The translations under genes and the position numbers were made by a program. A stretch of DNA of 64,000 nucleotides from Somniosus microcephalus (taxonomy: Eukaryota), in assembly GCA_052327205.1 (NCBI GenBank), contig CM126215.1, forward strand, positions 54,622,001 through 54,686,000. Reading direction: 5' to 3'. Numbering within the stretch: the first letter of the stretch is position 1; each line of letters starts with the position of its first letter. Under the pieces are notes generated by a model. It was not told the origin of the DNA. It was given only the letters and a program-made list of their open reading frames with translations, and ran no database searches. This document shows positions 1 to 64,000 of this stretch, in pieces.

Positions 1-1016
1 CCCCTTCTCTCCTTATCTCTATCGTCATCTTAGTTGATACAACTTTTAAATATCAATGGATGGAGACTTGCATGAAACATTTAGGAATGATTCGGGATTT
101 TAAAAAGACATTTAATTTTAAATACAAAGAATGATTCAGTGAAATCAAGTTTTTCAGTAAGATTTCGAGAAGGAAAGTAGATTAAAATAGATTAAAGTCG
201 ATAAAGGTTCCCGATAGAATAGCAATGGGGGGAGGGCGGCGAATTTTCAATCCCCATTCTATATCTACAGTAAAATCAAAGAATGTAAAAATAACTTCAT
301 GTGTGTCATATTAGCTGCAAATGGGAATAAATGGTTTAAAATCTCCAGACATTAGTGGCATTGGCAGCGCGCTGTTTAAGTTGTAATATTCCGATATAAG
401 CGAGCTTTTCTAACAATAAAGTGGGAGGAGGTGGCGCGGCTCTGCGGAGTTTGCAGCAGTTGCTCCACTTTACAAGGCACGCTCCTGAAACAAACTGACC
501 AGTTCTTTAAAGGTGATTCTTTGATTCTTTCAGGAGTGTTACTCTTCTCTGGGAAGGCGGGAGGGGGGGGCGGAATAAAAACGTATACTGTTGTCGCCCG
601 CTACACTGACCCCCCGATTCCCGCGGCCTGGTCTGGTGATCTCCTCCCTTATTAATTAGAAGACACTGTTGGGGGGAGGGCAGTTTGCATTCATTTTACA
701 CGTAAAGTAGTTACACTCTCCAGATTCTCAAGCTTCAGTAAATGGAGCACTTGCCAAACATTGGCCAAAGTCTCTGCCAACATTTCGCTCTTATTTATGA
801 CTTTGCCTGGCAGATAAATCGGTCGGTGTCAGTGTGTCCCAGCACAATGTGTCCGGTTTAGACCCGCGGCCAGTTGGCATCTGTTAAAATATAGGATTTC
901 ATGAAACGGTGTAAAATGTGGCTAATTAGTAAATAGTCTTGGTGAGAGGAGCAGACTGTGATTTTTACACCCCTTCTAAATGACTGATTTACGGATGCCT
1001 GTCTTTTTATATATAG

Positions 1017-1575
1017 GATCACCCAAGGAAAACATGTCGTTTGACTCTGAGCTCCATCTCCCCCCGAAATTCCGAAGGCTGTACAGCCAGGGAGGGAAAA
1101 TCTTAGACGCCCGGGGATTTAACGAGATTGGTAACGAGAAATTGGAAAGAGACAGGCCCTCCGAACCGTTCCGAAACGCCGATCTGAAAATCAGCCAGGC
1201 TCCTCAAGTCAGCATCAGCCGCAGCAAATCGTACAAAGAAAACTTCAGCTTAGGCAAAACGCAAGGAGACAGCGCGCCCAACTTGTCCGAGTCTCCAGGT
1301 TTAGTTTCGGTGGAGCCGATCGACAAGTCATTCGAGGGAGACACGAAAGAAGACGCGGCTGAAGATGACTTGTCCCCTAAACTGGTGGAGGAGGCTCAGA
1401 CGGACGTGGATGTGAAGGATGGGGAGGACAGTCTGTGTTTATCAGCCGGCAGTGACTCTGAAGAAGGCATGTTAAAAAGAAAACAGCGGCGGTATAGGAC
1501 TACATTCACCAGCTACCAGCTAGAAGAACTCGAGAGAGCTTTTCAGAAAACACACTACCCAGATGTCTTCACCAG
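1017..1575 (+). CDS. ARX: Aristaless-related homeobox, coding exon 2 (N-terminal region plus start of homeodomain)
   Basis: Acceptor ttttatatatAG ends at 1016; donor AG|GTATC at 1575/1576. Translates GSPK...[12 protein letters not shown]...[19 protein letters not shown]...[52 protein letters not shown], which are ARX-diagnostic motifs. Exon 1 is outside the window. Confidence 0.96.
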
Positions 1576-2514
1576 GTATCTGTATACATGAAATAACTCC
1601 GATAAAACTCATAAAAACAAGAATCCAGACTGTAACGGTAATTGATACACTATCCAGGCTGGAATTGTTTCTGACTCGCTGGTTTGTATTTTCATGGGCT
1701 AAACTAATACATCCACAACCACATCAAATGGACAAATGATAGGGACACCATCTATCGGAGGGTGATCACTTTTCCGGTACTACACTCGCCAGTGTCCTCT
1801 TTATCAAAGTAATGACCGCCCAGATTAACATTTAGTGCTCGCAACACAGCGCTCCACACCCGTCTATTCCGCTTTCCCATCGTCTTCTACACATTGCTCC
1901 ACCCCATAGATTTAACAACATTAGCCCCTTGATCGTTGAAGAAAATGCAGTGCGTGAAACTGTAAGTTCTCTATTTTTTGAAAGTCCGTGTGACTAATTC
2001 TGCTGGCATGCAGCTTCAGCCCATTGACTGAAAGGACACGGATGCGCACCGAATTGTTTTCAAAGCCACTCCAGGACACAGTACAAGTGTAATTATGTGA
2101 CATAAATGGAACAGTCTTTATGTTATCAGGTGTGTTATCGACGGGAATGGGGGAAAACAATCATTAACGAGTGTAATCTTTTTGACGACTTTCAATGCAT
2201 TTTCAATGCAATCGACTTTCCAGATTTAAAAAATCCTTTCCTTTTAAGATTGAAATGGGCGCTTTCCTAAATCAAATAATGGCTGTAACGGTCCCTACAT
2301 TTTTGACAATGTCGCTTGACTTGCTCGATGTTTGCATACTTTGGCCCTTTTTTATGGCCCAAGTAAACAGGAAAGATTGGAGAGCGCCTGTAAATAGCTG
2401 CTAGGTTATGTCTAATCCTCATTTAGCACGTTTAATATTAGCTTTCCAAAAAAGGTACTGCGAAACATCGGAGTGTATAAAGTGTATTTTCACCTCTTTC
2501 TGTGTTTTGTACAG

Positions 2515-2560
2515 GGAGGAACTCGCGATGCGGCTAGATTTAACAGAAGCACGAGTACAA
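2515..2560 (+). CDS. ARX: ARX coding exon 3 (46 nt, homeodomain middle)
   Basis: Acceptor tgttttgtacAG ends at 2514; donor CAA|GTAAGT at 2560/2561. Encodes (R)EELAMRLDLTEARVQ in phase with exons 2 and 4. Too short for the ORF track. Confidence 0.96.
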
Positions 2561-2839
2561 GTAAGTTACAACTAATGTCTGTGGATAGATGGTTTCCCGG
2601 CGAATTTACTTTGCTGTTTCCACATAGTTGTAGGGTTTTTTTCTTAACATAATTTAATACCTACCTTTTTTTTTAAACCAGTATGCGGGCAGATAGCCTC
2701 GGATGTGTAATCCCAGCCCAGTCTGGAGTGTGCCAGGCACAATGTACTGCTCCATGTCAGACTTTCTACAGATGTGATTGTGCGCAAATATGAATAATGG
2801 GAATGCTTTTGCGCCACGGCAACCGGGAGCATTAAAACA

Positions 2840-3250
2840 GTGACATAGGATTTAATTTCCTTCGCTTTTAGTGAACAAATGTAAGGGCTGCATAAGTGAA
2901 GTGCTGTTAAAGTTGATAGGGCCCATACCACAGTGCATTTTCTCTCGAAGTCTCATAACCAAAGCGACGATAAACATTATGATTGATGCCTTATTGCGAA
3001 CACGAGGAACATAAACCATATGTTGGGAGGTAAAGGCCGAGTAAATCACTTTACAGTTACAATCGAGCGCTGATAAGACCTAATAAATTCCATATGGCTC
3101 ATTTAATACACAACAGCTTCTTGCATTAAAGGGGCTAATGATGAGATTCTCCCTCGTGTTGTTGACACATTGTTCTATTGTCAAATACCCAACGTGACAG
3201 GCAGCCAGCAATGATTATTTTCCGCTCAGGCAGTCGTGGGAAAGTTAAAT
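2840..3250. promoter_or_regulatory. Candidate conserved non-coding enhancer in ARX intron 3
   Basis: Repeat-free, complex block rich in TAAT/ATTA, TGAT and GATA-like cores. A conserved regulatory region in mammalian Arx intron 3 is established. Homology not verified. Confidence 0.45.
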
Positions 3251-4041
3251 AACTTTTTTTTTTCTCTCCTTCTTTACAAAAGCCCGTTTGGACTCAATAA
3301 AACTTGCGAGACATTCTAGTAAAATTAATTGTAACGCATTATGTTCATCTTTAGCTCACTTTGCCTTTTTTTTCTCTATTAAGCGCAACCTATCGAAATT
3401 AATTAAGGCCAATTTAGTGACGATTACATCAAATGTGAAGATGCAATCGGTTACTTTTTAAAGCGCCAACTCGATTACTGAAATCGGCAGTCTCGTGCAG
3501 TACCGATACATTGTTTGAGAATTTGCGAGGGATGCTTGATGTAATTATATAATTTTTAATCCAACATTTGATCGCTTCACTATTTTTATAGGAATCTGTG
3601 TGCAATTGGCGTGGGTTGATGTCTGAATTAAAAAGAGTGTATATTTATCTAATGAATGTGTGCGATGGGTTTTGTGCCTCACCCACATGATCTGGACATT
3701 GAGATCTTTCTAATAATTCCTGAACATTGATACCTGGTGTCAACACCTTATATTTTTTAACATTGCGATATAGAAGTAGTATCAATACAACCATTGAAAT
3801 CGCGATTTTTTAATTATAAAACTGTTATAAAGGTGTATTGTTCCATTGTAATTATTGCTGAACTTTGATTTGACAGTTATTTTGTGCACATTAACCTTCA
3901 GTGTCATTTGTGTAGCTGGATGTAACCCGAAAGTGATTTCACATTTCCTGCGCACTTTTTTTTCGTTCTTTATTTTTTTCGACAAGAGTTTGGAAAGTTT
4001 TTTTTAAATGTTTAATTTAATTTGATCTTTTTTTTTTGCAG

Positions 4042-4373
4042 GTTTGGTTTCAGAACCGCAGAGCTAAGTGGCGGAAGCGAGAGAAAGCCGGAGCTCAGAG
4101 CCACCCAGGCGGCCTGCCCTTCGCCAGCCCCCTGGGAGCGGGCCACCCGCTGGGCCCTTACCTGGACGGCAGTCCCTTCGGACACCACCCGAGCCTCGAG
4201 TCCGCATGGTCAGCCGCCGCCGCCGCCGCTGCAGCCGCCGCTGCCGCCTTCCCCGGGTTGCCACCTCCACCAGGCACCGCGGCTCTTCCCCCCAGCGGGA
4301 CCCCGCTAGGCCTCGGCACCTTCCTGGGAGCGGCCATGTTCAGACATCCTTTCATCACTCCGCACTTCGGCAG
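4042..4373 (+). CDS. ARX: ARX coding exon 4 (homeodomain helix 3, polyalanine tract)
   Basis: Acceptor tttttttgcAG ends at 4041; donor CAG|GTAAGA at 4373/4374. Encodes [17 protein letters not shown]...SAWS(A)12FPGLPPPPG...[14 protein letters not shown]. Confidence 0.96.
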
Positions 4374-4881
4374 GTAAGAGCTTCAGCCAGAGCCCCTCCC
4401 GCCCCCTCCTCCAGGAGCAGCTGCAGCAGGCCGCAGGACAAGCAGAAGTACAACAGAACCAGACTCACTCAGTCATCAGACACAGTCAACAAGGAAAAAA
4501 AGGCAACTCATTCACAACCATCAGCTAAAACTCAATTGTAAAAGAACAAGCTACAAACCAACAGCAAACAGAATAGGCTAATCCCAAAATTGTAAATAAA
4601 TATTTAAAACATAATAGCAACAGTAACATACCTAAAATGTTAAAAGGCAACAAGATAATAGGAAAAACTGAGATCAATCAGTGTAATAACTAACCTCATA
4701 GGAAATGTAACAACAAATTCAGCGACAGACTAATAGTCTTCAAAATCCATTGCATATTTAACAGCAACGAGTCCGGTACCAAAAACAGTACACGAAACAA
4801 TCGTTTAGTAACAACATCATCAATGAGGGTAGAAATATTTTATAACAAACCACAAAAATACCCAAACAACTGCGAGCAGTA

Positions 4882-4903
4882 TGTGTGTGCGTGTGTGTGT
4901 GTG
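4882..4903. repeat. Short imperfect (TG)n microsatellite
   Basis: tgtgtgtgcgtgtgtgtgtgtg seen directly. Confidence 0.8.
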
Positions 4904-4959
4904 AAGGGGAGAAATCAAGCACATTTTTCAAACATCCGTGATAATTAAGACATCCCAAT

Positions 4960-6815
4960 GACTTAAGGTACACATGAAACAACTAAAGGACAAGTGCTAC
5001 AGCGAGAAGCCACAGCAGTTATTACAGACCCCAGATCTACCTGTGCGAGGGAATGCTGCAGAACTCCGAGTTACACATGGGGAGCCTGGCACCAAGATAG
5101 CAGTTTATCTCATGCCACAGTATTTTTAGAGGTATTTCTCAAATGGAAAGCATAGCTTAGGAATAGACCGGACCAGACCAGATTTTTATTCGAAACTACT
5201 TTTACTCTACAGTTTATGCGTTAGATAACACAGTAAGAGCAAAACGTTCGACATCACAAAACAAAGTTAGAAATTCTGTCATTTCCAGCAACATTTCCTT
5301 TCTCATACATTTGCTTTAAAATATTCTAATATTGTTTCTCCATTAGCTGTCCGTGTAAGGCATAAGCATTTATATCGTGGGCTTTATCCCTATCTTATCA
5401 GAGCGTTGTGTTTTGATTTTGAACGAGTTGTTCACTTAAGTCGGGTTTAGCAAAATGAAGAAATCTGGAATGTTGACTCGTTATTATTAATTTCTATAAA
5501 GTGAAGCTGACAAGTGGCGGCACGGTAACGGTGGACTGACGAGGGCTAGGAGAAAGAAGCGGGGAGAATAAAACAACTCGATCATTCCAACTATGTTTGT
5601 TTTACCTTCCAAGGTTTCTAATTTGGTCGTTTACCCTGACGTGAAAGTTATTTGGCATGGCCGCCCGAAATATGTGCTTGAAAAGTTATTCAGTGTGGCA
5701 TAATTTTATGTCAGCCGCATCATTTCGAAACACAAACAAATCCGTTGCAGCTTGTATGGGACACAGGCAGCGTAGAGCGTGAAGAGGAAAGCGGTTCTAT
5801 AGCAATGCGCAAGAACCCACGGACATATTCCGAAGATCCCACTACCTTACTATTATATAAGATATATATATATGTATGTTTGAGCCGTTTATTATTCTTA
5901 CAAAAGTTCTGGGGTGTAATCTCTACCCTGCACCTTACTCCCATGCCCAGCTGCACACGTGCCTGACTATTCCCCACTATTTCGGAGTTTCAATTTTTTT
6001 TTATCGTCAGCCAGGAATCTGGCATGACAGAATCCCATCACCACGTTTAAGCGTTTCCAAACCAAATGAGTAGTTTCCATTTGCCTAATATGGAGTGGAC
6101 ATTCTCTCCACTTCAGGACCTCTCCCCTCACTTACCTAAATCCAAATAATTTCGGACAGGTTGGCAAGAGCTAAGGCTTGGACAATCCCAATTGTACATA
6201 AGGGTTTACCTATCTAAAGCGACATTACTTACCGGTATCCCAGTGGAACCAATCCCAACCCACCGTGACAGGCCAATTCCTGAAGTTTCCGCTAATGAGC
6301 AGGTTTGGCTGACGGATCATCAACAGCGCCATGGAGGACAGTGGACCTGGCTGGCCTGAGTATTGGATTACCAAGTCTGCCACAGGGAAGTGACTGGGTT
6401 CCAATCTCCCTCTCCAGACGTGCGGACTTGGACCCAACTCAAAGTCAATGAGACTCTGCCTATTGCCTTCCACCCCCTATTCAAAGTGTTGGTCAAACAT
6501 TGGATTAAGCTGCTGTAAGGTGGATAGCAGCTATTCTCCAGCAGTATGATGAGCAGCGCAACTCAACATAAAATGTCTGAGTTCGTCATTACCAGCCGAC
6601 CGACGGCAGCATGGAAACCCACCATACCCCATTGGCTCCACCAGTTGAGGGGCGCGGAGCTTCAACAGCATCAAGGTAGGCCCCAAGCCATGGATACATG
6701 TGTGTGCTCACATACCTGCCTTCCAGCACGTGTCATTCCGAGCCTCATCGTTCCTCGTCAGCCATATCAGAACATCTATCTTCACCGTTGTCGAAGGACC
6801 GCCTGAGATGTGCTA
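4960..6815 (+). mobile_element. Highly degraded RTE-clade LINE (reverse transcriptase region) in ARX intron 4
   Basis: Colinear peptide remnants across broken frames: FEPFIILTKVLGCNLYPAPYS (~SEPF.I..GVKQGCVLAPTLFS), GVSIFFYRQPG (~GV.I.YR.DG), TQLKV (~TKLKVY), LNIK..EFV (~ILNIKW.D.I), HQLRGA (~QLRWAGH), KDRLR (~KD.LK). The 5' limit is uncertain. Confidence 0.6.
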
Positions 6816-8094
6816 AACACTGCGGTATTTTAGACACCCAAGTCCAATGCGTTACACTAATTGAGGGAAGTCACAATAAACACAAGTTTCAAGGGGGGGG
6901 TAAATCCATCGAGTATGTTCACCAAAGAAACTTTACAAATTATGCATGTTATTCTTGATTTTATTAAAACGTCCTTTTATATTATTCATAAAGTAGCTTA
7001 TGTGGTTTCAATAAATCATTCCGATATGAAATATAAAGTACTAATTATTTCAGTCAAGATGGAAAAATGTTAGCAGTGTGTGCTGAAAGTTGGCCCTTCT
7101 TTTGGGAATAACATCTATCGCGCGAGGAGAAGGCAAAAGGATGGGTTGGTTGGTCCGCTGTCAGCAGGAACGAACATAAAGTGTACATTTTAACACTCCC
7201 AAATACGAGAAGTCAATGTCAGTATGTTTACTTAGGCAAAACACGGACTAATTTCGCAATGTATTGTTCCCTCGGCATTGCTTATGGTTGAGGTCATGGT
7301 TGCTGTTACATGATTCGTAGAGTAACGTAACAACAACTTGTGATCAATTAAGAAACTGTAGCGTGTGGTCCAAAGTTGTGACAGATCAACCAGCTCACTA
7401 ATATGAAGAGGTACAGCATTTCAGAACCCTCGCTGAAAGATGCCACGGTACATGTGTCGTGTCGAGTACTGTGCCAAATGCTCGGGGTGTGCAAGAAATT
7501 CCGAATGGGTCTCATTGACTCCCATCTCTGGCCGTTAATGCAGCGGCAGTGAGTCGTGAGCAATTCTGTAAATTATACGATAGCCCAACGTTATTACACT
7601 CTAGTACAACATTTAAATACAAAATAGCGGTAACGCTAGCGGGGACTGTGACGGATTATCAACTTTTACTCCCGGACTTCAGACAGCACCAAACTGTAGT
7701 TGTCCAAGTAATATTGCTGTTCAGTTGTGATCTATCAATATCCCTGCAATATTAATGTTAACAATCGTACAACTTCATTACACGCAAAGCTTACAGACTG
7801 ACAAAACAGGCAAATTCTAGCGACGAACTGATACTTTTAAAGCAAATTCTTACCCCATTTGTAACCAACCCTGCTTTCTCTTACATAGCAATTAATGATA
7901 TAGTCAGACCTGTAATATGCAAGTCTGGTTATATGTGAGTCCTGTGCTACTTGACGCAATGCGTAGGCCAATATTCCCCTGAATAATTCAACCGTTATAC
8001 TCAGTAGTATCCCTCCAATCACCAAACTAGCTGATCACATTTGATTTAAAACGCTTTCCCGTATTATAATGTCGAAAATCCTTGTCTGTTGCAG

Positions 8095-8332
8095 GCTCTT
8101 CTCGACAGTAGCTCCGCTGACAGGCGCCTCTGGCCCTGCCCTGCTGAGACAGTCGGCCCCGGGGGTAGAAGGGGGAGTGCAAGCCGGCGCCCTCTCAGAC
8201 CCCGCGGTAGCAGCAGCAGACAGACGAGCGTCCAGTATCGCAGCACTCAGACTCAAAGCCAAGGAACATGCCGCCCAACTCACACAACTCAACATCCTCC
8301 CCGCACCCTCCACCGGCAAGGAAGTGTGCTGA
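8095..8332 (+). CDS. ARX: ARX last coding exon (OAR/aristaless domain, stop codon)
   Basis: Acceptor cttgtctgttgcAG ends at 8094. Encodes (R)LFSTVAPL...[35 protein letters not shown], then TGA at 8330-8332. Confidence 0.96.
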
Positions 8333-9241
8333 ATACACAGCAAGGAGCTCCACACATGTTGCTGATCAAGACCAAATTCAGAAAGAGGACCAGTGACTCC
8401 GCGTGGATTGGGTTCTCAGACTGTGCATGCCCGTAGAGTCAGTATCCCTTTCATCATATCAACAGGACACACTTAAAAACAGCAAAACTAAAAAAAACAA
8501 TGACATTCTCTACATATAAGATTTGTGACGTTCCTACCATTCATATTTCTCTATGAGAGAGGGAGAAAGTATAGTGGAGCCTTATTAAGAATATACCTGA
8601 TGTGATCACTGAGAAAAACTTTCTTTAATACAGTAGAGTTGGATCGAATCAGGGCAGTTTTGAAAAAGGATGAAATGTATTCAAAACACACGCATGTAGA
8701 TTTGCCGATTGATAGTTTCCTATTTCTAGTCTTGGTGGCCCGATATAAGGGATACTGTTTCTGAATGAAATGAGTTTGACTTTCTGCGGCGGACCAGTTC
8801 TATAGCACACATGTGGATAAACGCGTTGGTTACGTCTGGATTTTTTTATATATACGTCAGTGTAGCCAACCAGCGGTTCGCTACTAAACCAAAGGGACAA
8901 AATACTGCCAATCCGAGTGGACTGCTTATGTCACTAAACTGTGATTGATTTCTGTACATAATGGTCGTTCTTCAGAATTTCCAAGGAAAATAATTGTACA
9001 TTTTTAAAAAAAATGAAAATTTGCACTCAGCGTGTTGTGAAAGTTTATTCTCTAGAATTACCCGACAGTTCTTATACAGTGTTGTGGATGTATTAGGTTC
9101 GTAGAATAATTATTTATGGACAAACATTTTATTTAACTTATTAACTATAGAGGTTTCGAAAACCTTATAAAAAGCAAGTTGCTATATTACGTGTACTGTT
9201 GTAACTTCTTGATATGGGCTAGAAGAGTGGCGACACTCTAA

Positions 9242-9247
9242 AATAAA
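9242..9247 (+). terminator. Probable ARX polyadenylation signal (3'UTR about 0.9 kb)
   Basis: First AATAAA I found downstream of the ARX stop, after an AU-rich UTR-like stretch. Further AATAAA hexamers lie near 9698 and 9921. Confidence 0.55.
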
Positions 9248-12200
9248 ATGTTATGCTTAACAAGCTAATTGGAGAAAGCGCTTATTCTAAATCCCGAGTA
9301 TTTTTTTTAAAGATTATTGAGCGTTTATCAACCGCAGACAAACTTCCGATTTACCAGTACAGTGCCATCTACGCAAAATCACAACTAGAAATAACTCTTT
9401 GTCAAGTCCCAGTTTTGTTTCCGGCCCAGTATAGGTGTAGTCAGATTATAAGCAATGTTTTGCCCAGCCCCATTCACCGTATACGTTTATGTCTTGGGCG
9501 GTAAAGTGACACAGACTCTACAACAGGAAGGCCTTTCCAACCAGCCACTCCTCCCCTTCAGGTTAGCTTCATTCATTCACAAATCACGCTTGAATATGTG
9601 TACGTGCTGGCTAATTTCAAAGTGCGACAGTTAATAAGCACAACATTACAACGCAATTGAAATATCCCTCTTGTTAATTTAGAGGAAAAATAATTGTAAT
9701 AAAACAACAAATAGTCAACTGAAGCGCACTGTTCTTTAGATCCAGATTCCAATTCGGAGCTATTGCAGGAATACTGGGACTTTCTAAACTAGGACAAGTA
9801 ATCCCTACACCGGGTTAGGATTATTTAAACCTTTTAGCACATTCCTCCAACACTATTGTTTTAATGAATATTGGCAGAATGTTGCCAGGAATATTCACTG
9901 TCTTATGTGCTGACACTACCAATAAAGTTGATTTCCCATAAACCGCATGAACTTTATTCAGCGGGACCGGTGTAAGCAAAAAGGGGGAGTTTTATTTGTC
10001 TTTCATTTCGAGTATCTGAATACATCCTTGATAGATTACGTTAAATATCTCTTTGAAATTAGAACATTGACCGCCCCCCCCCCCCCCGTAAACTGCTGTC
10101 AGCTTGTTGGGGTTGCTTTGCTTTCTCTATATTTCTGTATCTGTGATAATGAGTCTCCTAGGTTACTGGACGATGGTGGTTAACGATTTTGCCATGACGC
10201 GCCTTGGTGACGGTGCCTCTATTTGCCGCCTTCTGCGTTGGTTGACAATCGGCGCCGACTTGTCCAATTAGCAGCCAACCCAGACACAAGTAATGCGAGC
10301 TCCGCTGAGGGGTTAGCTGGCACTGGGCCACTTAAATGGATGATTCGATGGGTCAGGTTGACACGGTAATCTGCTTCCTGGAGTGGAGGCTCTGTAGAAT
10401 GTGGCCACGCGAATTCAACTAATCTTACCAATGGTATATAGCAAGTGCAAACAACATCAATATTTAAAACCCACCGGCGTCATATTCTAAATAACACAAT
10501 AAGGCATAGTCCAAGCGCAAATCCACTGCGAAAGCTTCATCTTCGAGTATGTGAGGCTAAAATACAAGAGTATAAAGTTTAAAAACAAAATAAGCGCTCT
10601 GGTGAATGATGGAGCGGTAACTCCTGACGTTGACACAGATAATCAACTTATATTACAGCCTTTAAAAAAGAAGATCGAACAATTTGATTACGGCGTTAAA
10701 CTGGCAATATACAGTCTCTGAATTCTGTGCTAACCAGGTAATTGTATTACTCCCCCCCCCCAGCTTAGATTTTAACAGTACACTTCAACGAAAGTGTTCA
10801 CCGCTAATATTGCTAAATTAATTTACCCCCATTTCAATAATTTCGTGATTTTTATTCAATAACGGGAGTATAAATGCTGTTAAAAATATTTTCCTTTGGA
10901 TGTAACCATTGTACCAAACAGACCAGACACCGAAAAGTGGCAATGCGAGTAAAAAGCCTACAATTTATGAAGTAGGTACTACTATATACCTTGAAAACCC
11001 TTTACTGTTCCCGATTCTAAATATCACAGACACCTACATTCTGATGCATGGATCGACCTATTCTAGTTATGTTGTACTCAATTCATTAAGAGTTTTTGAT
11101 CAGGTAATCTGTTAACACGAGATAACGTCTACTCGGGGTGACATACACTCTGATAAAGTGGTTGTCATCATACCAGGATCTGCGCCATTATTTCAGTTAA
11201 TGAACACTTTTTAAAGTCATTTTTTTCTCATTTGACCCCACTCTATGGTACTAAATCAAATTGCGTGAAATTACCTGCCGGATTAAAGTTCTTATGGTCG
11301 AATGAAAGCATCTCCCTCTCACTCGCCTCGCTTTACAACTAATCCCACCTCACAGTGATGGTGCAAACATGTAGATCTCAGACTATTCTTTCATGTTTCG
11401 CAGCTGGTAAAGCAACCATTCTTTGCTAAATATTCACCATAAATATCACACGTTAACGGCCGATGACTCCCATCAAGTCTATATTAAACATTTGACATGT
11501 CACGCATGATAAACTCTGAGTGTCTTTGAAAAAAAAGGCATTAGCAAAGAAACCAATTTCTCCTCATCTAAACCTCCCCAAGTGTTGAATGATTTCGTTT
11601 GAAAGAGGCAGTGAAGCGTATTTAGAGGGTTTTATGAGATTTTCCAGAATGATTTAATCTTATTGTGAACATTATTAATGAATAGCAACCCAATTTGGCC
11701 CTAATATCTGGGAATTCTTGCTACAAAACACGACGACTGTGACCCCCAACCTTAAGCAAACCTCCCCGGTGTTTTTGTACTGCCTTCAGCCTCCAGTAAC
11801 TCTTTAACACGGCATTGCACGGGAGCCAGTTTTCAGCACGATCACACAAATCCAACTCTCCCTCCATTCACTGCCAAGCTTCCCACCATCTGTTCCCAAA
11901 ACCAGCTTCCAGATTTGGAAATATTTCAAGGAGCGTGACAAGTAGTATATATAAACGTGTACATTTGCATGCATGTGTATAGCTAGAAAATATTGTTGTA
12001 TATATGTATATACATGTAAAAATTGTATTGGTTAATGTGGGAAGGAATATATGATTCAGATACAAGTTAGTTTTTTTATGCGCAGATCTCTTAAAACAAA
12101 ATCTTAAAGTTTAACATATGGATGAATAATATATTGTATGTATTGATGAACTCATGTATGAATAATGTACGTATAGTGAAAACGCATTTAAGTGTTGTCT

Positions 12201-12479
12201 TGTTTTGCATCTTTCTATCCTTACCTTTAGACACAACACAATAAAATATATTTTAAACCTCAGGTTAATTTTGTAGTATAGTCTCTCAAATGCCAAATAT
12301 CTGGTATGCGTGTTCCATTTAACTTAGGACTGTTTTAACGCACATACAAAACCCACAGTCTTTTTTTTGGTGGGGGGGGGGGGGGGGAGTGTAAAGGTTC
12401 AGCCGCCTTTGGAGCTGTTGAAGTTGTGAAAGAAAGACTGAAGAAAGCAGCATTGGAAACTGGTAGCACGATCTCCTTT

Positions 12480-13150
12480 GGATCCACTAATTCCCATCTC
12501 TTTGCTCTCATCCAATTAGTGCAGTGTATTAAGCGGTTTATCATCTCATACTCAGCTGTACAAAGAAACAAGCCGAACACTTTGCAATAGACTCTGTTCT
12601 CCTTTTACACCCTCAGGTACTTACATATTCTAGTGTGCTATGAATAATAGGGGAATAATAGAGCACTAATTCCCTCATCAAAGAATGCCTTGTCTGCGCT
12701 TTGGTGAAAACACTATTCCGATAAAAGAAAGCAATAAAGCTTAGCATAACAAAACGAAACCTACTTATTAGCTTAGTAGTAAATTAATGCAAAACCACTG
12801 GTATTCAACCAGGTTTGAAAACAGCCTCCCGCAACTTTATAATGCTTTATTGCTGAAGGAATCCAGACTTGAAATTTGAATCGGAGAGATGAGTTAATCT
12901 GGTAAATTCCAATAAACGTGTTTTCAAACGGCTGCTGTGATTTAAAGCTATTTATCCCACATGGAATGGGATAAATGACACAAAGCGATGTCCGACGGCA
13001 GCAAGACATGGAAATACACGGCAAGTTGGACATTATTCAGGAAAGTCCAACTGACTCTGCGAGAATTTATGTATGAATTTGGAGTGTAAACGCATCATTA
13101 CGAACTGTTCCCTGCCATTCCTGCCACATGTTGTGAATTATTTATGCTAA
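12480..13150. promoter_or_regulatory. Candidate conserved non-coding enhancer 3' of ARX
   Basis: Repeat-free block with many TAAT/CAATTA homeodomain cores. Its position between the ARX and POLA1 3' ends matches where ultraconserved forebrain enhancers lie in mammals. Not aligned. Confidence 0.5.
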
Positions 13151-13789
13151 TCTTCTATATGTATTTATAGTAAAAATAGGAAATGGTGGAAATACAGAGA
13201 GAAAAGGCAGATTAATATGTGGGAAAACATTAACCCATACTTTTCACTTTGAGATGCTGCTGTGTATCACCAACATTTGCTGTATTTATTTCAGATTTTC
13301 AGCATGAACTGTTTATTTTCCTTTTTTATGTTTATTAGGTACAATACATAAACGATACACAAATAGTAAATGCAGGCGAGGACAATGCAACTAAATTGCT
13401 TACAGGAATGACGTATCTTGTATTGGAATGCCAAAGATTGGGCTCGCTGCAGAGATGATTTTCGGACCCTAATTGAATGCGTGTTCTTATATTCTGACCA
13501 AAAGCTGCAGTAGTTCAATGTTTTCGTACACCCAATTAGGGCTCATAGGTGCATATTTCACTCACCATTACTGTCAACGTGAAGTGAGTTCACAGACAAT
13601 AGTAAAATAGAGGATATTGCCTTATGAAGCTGCGAAATATATTTATTCCACAGTGGGGGAATAGTACATAATTGGTGAGGGGCAGAGGTGATAGTTACTT
13701 GGGTCTCCTTCAGGACTGCACGGGCTTCCTAGCCAGTATTCTTCTTACATAATGTAACAACAGTATTCTCATTCATTTATGTGGCAGAG

Positions 13790-14000
13790 TTCTGTGTTAT
13801 GCAGTTATAATTAAAAGAGATTTAATTTCCGGCAGTGGAGCATTGGTCTGGTATGATGATCTTTTTTCTCGCCACTGTAGAATACAATGAAGGATTGGCC
13901 CTGAATACTTAGGAGCAGTTCTCACTGCAGTGCATGTGATGACATCAGTTGGCGAGAGTTTATCATGAAGAGGTGTCTGCATGCTTCTCGTTAGACTATC
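13790..14000. promoter_or_regulatory. Second candidate conserved non-coding block 3' of ARX
   Basis: TATAATTAA and TTTAATTT cores in non-repetitive sequence; positional argument only. Confidence 0.35.
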
Positions 14001-15649
14001 CTCTGGGTGGGTAGGTTTGTTTTACTTTATGTTATTTAGGTACTGGTTTTCTAATTCTCAGGTATTTATTTTTTCAAATTCCGAGCCGGGTGTCAACCAG
14101 TTTGTTTTGCGCCACACATTTCCCAGATTCACTGGTGCCAGTTGTTGGAATGGAGCCACTACAGTTACAGATAGTGTTCTTTGTTGGTTTAAACCCAGAG
14201 TTTATTTTTTAATAACTGGCATTGCTAATGCAGGAAAATAGTTCTGGCACGGTCATTATTTCACATACTGAGATTCTGTACTTCATGTATGTGAGATAAC
14301 ATTCATCCCAGTAAGTTATGTGCCACGCACCTTATATAAAACGCAGTCTCAGTGTTTGGATGTACAGTATTCTGAAGGATGTCTCTTCCAACATGAGTGA
14401 GGAGTCGGATTCAGGTGAAGATATTCTTACAAAATGTGCTAAGATATTGATTGACAACCAACCACCCATTCAGTGTATCAGTTGGATACTGTTTCAGTCC
14501 AGGCAGCAAGTTTTGTAAGTAGCTAATGATGTAAAAACATAGTGGCTGAAGTTGCAGCACAATTTGTAACTGCGCGGTAATAATAGACTTTATACTGTAT
14601 GTAAATTAAGTATAAGCAAGTTAATCTGAAGGACAAGGCTATGGGTCCAATCCTGTAATTGACTACTATTCTTAATTTCCCAGCACAGTGTAGTCAAAGT
14701 ATATTATTACTTCATCATTGCACCTTCTGGATATAGTCTCAAAATTGATTTATCAAGGGATACAAAAGTAACCAAGACTGTTTTCCTTCATTCTCCACAT
14801 ACCATATAATTGAGGCCAGATTGTCAATGGGGAAAATTATTAGGGACTTTAAGATATTTTGATGTAAACTATATCATAACATAGGGATATTACCCACATG
14901 ACCTCCCTTTCCCACTCGTAAAAATAGTCCTCCCCAACCTAACTCGCCCATTTTTACTTGTCAGCATGAAGATTCCTACCTGGCTGTTCCACACTTCAAA
15001 TTTGTTTCAAAGTATTTTCTAATAAGTTTTAAAATACACTAATAATAAGTTTCTACCAGTTTAACCGTTTTAACTTGGTTTTATATTCAATACAGTAAAA
15101 TAAATTCTAATAGGAATGTCATCCCACAGCTTAAGTTTTAAATGCTGTTCAAAGTGCTCAAAAACCTATGCCATTGCTGATTGGCACAGAGTGTGGCTGA
15201 AGTATTTTGCATTGAAGTGTGATATGTAGGCATGTCAGACCTGCTTCCAATTCTCATCTAGAACCATACAGAAAACATCTTCAACATAGGAAAAGGATCA
15301 CAAAGGAATGCACCAACCAGAAGATTTGAGCTCAAAATGTCAGGTGAGTGTGAGTCAGAGCACTAGACCTTTTCTATGAAGGGATGATGTTATGAAGGAA
15401 GATCCATTTAATTAATGGCACTGATTGAGGTCAACTTTGTGCACTTTGACAGATTTTGGTCAGTCTTACATGGCACTAGCTAGTTAGCACCCAGGAATCA
15501 GTACTAACTAACTCTAGTGATGTTGTTGATTCTAGTTGGGGTCCCCAGTGCTGGTTTGTACCGAGAGGCTTCGGAGACACTTTTCTGAAGTGTTATGCTT
15601 AACATCTAAGGGAAAGAAGCATTCTTAATCCTTTGCTATTGTATTAACT

Positions 15650-16450
15650 CCTACTTTATAGATGTTTCAAGCAAGCCCTCAGCCACTCTCCATTTAAAAG
15701 TTGGAGACTATGGATCCCCAACTAGAAGTTTATGGAACACAGTTTTATCTTGGGCAACAATTCTATCTAGAAGCTGACAGGGAACATTGCCCTCTTCATC
15801 TCAGTTGTCAAGAGCTTCACCAAAATAAGTGAGGACAAGTTCAAAACAGCCTGCTTCAAATTATTCAACAGTCTGCTCAGGAGCTCAGCCTCATGGATGC
15901 TTACTTTCACATGGAAATCTCCCATGAACATTGCAAGTTTCTGATGTTTTCCATTTGAATTACTATTGCAACATGGTCCCTTTCAGCTGTAACTCTGCTC
16001 CCAAAGTATTTTCTGTTGCTGCAACCCATCTACATTTGAAGCACTACCCCTTTTATCCCTAGTTAGTTGGTTCATCAGAAGTGCTTGCAAGAATACTACT
16101 CAAGCCATAGTTCAGTGGATTTTTTTCTATGTTCTGGAAGTTCAGATTTATTGTCAACTATGATAAATCCCAGTTGCAGCCAATACAGGCTTTGATGTTC
16201 ATAGTGGATCACAAACCTTTGGTATGTTACTTGAAAACCAGGCACAGGTCAGTATTGTCCTGAAAACAAATATGATCCCTCTATTTTCTTTGATTCCTAA
16301 AGCATTCCACAAAATAAAAATGGAGATTGCAATGATAATTTTGATAACCCAACATTGACCACAAAAGTTGTGATTCTCAGACATTCTGAGTAGTGTTCTG
16401 CAATTATTTGGTTAGATTCTTCATCCGATGCCAGCAGGCTTCTCCTTAAC
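15650..16450 (+). mobile_element. Degraded DIRS-type (tyrosine-recombinase retrotransposon) RT/RNase H remnant
   Basis: DKFK...SLMDAYFHMEISHEHCKFLMF (15830-15950), YYCNMVPFSCNSAPKVFS (15961-16014) and FIVNYDKSQLQPIQALMFI (16147-16203). These match DIRS RT motifs DLKDAYFHI.I...H.KFL.F, LPFGL.SAP.VFTK and GF.VN.EKS.L.P.Q...FLG in order. Stops and frameshifts present. Confidence 0.65.
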
Positions 16451-16799
16451 CTGCTGGCTATTAAAATGGAACAGTCCCTAGTCAAAGGATTTCTTATGTT
16501 TTGGTGGCTTTCAGAAAACCTCCCATTAATAAAGCTTAGAATGCAAGATGGAAGAAATTAAGTTATGTAGTGTTGTACCAAGAACCTGGGTCTACTGTCA
16601 TATAAGACTGCTCGCATTTTAGATGACCATTATAATTCATTAACTTAGCCTTGAAGCTAACATCCATTAATTCTATCTTGTAGGCATTGCAACCTTTCAT
16701 TATTTTCACAGGAGGGGCACTGGTGGGCCAGGGATGGGGTAGAGTTGGAGGGGTTGGTAGAAGTTCTGTGACACTGCTACTGTGCTCCAAAGAGGAGAA

Positions 16800-17095
16800 A
16801 CCTGCTCCAATGTTCTTGTTCTTGTTTATAAATCACTCTGTAGGCTCTCCTCCCTACCTTAGTGATCTCCTCCTGCCTTACATCACTGTGCTCAACCCGA
16901 CTCCTCTAAAACCAGATTCTTCCATTATGCTCCTGCCCTCTGGAATTCTAAACCAAGTTCCCAATCCATGGCTCTCCATTGTTCTTCCAATTACCCACAC
17001 TTTGTGACCACTGTATCTATTTCTTCCTTTTTGTAAAGCACTCTGAGGCATCTTCTGCACATGAAGAGTGCTATATAAGTGCAAGTTGTTGGTGT
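16800..17095 (+). mobile_element. L2 LINE 3' fragment (old)
   Basis: Pyrimidine-rich L2-type 3' region ending in gtgctatataagtgcaagttgttg. Confidence 0.6.
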
Positions 17096-17249
17096 TATTG
17101 AAAGAACAAAGAAGTTTTGCAAATTTCAGAAACTGTCCTTTAAGACAGTGCTTCTAGTGAACATTAGTATGCATCATTATCATTTAATTGGTAAGAAACC
17201 CTTAGGTGAAGTTCATGAGCATTTGATGAAATGCTGTTACTTTGTGAGC

Positions 17250-18060
17250 TACAATAACAACTTGTATTCATATAACACCTTTAACGTAAAGAACACCCTG
17301 GGGAAAACAGGAAGAGCAAGATATGGGCCAAAAGTTGAAGACATAGGATTTGAGCAGGTTTTTAAAGGAGGAGAGGGGGATGGAACGGTAACAGAAGTTT
17401 AGGGAGGGAATTCTAGTGAGTAGGACCCAAAAAGCTAAAGGCTTTGCTGGGATGAAGGGAGAGAATGTAAGCCAGTCAGAGGAACAAAGTGTGCGGGGGT
17501 GGGGGGAGGGGGAAAGGGAAGGGAATAAAGAGTAGAGGAGATTGCAGATTTATGGTAGGGCAATGCCACTGAGGGATTTAAAGACAAAGGGAAAAAATAA
17601 AATTTAATGTGTTGGGGATTAAAGAGTTTTTGTAGAAATGCTATATGGAATATACATTACTACAACAGCAACAACTTACATTTATAGGGCCTCTTTAATG
17701 TAGGAAGATGTCTCAAGGCATTTCACAGAGGCATAAAGAAAATGAACGCCAAGCCAAAGAAGGAGAAATTAAGAGGAGTGACCAAAAGCTTGGTCAATGA
17801 GATGGGTTTCAATGAGGGTCTTAAAGGAGGAGAGGGCTTTAGAGAGCTAATTCCAGAATTGGATCTAGCCGGCTGAAGACATGGTTGCCAATAGTAGGAC
17901 GAGGAAGGGGAGGATACAGAGGAGGCTAGAGGCAGGGGAATGGAGGTTACAGTGGGTGGGGAGCGGAAGTATTGTAGGGTTGGAGACTATAGAGATAGGG
18001 AGGGGCAAGGGCATTGAATGATTTAACCACAAGGATAAAAATGTTAAAATGTGGTGTTGA
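17250..18060 (-). mobile_element. Two tandem L2 3'-end fragments
   Basis: Each begins with the reverse-complement tail aacaactt(g/a)(t/c)att..tat (about 17256 and 17670), followed by purine-rich L2 3' sequence similar to 29331-30134. Confidence 0.65.
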
Positions 18061-18499
18061 CATTGTTTTACTATACTTGCATTTATTGACCAAGGTCAGC
18101 CAGAGTTCAGTAGGCCTGTTTTGTCTGCAGGTGTTTCAACTAATCCGCGAGGATCTCTTTCCTCCCTTTTCTAGGAAATACATAGTCAGTCAGTCAGTCA
18201 CCTAAAGTATACAGATGGAAGAAGAAAGCTAGGGTTCATACTATGCAATGTCTTCATCTTTCAACTGGCATTGGGAACATCTTTCATTTTTAAAATGGGA
18301 AGATCCACCCTATTGGCCCCACATTCCTTCTTGCTGGAAGTATTTGGTAAACACTTATGAAACTTTGATTCTTGGTCAGTGTTTCTGCAGAGTTATTCTC
18401 CCACCTTCTCTTTCTTGTTTAGAAGCTCAAGTGAGTAATTGTTTTAGATTGCATGAAGAAAAAGTCTGTGGGTGATATCTTGATAGTCAAAATCAAAAA

Positions 18500-19290
18500 C
18501 ATCTTCAGAGGCTGACGTCCTTCTTAAATTTCCTTTGAATACCTGTTTTTTTTCTTTCCTTTTGCAAAGGCACTGACTTTTTGGGGGTAAATTGGGATGC
18601 ATTGCTGCCAGCAACTGGCCATTCTTCATGTGTGGCACTCAGGTCTGACTGGCCATTTGACCATTTAAGCCATGGCAGCAAGCCCATGCCTGTTCTGAAC
18701 TGATTTCCACACATCACAGAATCACAGAAACCCCACAGTGCAGATAGAGGCCATTTCGGCCCATCGAGCCTGCACCGACACATATCCCACCCGATCCCCG
18801 TAACCCCTACACCAACACATATCCCACCCTATCCCCGTAACCCCACGTATTTAATCCCCCTAACACTAAGGGTCAATTTTATCATAGCCAATCAACCTAA
18901 CCCGCACATCTTTGGACTGTGGGAGGAAACCGGAGCACCCGGAGGAAACCCACGCAAACACGGGGAGAATGTGCAAACTCCACACAGACAGTCGCCTGAG
19001 GCCGGATTCGAACCCGGGTCCCGGGTCCCTGGTGCTGTGAGGCAACAGTGCTAACCACTATGCCACCGTGCTGCCCCTATGCCACCGTGCTGCCACATGC
19101 ATGATTTCTATCAAGGGTTATTAGATAGCAACCAGGAGTAGGTAGGAACCCTGACTGATTTGACACTCTCTAACCCCAGGGATTCATAGGTCAATTGTAG
19201 CACTCTAACAGAGACCAGTTAATTCAGCAGACCAAGGATCAAACTTGGGACCTTTGAATTTGCATATCTTAACGCCACTCCACACAGGAG
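18500..19290 (-). mobile_element. Old tRNA-headed SINE-like repeat (family unnamed), interrupted by an HE1 SINE
   Basis: Shares blocks with 24490-24760, 35255-35410 and 55555-55830 (ggccattcttcatgtg, accaaggatcaaacttggga). Split by the insertion at 18713-19094. Confidence 0.5.
18713..19094 (-). mobile_element. HE1-type V-SINE, full length and young
   Basis: Minus strand GGCAGCACGGTGGCATAGTGGTTAGC (A box)...GGTTCGAATCC (B box), V-domain TGTGTGGAGTTTGCACATTCTCCCCGTG...TTTCCTCCGGGTGCTCCGGTTTCCTCCCACAGTCCAAAGA, and a CR1-type tail with TTCTGTGA repeats. Possible cacat target duplication. Confidence 0.88.
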
Positions 19291-19809
19291 TTGGGGGAAT
19301 AACAATCTGGCTCTAATCCCACAATATGTGGAAGATGCTTCCATTCAAAAACTGAAGATTACTATATAGGTAGGTGGTGGGGCTGCCAGTTCGGATTCAT
19401 ATCTGTGACACCAAGACAGATATTTAGCAGTTATTTGGAAAGCTACAGTTACCACTGCACTTACTGAGTGAGTCACCTACTGGTATTTTGAATCCGGTTA
19501 CATTCAGATATTGTTTCAAGATACGTAACTTGTTCCTGCAGAAGAAGAATTCTCTCGTCATACCAAATTACTAGTGTTTCACAACCCAGGATTATCATTG
19601 TGATTTTTTTTTGCAGGCGTGCAAGAATGCCTGCACCATATCCCCAGTGAGTCATTTCATTTATTCTGTGGAAATGAACCACCTATTAAAATGCAGCAAG
19701 CCTTTTATATTCTAGGATGCTGCACTAACGTTGCAACTGGTTAAGGGTTGGTTCATAAAATAAATTATAATTTCTTATTTTTTGTACATCAATGGACAGT
19801 GACCATAAT

Positions 19810-19929
19810 GGGGCGGATATTCTGAGCCCCACGGGTGCGTACAAGGTATACGCACCCGTAGGGGCCTCGCAAGTGCTGGTTTCAAGCATGCAAAGTCACG
19901 CTAAAACCTGGCACTTCCGATCTGTCAGA
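19810..19929. mobile_element. Terminal fragment of the Harbinger-like MITE family, abutting the CR1 5' end
   Basis: Similar to the reverse complement of 35055-35187. Contains a perfect 11-bp hairpin at 19831-19859. Confidence 0.7.
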
Positions 19930-22505
19930 TGAGGAGGAGGAGGATTGCAAACAGTAAGGCGGAGGTTGGGGATGGCATTAAAAGGGAAATTAAAGAAGCG
20001 TGCAATAAGGGCACAGCAGTCATCATGGGTGACTTTAATCTACATATGGATTGGGCCAACCAAATTAGTAACAATACTGTGGAGGAGGAATTCCTGGAGT
20101 GTTTACGGGATGGTTTCCTGGACCAATATGTCGAGGAACCAACCAGAGATCAGGCCATCTTAGACTGGGTATTATGTAATGAGAAAGGATTAATTAGCAA
20201 TCTTGTTGTACGAGGCCCCTTGGGTCGGAGCGATCATAATATGATCGAATTCTTCATTAAGATGGAGAATGAAGTAGTTGACTCAGAGACAAGGGTCCTC
20301 AATTTAAATAAAGGAAACTACGATGGTCTGAGGAGCGAGTTGGGTAGGATTGATTGGGGAATGTCACTCAAAGGGTTGACAGTGGATTGGCAATGGCAAA
20401 CATTCAAAGACCAAATGGATGAGCTACAGAATTTGTTCATCCCAGTTTGGCATAAAAATAAAACAAAAAAGGTGACTCAACTGTGGCTAACAAGGGAAAG
20501 TAGGGATAGCATAAGATCCAAGGAGAGGACATATAAATTGGCTAGAAAAAGCAATAATTCTGAGGATTGGGAGCAGTTTAGGAGTCAACAAAGGAGGACA
20601 AAGGGATTAATTATAAAGGGAAAATAGAATATGAGAGTAAGCTTGCAGGGAACATAAAAACTGACTGTAAAAACTTTTATAGATATGTGAAGAGAAAAAG
20701 ATTGGTGAAGTCAAGCGTAGGTCCCTTACAGTCAGAATCAGGGGAATTTATAATGGGAAACAAGGAAATGGCAGACCAACTAAATACATACTTTGGTTCT
20801 GTCTTCACAAAGGAGGACACAAATAACCTCCCAGAGATGCCGGGGAACATAGGGTCTGATGAAAGGGAGGAACTGAAAGAAATCAGTATTTGTAGGGAAA
20901 TGGTGTTAGGAAAATTGATGGGACTGAAGGCCGATAAATCCCCAGGGCCTGATGGTCTACATCCCAGGGTACTTAAGGAGGTGGCCCTAGAGATAGTAGA
21001 TGCATTGCTGGTCATCTTCCAGAATTCAATAGACTCTGGAACGGTACCCATGGATTGGAGGGGAGCTAATGTTACCCCACTATTCAAAAAAGGTGGTAGA
21101 GAAAAAGCGGGGAATTATAGACCGGTAAGCCTGACATCGGTAGTGGGGAAAATGCTAGAGTCTATTATAAAAGATGTAATAGCAGAGCACTTGGAAAGCA
21201 GTGACAGGATCAGACAAAGTCAACATGGATTTACAAAAGGTAAATTATGCTTGACTAATCTACTGGAATTTTTTGAGGATGTAACTGGTAAAATAGATAA
21301 AGGAGAACCAGTGGATGTGGTGTATTTGGACTTTCAGAAGGCTTTCGATAAGGTCCCACATAAGAGATTAGCGTGCAAAATTAAGGCACATGGGATTGGG
21401 GGCAAGGTATTGACTTGGATAGAGAACTGGTTGGCGGACAGAAAGCAAAGAGTTGGAATAAATGGGTCGTTTTCCGAGTGGCAGGCAGTGACTAGTGGGG
21501 TACCGCAAGAATCGGTCCTAGGACCCCAGCTGTTCACAATATATATTAATGATCTGGATGAGGGAATTGGATGTAATATCTCCAAATTTGCAGACGACAC
21601 AAAGCTGGGTGGGAGGGTAAGCTGTGAGGAGGATGTCGTGAAACTCCAGTATGATTTGGACAGGTTGGGTGATTGGGTAGAAACATGGCAAATGCACTAT
21701 AATGTGGATAAATGTGAAGTTATCCACTTTGGTGGCAAAAACAGGAAGGCAGATTATTATTTGAATGGCAATAGATTGGGAGAAGGGGAAGTGCAAAGAG
21801 ACCTGGGTGTTATTGTGCACCAGTCGCTGTAGGTAAGCATGCAGGTGGTTAAGAAGGCAAATGGTATGTTGGCCTTCGTAGCAAGAGGGTTCGAGTACAG
21901 GAACAAGGATGTCTTGCTACAGTTGTACAGGGCCTTGGTGAGACCGCACCTTGAGTATTGTGTGCAGTTTTGGTCACCTTACCTGAGGAAGGACGTTCTT
22001 GCCATGGAGGGAGTGCAGCGATGATTCACCAGGCTGATACCTGGGATGGCAGGAATGACGTATGAGGAGAGATTGTGTCGATTGGGCTTATACTAACTGG
22101 AGTTTAGAAGATTGAGAGGGGATCTCATCGAAACCTATAAAATTCTGTCAGGTCTGGACAGACTAGATGCAGGAAGGATGTTTCTGATGGCCGGGGAGTC
22201 CAGAACCAGCGGTCATAGTCTAAGGATAAGGGGTAAGCCATTTAGGACTGAAATGAGGAGGAATTTCTTCACCCAGAGTGGTGAACCTGTGGAATTCTCT
22301 GCCACAGAGGGCGGTGGAGGCCATTCATTAAATATATTCAAGAAAGAATTGGATATATTTCTTGAGGCTAAAGGGATCAAGGGATATGCGGAGAAGGCAG
22401 CGACAGGGTACTGAATTTGGATGATCAGCCAGGATCTCATTGAATGGCGGAGCAGGCTCGAAGGGCCGAATGGCCTACTCCTGCTCCTATCTTCTATGTT
22501 TCTAT
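19930..22505 (+). mobile_element. CR1 LINE, 5'-truncated ORF2 (endonuclease C-part plus RT), young but disabled
   Basis: Motifs IMGDFN, SDHN, KSPGPDG, NYRPVSLTS, YLDFQKAFDKVPH, GVPQ.SVLGP, SKFADDTK, RPHLEYC. Frameshift near 20620, nonsense codons at 21830 and 22022. 3' tail ggccgaatggcctactcctgctcctatcttctatgtttctat. Confidence 0.93.
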
Positions 22506-23714
22506 CTAGAAAGTGAATAAGTCAAAATAAGCAAAAAACACACTAAGGTCAATCAGGTGCGCCATTGTTTACACTTTAAGCCAAATTACATGAAACATAA
22601 AGAGGTGCTCACCAGTGAGAAATTCTGGTGAGTTTTCATGATTTGAAGGGTCTCTTCCACAGAAATAACATTGCAAAAAAACAACTTTTAGTTGTAACCA
22701 TCACTTTAACCTAAGGTTATACTCCATATACCATAAGGTATAACCTGAAGTATAATAATTCTGTTGATTCTCCATTACATTCTCCACACCCACTAAATAC
22801 TGGACTATAAATACAACCTTGTGCAACCTGCATCAGCATCTTATTTCTAAAGCATCCAGGAACAAGTTATCTTGAAACAATATATGAATGTAACCAGATT
22901 CAAAATACCAGTAGGTGACTCACTCAGTAAGTGCATTGGTAAGTGAGCTTTCCAAATAATTGCTAAATATCTCTGCCTTTGTGTCAGATATGAATCTGAA
23001 CAAGCAGCTGATCACCACTTGACCTCTTGCTTTTACTAGAACACATTTGTGGTATTTATCCAGATCGAGACCAAGAAATTCTGCATTGGAGACTGGAAAT
23101 ATGGAAGTGCCACTTGTGCTGCTCTGCATTCTAAACTAGTTGATACGGCAGAAAATCTGTACTTGGGATTTTCTTAAGTTCCACCTGTCATCAGGATCAA
23201 TTTCCCAGCCAACAAAGCATGCATAAGCTGTAATGGTGGAAGAGAGAGAGATTTACGATGCACTCCTACACCAAGATAATTTGGTTTATTCATCATCTTC
23301 AGGCTTTTGGGGGGGAAGCTGGATTTATATCTACAGCTGCAATGGAGAACATTGTGGAGATTAATCAGCAGATTGAGCTGTTGAAGTCTTAAAAAATCAT
23401 CATGCTAATGCTACATATATGGTTACTTCCATCAATCTGGTAGATCTAAGCATAATATACATCTTATTGGGTGGGCCTGTATGTCTGTTATGTCCTTCAA
23501 AACCCAATACATTATTTGGAAGAAGTCACAACTAAATGGCATATTTGAGCTTGGCTATAATTCCTAAGTAGTCTACATGAAAATGTGAAACAACTTTTAC
23601 TTTGCCTGTAACATTAAGGGTGCACAACTTCTGTATAGACACAAATATAAGCACTACTCCTGCCGGAGACTCCTCAGAGTGAGAGCAGAAAGTTATTTAC
23701 TGCAGAACTTTGAT

Positions 23715-24440
23715 ATCCACTACTTGGAACACAAGGAAATACTTAGGGGACCTCCTTCTTGATGGCAGAGACTGCCTGGCTGGCAGATGCTATCAAAGTA
23801 AGCTTGAGTTTTTGCAGTGTATCTTGTACACAGTACACACTGCAGCCAGTATGCAAGTGGTTCAGTTAGGAAATGGAGTCCTGAAGCAGGGGCACTGATA
23901 AAGTTGACTGTTCTGTCTAGGATGGCGTGGAGCTTTGAGTGTTGTTGTTCAGGTGAGTGGTGAGTATTCCAGCACACTCTTGACTTGAGTTTTGAAGATA
24001 CTGGAGAAGGTTTGAGAGGTTGCCAAAGGCGAGTCACCGGTTATAGTCTCTGGCCTGCTCTTGTAATTATGTTGTTATGGCTGGTCCAATTAAGCTTCTG
24101 GTCAATGGTGACCTCTAGGATATTGACTTAGCAATAGTGGTTCCATTGGAGGTCAGTCGGAGATAGTTGGGCTTTTACTTTTTCAGGATGGTCATTGTCT
24201 GACACTCGTGGCATGAATGCTACATACCACTTGTTAGCCCAAACTTGGATGCTGTCCAAGTCCTGTTGGAGGTTGGCATGGGCTGCTTCATTATCAGAGG
24301 GACTGTGAAAAGTTAACACTGTAAAATCATTATTAAACAGCCCTACTTCTGACCTTAAGATGGAGGGAAGTTCATTGAGGAAAGAACTGAGGATGGCTGA
24401 ATGAAAGATAGTGCCCGTAGGAATTCCTGGAGCACCACTG
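23715..24440 (-). mobile_element. Degraded CR1-group LINE fragment (same family as 57472-58390)
   Basis: Minus-strand peptide SDNEAAHANLQQDLDSIQVWANKW; matches the reverse complement of 57472-58390. Confidence 0.7.
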
Positions 24441-24489
24441 CCCTGTATTTGTTGAGAACTTGCAATGGCTCAACTGAAACAATTTTTTT

Positions 24490-24760
24490 TCTTCCTCTTA
24501 AAGGCATCACCCATTTTTGGGCTACAGTTCCATAGGCACCAGTTACCCTCTAGTACCCAAGTGCCTTTTATTCATGTCCTGGTATCAGTGGATTACTGAG
24601 CCAGAGTCCATCCCTGTTTTTACCTTCTGTAGGGCAGGGGTGCTGAAGCACCACCAAACTCTTGCTTCAACTCAGACCATCTAAGTCAACACCGACCAAG
24701 ATCAAACTTGGGATTTTTCTGGTCTGTATGATGCCATACCAGGCCAGGAAAATTATTTAC
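24490..24760 (-). mobile_element. Old tRNA-headed SINE-like repeat (family unnamed)
   Basis: Shared blocks with 18500-19290 and 55555-55830. Confidence 0.45.
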
Positions 24761-24959
24761 CAACTTGGCACTCTTTCTCCTTTTGAATCAGTTTTCTCCT
24801 GTTCCTCCACCTCCTCTCCTGAAGACAGACTCATTGCTGGGGCAAAGAATCATCAAGGTTGATATTCCTGAAAATAGGATTTCTTTCCAGTAGAAAAACA
24901 ATTGAGATCAGTCCCTTTTACCAAATTTGGATGAAGATCATGGAGGATTCATGAGCAAA

Positions 24960-25208
24960 AGCCGTGGCTTAGTGGCAGAACTCTTGCCTCTGATTCAGAA
25001 GGTTGTGGGCTCAAGTCCCACTGCAGAGACTTGAGCACAAAATCTAGGCTTACACTCCAGTGCAGTCTTGAACTATTGAAGGTGCCATCTTTCAGATGAG
25101 ATTTTAAACCAAGGTCTATTTGGCTCTCCCAGGTAGACGTAAAAGATCCCATGACACTATTAGAAGAACAAGGAGTTCTTCCTGATGACTTTGCTAATAT
25201 TTATCCCT
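24960..25208 (+). mobile_element. DeuSINE (SacSINE1-like), 5' part
   Basis: tRNA-like head gccgtggcttagtgg...gggctcaagtccca and Deu-domain-like core; colinear with 60697-61140. Confidence 0.78.
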
Positions 25209-26644
25209 TTGGGCAGTCCCAAGGTCAGGATATATAAATGCAAGTCAGTCTTTCTTTTATTTGATATAGATTTTGAAACCAGGAGCTGGCCTTGACGACA
25301 GCTGAAGATCATTCAACCAGAGCAGATACGTGTGAAACCTGCATTGGCAGCCCAATACTGGGAGTGCAAAGCACCAATTTTGACAGTTATTCAACTTTGT
25401 GAAAATCAAAAGAAAAGGAAAACTTAGCACTTATGGAACTTCTGACCTACAAAACTACTTATAAGAATTCAGAAAACAACAATTGCTGAAAAATGAACCT
25501 TTTACTGTTCACTTGGGCAAATTGAGACTATTGCTGAGGTTGGGAGAGAAAGAGCTAAAGGTGTGGTTTAGAAAGAAGTCTTGTATACAACAGAACAGGC
25601 AAGACTATCTGATGAAAATAATTGAACAAAGACACAAAACTCTTAAAAGGGACAATTTAATCCCTTCTGTGTGGAGCTTGAATGAAAGGACATCCTTAAC
25701 TGGTTTAAAAAATAATGATTCATGATTTAGAGAAAAAAATGGTATTAATTCTAATTGTGGGAACTACAGGACAAATTCAGGATCAATTAACACAATTGTT
25801 TCTTCAAAATTATAACACTTGGAACCAGGTACCTGAAAAGTAATATCTGGAAAAAAAATTACCACATCCAGTACTGATCTGCAATAAACCTCTAATTAGG
25901 TTACTAATGGAAAGCTTGTTGCTTTCAATATATTTCAAAGTCTACAGTAAAATCAATGTTTAGTCAACATGACAAGCTGTTCTATGAATATATGCTGTGT
26001 GCTCTATTAGACCTCAAGCTTTCAATGACGCTTGATAATTCCTTCTGAAGTCGCAATGTCATTTAAAAAAAAGGCAACATCCAACCTTTGAGGTAGATTT
26101 TAATTTCAAATTTTAATTCATACTTTATACTGTTAAAAACAATCAAAACTTTTAATAATCTATTGATTTGCAACATGCTCGGCAGTCAATAATCCATTAT
26201 GACTAAATGGACTCTAAGGGTACACTACTGTAGCTGCTTAAAAGTCTCCCATGATTTTTCTCTATCTACTTAATAAAACAACAAGTTTACAGATAACGTT
26301 GTTTAATTGTAGTCTATTCGTGAGGTCTTCTACTGCAATATTACTGACTCCAACTTCTGACTTTCAAGCATATGTTCATTGTGTGTTAATTCTACCACTA
26401 TGCAAATTTCAAATATATTTGGATTGATTTTCCAAATGTGGGCGAGGCTCCCTGCTGGTAACATGCATTTGTGAAATTGGTACCTTTGCATATTACAGTA
26501 TACCATGAGTCACTTAAATCCAGACAAAAAACCAACAGAATTACAATGACTATTACTACTTGAATATTTGATATGTATATATATATATATATATTTTAAG
26601 GCTATCCCTACCATCTCAAATTGACCAGCAGCTTGCCTATAGAG

Positions 26645-26905
26645 GCATATAATGTTACGGCACAGAAATAGGCCATTCAGTACTGGTCTGCGCTGTGGTT
26701 CTCCGCCCCCCCCCCCCCCCCCCCCCCCAATGAGCTTAGATGAATCCCACTCCCCTGCTTGCTTCACATACCTTGTTAATATTTCTCTATTTTCAAGCAA
26801 CTACCTAATTCCCTTTAAGAGTTTATGGACTCTGCTTCAACAACAGTGTGGCAGAGAATTCCAGATTCTAACCATCCTTTGTGTAAAGAAAGCTTTTTCT
26901 TTGTA
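26645..26905 (-). mobile_element. CR1 3'-end fragment
   Basis: Reverse complement of the FFTQR..IWN.LP region plus an aatggcct 3' tail. Confidence 0.6.
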
Positions 26906-27053
26906 GCAAATTGAGAAAAATGATACAAAATGTTAGTTGTTTATAATCTTGCAGATAAAAGGATGTGTAGCCCAAGAGCAAGAGCCAACAATGGTGCTGT
27001 CATTTATGAATGTAAGACATACAGATTTACAAATGGAAAAACTTTCAATAAAT

Positions 27054-27059
27054 TTTATT
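27054..27059 (-). terminator. Probable POLA1 polyadenylation signal
   Basis: AATAAA on the minus strand about 0.8 kb downstream of the POLA1 stop, in AT-rich UTR-like sequence. Confidence 0.5.
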
Positions 27060-27870
27060 GGAATATTTTAAAGAGATAATGGTCATTTATTTCAACATTA
27101 ATCACGTGTTACAAACAGTTTCAGAAACAATGCAGAGTTGATCTTATTCAAAACATGGTAACATTGTATGTGTAAAAAGCTTTCTTACATAAAAAATTAT
27201 GGATATCATCTGTTTCTAAAAAGATAGGAAGAAGTCTGTATAGAAATCTTGAACAGAGTACTGAAGTTTGAAGTAACTCGAACAGATATTGCTGTACTTG
27301 CTTCATTCATTGTCAGCTGCCTATTTAAAAACTGGTTGTGTTTGTCTGTTAGTTCTCCAATCCAAAGTACTTCAGTCACTTCAATAGATTGTTCAGATCT
27401 TGGTAAATGAGACCTGTTGTTCCACTCTCCAGTAAGTGTACTCCACAGTGATCCCAACCATTCTCATTGCCTAGTCCTCTGGCTCCACAGATCACTCTTA
27501 AAAACTACCATCAATCCCAACACTCCCTCCCCAGCCAGCTTTTAATAAACGGCTTTCATCTCTTTATAGGTTTAATTGGTGTTTTGATAGAAAAGTAGAC
27601 GAAGGATGACAACACAAACATTAACGAGTCCATGTAACGACACCGTTGAGCCCTTTTTAAACATCTTTCTTCTAACTTCCTCCACCAAGTAGCCTGGGTC
27701 AAATTCCAAGACTACTCACATCATCATGCATCACATTTAAAGAGCGATCTCCCTACAGACAGCTTCACAAATCTCAAAAAGCATTAATTGTAACGTTTTT
27801 GTTATCGTTCTGCCATCTACACAATAGTCCATCGAGCCTCAAAGAAGAGCGAGAGGTGTCAGGGTCTCCT

Positions 27871-28025
27871 TCATTTATTGATTGTACTGAATGTCTGGAA
27901 GAGTCTGCTGAGGTTTACCTCAGAGTAGCTGCTGGAAGCCAATGCGTCATCTGCGACTCCCTTTAGGCTCTTAAACACAAAACAGTAATCCTGATCTTTA
28001 ACACCAAAGAATTTCTTCACGAAAT
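27871..28025 (-). CDS. POLA1: DNA polymerase alpha catalytic subunit, last coding exon
   Basis: Minus-strand acceptor ttctctttctttttccAG (AG = 28027-28026). Exon reads (D)FVKKFFGVKDQDYCFVFKSLKGVADDALASSSYSEVNLSRLFQTFSTINK*. The YSEVNLS.LF motif matches the POLA1 C-terminus, and POLA1 is the known convergent neighbour of ARX. Not in the ORF track. Confidence 0.9.
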
Positions 28026-28290
28026 CTGGAAAAAGAAAGAGAAATTATATCCAGGAATAAATTTCAATAGAGTAGCTGCTTTTCAGATTTCAAGCTCTAC
28101 AAAACAGTTAATCAACTCAAAAGGTTTTTCATTCCATATTTGCTGAAGGTCTCTCAATGTCCATCCACCTTTTAAAACAAAACTCCACACTAGTTTGTTA
28201 CCTACCACCAGACAGAAAAAAAATGCCGGTCCAATCCATTGAAACACATGGAGGCAAGAAACAAAATAAAATAAGCTGTTTGAAAACTAT

Positions 28291-29071
28291 GGGCCGGAAT
28301 TTGCAGTGGGTAATGACGGCGAATGGACAACATTCGCTGTTATTACCCCTTTGAAACTGACCGCAACTTCCGGATGAAGCGCATGCGCATCCTAACGTGG
28401 GAATCCTGAAGTTGTGGTCAGTCATTCACTGCTCCGATACTGGCTGCGCTGTCGGCACCCGGCCACCCCCCACCCCGGCAATCAGTATAATCAGGGAAAT
28501 CAGTGAAACTGTCGAAAACTTTGGCTTTTCTGCGGTAATATCGCTGTTAAATATCCCATTAAAAGTTAAAACCCCAATTACACCTAATCCAAAAGGGTCC
28601 AACAGCATATTGACTGCTAAACAAACGTTATGGCCCTGAAAAACAAATGATAATTTTGTGGAGTGTCAAATTTATCCATTTTAATAAAAATTACAATTTT
28701 TAAGAAACTTAAAATTTTTTAGAACTTTTTTTTTAACGTTTAATCATCTTTATTTCAGGTTACTTTTTCCTCATGCGAGAGTCCCAATCTCTCTTTTTCT
28801 CTCTATAACATTTTAAAGTTAGAATAAAAGGAATTCTTTCATTTCCTTGATCCCGGGCTGTGAGAATTCTGCATTGTGATTGGTTGCTTAGGCAGCTTGT
28901 TGACATCACAGCAGCTCACGTTAGGGATTCCCCATTAACTTACACGGATTTCAACTGAACATCAGAAAAGCTGACCTTCTCGCCACAGAGATCACAAGAT
29001 CTTTGTGGGAAGCTTACTTCGAGGCCAACGGTGAACATCTTTGCTTCGCCGCTGACCGTAAATTAGGGTCC
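28291..29071. mobile_element. PIF/Harbinger-like non-autonomous element (MITE)
   Basis: Imperfect TIRs gggccggaattt / aaattagggtcc, 3-nt AT-rich flanks (tat/att), GC-rich ends and an AT-rich core. The ends resemble the fragment at 41113-41185. Confidence 0.6.
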
Positions 29072-29094
29072 ATTTTATCTAAACTATAAATTTG

Positions 29095-30395
29095 CATAAT
29101 ATGTTGGTCAGATCCATGCGGAGTACGGCATACATTTCTGGACACCTAACCATAGCAAGGATATTATTCGCCATAATATGATACAGAGCTGAGCAACAAA
29201 GATGTGTCCAGGTATCAGGAATTTTAGTTGAGCAAAGGATTTAAGCTGAGCATGGATAAAGGATTTTTTTTTCCTTTTGGAAACCCGAGGTTATTTTAAG
29301 ATTATGAAGGGAATTGAGAAAATTGATCCAACAAATAACAACTTGTATTTATATAGCACCTTTAACGTAGTAAAACATTCTAATACGCTTCATAGGAGTG
29401 TTATGAAACAAATTTGACGCCAAGCCACATAAGGATATATTTGGGCAGATGTAGGTTTTAAGGAGTGTCTTAAAAGGAGGAAAGAGAGGCAGAGAGGTTT
29501 AGGGAGGGAATTCCAGAGCTTAGGGCCTTGGTAGCTGAAGGAATGGCTGCCAATGGTGGCGCGATTAAAATCCGAGTTTCTCAAGAGGCCAGAATTGGAG
29601 GAGTGCAGATATCCGAGAGTGTTGTAGGGCTGGAGGAGATTAGAGAGATAGGGAAGGGCGAGGCCCTGGAGGGATTTGAAAAAAAGGAGAATTTTAAAAT
29701 TGAGGCATTGCTTAACTGGGAGCCAGTGTAGGTCAGTGAGCTCAGGGGTGATGGTTGAACAGAATTTGGTGCAAGTTAGGGCACGAGCAGCAGTTTTGGA
29801 TGACCTTAACGTACAGAGGGTAGAACGTTGGAGGCTGGCCAGGAGTGCGTTGTAATAGTCAAGCCTAGAGGTAAAAAGGGCATGGATGAGGGATACAGCA
29901 GCAGATTAGCTGAGGCGGGGCAGAGTCGGTGATGTTATGGAGGTGGAAATAGGTGGTCTTAGTAATAGCGCAGATATGAGGCTGGAAGCTCATCTCGGGT
30001 TCAAATATGACACCAAGGTTGCGAACAGTCTGGTTCAGGCTCAGACAGTTGCCAGGGGGAGGGATGGAGTAGGTGGCTAGGGAACAGAGTTTGTGGTGGG
30101 AACTGAAGGCAATGGCTTCAGTCTTCCCAATATTGCCAGCAGACTAAAGTTAATAATTAGGAAGTTAGAAGAAGGGAAGGCAGGAGATTTTTATTCATCA
30201 AAATGGCAATAGAGTTGCATAATACATGGCCAGGAATGGCCAGAGAAGTAGACAGTATAAATGGATATAATGGACAATTGGAAAAGGTTCTGGACAAAGA
30301 AGGGATTGAGTGATATGGTGAGAAGGTGGCTAAAATGGTGTTGATTTATGAAAAAAGGACAGACTGGTTTGAGTCTAGTGGTCTTTCCTTGTTCA
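29095..30395 (+). mobile_element. Old CR1 3' fragment split by an L2 insertion
   Basis: The LVR...EY...FW.P region at 29095-29330 continues as the CR1 3' end at 30135-30395. Confidence 0.55.
29331..30134 (-). mobile_element. L2 LINE 3' fragment
   Basis: Reverse-complement tail aacaacttgtatttatatagcaccttt; minus-strand peptide FSYQGPKLWNSLP. Confidence 0.82.
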
Positions 30396-32090
30396 TATTT
30401 ACGTTGAACTGAAATGGTTAAACTTTATTTCAGATATATTTCTGAATTTATACTTGTAAAGATTAGCCCACTTGGCATTCAAAATGCTTGCTTTTTTTGT
30501 CAGAATATGAAAAGTGTAAATTTTAATGTTAAATGTATGTGCTGTGGAATTCCAATTACAGTACACCCACAATATAAAACAGAAAAGTGACAGGCCTGTA
30601 TATTCAACATTCGCTCTTGTAACACCACAGAAGATTTCTACTGTGCAAGGCCCTCTAAACTGCAAAAGTACAATTTAACTCTGCAAAACATGATTTATGA
30701 CGACTTATACCGACTATAGCATTAATGGAACATCCTATGCCCACTATGTTTCACCAATTTATACAAATACTTGGTTCTATTGCAGTACAGACCCGTAGAT
30801 TTGTAGCTCAAATGAATCTGATTTGTTAATACTTATTTTCTTCAACACAGAAACCTTACTAATGGACTCGTCAAATCTCAGCAAGAGAATAAAGTTTTGT
30901 TTAAAACTGTAGATAGAGCAGAAATCATTTGAGAAATTAGAAAATGAAACCGGGTGGAATGAGCTCCCCTATATGTTAACCTGCCCTTTTGATGGGATAT
31001 TGACTTTTCCCACCAGGCTAGTTGGGTAAGGGAGTATTTGGTCACCGACAGAGAACAGTATTGCTGATGACTAGCAGCACTTTCTTGCATTTCCTTGTAA
31101 GATTATTTTAATCCAATAGACAATACATTACACACAACCATTAGTATTGGAGCATTGGAAAGATCTTGGTGCCTATTACAAATATGTACTCCCTTTCCTG
31201 TATATATCATTGTGCTAGGATCTCACACCAGAAATGGCTTATTACTTCAGTTTACAGGAGAAATTTTAGTGTAGGTTACGTTGGGGGGGGGGGGGGGGGG
31301 GGGAGAAAGAGAGAGAAGGGAAATCTTAATCAAATGATTTCAAATTGCCAACATCTGGATTTACTCAATACTAAATATCCTAAATTGTCTAAATCAACAG
31401 AAAGTAGGATTTGCACAATTAAGAGAGGACCTCTGGACCTGTTAATAACCCACTTTAAAAAATAAAACTGCAAAATCCCCAAAGTCATGAGCAATATTCC
31501 AAGTCATATCTCTCATGTAACATTGGTAACTGTTGCATAATCAAGTTGATTTACACAGCAATTTTCAAGTTACTGAAGAAACTGGCAAAGGCTGCAACTC
31601 TCCAGTGTTTTCTGGCAAAACACAAGAAAAAAATCATGGTATTAAAAACTACAACTAGCAAGAAAAAAATTAAATCCAACTAGTCTTCAGTACTGCACTG
31701 AAGAATTAATTTGATTAAATATACTGGTCATGACAGAGTTCTCTCTAACCACAGACTTGTAAGTAGTTTGTTTGAGGTTATTCGGCATCTAAAATATCTT
31801 GACTAGTATTCCTCACTTGTAACTGCAATAAAGTTTTCTTTTCACTTTTTATTTTCCAAGTTTTTTTTAAATATATAATATATGGCAGTTTTGGATTTTT
31901 GCTGGAAGTTATTTAGGCTAGAAGCTCAGGCATCAGAGGAGATATGGAACGAAGCAAGACTAAACTAAATGATATCAGAACAAGGAGGAAGGGTCAAACT
32001 TAAGTTGGCAGGGCCCAACAGAACGGTTAAGACAACTCCGATATCAAATCACACAGCAATGAAGGGTTCATTTGCCAAGCACACTACCAA

Positions 32091-34066
32091 TCAGGGGACA
32101 CCGAACTCTACAAGAAGGCCAAGTATGACCTCAGAAAGGTTATCAAAGCAGCAAAAAGAGACTATAAGAACAAACTAGAGTCTCCGTATGGCAGTGGCTC
32201 TGACGCCAGACACATGTGGCAGGGATTAAGGGCCATCACCAACTACAAGGGGAGCTCAGCGGGAGTCACCAACACCAATCCCTCCCTACCAGACGAACTG
32301 AATACTTTTTATGCTCGCTTTGAGAGGGAGAACACTGAGCCGGCCATCAAAACCCCCAGCCACCCAGAGGATTACACATTACAGCTGACTGAATCCGAGG
32401 TCCGGAGAACCTTTAGGAGGGGGTGAAAGCACGGAAGGCAGCCGGCTCAGATGGGGTTTCACCCCGTGTCTTCAAGACCTGCGCAGACCAGCTGGCTCCT
32501 GTGTTCACGGACATTTTTAACATCTCATTGCAGCAGTCTGTTGTACCACTGTGCTTTAAGGAGACAACCATTGTGCCGTTACCTAAAAAGACCAAGGTAA
32601 CAGGCCTCAATGACTATCGTCCCGTGGCTCTAACATCTATAGCCATGAAGTGCCTGGAAAAGCTGGTCATGACACACATATGCAGCATTATATCCGATTC
32701 CTTGGACCCGATCCAGTTCGCATATAGGGCGAACAGGTCTGTAGACGATGCCATTTCCCTAACACTACACACTGCTTTGGAACACCTAGACAGGAGGGAC
32801 ACTTACGTCAGACTGTTGTTCATTGACTACAGTTCTGCTTTTAATACTATTATTCCCTCCAAGCTGGTCCTGAAACTGAGGGACCTAGGCCTGGGCACTC
32901 CCATCTGCAATTGGATTCTGGATTTCCTGACTGGTAGGCCTCAAGTGGTGAAAATAGGGAACAACACCTCATCCACTCTGGTTCTCAACACCGGAGCGCC
33001 ACAAGGCTGCTGCCTCAGTCCTTGGCTGTACTCTCTGTTTACACATGACTGTACAGCCATACACAGCAATAACCAGATTATCAAGTTTGCCGGCGACACC
33101 ACAGTAATTGGCCTGATAAGCAACGATGACGAGGCGGAGTACAGAGATGAGATAGTCCAGCTGATGAGATGGTGCAATGACAACAGCCTTGCCCTGAACG
33201 TTGGCAAAACTAAGGAGCTCATCGTGGACTTCAGAAGCCACCGAGGGAACCATCGCCCCATCAGCATAGACGGGACACCAGTGGAAGTCGTCAGTTGCTT
33301 CCGATTCCTGGGTCTGCAGATCTCTGATGACCTGGCCTGGAACCATAATACTGAGGCTATGCTGAAGAAGGCACACCAGCGCCTCTACCCTCTACGGTGC
33401 CTGAGGAAATGCGGCATAAGCACACAGTGGCTTGTGAACTTTTACCGCGGCACCATAGAGAGTGTCTTGATGAGTGGTGTCAATGTGTGGTATGGCAACA
33501 CCACTGCACAGAACAAGAAAGCCATCCAGAGAGTTGTGAATACGGCAGAAAAGATCATCGGGTGCGCACTTCCGTCCATCGAGGAGATCTTCCAGACCAG
33601 GTGCCGGAACAAGGCCCGCTCCATCATCCAGGACCCCAATCACCCTGGGCACAAACTGTTCTCCCTCCTGCGGTCCGGACGTCGGTACCGCAGCATCCGA
33701 ACCAGGACCAGCAGGTTTAAGAACAGTTTCTATCCACAGGCAGTGCGCCTACTGAACTGCTAATCGCACTGCCCCATATATTATGGTTATATGTTTATGT
33801 AAATATATATATTATACTTATATTACCATATATTTATCATATTACATTACTATTATTTCCAGTGGTAATTGAGGCTTTTTTATACTATTCATCATATCCT
33901 GCAACTTGGACTGTTATTGCTATACTTTTTGCTTATTGTTTTTATTTATACTTGTTTTTATTTTTTTGCTTTTATATTATATGCTTGTATTGTGGGAGTG
34001 AGTGGGGAGTAAGCATTCCAGTGTACTAGTTACATATGGCAATAAAATGATCTTGAATCTTGAATC
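32091..34066 (+). mobile_element. Rex1/Babar-like non-LTR retrotransposon, 5'-truncated and young
   Basis: SGDTELYKKAKYDLRK...MWQGLRAITNYK...LPDELNTFYARFE, then a 446-aa RT frame with [44 protein letters not shown] and [20 protein letters not shown]-rich 3'UTR, AATAAA and a TCTTGAA-repeat tail. One frameshift in the G run near 32420; catalytic FADD reads FAGD. Confidence 0.88.
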
Positions 34067-34442
34067 CTCGCTATGACCATTAATGGAATACATCATCGGT
34101 TTCAGTTCAACTTAATTGGGGACCAGATCATGTTGGTAGAATTAGATAAATGGAATAATTTATGAAGTCCTAAACCATTAGCACATTTTTAATAATATTT
34201 AATCTTGGGTAAAATGAATTTGATGAGGGAATGGAATCTCACATTCAGGGAAAGCTAGTTTCCACCTTGAATCAAGCCATCTCCTTTCTGTGAAGTAAGC
34301 CTTCAAGTGGCATTAATAAGCCAGATTGGTTGGTCAATCATTAACAGAGACCAGAAGTACTGCAGACCTGCAGGTATCCAATTGCAATTGAAGTCTACAA
34401 TTGAAGATCAACTGGTTTTGAGCTTCCACCATCAAACATAAT

Positions 34443-35187
34443 GGGCCTGAACTTCCAATCGGAGGTTCCGTGCGGGTGGATGCCACCGATTGGAAAAAAT
34501 CTACGAACTTACCTGCTGGCTCCGTAGGTCCCGAGGCTTGCGATCCTGGGCCTCTGCTCTACGAAATGCGCAGAGGCTCAGGTATCCCAGGCGGTTCGCA
34601 AGTGTCCTTGGGATCACATGGGCCATGGGGAACCAATCAATCAAAGAAGGGAATCCCCCTTCACACTTTTGACAGGTCTCTCCGCATAGATCTGTCAAAA
34701 GTATGAATGGGGAATCACATAAAAAACAGTAAAACATAAAATTAAAAAAAATTAAAAAAATCACATTTAAAATGAATTAAAATGACATTAAATTAAATAT
34801 TTTAAACAAAAATGTAATTTTTGGAAAAATATTGAAGTTTTTTTATGGCGCTAAAAATAAACTTAACTTTTGTAAAAGTATTTTAAAATGATAAATCAGT
34901 GACAATTTTCTATTTTTTAAAAGTCTTATGCTGGTAAAAGCAGGCCTTACGCCTGCTTTTACCAGGTGTAAGATTTTTAAAGGCTTTCAGCAGACGGAAG
35001 TTGTGCAGAAAGCAGAACTCTCTGCCCGCAGAGGCCCATCTCCTGGGCATGTGTGCGATCTGTCAAGAGGATTCTTGACAGATCGCAAATGCTAGGTTTT
35101 AGCGCATGTGCTTCGTATGCCTAAACACGGCACTTGCGCAGCCCCTATGGATGCATACATATACGTGGGGGTCGGAAAATCCAGCCC
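34443..35187. mobile_element. PIF/Harbinger-like MITE, inverted relative to 42545-43309
   Basis: Left 200 bp align with the reverse complement of 43100-43309 (gatcctgggcct, gggatcac.tgggccatgg, ccaat). Imperfect TIRs; multiple hairpins. Confidence 0.75.
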
Positions 35188-35254
35188 TTTATCTTGCAGG
35201 CACCTCAGACCCAGAGACCCTGCTTACCCCCTCTTTCCCCACCCAGACAGAAAA

Positions 35255-35410
35255 TGTGCTGTCCAGTGTGATGCCAAACTACAAAGAACACGTGGGTCCA
35301 GTCTGTGCTGAGTTCAGTATCTCAGCCTGGACAGGGATCAGCAGCTACAATTGACCTTGGTGCTCCAAAGTTAGGGAAGGAAAAAAAACAACTTCTGTTC
35401 TCACTCATAT
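35255..35410 (+). mobile_element. Fragment of the unnamed tRNA-headed SINE-like family
   Basis: gtctgtgctgagtt...ctacaattgacc...gttagggaagg, shared with 55555-55830 and the reverse complement of 19095-19290. Confidence 0.45.
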
Positions 35411-35469
35411 CGTTCCTTCAGAGAGGAGGGGGCAAAAAGCTTAATGATTGGTCCAGCAATGTAATATAA

Positions 35470-36149
35470 CTACTTCCACCTTCGTAATATCGCTCATCTC
35501 CGCCCCTGCCTCAGCTCATCTGCTGCTGAAACTCTCATCCATGCCTTTGTTACCTCCAGACTCTCTTATTCCAATGCTCTCCTGTCCAGACTCCCACCTT
35601 CCGTAAACTTGAGCTCATCCAAACTCCTGTTGACTGTATTCTAACTCGCACTAAGTCCCATTCACCCATCACCTCTGTGATCGCTGACTTACATTGTATT
35701 CTAACTCGCACTAAGTCCCATTCACCCATCACCTCTGTGATCGCTGACTTACATTGACTCCCGGTCCGGCAATGCCTCAATTTTAAAATTCTCATCATTG
35801 TTTTCAAATCCCTCCATGGCCTCACCCCTTCCTATCTCTGTAACCTCATTCAGCCCTGCAACCCTCCAAGGTCTCTGCGCTCCTCCAATTTGGGTCTCTT
35901 TCATCGGTCTAACATTGGCGGCTGCGCCATCAGTTGTTTAGGCCATAAGCAGTAGAATTCCCTCTCTAAACCTCCGCTTCTCTCTCTACCTTTAAGTCGC
36001 TCCTTAAAACCTATCTCTTTGACCAAGCTTTTGGTCACCTGTCCTAATATGGCTCAGTGTCAAATTTTGTCCGGTTACACTCCTGTGAAGCAACTTGCGA
36101 CGTTTTTACTACGTTAAAGGCGCTATATAAATACAAGTTGCTGTTGTTG
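35470..36149 (+). mobile_element. L2 LINE 3' fragment
   Basis: YFHLRNIA.LRP and HITP.LA.LHW-type coding remnant; tail aaggcgctatataaatacaagttgctgttgttg. Confidence 0.82.
35635..35754. repeat. Perfect 60-bp tandem duplication inside L2
   Basis: 35635-35694 is identical to 35695-35754. Confidence 0.95.
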
Positions 36150-36399
36150 AGGGTTTTTGGAGCATGGAGTACTTTGCCAGTGAGTGGTTGAGGCAGAGAC
36201 CATTGCAACTGGAAAATATTTGAAGCAGAGAAAGATAAAAAGCTACAGAGAGAAAGCAGGGCAGTGGGATTAGCTTTGGGATTGATCTAGCAAAGAGCCA
36301 GCAGGCAAGTTGGGCCAGTGGCTTCCCTCTTTCCCTCTGTGTTGTAAACCTCTTTGATTCGATGGATCGCCCTCTGATCTATAGCATTCTATGCTTAGA

Positions 36400-36727
36400 C
36401 TTTTGGATGAGATGTCAGACCAAGGCCCCATCTGCCCTCTCAGGTGGACATAAAAGATCCCACGGCACTATTCGAAGAGGAGCTGGGGAGTTTTCCCCGG
36501 TGTCCTGGCCAATATTTATCCTTCAACCAGTGTCATTAAAAATTTTTTATCTGGTCATCGTCACATTGCTGTCTGTGGGGCCTTGCTGTGCGTAAATTGG
36601 CTGCCACGTTTTCTTACATTATAACAGTGACTACACTTCATAAAAAGTACTTCATTGGCTGTACAGCGCTTTGAGACGTCCTGAGGTCATGAAAGGCGCT
36701 ATATAAATACAAGGTCTTTCTTTCTTT
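36400..36727 (+). mobile_element. DeuSINE (SacSINE1-like), 3' part
   Basis: aaaagatcccacggcactattcgaagagg...gtcctggccaatatttatcc...aaaggcgctatataaat tail; matches 60697-61140. Confidence 0.82.
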
Positions 36728-37329
36728 AGACTGATTTCTGCTGAATATAAATTAAGTCGAGCAATGTGAATCACTCTTCAAGGAAAATCCCTACATGACA
36801 GGTGTAGGCTTATACTGGAACATTCTTGTAGCAGTCATATGCTAGCAAAAGTGAATTGATTCTGAAGTTGCTTTGGAGTTAAAGAACTGATTCATACAGG
36901 CACCGACAAAACCCAGTCCGAGTTTGTTGGGATTCATTTGCATGGTGATGGCATGGCATCACAATGCAGGCGCACAAAACAGTTATGTTAATTTTGGAAG
37001 CAATAGAAATATGTTTAACATTATTATCTCCTTGAGGGACAATCAAACTGCGTAACAATTTCAGGTCTGATTAATTTTTTTTTAATCCCTAACCCTGCTC
37101 AACATTGGCCTTGGGACCTGAATTGCTGAATACCATGTTCACACTAAGGTCTGCGATGTGCATTTTGGGTCTCAAACTATCAGGCGTTAGGGGTTTAACT
37201 TTTGGGTCAGCAAATGTTGATGGTCATTGATCCTGTTTATATACCATCTTTAGCAACATGGCAAAGCAGGAACTCCTTCACTGTGATGCTAAAGATGGTG
37301 TGGGAATGCACAATCTTTTGTTTTCCATT

Positions 37330-38165
37330 ATATAACTGATTTGGACATGAGCACAAACTGTGAAGAAGAATGCAAGAGATTGCAGGAAGACTGTTAGGTT
37401 TAATGGACTGGGCAGACAGGCGGCAGATGCAGATCAATGTAGAGAAATGTGAGGTGGTACATTTTAGGAAAAAGAACAGCGAACAAAAGTGTACCATAAA
37501 CAGCAAGACTCTTAAGAGTGGGGGAAACAGAGAGATCCAGGGCGATCCAGAGATCTTTAAAGGTGTGGGTGCAAGTAGAAAGGGTAATTAAAAAGACAAA
37601 TGGAATTCTCAGTTTTATCTTCAAGTACACTGAATTTGTATAAATCATTGGTTAGGCTACAGCTGGAATGTTATGCGCAGTTCTCAGCACCCCATTATAG
37701 AAAGCACATTAGGATCATGGGTAGGGTACAGTAATGAGAGGTTAGTTATTAATAAAACACACAAATTGGGCTTTTTTGCTGGGACAGAGAAGTTAAAGGG
37801 GGAAATTTAAGAGTCTTTTTTTTTTAAATTATGAAAGGTTTTGAGAGGGAAAATAATAAAAGATTGTTTGCACTGGTTGTTGAATTGGTGACAAGGGGGC
37901 ACAAATTGAGGATCATTAAAAGAACAAAAAGGGGAAGTTCGAAGTCTCCCCCCCCCAGACAGAGGTTTATTAGAACATGTAATGCTTTACTCCAAGTGGC
38001 TATTGAAGCAGAGGCTACAACATAATTCAACAGGGGATTGGATAAATTCTTTGAAAAGGAAGAGTATTAAAGTAGAAAGGGCAGGGAAATAAGATTAGAA
38101 GATAGCTCCAGTTCCAGAAACAGCACAGACACAATGGGCCTCCTCTGCTGCACATTCTATGACCA
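37330..38165 (+). mobile_element. Degraded CR1 3' RT fragment
   Basis: DWADRRQMQINVEKCEVVHF...TRGHKL..., ending in a CR1-type tail. Confidence 0.72.
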
Positions 38166-38429
38166 GTTAGGGTTCGGTACAGGAGTTAAACCATTAATAT
38201 TCTGTAGGTGGTGCTATTGAGGCCAACAGCATGGCTACATTGGTTCAAGAGGCAACAGTGATTGTGTATTCTGGCTCATGGTATTATATTATTGGAACTT
38301 TCAGATCAATTTTTTAAGAAAATCAAAACACTTTTTATTTGACCAATAAGCTATAATCTTCCACTTGTTCATCAGCAAGTATTACAATCATATAAAATTG
38401 TAAGCACATCAGTAAGCCACTGTCCCAGC

Positions 38430-39330
38430 GAAGTGATTCCAGTGTTGCTGCGCAGGAAAGGATTTTTAGCTGGAGCTACTAATCAATAGAAAAATATATT
38501 CTACCACATGGTAGATTCTAGCCACTGAACCTCAAAACTGCAGCCTGCGTATAGTTATTAAACTGTGCACCAGTTACTCTGGATTTATGGCATAGCTGTC
38601 TTATTCTGGTAATCTTAATTACCTTGCACAAAGCAGAAATATCACTGCAGGTAATGTAATGAACACTTCAATCACTAGTCAAGTAATATTCCTATTGAGT
38701 TAGCAGGATAAAGAAAATGCGAAACGTTGAGTGCATATTTTGCAAAGCAACTTGAACTTTCTAAAATTGTTCTTCCATCTACTGTAAACAGATGTCAGTT
38801 AATAACTTCTCTACCAAAATGCAGCTGAACACTGAGTACAGAACTGTAAAAGCCTGTTTGTACTATAATCTACTTGTCACAATCAGGATAAAATATGCAA
38901 AAATAGAAGTGAATGAAGGATAGCCTACCTTCCTTTCAATAACGCAATGGAAGCCTGTACCGTCTCAAGAAAGCTTTCCAAAGTTATCTGATTGCTAAGC
39001 TATATATTTATTTCTTAGAACTAATAAATCAAAGAGAAAAAAAAGAGTCCAATGATTAATGTACTTTTGGACTGTCAAGACCACTGAGGCTGTACCATTT
39101 TGATAATTGGAATCTGACAAAAGCTTGTTTTTAACATGAAAAAACAGAATTTTATTGCTAAGAGAACTGCATTTTTTACATCGGTAAACAGTTCCTATTT
39201 CCACACATTTTGCGATAGGAAAAGACATTTGCTGCCACGAGCAAGATCTCTGCAATGGTAAGGCAGCCAAATGAGCACAACCTTTTTTGATTTGCTAGTA
39301 CTTAGCTACTGGCTACTGTAAAATTACCCC
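38430..39330. promoter_or_regulatory. Candidate long conserved non-coding enhancer in POLA1 last intron
   Basis: About 0.9 kb of repeat-free complex sequence with TAATCTTAATTA and other homeodomain cores, flanked by dense TEs. Its position matches the established Dlx-responsive ultraconserved Arx enhancer in the mammalian Pola1 last intron. Not aligned. Confidence 0.55.
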
Positions 39331-39509
39331 ATTACTGTACCTTTATTGTAATAGCCAATGTTGGAAAACAACACAGGTACAATGGGTTTAAGGTTAAAAT
39401 GTTTAACATTTAATATCACTCATACAGCAACTTAAAGAATATTCACTTTAAACTAGATAGAAGGATAAACTTTCATTTATGTAATCCACGCATTTATCTA
39501 TACTGATGT

Positions 39510-39871
39510 GAGTGCACAAACTAGGCTGACACTACAGTGCAGTACTCAGGAAGTGCTGCACTGTCAGAGGTATCATCTTTTGGATTAGACATTAAACTGA
39601 GGTTTCATTTGCCTGCTTATATACAATACCGTGGAACTTGGGAGTTCTCCCAGTGTCCTGGCCAACATGCCTTCCTCAACCATCACCAACAAAAACAGAT
39701 CATCTGGTCACTCATTTATTCCGCTGTTCTTTGTGGGACCTTGGATATATCTGTTGCTATATCTGCTAATAGAACAGTGACTGCACTTCAAAAATAATCC
39801 ATTAGTTGTTAAATGCTTTAGGAAGTCCTGAAGATGTGAAAGGTGCTACATAAATGCAAGTTTTTTTCTTT
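39510..39871 (+). mobile_element. DeuSINE (SacSINE1-like), older copy lacking its head
   Basis: ctaggctgacact...gtgctgcactgtcagagg...gtcctggccaac...aaggtgctacataaatgcaag. Confidence 0.75.
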
Positions 39872-40035
39872 AGATCCAGGGTCTGTTGTAGCACGCAACC
39901 TGGTTGTTATAAACGGGACCTGAATTTAACCACAGAAGAGTTCAATTAGGTTCAACAATTGGTTTGTAGCTACAGAGTTGGATAGGGAAATTATTAAGGC
40001 CGTCTATGAAGTGCCCCCAAATTCTGGTGCACAAG

Positions 40036-40467
40036 ACTTAGGAACAGGAGTAGGCCATTTAGCCCCTTGAGCCTGTTCCGCCATTCAATTAGATCACAGC
40101 TTATCTGTTTCTCAACTCCACCTACCCGCCCTGGTTCTGGAACCCATAAAATTACCTAACAAAAATCTATCAATCTCAGTTTTGAAATTTTCAACTGACC
40201 TCGCATCAACAGCTTTTTTGGGGGGGGGGGGGGGGGGGGGGGGGAAAGAGTGTTCCAGATTTCCACTCCCCTTTGTGTGAAGAAGTGCTTCCTGACTTCA
40301 CCCCTGAATAGCAAAGGTCTCATTCTAAGGTTATGCCCCTTGTTCTGGACTTCCCCACCATAAGAAATAGTTTCTCTATCTACCCTATCAACTCCTTTGA
40401 TCATCTTCAACACCTCAATTACACCACCCCTAAATTTTTTGATATTCAAGGGAATACAAAGCCTATG
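40036..40467 (-). mobile_element. CR1 3'-end fragment
   Basis: Minus-strand peptide IEVLKMIKGVDRVD...RKHFFTQRGVEIWN; tail aatggcctactcctgttcct. Confidence 0.8.
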
Positions 40468-41112
40468 TACTAAAAGATTGTTAAAAGTGTCAACTTGGAT
40501 CACAACTATAGCCACCACATCCCTCCGAATTAAGTCTTTGGAATCTTGCACATAAGAAAAACTTGTTTTACTGAAGAGCAATTATACGGTTTTATAGTAC
40601 ATGGTTCAATTAGTGAGGGAGACATGCCATATTACAGTAGTGTATTATAGCAGTTACTTTTCTGATCCACCCATCACACAACTCAATCCTAGTGAACAGT
40701 TTTACATTTATGTTCAACAATATTGCACAAAAATTATCTTGCACAGATGGGATACAGAATTTATCCCACACATCATATTACAGAAATATTTTCCTTACAG
40801 CCAACAACAGTTATGAAAAATAACTTTGTTCATGTTCACTACCAATGACTTCAAGCTGTAACCATAGCAATTGTGCCCGTTTAATGGAATCACAAATAAA
40901 GTATGCTTGCGCTACAAAGCTATCACGATGTAATCAGCACCCAAAACCCAGGCTTTCAGAATCTGCCAGTGTCTTCTTGCTTGTCATGACACTACTTAAA
41001 AGCATTTAGCGCAAGACCTCGGCTCCATCATATTGGATCAAAATTAAGTTTATTTAAACGTTTTAATGTTTAATTCTTGCGAATTGTGTACTCGTTCATG
41101 AATAAAAATATT

Positions 41113-41185
41113 GGCTGGAATTTTGCGGCCAGCGGCGAAAGGACGGCGCTCGCCGTTTATTACGCTTACAGCTGCCCACAGACTA
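41113..41185. mobile_element. Terminal fragment of the 28291-29071 MITE family
   Basis: ggctggaattttgcggccagcggcgaa resembles both ends of 28291-29071. Confidence 0.5.
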
Positions 41186-41194
41186 CCTTTCCTT

Positions 41195-42064
41195 TGAGAA
41201 CAATCCCAGCTTCTCTAGTCTCACCTTCAAAGATTTGTGTACATACACCCCTCTTCCTGCACCCGCTTTAAAATTGTACCATTTAGTTTATATTGCCTCT
41301 CCTCATTCTTCCTACCAAAATGAACCACTTCACACTTCCGTGTGTTAAATTTCATCTGCCATGTGTCTGCCCATTTCACCAGTCTGTCTATGTTTTCCTG
41401 AAGTCTGTTACAATCACAGAAATCACAGAGAATCACAGAAACCTCACAGTGCAGATAGAGGCCATTTCGGCCCATCGAGCCTGCACCGACACATATCCCA
41501 CCCGATCCCCGTAACCCCTACACCAACACATATCCCACCCTATCCCCGTAACCCCACGTATTTAATCCCCCTAACACTAAGGGTCAATTTATCATAGCCA
41601 ATCAACCTAACCCGCACATCTTTGGACTGTGGGAGGAAACCGGAGCACCCGGAGGAAACCCACGCAAACACAGGGAGAATGTGCAAACTCCACACAGACA
41701 GTCACCCGAGGCCGGATTCGAACCCGGGTCCCTGGCGCTGTGAGGCAACAGTGCTAACCACTATGCCACCGTGCTGCCTCACTGTTTACTAAATTTCTGG
41801 GTTTTGTGTCATCTACAAACTTTGAAATTATATTCTATATACCCAAGCCCAGGTCGTTAATGTGCATCAAAAAGAGCAGTGGTCCTAATACCGACCCCTG
41901 GGAGTTACCACTGCACATTTCCCTCCAGTCTGAAAAACAACCATTCACCACTACTCTCTGCCCCTTAACCAATTTCGTATTCGCACAGCCACTGCCCCTT
42001 TAATCCCATGGGCTTCAATTTTGCTAGCATTTTTATGATGTGGTAATTTATCAAATGCCTTTTG
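41195..42064 (-). mobile_element. CR1 RT fragment interrupted by an HE1 SINE
   Basis: Minus-strand QKAFDK.PH...PQGSVLGPLLF...LQENIDRLVKWADTWQMKFNTRKCEVVHFGRKN. Confidence 0.8.
41413..41778 (-). mobile_element. HE1-type V-SINE, full length and young
   Basis: Nearly identical to 18713-19094, including the internal acatatcccaccc.atccccgtaacccc duplication. Confidence 0.88.
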
Positions 42065-42065
42065 A

Positions 42066-42300
42066 CACCAGCCTTTCAATTTTGGGAGCTGGGTTCATAC
42101 CCAGCCTGAACCGATAGGATTAACGTCTCCTCCGTCTGTAAGGGCCCGATGTAAAAATGAGTTTTGGCAGTCTTGATGCAGTTCCTAGAGGGCTTCAGCC
42201 TACAGCACAAATGACCTGCTAATTTGGTTTTAGTTGACAATGTCATTCAGACAAGCCCAAGGATTGTTGGTGTGAAGAAATGAAAATAAATGTCACATTG
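42066..42300 (+). mobile_element. LF-SINE-like repeat
   Basis: agcctttca...ctgggttcatacccagcc, atgtaaaaatgagtt...cagttcctagagg and cccaaggattg recall LF-SINE consensus blocks in the same order (recalled from memory, not aligned). Confidence 0.55.
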
Positions 42301-42544
42301 GTGCAGCAGGGGTTGGGGATCCTCTTCTGAGGTTGGGACAAAAATTAAACCTTGTCGTAATGCTATTTTCCTATTGCTCCCAGACCATGCGTGGTACAAA
42401 TAGGAATGAGAGTGCTTTTCACTTATTTTAGTTTCAAGACAGCTGTTGATCTGGAGCACATCTGGTATTTTGTACCTGTGACACAATCTGTCTGCATATT
42501 AGTCATTTATTTGAAGAACAAATACTTTAAAATTAATTTATATT

Positions 42545-43309
42545 GGCCCAGAAATTCGGGTCTCCACGCGTGAGTGCGCACGGGGTACTCACGCGTAGGC
42601 CCAACGAAAGTGCCGGTTTCGTGCATGTACTGAGCATGCGCGGGAAACCGGCACATCCGTTCCCCTGAAAGAAGGGGTTCAGAAGTCGAACGCGTGCGCC
42701 GGAGAGGCAGCGCGTGCGCATCGAACTTACGTTTTTTTTGCAGGTTTCTCCGGGAGGGTAAGTCTCCAGCAGTTACCTTGTTAAAAGCAGGCCTTGCGCC
42801 TGCTTTTTAAAAGTGTAAGTGGTGAATTAATTAAAATTAAAACATTTTTCCACAGGTTTATTATTTTTAAATACTTTGAAGAAAGGTAAGTTTATTTTTA
42901 GCCCCGTTAGAAAATGTAATAAATTTTTTCAAAAATTTAAATTATTGTTTAATAGTTATTTCATGTAATTTATAGTTTATTTTAAAAATGTGATTTAAAT
43001 TTTTTTTTTTTTTTTTGAGGTTTTAATGACGTTTTGGGGCTTATAGTATTTATAGGTTTGACAGCTCTTCCTGTCAAACTTATGAATGAAGCATTCCCTG
43101 CTACCATTGGCTCTCCATGGCCCACGTGATCCCAGGGGACGCATCGAACTAACTGCGCCCCTGAGATACGCAAGCACTGCGCGCCGGCAGTTGGAGGAGG
43201 CCCAGGATCGGAATCCCACACGGGCCCACAGCTCAACAGCTGGCGCGCTAGGTAAGTGCAGGTTGGGGGCTTGCACCCGCGGGAAGCCTCCGACCCGAAT
43301 TTCTGGGCC
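42545..43309. mobile_element. PIF/Harbinger-like MITE, best preserved copy
   Basis: Perfect inverted ends atattGGCCCAGAAATTCGGGTC (42540-42562) / GACCCGAATTTCTGGGCCaatat (43292-43314), 3-nt flanks att/aat. CpG-rich hairpin ends and AT-rich core; no convincing ORF. Confidence 0.82.
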
Positions 43310-45544
43310 AATATTGATTTTTCACTTTGCTTTCATGGAGTTTAATAGTTTCCAAAACTGGTTACCACCAATTTTCTTTCTCTCCCCAACAATCCAATGA
43401 TGTTGTCAGACTATAAACTTGTTCCAATGAGTACGTTTGGTAGTGCAGCTGGAATTTTTTTTTTGTCCTGCATGCCAGCTAATGATACAAGCTGCTGTAA
43501 TGGCTCTCAAACACTTGCACTGTGAAACAGAAACACACAGCGACACCAGTCGAGCAGATATGACAGGAAGGTGATCTGCTGCACAGCTATCTGAAGGAAA
43601 CCTTGCAAGCTGTAATCCAAACTCCAGGCTACTCGGTACGGTGATAGCATTACAGTACTGGAAAAAAATATATATGGGCACTGTAACACATTGAAATCCT
43701 GACCCAAGGTCCTTCAGCAAGGGGAAACACCGCAGTTCCAATTTTGGCACAGTCCAAGCCTCCAAAAGACCTACTGAAATCCAATTCTCCTGACAATGTA
43801 GGGGTAACAGTACACTGCAGCTCTGTGACCCCGAGGTCATACTGCATAATATTTATCAGTCAAGCCATCAGTCAAGGATTTTGTCTCTTTTAAATGAAAC
43901 TTCAACACTCCGCACTGATAGCCATTGACGGAATTCAAGTCGTGTTCACTGAACATTTTAATCCTGGAAGTCTACAGCCCATATTCTGATTGACTCCACC
44001 GGCCGAATATCTTCACACAAGTCCGATTGCTATTTAAACCGCAGTTGCAGAAAATGCTTGAGCGTTTCCTGAAATTCAACTCTACAGCTTTATGAAAATC
44101 CGGGATATTTACAATATTCAGGTGTGAAGGGTTCTAAACAGTTTCGGACTGATGGAAAATACAGAAAGCTACCTTTTAAAAAAATTGTTGTTGATCTCTC
44201 AAAGCTCAACAGTTATGGATTTCAGCACGTATTGATAGAGGAAAGGTTAATTATATTAAAAATACTTATACGTCAGGCAAGGTTAAAGCAATGCCCATTT
44301 AACACACGTACCTGCATCATGCACAGGCTTGACTTATAATTGAAAAATTGCCATTTGGGTGATGTAACAAGGCCGCTTGGAACCAGCAAAAATGTATTTC
44401 AGCAAGGAGTCAACTTCTTCAGGAGATGGTAGAAAATTGGCAAAAAAAAAATGCATGTTTAAATTGGATTCATATTCAGCTTACAGCACACTCAGTAAAG
44501 TTACTGCTGTGTGACAAAAAAACACTGATCTCTGAAATAAACAGTATGTTAGGCAGATATTTTTTTTGTTTTCCCTTTAAAAAACAGGACCCAATTTCTT
44601 TATGGGAATAAAGTCCTTTGGATATACCTCACACTCAGGAAAGCCCATCAAAACCTTAACATGTTTCGAAGTAGAATTGCAGAACCCAGATCCATGCCAC
44701 CCATATCTAGGTTTTATAGCATTGATGCAAGACTCCGACAGCACCCTTCAAACATGCAACAGTGAAGGATTGCATTTATTTTGTCTTTCATGAGCAGCAG
44801 TGCCAAGGATTACATTATTTTACCGATGGCACAAGAGAACCATTACAGGCATCGGGGGCTTGAAGCAAATGAGTTATGTTTTCCACCCATCCAGTCTGTA
44901 TTTTCAGCAGGCCATGCTTCAAAAAATATATATCTATATAAACCACGTAGCAAATACTAAGTCTGTTTTTCGTGCATTTGGCCCTGGTTTCATTCAGTTT
45001 TCTTGGCCACACAGTTTGGTAAGCAGCGTTTCCCTCCCAACATTCTTCCAGAACGCAAGACCTGTTAGCGCTTCAATTTGAAATGTCTCCATCATTTTGA
45101 AATGGTACTTCCCGCCTGTTCATTACGTGGGCTCTGATCAACGATAGACTCAAAAGGTTGTTTGTTCGCCTCTTAACACAAACCCTCGCCAATGAATGAG
45201 TATATGGTAACTGATAATTCATTCCACAACTACTCCTCGTTACAGTTACACTATATATTTTCCCTTCACTATCATCTAGCACCACATCAGGAGACCAGAC
45301 TGCCCAGATAAGGAAACTACTGGGAATGAAAATATGCAACACAATCAGCTTTTCAGGGAAATAAATATAAAGCAACTAGATAGCAAGCAACATCGGCAGG
45401 ATATGTCATATCAGCTTCAATTTTGATTATTTAACATGAAACATTTTGCATGAAAATGTATCTGGAAAATAAAAACAAAAATGACCAGTTCAAAAACATC
45501 TCCACTGAACCAAATAGAAGGTCCTTTACAGTTCCAACCCTCAA

Positions 45545-45760
45545 ATAGAAATACATAGAAGTTGCAACATGGAAGCAGGCTATTCTGCCCAACCAGTCCT
45601 TGTCAGCAGAAAATAGTTCGAATCACATTTACCCACCTTGTTCCCATATCCTTTCAATGCCTTTTCCCTCATCCATCTATCCAATCTGATCTTGAATGAT
45701 GGCATAGTTTCTGCTTCAACCACTAACCCGGGAAGTGAATTCCCTCGTTCTTGACCCCTC
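45545..45760 (-). mobile_element. CR1 3'-end fragment
   Basis: Minus-strand NSLPGLVVEAETMPSFKIRLDRWM..., CR1-type tail. Confidence 0.7.
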
Positions 45761-47433
45761 AACTACCGGAAACAATCTGTTTCTCGCTACCCTGTCATTT
45801 CATTTTTAACGCAGGCGGTCAGTAAAATGAGAGATAGAGAGATCGGGGTAGAAAAAAATGAAAGAGATGGCGAAATAAGCTTTGAAAAGGAAAAAGTAAA
45901 CAATATATGTGGGCTGACTCCGTCTCCAAGACCTGCCCCCTACACAGGTTCCCTGTCCATCTGCTCTTCCTGTTTGGCAAAGACTGACAAAACTAAATGG
46001 GGTTCTACTTGGCCTGACTTGCTATGCTAATTTGTATTCTGGTAACTTCACCATATTTACCCTGTTAGAAGAAACAGTAATCCCACCAGCCTGCTCTTCA
46101 CCAGCAAAGAGGTAGAGGTCAATAATGAAACTAAACCATTCACTGTTGTTACATGCGAGAGCTTCTACGCAGCAAAATTGTCTGGCTACATGAAGACTAT
46201 GAGCTTTTAATATCTTTATCATACAGTTCTCTGAAGATCGCAGTTAAACATAACTTGTCTAGCTTGACTAATCTGTAGTACAAACATACACGTTTTCGCT
46301 GGAGTTCTAACATGTGGAACTCGCAGAGTGCAGCACACTCTTCATGATACAGTATTTGGAAGCTATCCGAAAAAGTTATCGTTTTGAGTGAATTATAAAT
46401 TATTTGTATGGATTCTCGATTAGTAAAAGCACAGTATGTGTTGTATCAGAGATTGTGGTACATGAGATGGTAGGGTTGTTCTACAACAAATTTTCCTTGT
46501 AGACTGAACAGGAGGATGGGAAGTTTGGTGTCATAAACATTAAAAACTTAGTTATGAATTAAGTAAGAGCAATTATATCCAACTCCTCCCATCAGCGCTT
46601 TGCTTCTATGTGACTATCCACTGGTCAGGATGCCAGCATCCAATTGCTTCTACCTGTACTATTAAACCGTGACTCTCTCTTCCCTTCCCCTTCCTCAAAA
46701 ATGAGAAACAAACTTCATTATCTTGTGAAATGGTTAAGGTCCTGAATTATTCTACTGTGCATTTATGTTAATCGACCACTCTGTAAATATACTTGAGGAC
46801 TGTTGCATGACTATAAAGAAAAGAATATCTTTACAATATCAATTGGATATGAATGCATTTCGTACACAAGAATAACACTTATTTTGGCCACAAGTAGATT
46901 AAATATGGATGACTACCCTGAATTACTCAACATAACAATGGTCATCGCAAACACATTTCACAAAGAACAATTTAAATAAAAAAAAGCACACCATTATTAA
47001 GTAGGTGTTTTGTAAATAAAGTTACGAGAGAAAACAGAAAATCTAGCTGAGGTTAAATACTGGCAGACAGGTTCAAAAAATGAATTCCATGAAAAAGCAG
47101 GGCATAATTCTGAGAACCTATTACTACAGACAATTTACTTCAGAAAAAAAATAAAACCAGAATGGTAAATGATTACCAAAAGCAATCATGTCATCACTGA
47201 AAGATGGAATAAAAAAAATCTTTTTTTGTGAAGTGGCTGAATGAGAGCAACTTAAAAGCCACCAAGCCTGTCAGAGGCACATTATTTCTTTTACACCCCG
47301 TCTCCCAATTCATCTCAGCTCCGCTGACTAACCCCAGCTCCCAGCAGGTGGAGCATTTAAAATAAATAGCATTTCCCACAAAACGCTCTCACTGCCCTAT
47401 GACAGACGCTTCCGATTCCTGGCCAGTCACTGT

Positions 47434-47605
47434 NNNNNNNNNNNNNNNNNNNNNNNNNNNNNNNNNNNNNNNNNNNNNNNNNNNNNNNNNNNNNNNNNNN
47501 NNNNNNNNNNNNNNNNNNNNNNNNNNNNNNNNNNNNNNNNNNNNNNNNNNNNNNNNNNNNNNNNNNNNNNNNNNNNNNNNNNNNNNNNNNNNNNNNNNNN
47601 NNNNN
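47434..47605. other. Assembly gap (172 N)
   Basis: Run of N characters. Confidence 1.
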
Positions 47606-50600
47606 AATGTTCTTTGTGCTAGCATAATTGCAGAGAATGAATAATTGATTTGACAATTGTACCAGTGGATTTCAAACAGTTATGTGCACTCTAAGAGCAG
47701 GAAGGGAGGAGAATTGGAATACTCTAAGCAGTGAAGAGGTAGGAGAGCAGCCTGTAAATTGAACATTATGAAGATGCACATAAAAAGACATTTTTTATCT
47801 CGGCAATGCAACTGAGTATAGCATACCAGCAATAATTCCAAACTAAATAGGGAAAACAGATTGTAAATTTTATATTATATATGGTTGAGGGATAATTGAA
47901 CAAAAATGATAATTAAATAATAACTGCTTAAAACCAAAATGTTAAGCAAAGCAGACAGAATTCTTCTCATAGGAACAAGGACCTTTAATTGAGAATACAT
48001 ACCACACCAACATGAATTATATAATGTTCACTTCCTCTTCCCCCACCTGCCCCACCCTCCAACTCACCTTCAATTGGATTGAATAGGATCATCCGATTTA
48101 CCTTAAGGCTGCAAATAAATGGCACTCTAGGCTGGACTGCAAGTGAAGGCTTTTAGCAGCAACATAGCACAGTGCTTATTCTGCCCAAATTTGTGCTTTG
48201 TTGCTCCAAGACACTCCATCCAGTGATCCAATTTAAAACCATCTAAAAGTTGCTTGCTAAAAGTTACAGTACTATATTCATTAACACATATTATAAATAT
48301 TTTGTTTTTTGAGAGTAAAGAATAGTCAGGGTAGCACAACATAATTAGTTCCTCCCCTTTCAAGTCACCTCTGACCATGAATCACCTGCAGCCACCTGCT
48401 CGCAACCTTGGCACCCTGTATGACCCTAAGCCGAGTTTCAGTCCATATTCACTCCACCAGAAAAAACACTTGCTGCCACCTCTGCAATATTGCCCGCCTC
48501 CACCCCAGCTCAGACAGACTTCTCAGTCACCATCCCATGATGGATATGTCCTGTTCCACTTGCAAGATACACCAACCAGAGGTGTCTGTAATGGTACACA
48601 GTCTCGGAGGCGTGGGAAGGTGGCCTGAGAGTCCTCCTGCCTACTGCCCCTGGGATCACTATCTACTACCCACCTTCTCAAATGAAGATTCCGTGCTCCA
48701 TCATGCTGAACACCACTTGAAGGAAGCACAGAGATACACATGGGTAAAGAACGTACTCCGTGTGAGGGATTACAATGTTCACCACCAAGCTTTAAGTTAA
48801 ATATGGCCTATTATTGTGATCTGATACTCAACAGTTCGAAATATCAAATATGTGCAATTCAGGAAGCAGAATGAAAATGCTGAAAACAAATGGAAGTGAC
48901 CTCAATTTTTTTTTAAATGTAGCAATTGTCGGCTGTTGTTGTCTGGACTTTAAAAGTGGCAATTCCTGTAGCGAAAGTCTTGCTAAGCAAAATTCTGCAG
49001 ACCTTGACATATTTTCAATGCAAAGCTTGAAGATTTCAAAATTAACAAATTGCACATAATGTCACTTGGCTCCAGGGAACCCCACAAGCCAGTGTCCTCA
49101 CTGGTAGGGTGGTCCAAGCAGCTTTGGCAGAGGCGGAGGAGAAAAAGCAGGAAAAAGAAATGACTACAGGCGATGTGCAGCCAGGGAGACTACTGCATTA
49201 ATCATTAATTGACAGGACTTTCACTGAACTCTGTGAAAGCGCTATTGCATGTACAGTCCTCTGGTCTTGAGTTGTAAGGGGACATTGATAAGATAAAGGA
49301 AATGGCAGACAAAATACAATGTCAACAATTGTAAGATAGTTTTAGCTGGTTCAATTCTAGCAGTAATTCTGTGCACACTTGGGGTCCCCTAAGCCATGGC
49401 CTAGGATCCCTGGACTTGGAGAACTGACGATTGCCCCTACGGGGAGAGTGACTACTCTCTATTGGGCAAACAGAAATTCTACAGCTGTAGGTTTGTCAGT
49501 AACCTGGTTCAGAGGCTCTTCAGCATGTCAAACAATGTGTCTGACAAAAAGAAACTGCTGTGAAACTAAAGGGAGATGTTACCAAGTATAAGGAATGCTA
49601 ACTACTGACCCTTAGATAAATCCCAGATAATCAGGTTTTTTAAAAAAAAGAATCTATTTGTTGCTTAAACAACATTGTTGACAAGAGTTTCTGAAGAGCT
49701 CTATAGCCACCGCCCACACCTCCCTCATTTCAGCGTAGCAGACATACTGGACTCACATAGGTCAAAGGTAACCCTTTAACATTTTTTCAGTATCTGCCTC
49801 TTATGCCTCAACACACAAAATATTTTGTCCACAATCAGTATGTAGACTCTTTCTACTCTGCAGGGCAGTGCATGGCTTTAAATCATTATCTTCCCCAATT
49901 GCACAGTTGATGTCAAACTCGGCAGGTACGGAACTGCGAATTGTTTCAAACTCATGTCCTGGAAGTAAATGGGCAACGTTCCCATCCAGTCCTCCAACTG
50001 TGTAATTTTTATATCAAAAGACAAGAATTCAACTTCAGATTTTCCAGTAAACCCTAAAGTTCTCATTGCAAACACGTTTATCAATTATTACAGTTACATT
50101 TTACAAACTGCCGGCAGAAACACCCCAAGATGATGGCGTGCCGGTCGGTCTCCTTTATAGAATTTGGGCCAGTAAATGCTCTGTGGGGGGGGGGGGGGGA
50201 AGAAACCTCACTTCTCACCCCCCCCCCTCCACAAGACAACTCTATTCAAACCGAGAAAGCAGAATGCTCTGTTGGAGAATTGTCAATGTTGCGCCATACT
50301 GTGGGGTTAAATAGGCTTTTTGAACAATATTCCTGTCCAGTGAGACGGAACATTTACATTACCTTAAGGTGTTCCCTTTAGCAGGTGGGCCAGGATTCAG
50401 CAAGTCTTGCCCATTGGGAAAGATGCATCAACACTTCCCCCCCCCCCCCAAAAAAGATGCCTTCCGTAAAAAAACAGAATTAACAAGTACCAATTAGCCA
50501 TAACAAAACATCTACAACCGAAGAAATTAAATGTACTAATTTGATCTTTTCAAATGCACCTTCCATCGTATTTACAGTACAGAAACAGGCCATTTGGCCC

Positions 50601-52683
50601 AATAAGTCCATGCTGGTGTTTATGCTTCACACCATAAGTCCGCCCACATTAGTTCCTGAAATGTAATTCAATAGAAATTTGAACAAAGGACATACTTTTT
50701 TAGCAGGGTCAGCTCAGTAACGAGTCACTCGACACAGCAACAGTGACGCACTATTTACAAGACACTTTTCTGAACTTTTATGGCATTTCAACTTTTCCCG
50801 TCGACACATTTTTCCAACAGAGGAATGAAGATGATAAATAAAATGTAGGTGAAGAACTGTAGTGAGAAGTGGTTAGCCATGCTAATAAAAAAGGCCATCT
50901 ATCGTCCATGTACTGACCTCGGACAAACCGCTTTCAGAGTAATTTTACTGCTACTCTGGATTTAACTTTACTAACTGGTAGCAATTCAGCACATCTTTTC
51001 GTACCAGCAGTTATCTAAAATGCTGCAATAATGACATCAAGAGTAGAATGGTGCGAGATTGGTTTTCTATTGTGCTGCTCAACTGGCATAATGCCCACTT
51101 TGAAAGCAATTCACTGCTCATCACTGAAATCCTGGCAGATACGACACTAAATGCCTCAACAGCTTTGCAAGAGGACCACACCATCCATGAACCAAAGCAG
51201 ATAAGGGTGCTAAATTTGTCTGGAGGAGAGAAGAAAATTGCAAATAAAAGTTCTATTGCAAAGACTTCCCAGTAGATATTCTGAACATGTTTGAAGAAGA
51301 TTTCATCCTTATAATGACATGAAAAATGACCACCTATGTCTATGGTTTAGACCAACAATTTAAATCCCACTGAACTCACTCTAATCATTTGTCAATCAAA
51401 CTAAACTGAATAAATGTTCAGAAAGATAAGGGCTTTGTAACTCACCTGTCTATTTTTTCACTACTATTACTGACATATTAATACGTAGGTTTTAAGGGAA
51501 AAAAAAACTTTTCGTTTGCCTTTACTAGTTTGATGGCATTTACCCAATACCACTTTATTCACAATACAAAATAAATTATTCAGTTATGACTACAATGATT
51601 CACCCTTGTCAAACTTTGGCCATTTTAAAACCTCAGACTCTGCATTACATGTCAGTCAAGCCAGAACAGTGCTGAGTTGTAAAGGTTCTGTAGGACTATA
51701 GATACCTTTTACATGTCTCTCAACGTGAGAAATGTAATGCTGCCCGTATTTATACACGTGCGCATACACAGCCATCAGAACAGTTTTAAGTTTTGGCCAC
51801 TTTCATTTCACAGTTCCACTTTTGGGAAATTGGTGAGAGTGGCAAGAAAAAAAAAATCAGATCAAATTTTCTTTAAATAGAGGGAGAACTGCACACACTG
51901 CAGCTCACCATTATAATGCCTGTGTGTGCCTGTAATCAATACGGATAACAGCTGTAATATCGGACCTACAGGCATGGAATTTTGCCAAGTGTTAGATGAA
52001 TACAAATAAAACTCAAAGTCCTAATGTTAAAAAAAACTGCTTAGCAAATAGTCAAAATAAAATTAGTCAGGATCAAAACGATATTCAGCCCATTATGAGA
52101 CCAGCTGTTGTAAACTCAAATGGGGAGGTTTTGTGACATCATGAGATTACCGATGAGGAAAAGCCCATTTGCTTTAATGTGGCTATAATCTTAGCAACAG
52201 GAAAATAACCAATTACAACATCAGTTCTCAGTTAATAACTGGTACTCAGAGTTACTTATTGTAGATGATAATCTACTAAATTACCAGGAATTTTAAAATC
52301 TGCTAGTTCTATTCGCCTCACAAAATTCAATAAGGTGTCTAAAGCAATATCCAATTAGACTTAAATCCCTTCATATAATAGAATTTAAAATTATTGGAAG
52401 AAAATAATCAACTTCCTTCTCCAAGTACAGGAGAAGATATTTGCTGGAACAATATATTTGTCAAAAGAACTAGGTTATCAAACAAGTTCAACTGGAGATT
52501 ATGACTAAACCTTTCAATAAAAACCTGCTCTGTAACTAACCGTAAACTCTCACACCAAATGTATCCAGGTAATTAGCCATGATTAAGGACATTTCTCTTT
52601 CCTTTAGAAATAATCTTTGGAACATTTATTTTGCATTCACTCAAGGTACATTTGGTGCACTTGTTGTCTTTACAGACCTATCT

Positions 52684-53333
52684 GGGGTAATTTTAAACCC
52701 AAGGACATATGGGCTTGGGGGCAGGTGAGGAGTTAAAACACTTAAATCTTAAACCCGACCCCAATCCACCCACTTCTGGTTTTAATGGAGGCGGGCGACC
52801 AATCCGCTCTCAGGAGGCGGGTCGGTCAGTAAAAGCTTTTAAGGAGGCTGTGAGCCGCCATTTTAACAGGTTTTTAATTTTAACCCATGAAGGCTGGGTT
52901 TCCCAGGGCTCAGGAAGCCCGACAGGTAAAAGGAGGCAGGAAGGGCCGGATCCATGAGGTAAATGCATTTACAGCACTGCTTGTGGGCCAGGAGGAGCAG
53001 GAATGTTTCTTTCAGGCCCAACAAGTTTACCTCTTTCCAGATCCTGCGATTGTACCCAGTGACCTCAGACTCTGCCCATCGCCACAATCTTAGTCTTCGC
53101 CTACCCTCCTGCGAACTCTGAGTGCTCACCCCGCACTCCCCCTCCGTCTCTCCCCCCCCCCCCCCACTCCCTTTCCCGCCCGACTCCTACCCCACCCCAC
53201 TCCTACTTACCTCGCATGTGCTCTTAACCTGCTTTCCCGCTCGACAGGCAGCCAGCCCGTCAATCAGGCTGGCTGTCGTGTGGGAAATCTGCTGAAAATT
53301 TTTTAAAGCCATTCTGCTGTTAATTTCAGGGCC
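52684..53333. mobile_element. Related Harbinger-like MITE (different family)
   Basis: Degenerate TIRs ggggtaatttta / taatttcagggcc; internal palindromes such as cagccagcccgtcaatcaggctggctg. Confidence 0.5.
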
Positions 53334-53334
53334 A

Positions 53335-53662
53335 TTTGAGCTGAAGGCATGGCCATCAATGGTGGGGCGAAGCAAGTTGGTGATGTAGAAGAAGCCAGAT
53401 TTAGAGGAATGCAGAGTTCTCGGAGGTTTTTAAGGCTGGAAAAGGTTACGGAGATGGGGCGGGTCGCGGTCATGGAGGGATTTGAACACAAGGATGAGAA
53501 TTTAAAATTTGAGGCATTGCTGGACTGGGAGCGTAGTGAACACAGGGGTGATGGGTGAACGGGACTTGGTGCGAGTTAGGATACAGGCAGTAGAGTGGGT
53601 GAGCTCAAGTTTATGGAGGGTGAAAGATGGGAGGCCGGCCCGGAGAGTATTGGAATAGTCAA
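53335..53662 (-). mobile_element. L2 fragment
   Basis: Colinear with 29520-29860. Confidence 0.72.
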
Positions 53663-54594
53663 TTACTCTGATTAGGGGCCAAATTTCAAATGTATAGATG
53701 CAACTAATTTAAAATAAATAAAAAAACAGGTGACATTCATATTCAACTTCTAATTTTTTTTATATTACTGTACACTGATTTTTTTTCCCCCTTCTATTCT
53801 GCAGCACCTCTGGAATTTGTGATTTGTTTTCCAACTCATTAAAAAGCTAGAAATCAGAAAATGTACAGAAGTTATAACTTGAAAGTATCCAACTGAATGC
53901 TTCAATAAAACTGCCCTCCCATTTACATCCTCTGTTGTGCATGTTACATAGAATAAAATACACAGAGCAGTGTGTTTCTCGAAACTTGAGCAATTCAAGT
54001 AATGTTTTTAACAAGGCAAGGTTTGTCATCACAACCCTTGCTATGCGTTAAAACTTTCCCTGTAAATTCTACATTCCCGTGCCAGAACATGCAGACCACT
54101 CTGCAGGTCTGTAACTCATACAGACACCCATTAGCTCATCTGTAAATGTCCAGCCTCTCCATCATTCTTCAACCCATACGGGTTGCCAATCATTTAAAGA
54201 AAACTTCCAATGTTCTCTTCGTAGATAGGCTCCGTCACATCTTCTCAACACAGGAAGGACACAGACCTGATTCCCGGTCTCCCCTAATGTTCCTCCACAG
54301 CTGATCCCATTCGAGGTAGAAGAGTAGTTTACAAGATAATTACAAATGAGGAAAGCCACTCAGCCCACCTTAACTCATCCACTCAGAGGCATCCTACAAT
54401 TCACCCATTGCAGCATCCAACGCTTTCTTAAATTATTCCAGTATTTTTGCCTCACTGCTCTATTTGGGAGTTCGTCCCATGTGTTGATCAGTCTGTGTGA
54501 AGAAGAATTTCCTGATATTAGTCCAAAATTTATCTTTTTACTAGTTTGAACTTATATCCCTTCATTTCTGCAATTTACTTTAAAAGTAATATTC

Positions 54595-55270
54595 TCGAGC
54601 CCCTTGCGGCCCCCCCCCCCCCGCCACCTCTTCGTCATCTGCACGTTGCCCCATGGCAAAATCATCCAAAGACATCGGGTCAGGTTTCAGGCAGGTGTAT
54701 GCTAATGACACCCAGCTCTACCTCTCCACCACCTCGCAACCCTTTCATTGCCTCTTTGTTGTTAGATTGCTCGTCTGACATCTTGACCTGGACGAACCGT
54801 AATTTCCTCCAGTTAAACATTGGGAAGAACGAAGTCATCGTATTTGACCTCCACCACAAACTCTGTAATCTTACCATTGATTCCATCCCCATACCCAGCC
54901 ACTGTCTTAGGTTGAACCACACTGATTGCAACCTTGTTGTTCCATTTGACCCTGAGCTGAGTATTCAACTCCCTGTCCTCTTCATCACAAAGACCGCCTA
55001 CTTCCACCTCTAACATCGCCTGTCTCTGCCCCGCCACACTACAGCCAATCTGCTACTGAAACCCTCATCCATACCACTGTCACATCCAACCTCAACTAGT
55101 CCAATTCTCACCTGGCCAGCCTCCCATCTTCTACCCTCTATAACATTAGCTCATCCATATCCTATTGTACACCATGCCACCCTCACCCATTACCCCTGTG
55201 CCCGCTGACCTGGATTAGCCACTGGTTCCCAAATGCCTCAAGTTTAAAATCATCCTAGTTTTCAAATTTC
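54595..55270 (+). mobile_element. L2 RT fragment
   Basis: YANDTQLY-like motif; WTNRNFLQLNIGKNEVIVF...ITKTAYFHL. Confidence 0.75.
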
Positions 55271-55554
55271 TAAGCAGCCTTACATATATTTGGGATTGGC
55301 CTAAACAAAAGCATGGTCTGTAATCATGTAAACATACAAAAATCAAACAACTCTTTATTTGGTTTTAGTTTAATTTTTCTTCATTCTTGCAGATGCTTTC
55401 TTAAAAAAAGAGTTTCATTCATGTCAGTAATTAGCTTATGACTCCAGTTATTTTACATTATAATGGCAGAGTTATGGTCTCATGATGTGCTGATGCAATC
55501 CAAATGTTCCTAAATTTACTTAGAGGTGAAAAGGAATTTCTTTTAACTGGCTTC

Positions 55555-55830
55555 AGTTCATGGGTTAGGGAGGGGAAAAATCAGTTTGGCGTCACACTGC
55601 TGATCATTATCGAGAGACCCTTGCTGCAAGTCCACAAGTGTGAATGCTGGGCTGAGGACTAGGCTCAGCTGTGATACCCCGATGATAGATTAGCTGACTG
55701 TCCTGCACGGTCAAGGTTATTGCAAGAATACTGGCCACCTAGCTGGGGTACCAGAGGACGCAGGGCATCCATGGAACTATAACGCAGCAAGGATTCAATG
55801 CCTTCAGATAAATAGGGGTGAAAGGTGGCA
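55555..55830 (+). mobile_element. Fragment of the unnamed tRNA-headed SINE-like family
   Basis: gggttagggaggggaaaaaatcag...ggctcagctgtgat...ggccac...gtaccagagg...atggaact...gccttcag; shared with 18500-19290 and 24490-24760. Confidence 0.5.
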
Positions 55831-56682
55831 AGAAGAAAAAAAATAATCTGCCAATACACGTGAATCAGATCAGATATTATCTTATTGAATGGCGGGGCAG
55901 GCTCGAGGGGCCAAATGGCCTATTCCTGCTCCTATTTCTTATGTTCTTATCCAAAAAATAAAAGTATTTTAGTGGATGTTTACTGTGAAATCCGACTGCC
56001 ACCACACCAGGCCCATAGTTAGGTTACTCAGGATATTTGACTCCCTCCCTCCAAGTGCACTTTATTTTTTGTGCATTTCATTATTTTCCTGCAAGATGCC
56101 TCTGCTCTATGAATTAAAGACCTAGATTTGCAAAGTCAGTGTAAGATAATGAAACCAATCCTTTATTAACAAGTAATTGAAGGAAATGGAATCATACCCC
56201 ACCCCAGAAAAAAAGTCAATGGTGAAAGGTATCACTTTTTAAAATCTTTAAAAATCTGCCACATCTCTACATCTTCAATAAAAAAAAATCCAGAAGAGTC
56301 CTTTGTAAATAAAAATTCTAATTCATGATTATAGAGTAGTGTGACAACACCAATATTTATAATTTTACTGTCAGCTGGCTAATGCCATTTCAGAAAACCT
56401 TCAAGCGGAAAGTAATAGGAATTTGTTTGCATCATGCAAGAGTGTGACACTGGGCGTTCAACAGTACTGAACCTGCTCAGGTTCCATTTCAAACATAACA
56501 CAATAAAAAAAAACACTCAGGAAAAAAGCCCATAAAAGGATCCAGATTTCTGTGAGAGAGAGCTAGTTTTGTGTAAACAACAGGACAATTTTGAAACAAA
56601 ATAGGTCCATGTAGACTGGGTGAATAAATGCTGTATATACACACACATTATATATATTAAAAAAAAGTTCCTCAAATACAAT

Positions 56683-57422
56683 GGGCCAGTAATTCCTGTC
56701 CCAACGCGTGAGTACGGACGGGGTACTCACGCGTGGGCCCGGAGGAATTGCCGGTTTTCAGCATGCACAGTGCGTGCGGGGAAAACCGGCATTTCCTCTC
56801 CTCTGACCCAAGGGGTTAAGAGGCGGAACGCGTGCGAGGTTTCAGGTAGCGTTTTTTGAAGAGTTGTCCGTGGGGAAAAGACTCCGGTTTTTACGTGTGA
56901 AAAAAGCAGCCGTAAGTACTTACTTTTAACAGGTAAGTGGTCTATTAAGTAAAATTAGAAAATTTTTCCACAGGTTCATTATTTTTGAAGACTTTACAGT
57001 AAGGTAAGTATTTTTAGCCCCGATTTTTTATATAATAATTTTTTTCAAAATTTAAAATTATTGTTTAAAATAGTTTTTGAGTTATTTATAGTTCATTTAA
57101 TTAGTGCAATGTTTTTTTAAATTTTCTTTCAAGTTTAAGTAGTGTTTTGGGGCCAGGAGTTTTCATGAGTGTGACAGTTTTTACTATCAAACTCATGAAT
57201 GAACTTTTGCAACCTCCCATTGGTTGCCCACTGCTCACTTGATCCCAGCCGGCTCATCGCACTAAGTACGCCGCTGGGTCACGCACGCACAGCGCGGCAG
57301 GACCTGAAGCGGGCCAGTGACAGGAAATGCAATGTGGGCCAGGATTGAAATGTCAGCACGCCGGGTAAGTGCACATCGGGGGCTTGCACGCGCGGCAAGC
57401 CCCCGAACCTAATTTCTGGGCC
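56683..57422. mobile_element. PIF/Harbinger-like MITE, same family and orientation as 42545-43309
   Basis: TIRs gggccagtaatt / aatttctgggcc, flanks aat/act; colinear with 42545-43309 over its full length. Confidence 0.82.
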
Positions 57423-57471
57423 ACTAGTTTACCCAGATAGCACAAGCACTACTTTAGCATTTTCTGATACA

Positions 57472-58390
57472 AGCCCCAGGACATTGCTGCAGGAGTTCCT
57501 CAGGCCAGTGTCCTAGGTCCAACCATCTTCAGCTACTTCATCAATGACCTTCCCGACATCATTAAGTCAGAGGTGGGGGATATTCGCTAATTATTGCAGA
57601 GTGTTCAATTCCATTCGCAATTCCTCAGATAATGAAGCAGTCCGTGCCCGCGTGTAGCGTGACCTGGACAATATGCAGGTTTGGGCTGATAAGTGGTAAG
57701 TAATATTGGCGTCACACAAGTACCAGGCAATGGCCATCTCCAACAGGAGAGTCTAACCACCTCCCCATGACATTCAACGACATTACCATAGTCAAATCCC
57801 CCACCATCAATATCCTGGGGGGGTCACCATTGGCCAGAAACTTAACTGGACCAGCCACATAAATGCTGTGGCTACTAAAGCAGGTCAGAGGCTGGGTATT
57901 CTGCACAAGTCAGGAGTGTGATGAAATACTCTCCACTTGCCTGGATGAGTGCATCTCCAACAACACTCAGGACATAGCAGCCCGCTTGATCGACACCCCA
58001 TTCACCACCTTAAACATTCACTCCCTCCACCAATGTGTACCATCTACAAGATGCATTGCAGCAACTCGCCAAGGCTTCTTCTACAGTCTCAAACCCACAA
58101 TCTTTCTCACCTAGAAGGACAAGGGCAACAGGCGCATGGGAACACAGCCATTTCCACGCTCCCCTCTATGTTGCACACCATCCTGACTTGGAAGTATATC
58201 GCCAACCCTTCATTTTTGCTGGGTCAAAATCCTGGAACTCCCTACCTAACAGCACTGTGGGAGTACCTTCACTACATGGACTGCAGCAGTTCAAGGCGCT
58301 GGCTCACCACCACCTTCGCAAGGGCAATTAGAGATGGGCAATAAATGCTGGCCTTGCCAGCAACACCCACATCCCATGAATGAATAAATA
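57472..58390 (+). mobile_element. CR1-group LINE 3' fragment
   Basis: AGVPQASVLGPTIFSYFINDLP...; tail ggcaataaatgctggccttgccagcaacacccacatcccatgaatgaataaa. Confidence 0.78.
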
Positions 58391-58404
58391 AGAATTTTTA
58401 AAAA

Positions 58405-60300
58405 GCCCTGGGTCTTTTTACTCTAGAAAAGCGTAGACTTCCGAGTTAATTAGTGGATGTATTTAAATCGATGAAGGGACTAGACCAGTGGTGGGTAAAA
58501 TACGGCCCTCCAGCCATACCCGGCCCGCCAATTCACTCTAACCGGCCCGCCTTGCGGGGCAGAAATAGAACAGCCCGAGCTGCACATTAGCCTGAGTTGA
58601 GTCACGGCTGCTCATCTCGATGACTCTTTTACCGAATAAAGAGACCGCTCCTCTCCTGGTACCCAGAGTACGATGGCGGGTGGGGGGGGGTTCTCATCGC
58701 CGGGAGTGGATCCTGGAGCACAAGGACTCCAGGTTCTGGCGTGCGATTGTAGTTCAGCAGGCCTCGTGAAGCCTCGGGCTCCAGTGTCCAGCACACTAAA
58801 AAGTGAACACCTCTCGCGTTGGAGGCCCCGCAAACTCGAGCTGCTCTGCCAAACAGCCACGTAGGCTTTCAGTGCAGCATATAATCGATCAATCAATCGT
58901 TTCATTCATTTAGTAATGGAAGATTTTACCACTTTACACTACATTTTGTGTATTTAAGATAGTATTGGACTACTATCTGAATTTATGCTTATAAATTATT
59001 GGGAGAGTAGAAGTGGGAGTGATGGTCAACACTATGAGTTGGCCCGTTTCAAATTTACCAATTTAGCACTCTGCTCTCACCAATGACTGCTAATGGGGTT
59101 ATTCATTCTTGCACAATTATTTACTCGTTTTAATGTTATCCCACTTAATTAGCATAGTGGAGGCATAAATAAATGGACCCAGGTTTATTGGACAATGTAT
59201 TCACTTTCTAATTTTCCCCATACCATGAACAATTTAAGTTAGTCATGACTGGCCAGTCCCAGTAATAAATAGCACTTGGGGAAGAAATGTGTACTATAAA
59301 GGTACATTACTTCTGCCCATTCTCAAGTGAAAGTTTGCAAACTCTATAGGCGTCTTGGCTTTTCTCAGGAGTGATGGTACATTGACAATGAACAAGCCCA
59401 ATTTGATGGCTGATCTGGGGTGCAATTTGTCATTTTCCAAATCACCTAATTATTTCTTAGCAAGGTTTCAAAGGCATCAAAGTAGCACTTTCATGTGCAA
59501 TTTTTGACGGTTGTACAAATGATTTTATCCTTGATTGTGCCTTATACCTTGCTTATAATTGCCAGTGGAAGCAGAATCAATCTCTCATTTTCCACTATAA
59601 GAATGAATTTAGACCATTTGGAATAAACACTTTTCAATGTGGCTCGTAAACCTGTATCATGTTCGTTAGCATGTTAATAAGTGTTGTCACTTTTATTAAG
59701 TGTGGAAACAACGTGAATGGTTTTTTATACAATAAATGCTGTAACAAATCTTAATGGTAGGTGTTAACACAATCCATTGTGTGCGCGCGGCCCTCAGCAG
59801 CTCACCAAAACTTGTTAAGTGGCCCTCCAGCCGAAATAATTGTCTACCCCTGAACTAGGCTGTGTTTGCATGGACAGATATTTGAATTAGTTAGGTTAGG
59901 GAAAACAAGCGGTCATGCATATAAGCTATGTAAAGATAGAACTAGGTTAGATATCAGGAGGTTTTTCTTTACACAGAGGGATATTGACACCTGAAACCAG
60001 TTGCTGTGGCTACTATCATGGCATACAAAAGATAGTACGTACCTCATGGTCACTAGTGATCTCCTGAATTTGTTTTGATCGCCTTAGGGGACTGGAGAGA
60101 AATTGCCTAGATTCCCACCCCACCCCGAATTGGACTGAGGTTTTTAAAATATGGTTTTTGTGCCTCTCCCAGGAGATTGCATGACTGCTGGGGAGATGGA
60201 ACACTGGGGGTCATGATGCTTTGTTGCGTCACGACTGTTTGGGGCAGGCTCGTTGGACCAGCCAGTCTTTTCCTGCCTGTCTTTTCATACGTTCATATGA
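58405..60300 (+). mobile_element. Old CR1 3' fragment split by a hAT insertion
   Basis: LGLFTLEKRRL...DVFK.MKGLD (58405-58485) resumes after 59860 with GH.YKL...RLDIRRFFFTQR. Confidence 0.6.
58486..59852. mobile_element. hAT (Charlie-like) non-autonomous DNA transposon
   Basis: TIRs CAGTGGTGGGTAAAA / CAGGGGTAGACAATT (reverse complement), 8-bp TSD gactagac/aactaggc (6/8 match, NNCTAGNN type), subterminal GGCCC repeats at both ends. Confidence 0.8.
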
Positions 60301-60696
60301 AGGGAAAAAAACTGATTGAAACAGATTCAGTATTGTGTCCCAGAAAAGTTCTCAATTCTAGAAGAGCATAATTAACTGATGCAGAAAAGGAAAAATAACT
60401 TAATATTTTATCCCGAGAAAAACTGTAGCTCTGGCCACCACCTCAAATTTAATTAAAAAACACACTGTTTGGCTTGATTTTTTAACAATTTTCTCAATCC
60501 CTAAAACTCTAAAAACGTAAAAATATACAATTTAATCTAATTTCTCAATTTAATTTCAATTTCTGTATAAAATTTAATTAATTTCATTTCACATTAATTT
60601 CTTACCAGCTTTATTCCCAACCTGGAATGGAGCCACATGATTTTCCAATTTACTTAACTTACTTTAGCTATGAAATAAAGGAATGCTGCTGTTATT

Positions 60697-61140
60697 GTCA
60701 GCTGTGGCTCAGTGGGTAGCACACTTGCCTCGGAGTCAAGAAGGTTGTGGGTTCAAGTCCCACTCCAGGGACTTGAGCACAAAAATCTAGGCTGACACTC
60801 CAGTGCTGAGGGAGTGCTGCACTGTCGGAGGTGCCCCCTTTCAGAGGAGACGTTAAAACGAGGCCCCGTCTGCTCTCTCAGGTGAATGTAAAAGATCCCA
60901 TGGCACTATTTCGAAGAAGAGCAGGGGAGTTCTCCCCAGTGTCCTGGCCAATATTTATCCCTCAATCAACATCACCAAAACAGGTTATCGGGTCATTATC
61001 ACATTGCTGTGCGCAAATTGGCTGCTGCGTTTTCCCACATTACAACAGTGACTACACTCCAAAAGTACTTCATTGGCTGTAAAGCGCTTTGAGACGTCCG
61101 GTGGTCGTGAAAGGCGCTATATAAATGCAAGTCTTTCTTC
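60697..61140 (+). mobile_element. DeuSINE (SacSINE1-like), full length
   Basis: A box tggctcagtggg, B box ggttcaagtcc, Deu-domain core and L2-like tail aaaggcgctatataaatgcaagtctttc. Confidence 0.86.
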
Positions 61141-61577
61141 ATATAGCTTGGGAATAGACTTCACAAAGCTGGGCCACAAGATGCACCACAGAAGAGTCTA
61201 CAACCTCCCCTCTCATTCCTCTTCAGTGCTGGCTTAACATAAATAGAGCACAACAAATATAAACTACAGTGCAGCAAGTAGGAAACAGGATGACTCCATT
61301 CATAAATGCAAGATAGATTATTCCTAAAGCCTTAGGATGCAATAGTTAACAATGCTGAACTGCAATTTATTTGGGTGGCAGTTGAGAACGTGCGCAACTG
61401 GCAGCACAGCCAAACTGTACACTGGAAAAAAAATTCTAATTGAGACATTCTCCCTCCACCCCAGTAATCCTGTGTTACATTAATATTAAGTTTCAAATCT
61501 TACCTGCATGAAAACTGTTGCATGAGGAACATGGACCTGTTGGGCCGAATGGCCCATTTCTGTGCTGTAAATACTAT

Positions 61578-62453
61578 GGGGGAAAAATTCAGTTGGTTTG
61601 CGCCTCCCGTTAGCGCCTTAAGAGGGCGCTAATGTAGCGCAAAGCAACTAGCGCCCATGCACAGCGATGTTTGCGTCGCTCATGAAATTGACCAGGCATT
61701 TTGCGGCAGCACTAAACACTACCGCCACGATCTCCTGCGCCCGCAGATCATGACGTCAGTCGAGCGTGCAATGCCCCGGACCGGATATTGAGTGGCGCCC
61801 CCGTCTTACCGCCTGCCGCTAGCAACGACAGGTTGAGGGGAGCGTTTTGCAGTCGGGAAGGGACTGGGGGAGCACTATTTAAAGGCGACCGCTTCCTGCC
61901 TTTTTTTGTCGGCGAAATTTTTTCACCACGCATTGCGTGAGAGCGAGACTGCAGGAGATATTCAAAGCTGTGTTGAGGAGTTTTGGGTACTGAGCAGCAC
62001 TTTGCAGGTTCTTTTTTATTTGATTTTCCTTGCATCGATTTAGAAGAGACTATGGGGACTGCACTCTGAGCTCTTTCCCTAGGCCTCTCCATTGTTCTTT
62101 CCAACAGATTTGATGTACAGGTCTCTCCAGGCCTAGATTCAAGGCTGCAATGAGCAGGATGTGGATGGAGAGCAAGATCGACCCTCCCCTTTAAGAACTG
62201 GCCGGCGACAGTGTGTCTGTGTCCCATTGCTGACTGCTATCACATGAGCTTCGCCCGCGCTCTGAGTTAGCACCACGCTCCTCGGCCTTTGCGCCTTAAG
62301 ACAGGTGTGTAGCGCCTGATTTAGCGCTCCAATCACCTCCAGGGGTGGTAAAAGCCAAGTTTGCAGTCGCAGGCAATAATTAGCGCCAGGCGCTAAACTT
62401 TGCGCCCGGCCGATGATTGCGCCCCAAACGGGACGATACTGAATTTCTCCCCC
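61578..62453. mobile_element. PIF/Harbinger-like non-autonomous element with clear 3-bp TSD
   Basis: TIRs GGGGGAAAAATTCAGT / GGGGGAGAAATTCAGT (15/16 match), TSD TAT/TAT, subterminal GCGCC/GGCGC repeats. Confidence 0.8.
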
Positions 62454-62899
62454 TATGTACTTAGCCTAGTAAGTGGTAACACACACAATTCTAGGCACTT
62501 TCTTTTATGTCACTCCATAATTCCCCTGTAATACACAAGGTTCCAGTGGGCCGACTAGAAACACAGCCAGCTCTGCACAAGTTGCCAAAACACAAAATGC
62601 TAACAGCAATTGTCACCGGCAAACTTTTTTCTTGCAGATTCTGTGTCACTACACTTGACAATATATGAGTTTTTTTTAATGAAAACCGTTCAGTTTTAAA
62701 AGACTCCATCATGCCTGACAAAGGATGTTATATTGCTCACACCTTTTACAGTTTTGTAGAAAACAGTCCCTATTTATTCTATTTGTGGTCATTAAAGTGG
62801 GGGATGTTAGCACTGGGCATGTATTGCCAGCACCAAGTATCCCCAAGTTAGGTGTAGCATGGCCAGTTCCAGAGGAAAGCTCCAGCTAAGTTTGCTCCA

Positions 62900-63165
62900 A
62901 CAATATGCCTGAATTTGAATCTCAGAAGAGTACTCCAATGCACCACTGACATTTCGATTTCAGACACAAGCTGTTTCTGGCACCTTCTTGACTGAGACTG
63001 CCAGTTAGTTTCAAAATAGCGGCAGTTCTTTAGAGGCCTTGTGCCCAGTTGGAATCAGGTTGGCCACAAGTATCTCATGCGAGGCCCTTGCAGCTGGCAA
63101 ATGGGAGAAACTGTCACCTCCTCTGTCTAATGTGAAAGGAGAGTGTGCTAGCCACAGTCGTCAGT
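62900..63165 (-). mobile_element. Possible second LF-SINE-like remnant
   Basis: Minus-strand cctttcac...aagggcc...tggcagtctcag blocks in LF-SINE-like order; very diverged. Confidence 0.35.
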
Positions 63166-64000
63166 AACAGCTCTCTTTAGTCTACTGAAGTGAATTCCTG
63201 CAAAGGTTCGCACTATCCAATCCTTATTTTCTAATTTAATATGCTAATATTCCCTTTGAGAGAAATTGTAAAACTGGCCACCAGCTCAAACTTAATAAAT
63301 AAAACACACGGGCATTAAAAAGTCACCTCACCATACCATAGTGGAATATCTCAGACTGCTACAAACCCAAAGAAAGCCACTTACACCCATCACAGAAAGC
63401 CAACAAGCAATCGAGAAAGCTGTTCCAGAATATCTCACTTCCCATTCCCTCTAATACAAATTTAGATTACTGTATACGGATCATTTTTAACCTGTCAACA
63501 ATTGCAAAAGCTTTTGCAAATGTCCACGAACCCCTGAGCCAATTGTGAAATACAATACAAAGAGCCATTTTCTGTGATGTAGTCTATATTAAAGTTCAAA
63601 ACACTTCAGTAAAATTGAAGTAAATAAAGCAATCTTTTTTTCCAGTTTCTCAACTAGGTAAACTACACGAGACTCTGAATGGGAACTTTTTTTTTGAAGA
63701 TGTTCACATCTTTTGTGTGAATTCTGCAACAGCTACAAAACAACAAAGTCAAAATTCATATTCACAGACACGTCTACAGCATTTATAATACAGATCAACT
63801 ACAACACCAGAGAACCTCATCACCACCCTTACAATGTATAAATCACACTCAGCCCGACAACATACCAAATGGGATTTCATCATTTAAAAATAAAATCAGA
63901 AATGGAGGCAGATACAAAACATACCAAACTGGACAACACACATTTTCAGACATGTTCCATTGATAAACCGAGGAAAATAACTATGAAATAGAAAACATAA

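What the first reader, a model, noticed from the sequence alone, without database searches (positions are those of the whole stretch)
34443..57422. MITE family with four positionally conserved hairpins showing compensatory changes and a flipped loop
Seen in copies 34443-35187 (inverted), 42545-43309, 56683-57422 and fragment 19810-19929. (A) Terminal stem TTCCAATCGG/CCGATTGGAA (34453-34495) versus TCGGGGGCTTGC/GCAAGCCCCCGA (57376-57406) versus a G-T wobble version (43261-43295). (B) GACAG/CTGTC-type core stems at 34660-34707, 43049-43086 and 57162-57199. (C) AAAAGCAGGC stems at 34931-34965 (perfect 15 bp) and 42783-42807, where the 5-nt loop is inverted relative to the orientation-corrected 34.9 kb copy. 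(D) ACGCGTGAGTA stem (56704-56734; one mismatch at 42566-42596) versus ACGGGTGCGTA (19831-19859), with both arms changed. Pairing is kept while sequence drifts. Inference: selection on DNA/RNA structure or palindromic protein sites in the source elements, or self-templated arm correction. GG(G)-starting TIRs with 3-nt flanks point to the PIF/Harbinger superfamily. I do not recognise a described family with this architecture.
Basis: partly seen in the sequence, partly recalled or inferred. Interest (0 to 1): 0.7.

Follow-up and report, generated by a model that had tools for sequence, protein, structure and literature searches.

The report
Hairpin-rich shark MITEs with mismatched borders
These are copies of an abundant gene-less jumping DNA, likely of a shark or ray, whose mirror-image end stretches are shared with full-length Harbinger transposons and whose two three-letter borders disagree in nearly half of the copies scored, likely because letters from the old site are carried into the new one.

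Summary
The elements and stems are real. The three full copies belong to three subfamilies (A, B, C) of a ~760-bp non-autonomous Harbinger (PHIS) MITE. Their ends (left ~250 bp, right ~100 bp) are shared with 3.3-5.5-kb elements that carry a DDE transposase; a Myb/SANT exon was confirmed in one. Corrections: there are 5-12 stems, not four; stem C is absent from subfamily C; the flipped loop is a private 38-bp inversion (1 of 1,047 tests); the G-T wobble and part of the stem-A change are CpG decay. Both-arm changes between source lineages are real for two left-end stems, show no G-T strand bias, and stems decay neutrally after insertion. This favours DNA palindromes, likely protein sites, over RNA structure. 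Unexpected: the 3-bp AWT duplication differs at its centre in 45 of 98 B/C copies, against 2 of 16 autonomous elements. Empty sites hold 3 bp, and one flank always equals the target (15 of 15). Likely cause: the donor's 3-nt overhang is ligated into the target, as the mPing cleavage model allows. The scan saw this family before on other DNA of this genome and left the borders unexplained.

The parts
34443..35187 (-). MITE copy, subfamily A (745 bp, 86% to consensus); stem D lost by an 11-bp deletion; flanks AAA/ATT in element orientation
34453..34495 (-). Right-end palindrome (stem A) of the A copy; CpG decay on both arms
34545..34582 (-).
34660..34707 (-). Stem B in the MITE-specific interior
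34931..34965 (-). Stem C, perfect 15 bp, at the junction of parent-shared end and MITE interior
35052..35089 (-). Stem D3 of the A copy
42545..43309 (+). MITE copy, subfamily B (765 bp, 94% to consensus); flanks ATT/AAT (centre-discordant TSD)
42566..42596 (+). Left-end palindrome D (12-bp arms, 7-nt spacer)
42608..42656 (+).
42777..42814 (+). Private 38-bp microinversion of the whole stem C region (up to 46 bp with the 4-bp inverted flanks); source of the 'flipped loop'
43049..43086 (+). Stem B
43261..43295 (+). Stem A; the G-T pairs are private C>T changes at 43264 and 43289
56683..57422 (+). MITE copy, subfamily C (sub-lineage C1a; 740 bp, 95% to consensus, ~25-bp deletion); no stem C; flanks AAT/ACT
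56701..56737 (+). Palindrome D
56742..56798 (+). Palindrome D2
57162..57199 (+). Stem B
57376..57406 (+). Palindrome A (12-bp arms, 7-nt spacer)
19810..19927 (+). Left-end fragment of subfamily A (flank AAT, stem D intact), followed by a high-copy repeat at 19948-22508; rest of the element not found in the window

Best explanation
These are copies of a ~760-bp gene-less Harbinger (PHIS) MITE whose end palindromes are shared with transposase-coding elements and likely serve as two-fold binding sites for the Myb/transposase complex, and whose three-letter borders disagree at the centre in nearly half of the B/C copies scored, likely because the donor's 3-nt overhang is ligated into the new site. 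Shown: identity as MITE, shared ends, 3-bp AWT target in an ANAY-AWT-RTNT preference, both-arm changes between lineages in D and D2, neutral decay after insertion, a one-copy inversion, central TSD discordance with one flank equal to the target. Inferred: mobilisation in trans by these transposases; protein binding to D, D2 and A; birth of stem C by fold-back synthesis at the deletion that made the MITE; excision with 5' AWT overhangs that anneal in the 3-nt target gap, are ligated with a central A:A or T:T mismatch and segregate at replication.
For: Partners: 96,621 first-look candidates for PF13359 in the genome; of the first 20 fetched, all 20 match the left end of B/C (65-93%) and 16 the right end (74-97%); transposase PF13359 E 6e-42, opposite-strand exon PF13873 E 1.4e-13. 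Palindromes: 84-89% Watson-Crick pairs over 11-12 lineage consensuses vs 15-49% slid; both-arm changes on one branch D 4 of 10, D2 5 of 18, slid 0-2; 8 of 30 pairs change on both sides, 1 of 500 shuffles; many invariant columns, nearly fixed spacers, D and A half-sites share 6-7 of 12 letters and a 7-nt spacer; G-T 20 vs A-C 17. Stem C: left arm in 16 of 30 autonomous ends, right arm in 0 of 30. Borders: 45 of 98 vs 2 of 16 autonomous (p=0.013); centre A/T swap 57 of 153 vs 0 of 16 in a control MITE family (p=0.0014); background A-T change 0.5-0.8% per site; 15 of 15 discordant B/C copies with a clear empty paralogue have one flank equal to the target, and in 13 the other reads AWT; 14 non-canonical 3-mers are duplicated exactly. 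mPing is cut at its TSD and carries donor TTA/TAA overhangs (PMC4561436, PMC11254759).
Against: No binding or transposition assay. Stem A shows 2 of 11 both-arm changes, not above slid controls (0-2). Lineages are related, so pair counts are not probabilities; rare template switches could produce the both-arm changes without selection. Stem B is kept in all MITE lineages though absent from the 30 autonomous elements, which the binding-site reading does not explain. The autonomous elements share the ends yet show far less discordance, which the model does not explain; that sample is small (16) and chosen for intact transposase matches. 'One flank equals the target' is also what point mutation would give; only the rate argues against it. 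In 6 of 16 concordant B/C cases the TSD differs from the host-repeat majority. Subfamily A is weaker (1 of 10, 4 of 6). PMC11254759 states that free mPing insertions have intact TSDs.
Confidence: 0.65

Rival explanations
1. The palindromes are kept neutrally by arm-to-arm template switching during replication or gap repair of source elements, with no selection on them.
For: Known mechanism that makes compensatory changes and spacer inversions (PMC5453318 passages, PMC8794818 abstract); explains the 38-bp inversion and likely the birth of stem C; 6 vs 2.9 both-arm events is a trend.
Against: Stem columns are largely invariant in sequence and spacers nearly fixed across lineages up to about 40% apart; inversions are rare (1 of 919; 0 of 128); mismatch repair of stems in copies is 7 of 16 changes, no clear excess; stem C decayed in subfamily C while D, D2 and A did not.
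Confidence: 0.2
2. The stems are selected as extruded DNA structures (cruciforms or single-strand hairpins) needed for synapsis or for a single-strand route of MITE mobilisation.
For: Hairpins sit about 32-37 bp from both ends; pairing is kept through changes in D and D2; stem B is kept in the interior; MITEs differ from their partners in border outcome.
Against: The partners carry a DDE transposase; 14 non-canonical targets are duplicated exactly, which needs a staggered double-strand cut with fill-in; invariant cores fit sequence read-out better.
Confidence: 0.12
3. The element is a structured non-coding RNA or small-RNA precursor under selection.
For: Stable folds; RNA-seq reads cover the family on both strands; D2 alone has G-T 10 vs A-C 2.
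Against: Overall G-T 20 vs A-C 17; both strands fold alike; no Rfam hit; inserted copies mutate in stems at background rates (GC 2.3% vs 1.9%, AT 1.3% vs 1.4%); the wobble pairs cited are CpG decay.
Confidence: 0.04
4. Border discordance arises after insertion, by pairing of the two ends and correction, by gene conversion from other copies, or by point mutation.
For: Discordant AAT/ATT pairs are reverse complements of each other; 2 of 41 other mismatched pairs are too; subfamilies show mosaic haplotypes.
Against: The TIR mismatch five letters further in (position 8) is homogenised in 1 of 100 C copies; sub-lineage C3 keeps its position-3 mismatch in 24 of 24 copies, 9 of them discordant; no extra complementarity beyond the TSD; foreign ends are not fresher; targets GTT and ATG get an AWT partner, not their reverse complement; the rate is about 30 times the mutation background and already 11 of 34 in the 1.6%-diverged C1a.
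Confidence: 0.15

Closest known systems
Tourist-like MITE mPing with Ping/Pong (PIF/Harbinger; PMC4561436 parts 2-3 of 5, PMC11254759 and PMC2836001 passages)
   Same: Gene-less element with GG-starting TIRs, two-gene partners (DDE + Myb-like), 3-bp TSD with free A/T centre, extended target preference; staggered cut at the TSD that leaves donor-derived 3-nt overhangs on the excised element.
   Different: Target AWT instead of TWA; 760 bp with 5-12 internal palindromes; those papers describe free insertions as having intact TSDs, whereas here the centre differs in 45 of 98.
Pangu / Harbinger2 families with AWT TSD, e.g. Pangu_CGig = Harbinger-3_CGi (PMC4482050 Table S3 rows; PMC12730594 passage)
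   Same: AWT TSD confirmed by empty sites, GG ends, DDE_Tnp_4 transposase, and in Pangu_CGig a Myb domain in ORF2.
   Different: No vertebrate among the Pangu rows seen (28 of 35 places); by eye the DDE block of the partner resembles the Nuwa and animal rows of Fig. S3 rather than the algal/fungal Pangu rows; no tree was built.
Zebrafish Harbinger3_DR / Harbinger3N_DR (NuwaI-type; Sinzelle 2008 not held, seen only as cited in PMC2836001 and PMC13668399)
   Same: Vertebrate two-protein system; the Myb-like protein binds terminal or subterminal sequence; long target preference.
   Different: NuwaI TSD is CWG (PMC4482050). That its binding site is a short palindrome is recalled, not from a call.
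piggyBac (recalled; primary paper not found)
   Same: Works like it in the proposed step: donor overhang anneals in the target gap without synthesis and leaves mismatches when the two differ.
   Different: Other superfamily, 4-bp TTAA, single protein; not a member.
Chompy / AmnHarb1 vertebrate Harbinger-type repeats (Dfam names recalled; one search shows only the name Chompy in a table)
   Same: Vertebrate non-autonomous Harbinger-class repeats.
   Different: Could not be compared: Dfam and Repbase are not available here.

Membership tests
PHIS / Harbinger superfamily, non-autonomous MITE | Short, TIR-bounded, high-copy, uniform length, no known gene | tested here: met
   Median 755-765 bp in 180 full copies; 8,477, 365 and 75 exact left-end pattern matches; no transposase or Myb similarity in the interior to 30 autonomous elements
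PHIS / Harbinger superfamily, non-autonomous MITE | Autonomous partner with same ends encoding DDE_Tnp_4 transposase | tested here: met
PHIS / Harbinger superfamily, non-autonomous MITE | Second gene with Myb/SANT domain | tested here: met
   PF13873 E 1.4e-13 in L174, the one exon tested; larger ORF2 pieces of three other loci gave no family
PHIS / Harbinger superfamily, non-autonomous MITE | 3-bp target duplication shown by empty sites | tested here: met
   Empty paralogues hold 3 bp; identical in 67 of 153 B/C and 23 of 30 autonomous
PHIS / Harbinger superfamily, non-autonomous MITE | Mobilised in trans by the partner proteins | not testable with these tools
   Inferred from shared ends
PIF/Harbinger group in the narrow sense (Han 2015) | TWA TSD | tested here: not met
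   A at first and T at third position in 153-162 of 180 flanks
Pangu / Harbinger2 | ANT (often AWT) TSD | tested here: met
Pangu / Harbinger2 | Transposase falls in the Pangu clade | tested here: inconclusive
   Only a by-eye comparison with Fig. S3: NRK..HS.N motif and 23-residue spacer as in Nuwa rows and some animal Pangu rows; no labelled sequences on hand for a tree
NuwaI / NuwaII | CWG or C|TNA|G target | tested here: not met
Spy / ISL2EU | No TSD (AAA|TTT) or 2-bp AT TSD | tested here: not met
   Empty sites overlap by 3 bp
Structured ncRNA | Rfam match or one-strand G-U bias | tested here: not met
Described Dfam/Repbase family | Sequence match | not testable with these tools
   Libraries not available

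The most novel reading that the evidence does not exclude
These MITEs use an integration route of their own: nearly every insertion at a canonical AWT site keeps a donor-derived overhang (synthesis-free, mutagenic at the centre), while their autonomous partners with the same ends mostly fill in, and the MITE's hairpins are what switch the pathway. The genome would hold a very large fossil record of both outcomes.
Probability: 0.15. Interest if true: 0.8.

Novelty: new variant of a known kind. Interest (0 to 1): 0.5.

Why it matters
The hairpins alone are a modest addition: a large elasmobranch Harbinger clade with palindromic ends, in a group where PMC9179366 found no Harbinger in elephant shark and asked for other species to be checked. 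The borders matter more. How PIF/Harbinger integration gaps are closed is inferred from excision data; a natural family in which about half of the TSDs carry a foreign centre gives a genome-scale, testable read-out of donor-overhang ligation. It bears on mPing-based engineering, and it warns that TSD-identity filters would drop about half of such copies and that TSD mismatches cannot always be used to date insertions.

Tried and rejected
No-TSD (Spy-like) and 2-bp TSD readings: rejected by empty sites. Loop flip as a lineage trait: rejected. TIR-panhandle correction and end conversion as cause of the borders: tested, disfavoured. An apparent age effect on discordance (22 of 33 vs 8 of 33) was a sub-lineage confound and was not consistent within lineages. 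Parent for the MITE interior: none among 30 autonomous elements (best E 0.04). Rfam: 0 hits in the window. Sequencing runs: no RNA holder listed; two added RNA runs laid on the B copy show family-wide reads on both strands and no GT-AG joint among the 15 joints shown, 42 not shown, so splicing at the conserved GTAAGT motifs is neither shown nor excluded. An orthologous empty site was not obtained: run X2 holds the filled 42.5-kb locus and X4 does not cover its flanks; presence or absence of a young discordant copy in other runs remains open. Sinzelle 2008 is not held. Paper searches that showed no description of this family or of centre-mismatched Harbinger TSDs: (listings); most subscription papers, bioRxiv supplements, Repbase Reports and Dfam were out of reach.
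Full report
Observation. The window lies in a 6.45-Gb genome. The closest named relatives of the partner transposase are from sharks and a sawfish at 45-67% identity, so an elasmobranch host is likely. The copies lie 11-49 kb downstream of a homeodomain + OAR gene at about 4.0-8.3 kb (ARX-like is my recalled label).

Three subfamilies. Each full window copy finds its own set of relatives: B about 89-92% (5,605 first-look candidates), C 91-95% (4,656), A 79-84% (11,168). These are not copy numbers. Exact left-end patterns match 8,477, 365 and 75 times. Eleven pieces lie in 464 kb around the window. The consensuses are 57-75% identical. Of 213 long hits I kept 180 with both ends (27 A, 53 B, 100 C), dropping 26 for a missing end and 7 duplicates. 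The 19.8-kb fragment is the left end of subfamily A.

Partners. PF13359 gives 96,621 candidates in the genome, 150 scored. I fetched 40 such loci: 6 lacked one end and 4 were duplicates, leaving 30 elements of 3.3-5.5 kb. They share the MITE's left ~250 bp and right ~100 bp. L174 is 4,804 bp, with a 391-codon transposase frame (PF13359, E 6e-42, tested on its near-identical duplicate L173) and a Myb/SANT exon on the other strand (PF13873, E 1.4e-13). The MITE interior (about 270-660) is shared by all MITE lineages and has no detectable match in these 30 elements. On a tree of left ends the MITE lineages fall among different autonomous lineages; exchange of ends with active partners is the likely reason (inference).

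Hairpins: what holds. Lineage consensuses carry 5-12 stems against 0.3-2 in shuffles. D, D2 and A lie in the shared ends. Across 11-12 autonomous and MITE lineage consensuses they are 84-89% Watson-Crick paired, against 15-49% for slid partners. On 11 real sequences, 8 of 30 pairs of D and D2 change on both sides (1 of 500 shuffles; slid 0-3). On a tree, both arms change on one branch in 4 of 10 (D) and 5 of 18 (D2) events against 0-2 slid; for A it is 2 of 11, no better than slid. Many stem columns never vary, spacers are nearly fixed, and the D and A half-sites share 6-7 of 12 letters and a 7-nt spacer, centred 37 and 31-32 bp from the ends. Mismatches are G-T 20 and A-C 17 and both strands fold alike, as expected of DNA palindromes. 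In this superfamily the Myb-like protein binds terminal or subterminal DNA (PMC13668399 and PMC2836001, passages), so two-fold protein sites are the likeliest reading; this is inferred.

Hairpins: what does not hold. Stem C is absent from subfamily C. Its left arm is present in 16 of 30 autonomous ends and its right arm in none; it sits where the shared end stops, so it likely arose by fold-back synthesis when the MITE was made. The flipped loop is a 38-bp inversion (42777-42814) in one copy: 1 of 919 hairpin-by-copy tests and 0 of 128 more. Spacer inversion by template switching is known (PMC5453318, passages; PMC8794818, abstract). The G-T version of stem A is two private C>T changes, and the changed arms in the 34.4-kb copy are CpG decay on both sides. 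After insertion, stems mutate like the rest; non-CpG both-arm changes number 6 against 2.9 expected (p=0.08; one copy of a distinct lineage left out). Stem B is kept in all MITE lineages, with both-arm differences between them, and has no explanation yet.

Borders. The flanks read AWT on both sides within an ANAY-AWT-RTNT preference. Empty paralogous sites in host repeats hold 3 bp, so this is a 3-bp TSD. Yet among 98 B/C copies with AWT on both sides, 45 differ at the centre (95% interval 36-56%). This holds in every young sub-lineage (11 of 34, 9 of 16, 9 of 15, 7 of 15, 7 of 16), against an A-T background of 0.5-0.8% per site. Subfamily A gave 1 of 10 and 4 of 6. Controls from the same assembly are mostly clean: autonomous elements 2 of 16 (p=0.013; identical TSD 23 of 30 vs 67 of 153); another GG-ended MITE family 0 centre A/T swaps in 16 scored of 30 fetched (11 identical). 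Of 226 insertions queried, 58 had an empty paralogue and 40 passed my filters. In all 15 discordant B/C cases one flank equals the target (11 left, 4 right) and in 13 the other reads AWT, even where the target was GTT or ATG. Fourteen non-canonical 3-mers are duplicated exactly, so ordinary fill-in also occurs. Against: in 6 of 16 concordant B/C cases the TSD differs from the host majority, which target choice among mutated host copies could explain but I did not test.

Mechanism proposed. mPing is cut in a staggered way at its TSDs (PMC4561436, parts 2-3 of 5) and the excised element brings donor TTA/TAA bases along (PMC11254759, passages). If such 3-nt overhangs anneal in the target gap and are ligated, a donor/target difference at W leaves a central mismatch at each end. 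Replication without repair then gives one donor-derived and one target-derived flank, discordant in half of the cases; 46% was seen. Outer mismatches would more often be trimmed and filled. Correction by pairing of the two ends, conversion from other copies and point mutation fit worse. Why partners with the same ends show less of it is unexplained.

Comparison and novelty. Membership in the Harbinger/PHIS superfamily is met on ends, partner genes and TSD length. The TWA of PIF/Harbinger in the narrow sense is not met. AWT with a Myb ORF2 has a precedent in Pangu_CGig (PMC4482050, text parts 1-2 of 4, Table S3 rows and supplementary file 2), while the DDE block looks Nuwa-like by eye; the subgroup is open. 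PIF-Harbinger is listed for whale shark (PMC8455134, passage) and was not found in elephant shark (PMC9179366, passages). My searches showed no description of this family or of centre-mismatched Harbinger TSDs, but Dfam, Repbase and most subscription papers were out of reach. Earlier notes of this scan describe the same kind of element elsewhere in this genome; they are not independent evidence. Verdict: a real, known kind of element; the hairpin story is smaller than proposed; the border discordance is the part worth testing.

Noticed in passing
G000 genome-wide: 96,621 first-look candidates for the Harbinger transposase domain, many of the 150 scored with intact 386-391-codon frames: a very large Harbinger expansion.
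   Followed up: partly
window 42545-43309 and 56683-57422; consensuses: Several GTAAGT donor-like motifs and a pyrimidine-CACAG acceptor-like motif around a 30-nt stretch are conserved in B and C; one donor matches the likely first 5'UTR donor of the autonomous transposase gene. No splice joint among those shown.
   Followed up: partly
window 42548: In two RNA runs about a quarter of the first mates on + begin at this place, just inside the left TIR; run X8 is strongly strand-biased over the left end. May be a clipping or reverse-transcription effect.
   Followed up: no
subfamily B copies L001-L030, L271-L300: Mosaic haplotypes; the G-C/C-G pair of stem D occurs in both paired states and in both unpaired intermediates (6 of 29 copies).
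   Followed up: partly
window 28291-28970 and 61578-62463: Two further GG-ended, palindrome-bearing repeats of other families.
   Followed up: no
window 4021-4374 and 8045-8329: Exons of a homeodomain + OAR gene (ARX-like, label recalled); the MITEs lie downstream of it.
   Followed up: partly
L011:33-1482 and L005 right flank: GG-ended MITEs cluster: two control-family copies 76 bp apart beside a B copy, and a second element start next to another B copy.
   Followed up: no
L172, L173, L174; L178, L179; L307, L308: Autonomous elements duplicated together with their flanks (segmental copies), some beside LTR-retroelement frames.
   Followed up: no
window 32417-33760: 448-codon reverse-transcriptase frame (PF00078) of a repeat that had few matches among my fetched loci.
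   Followed up: no
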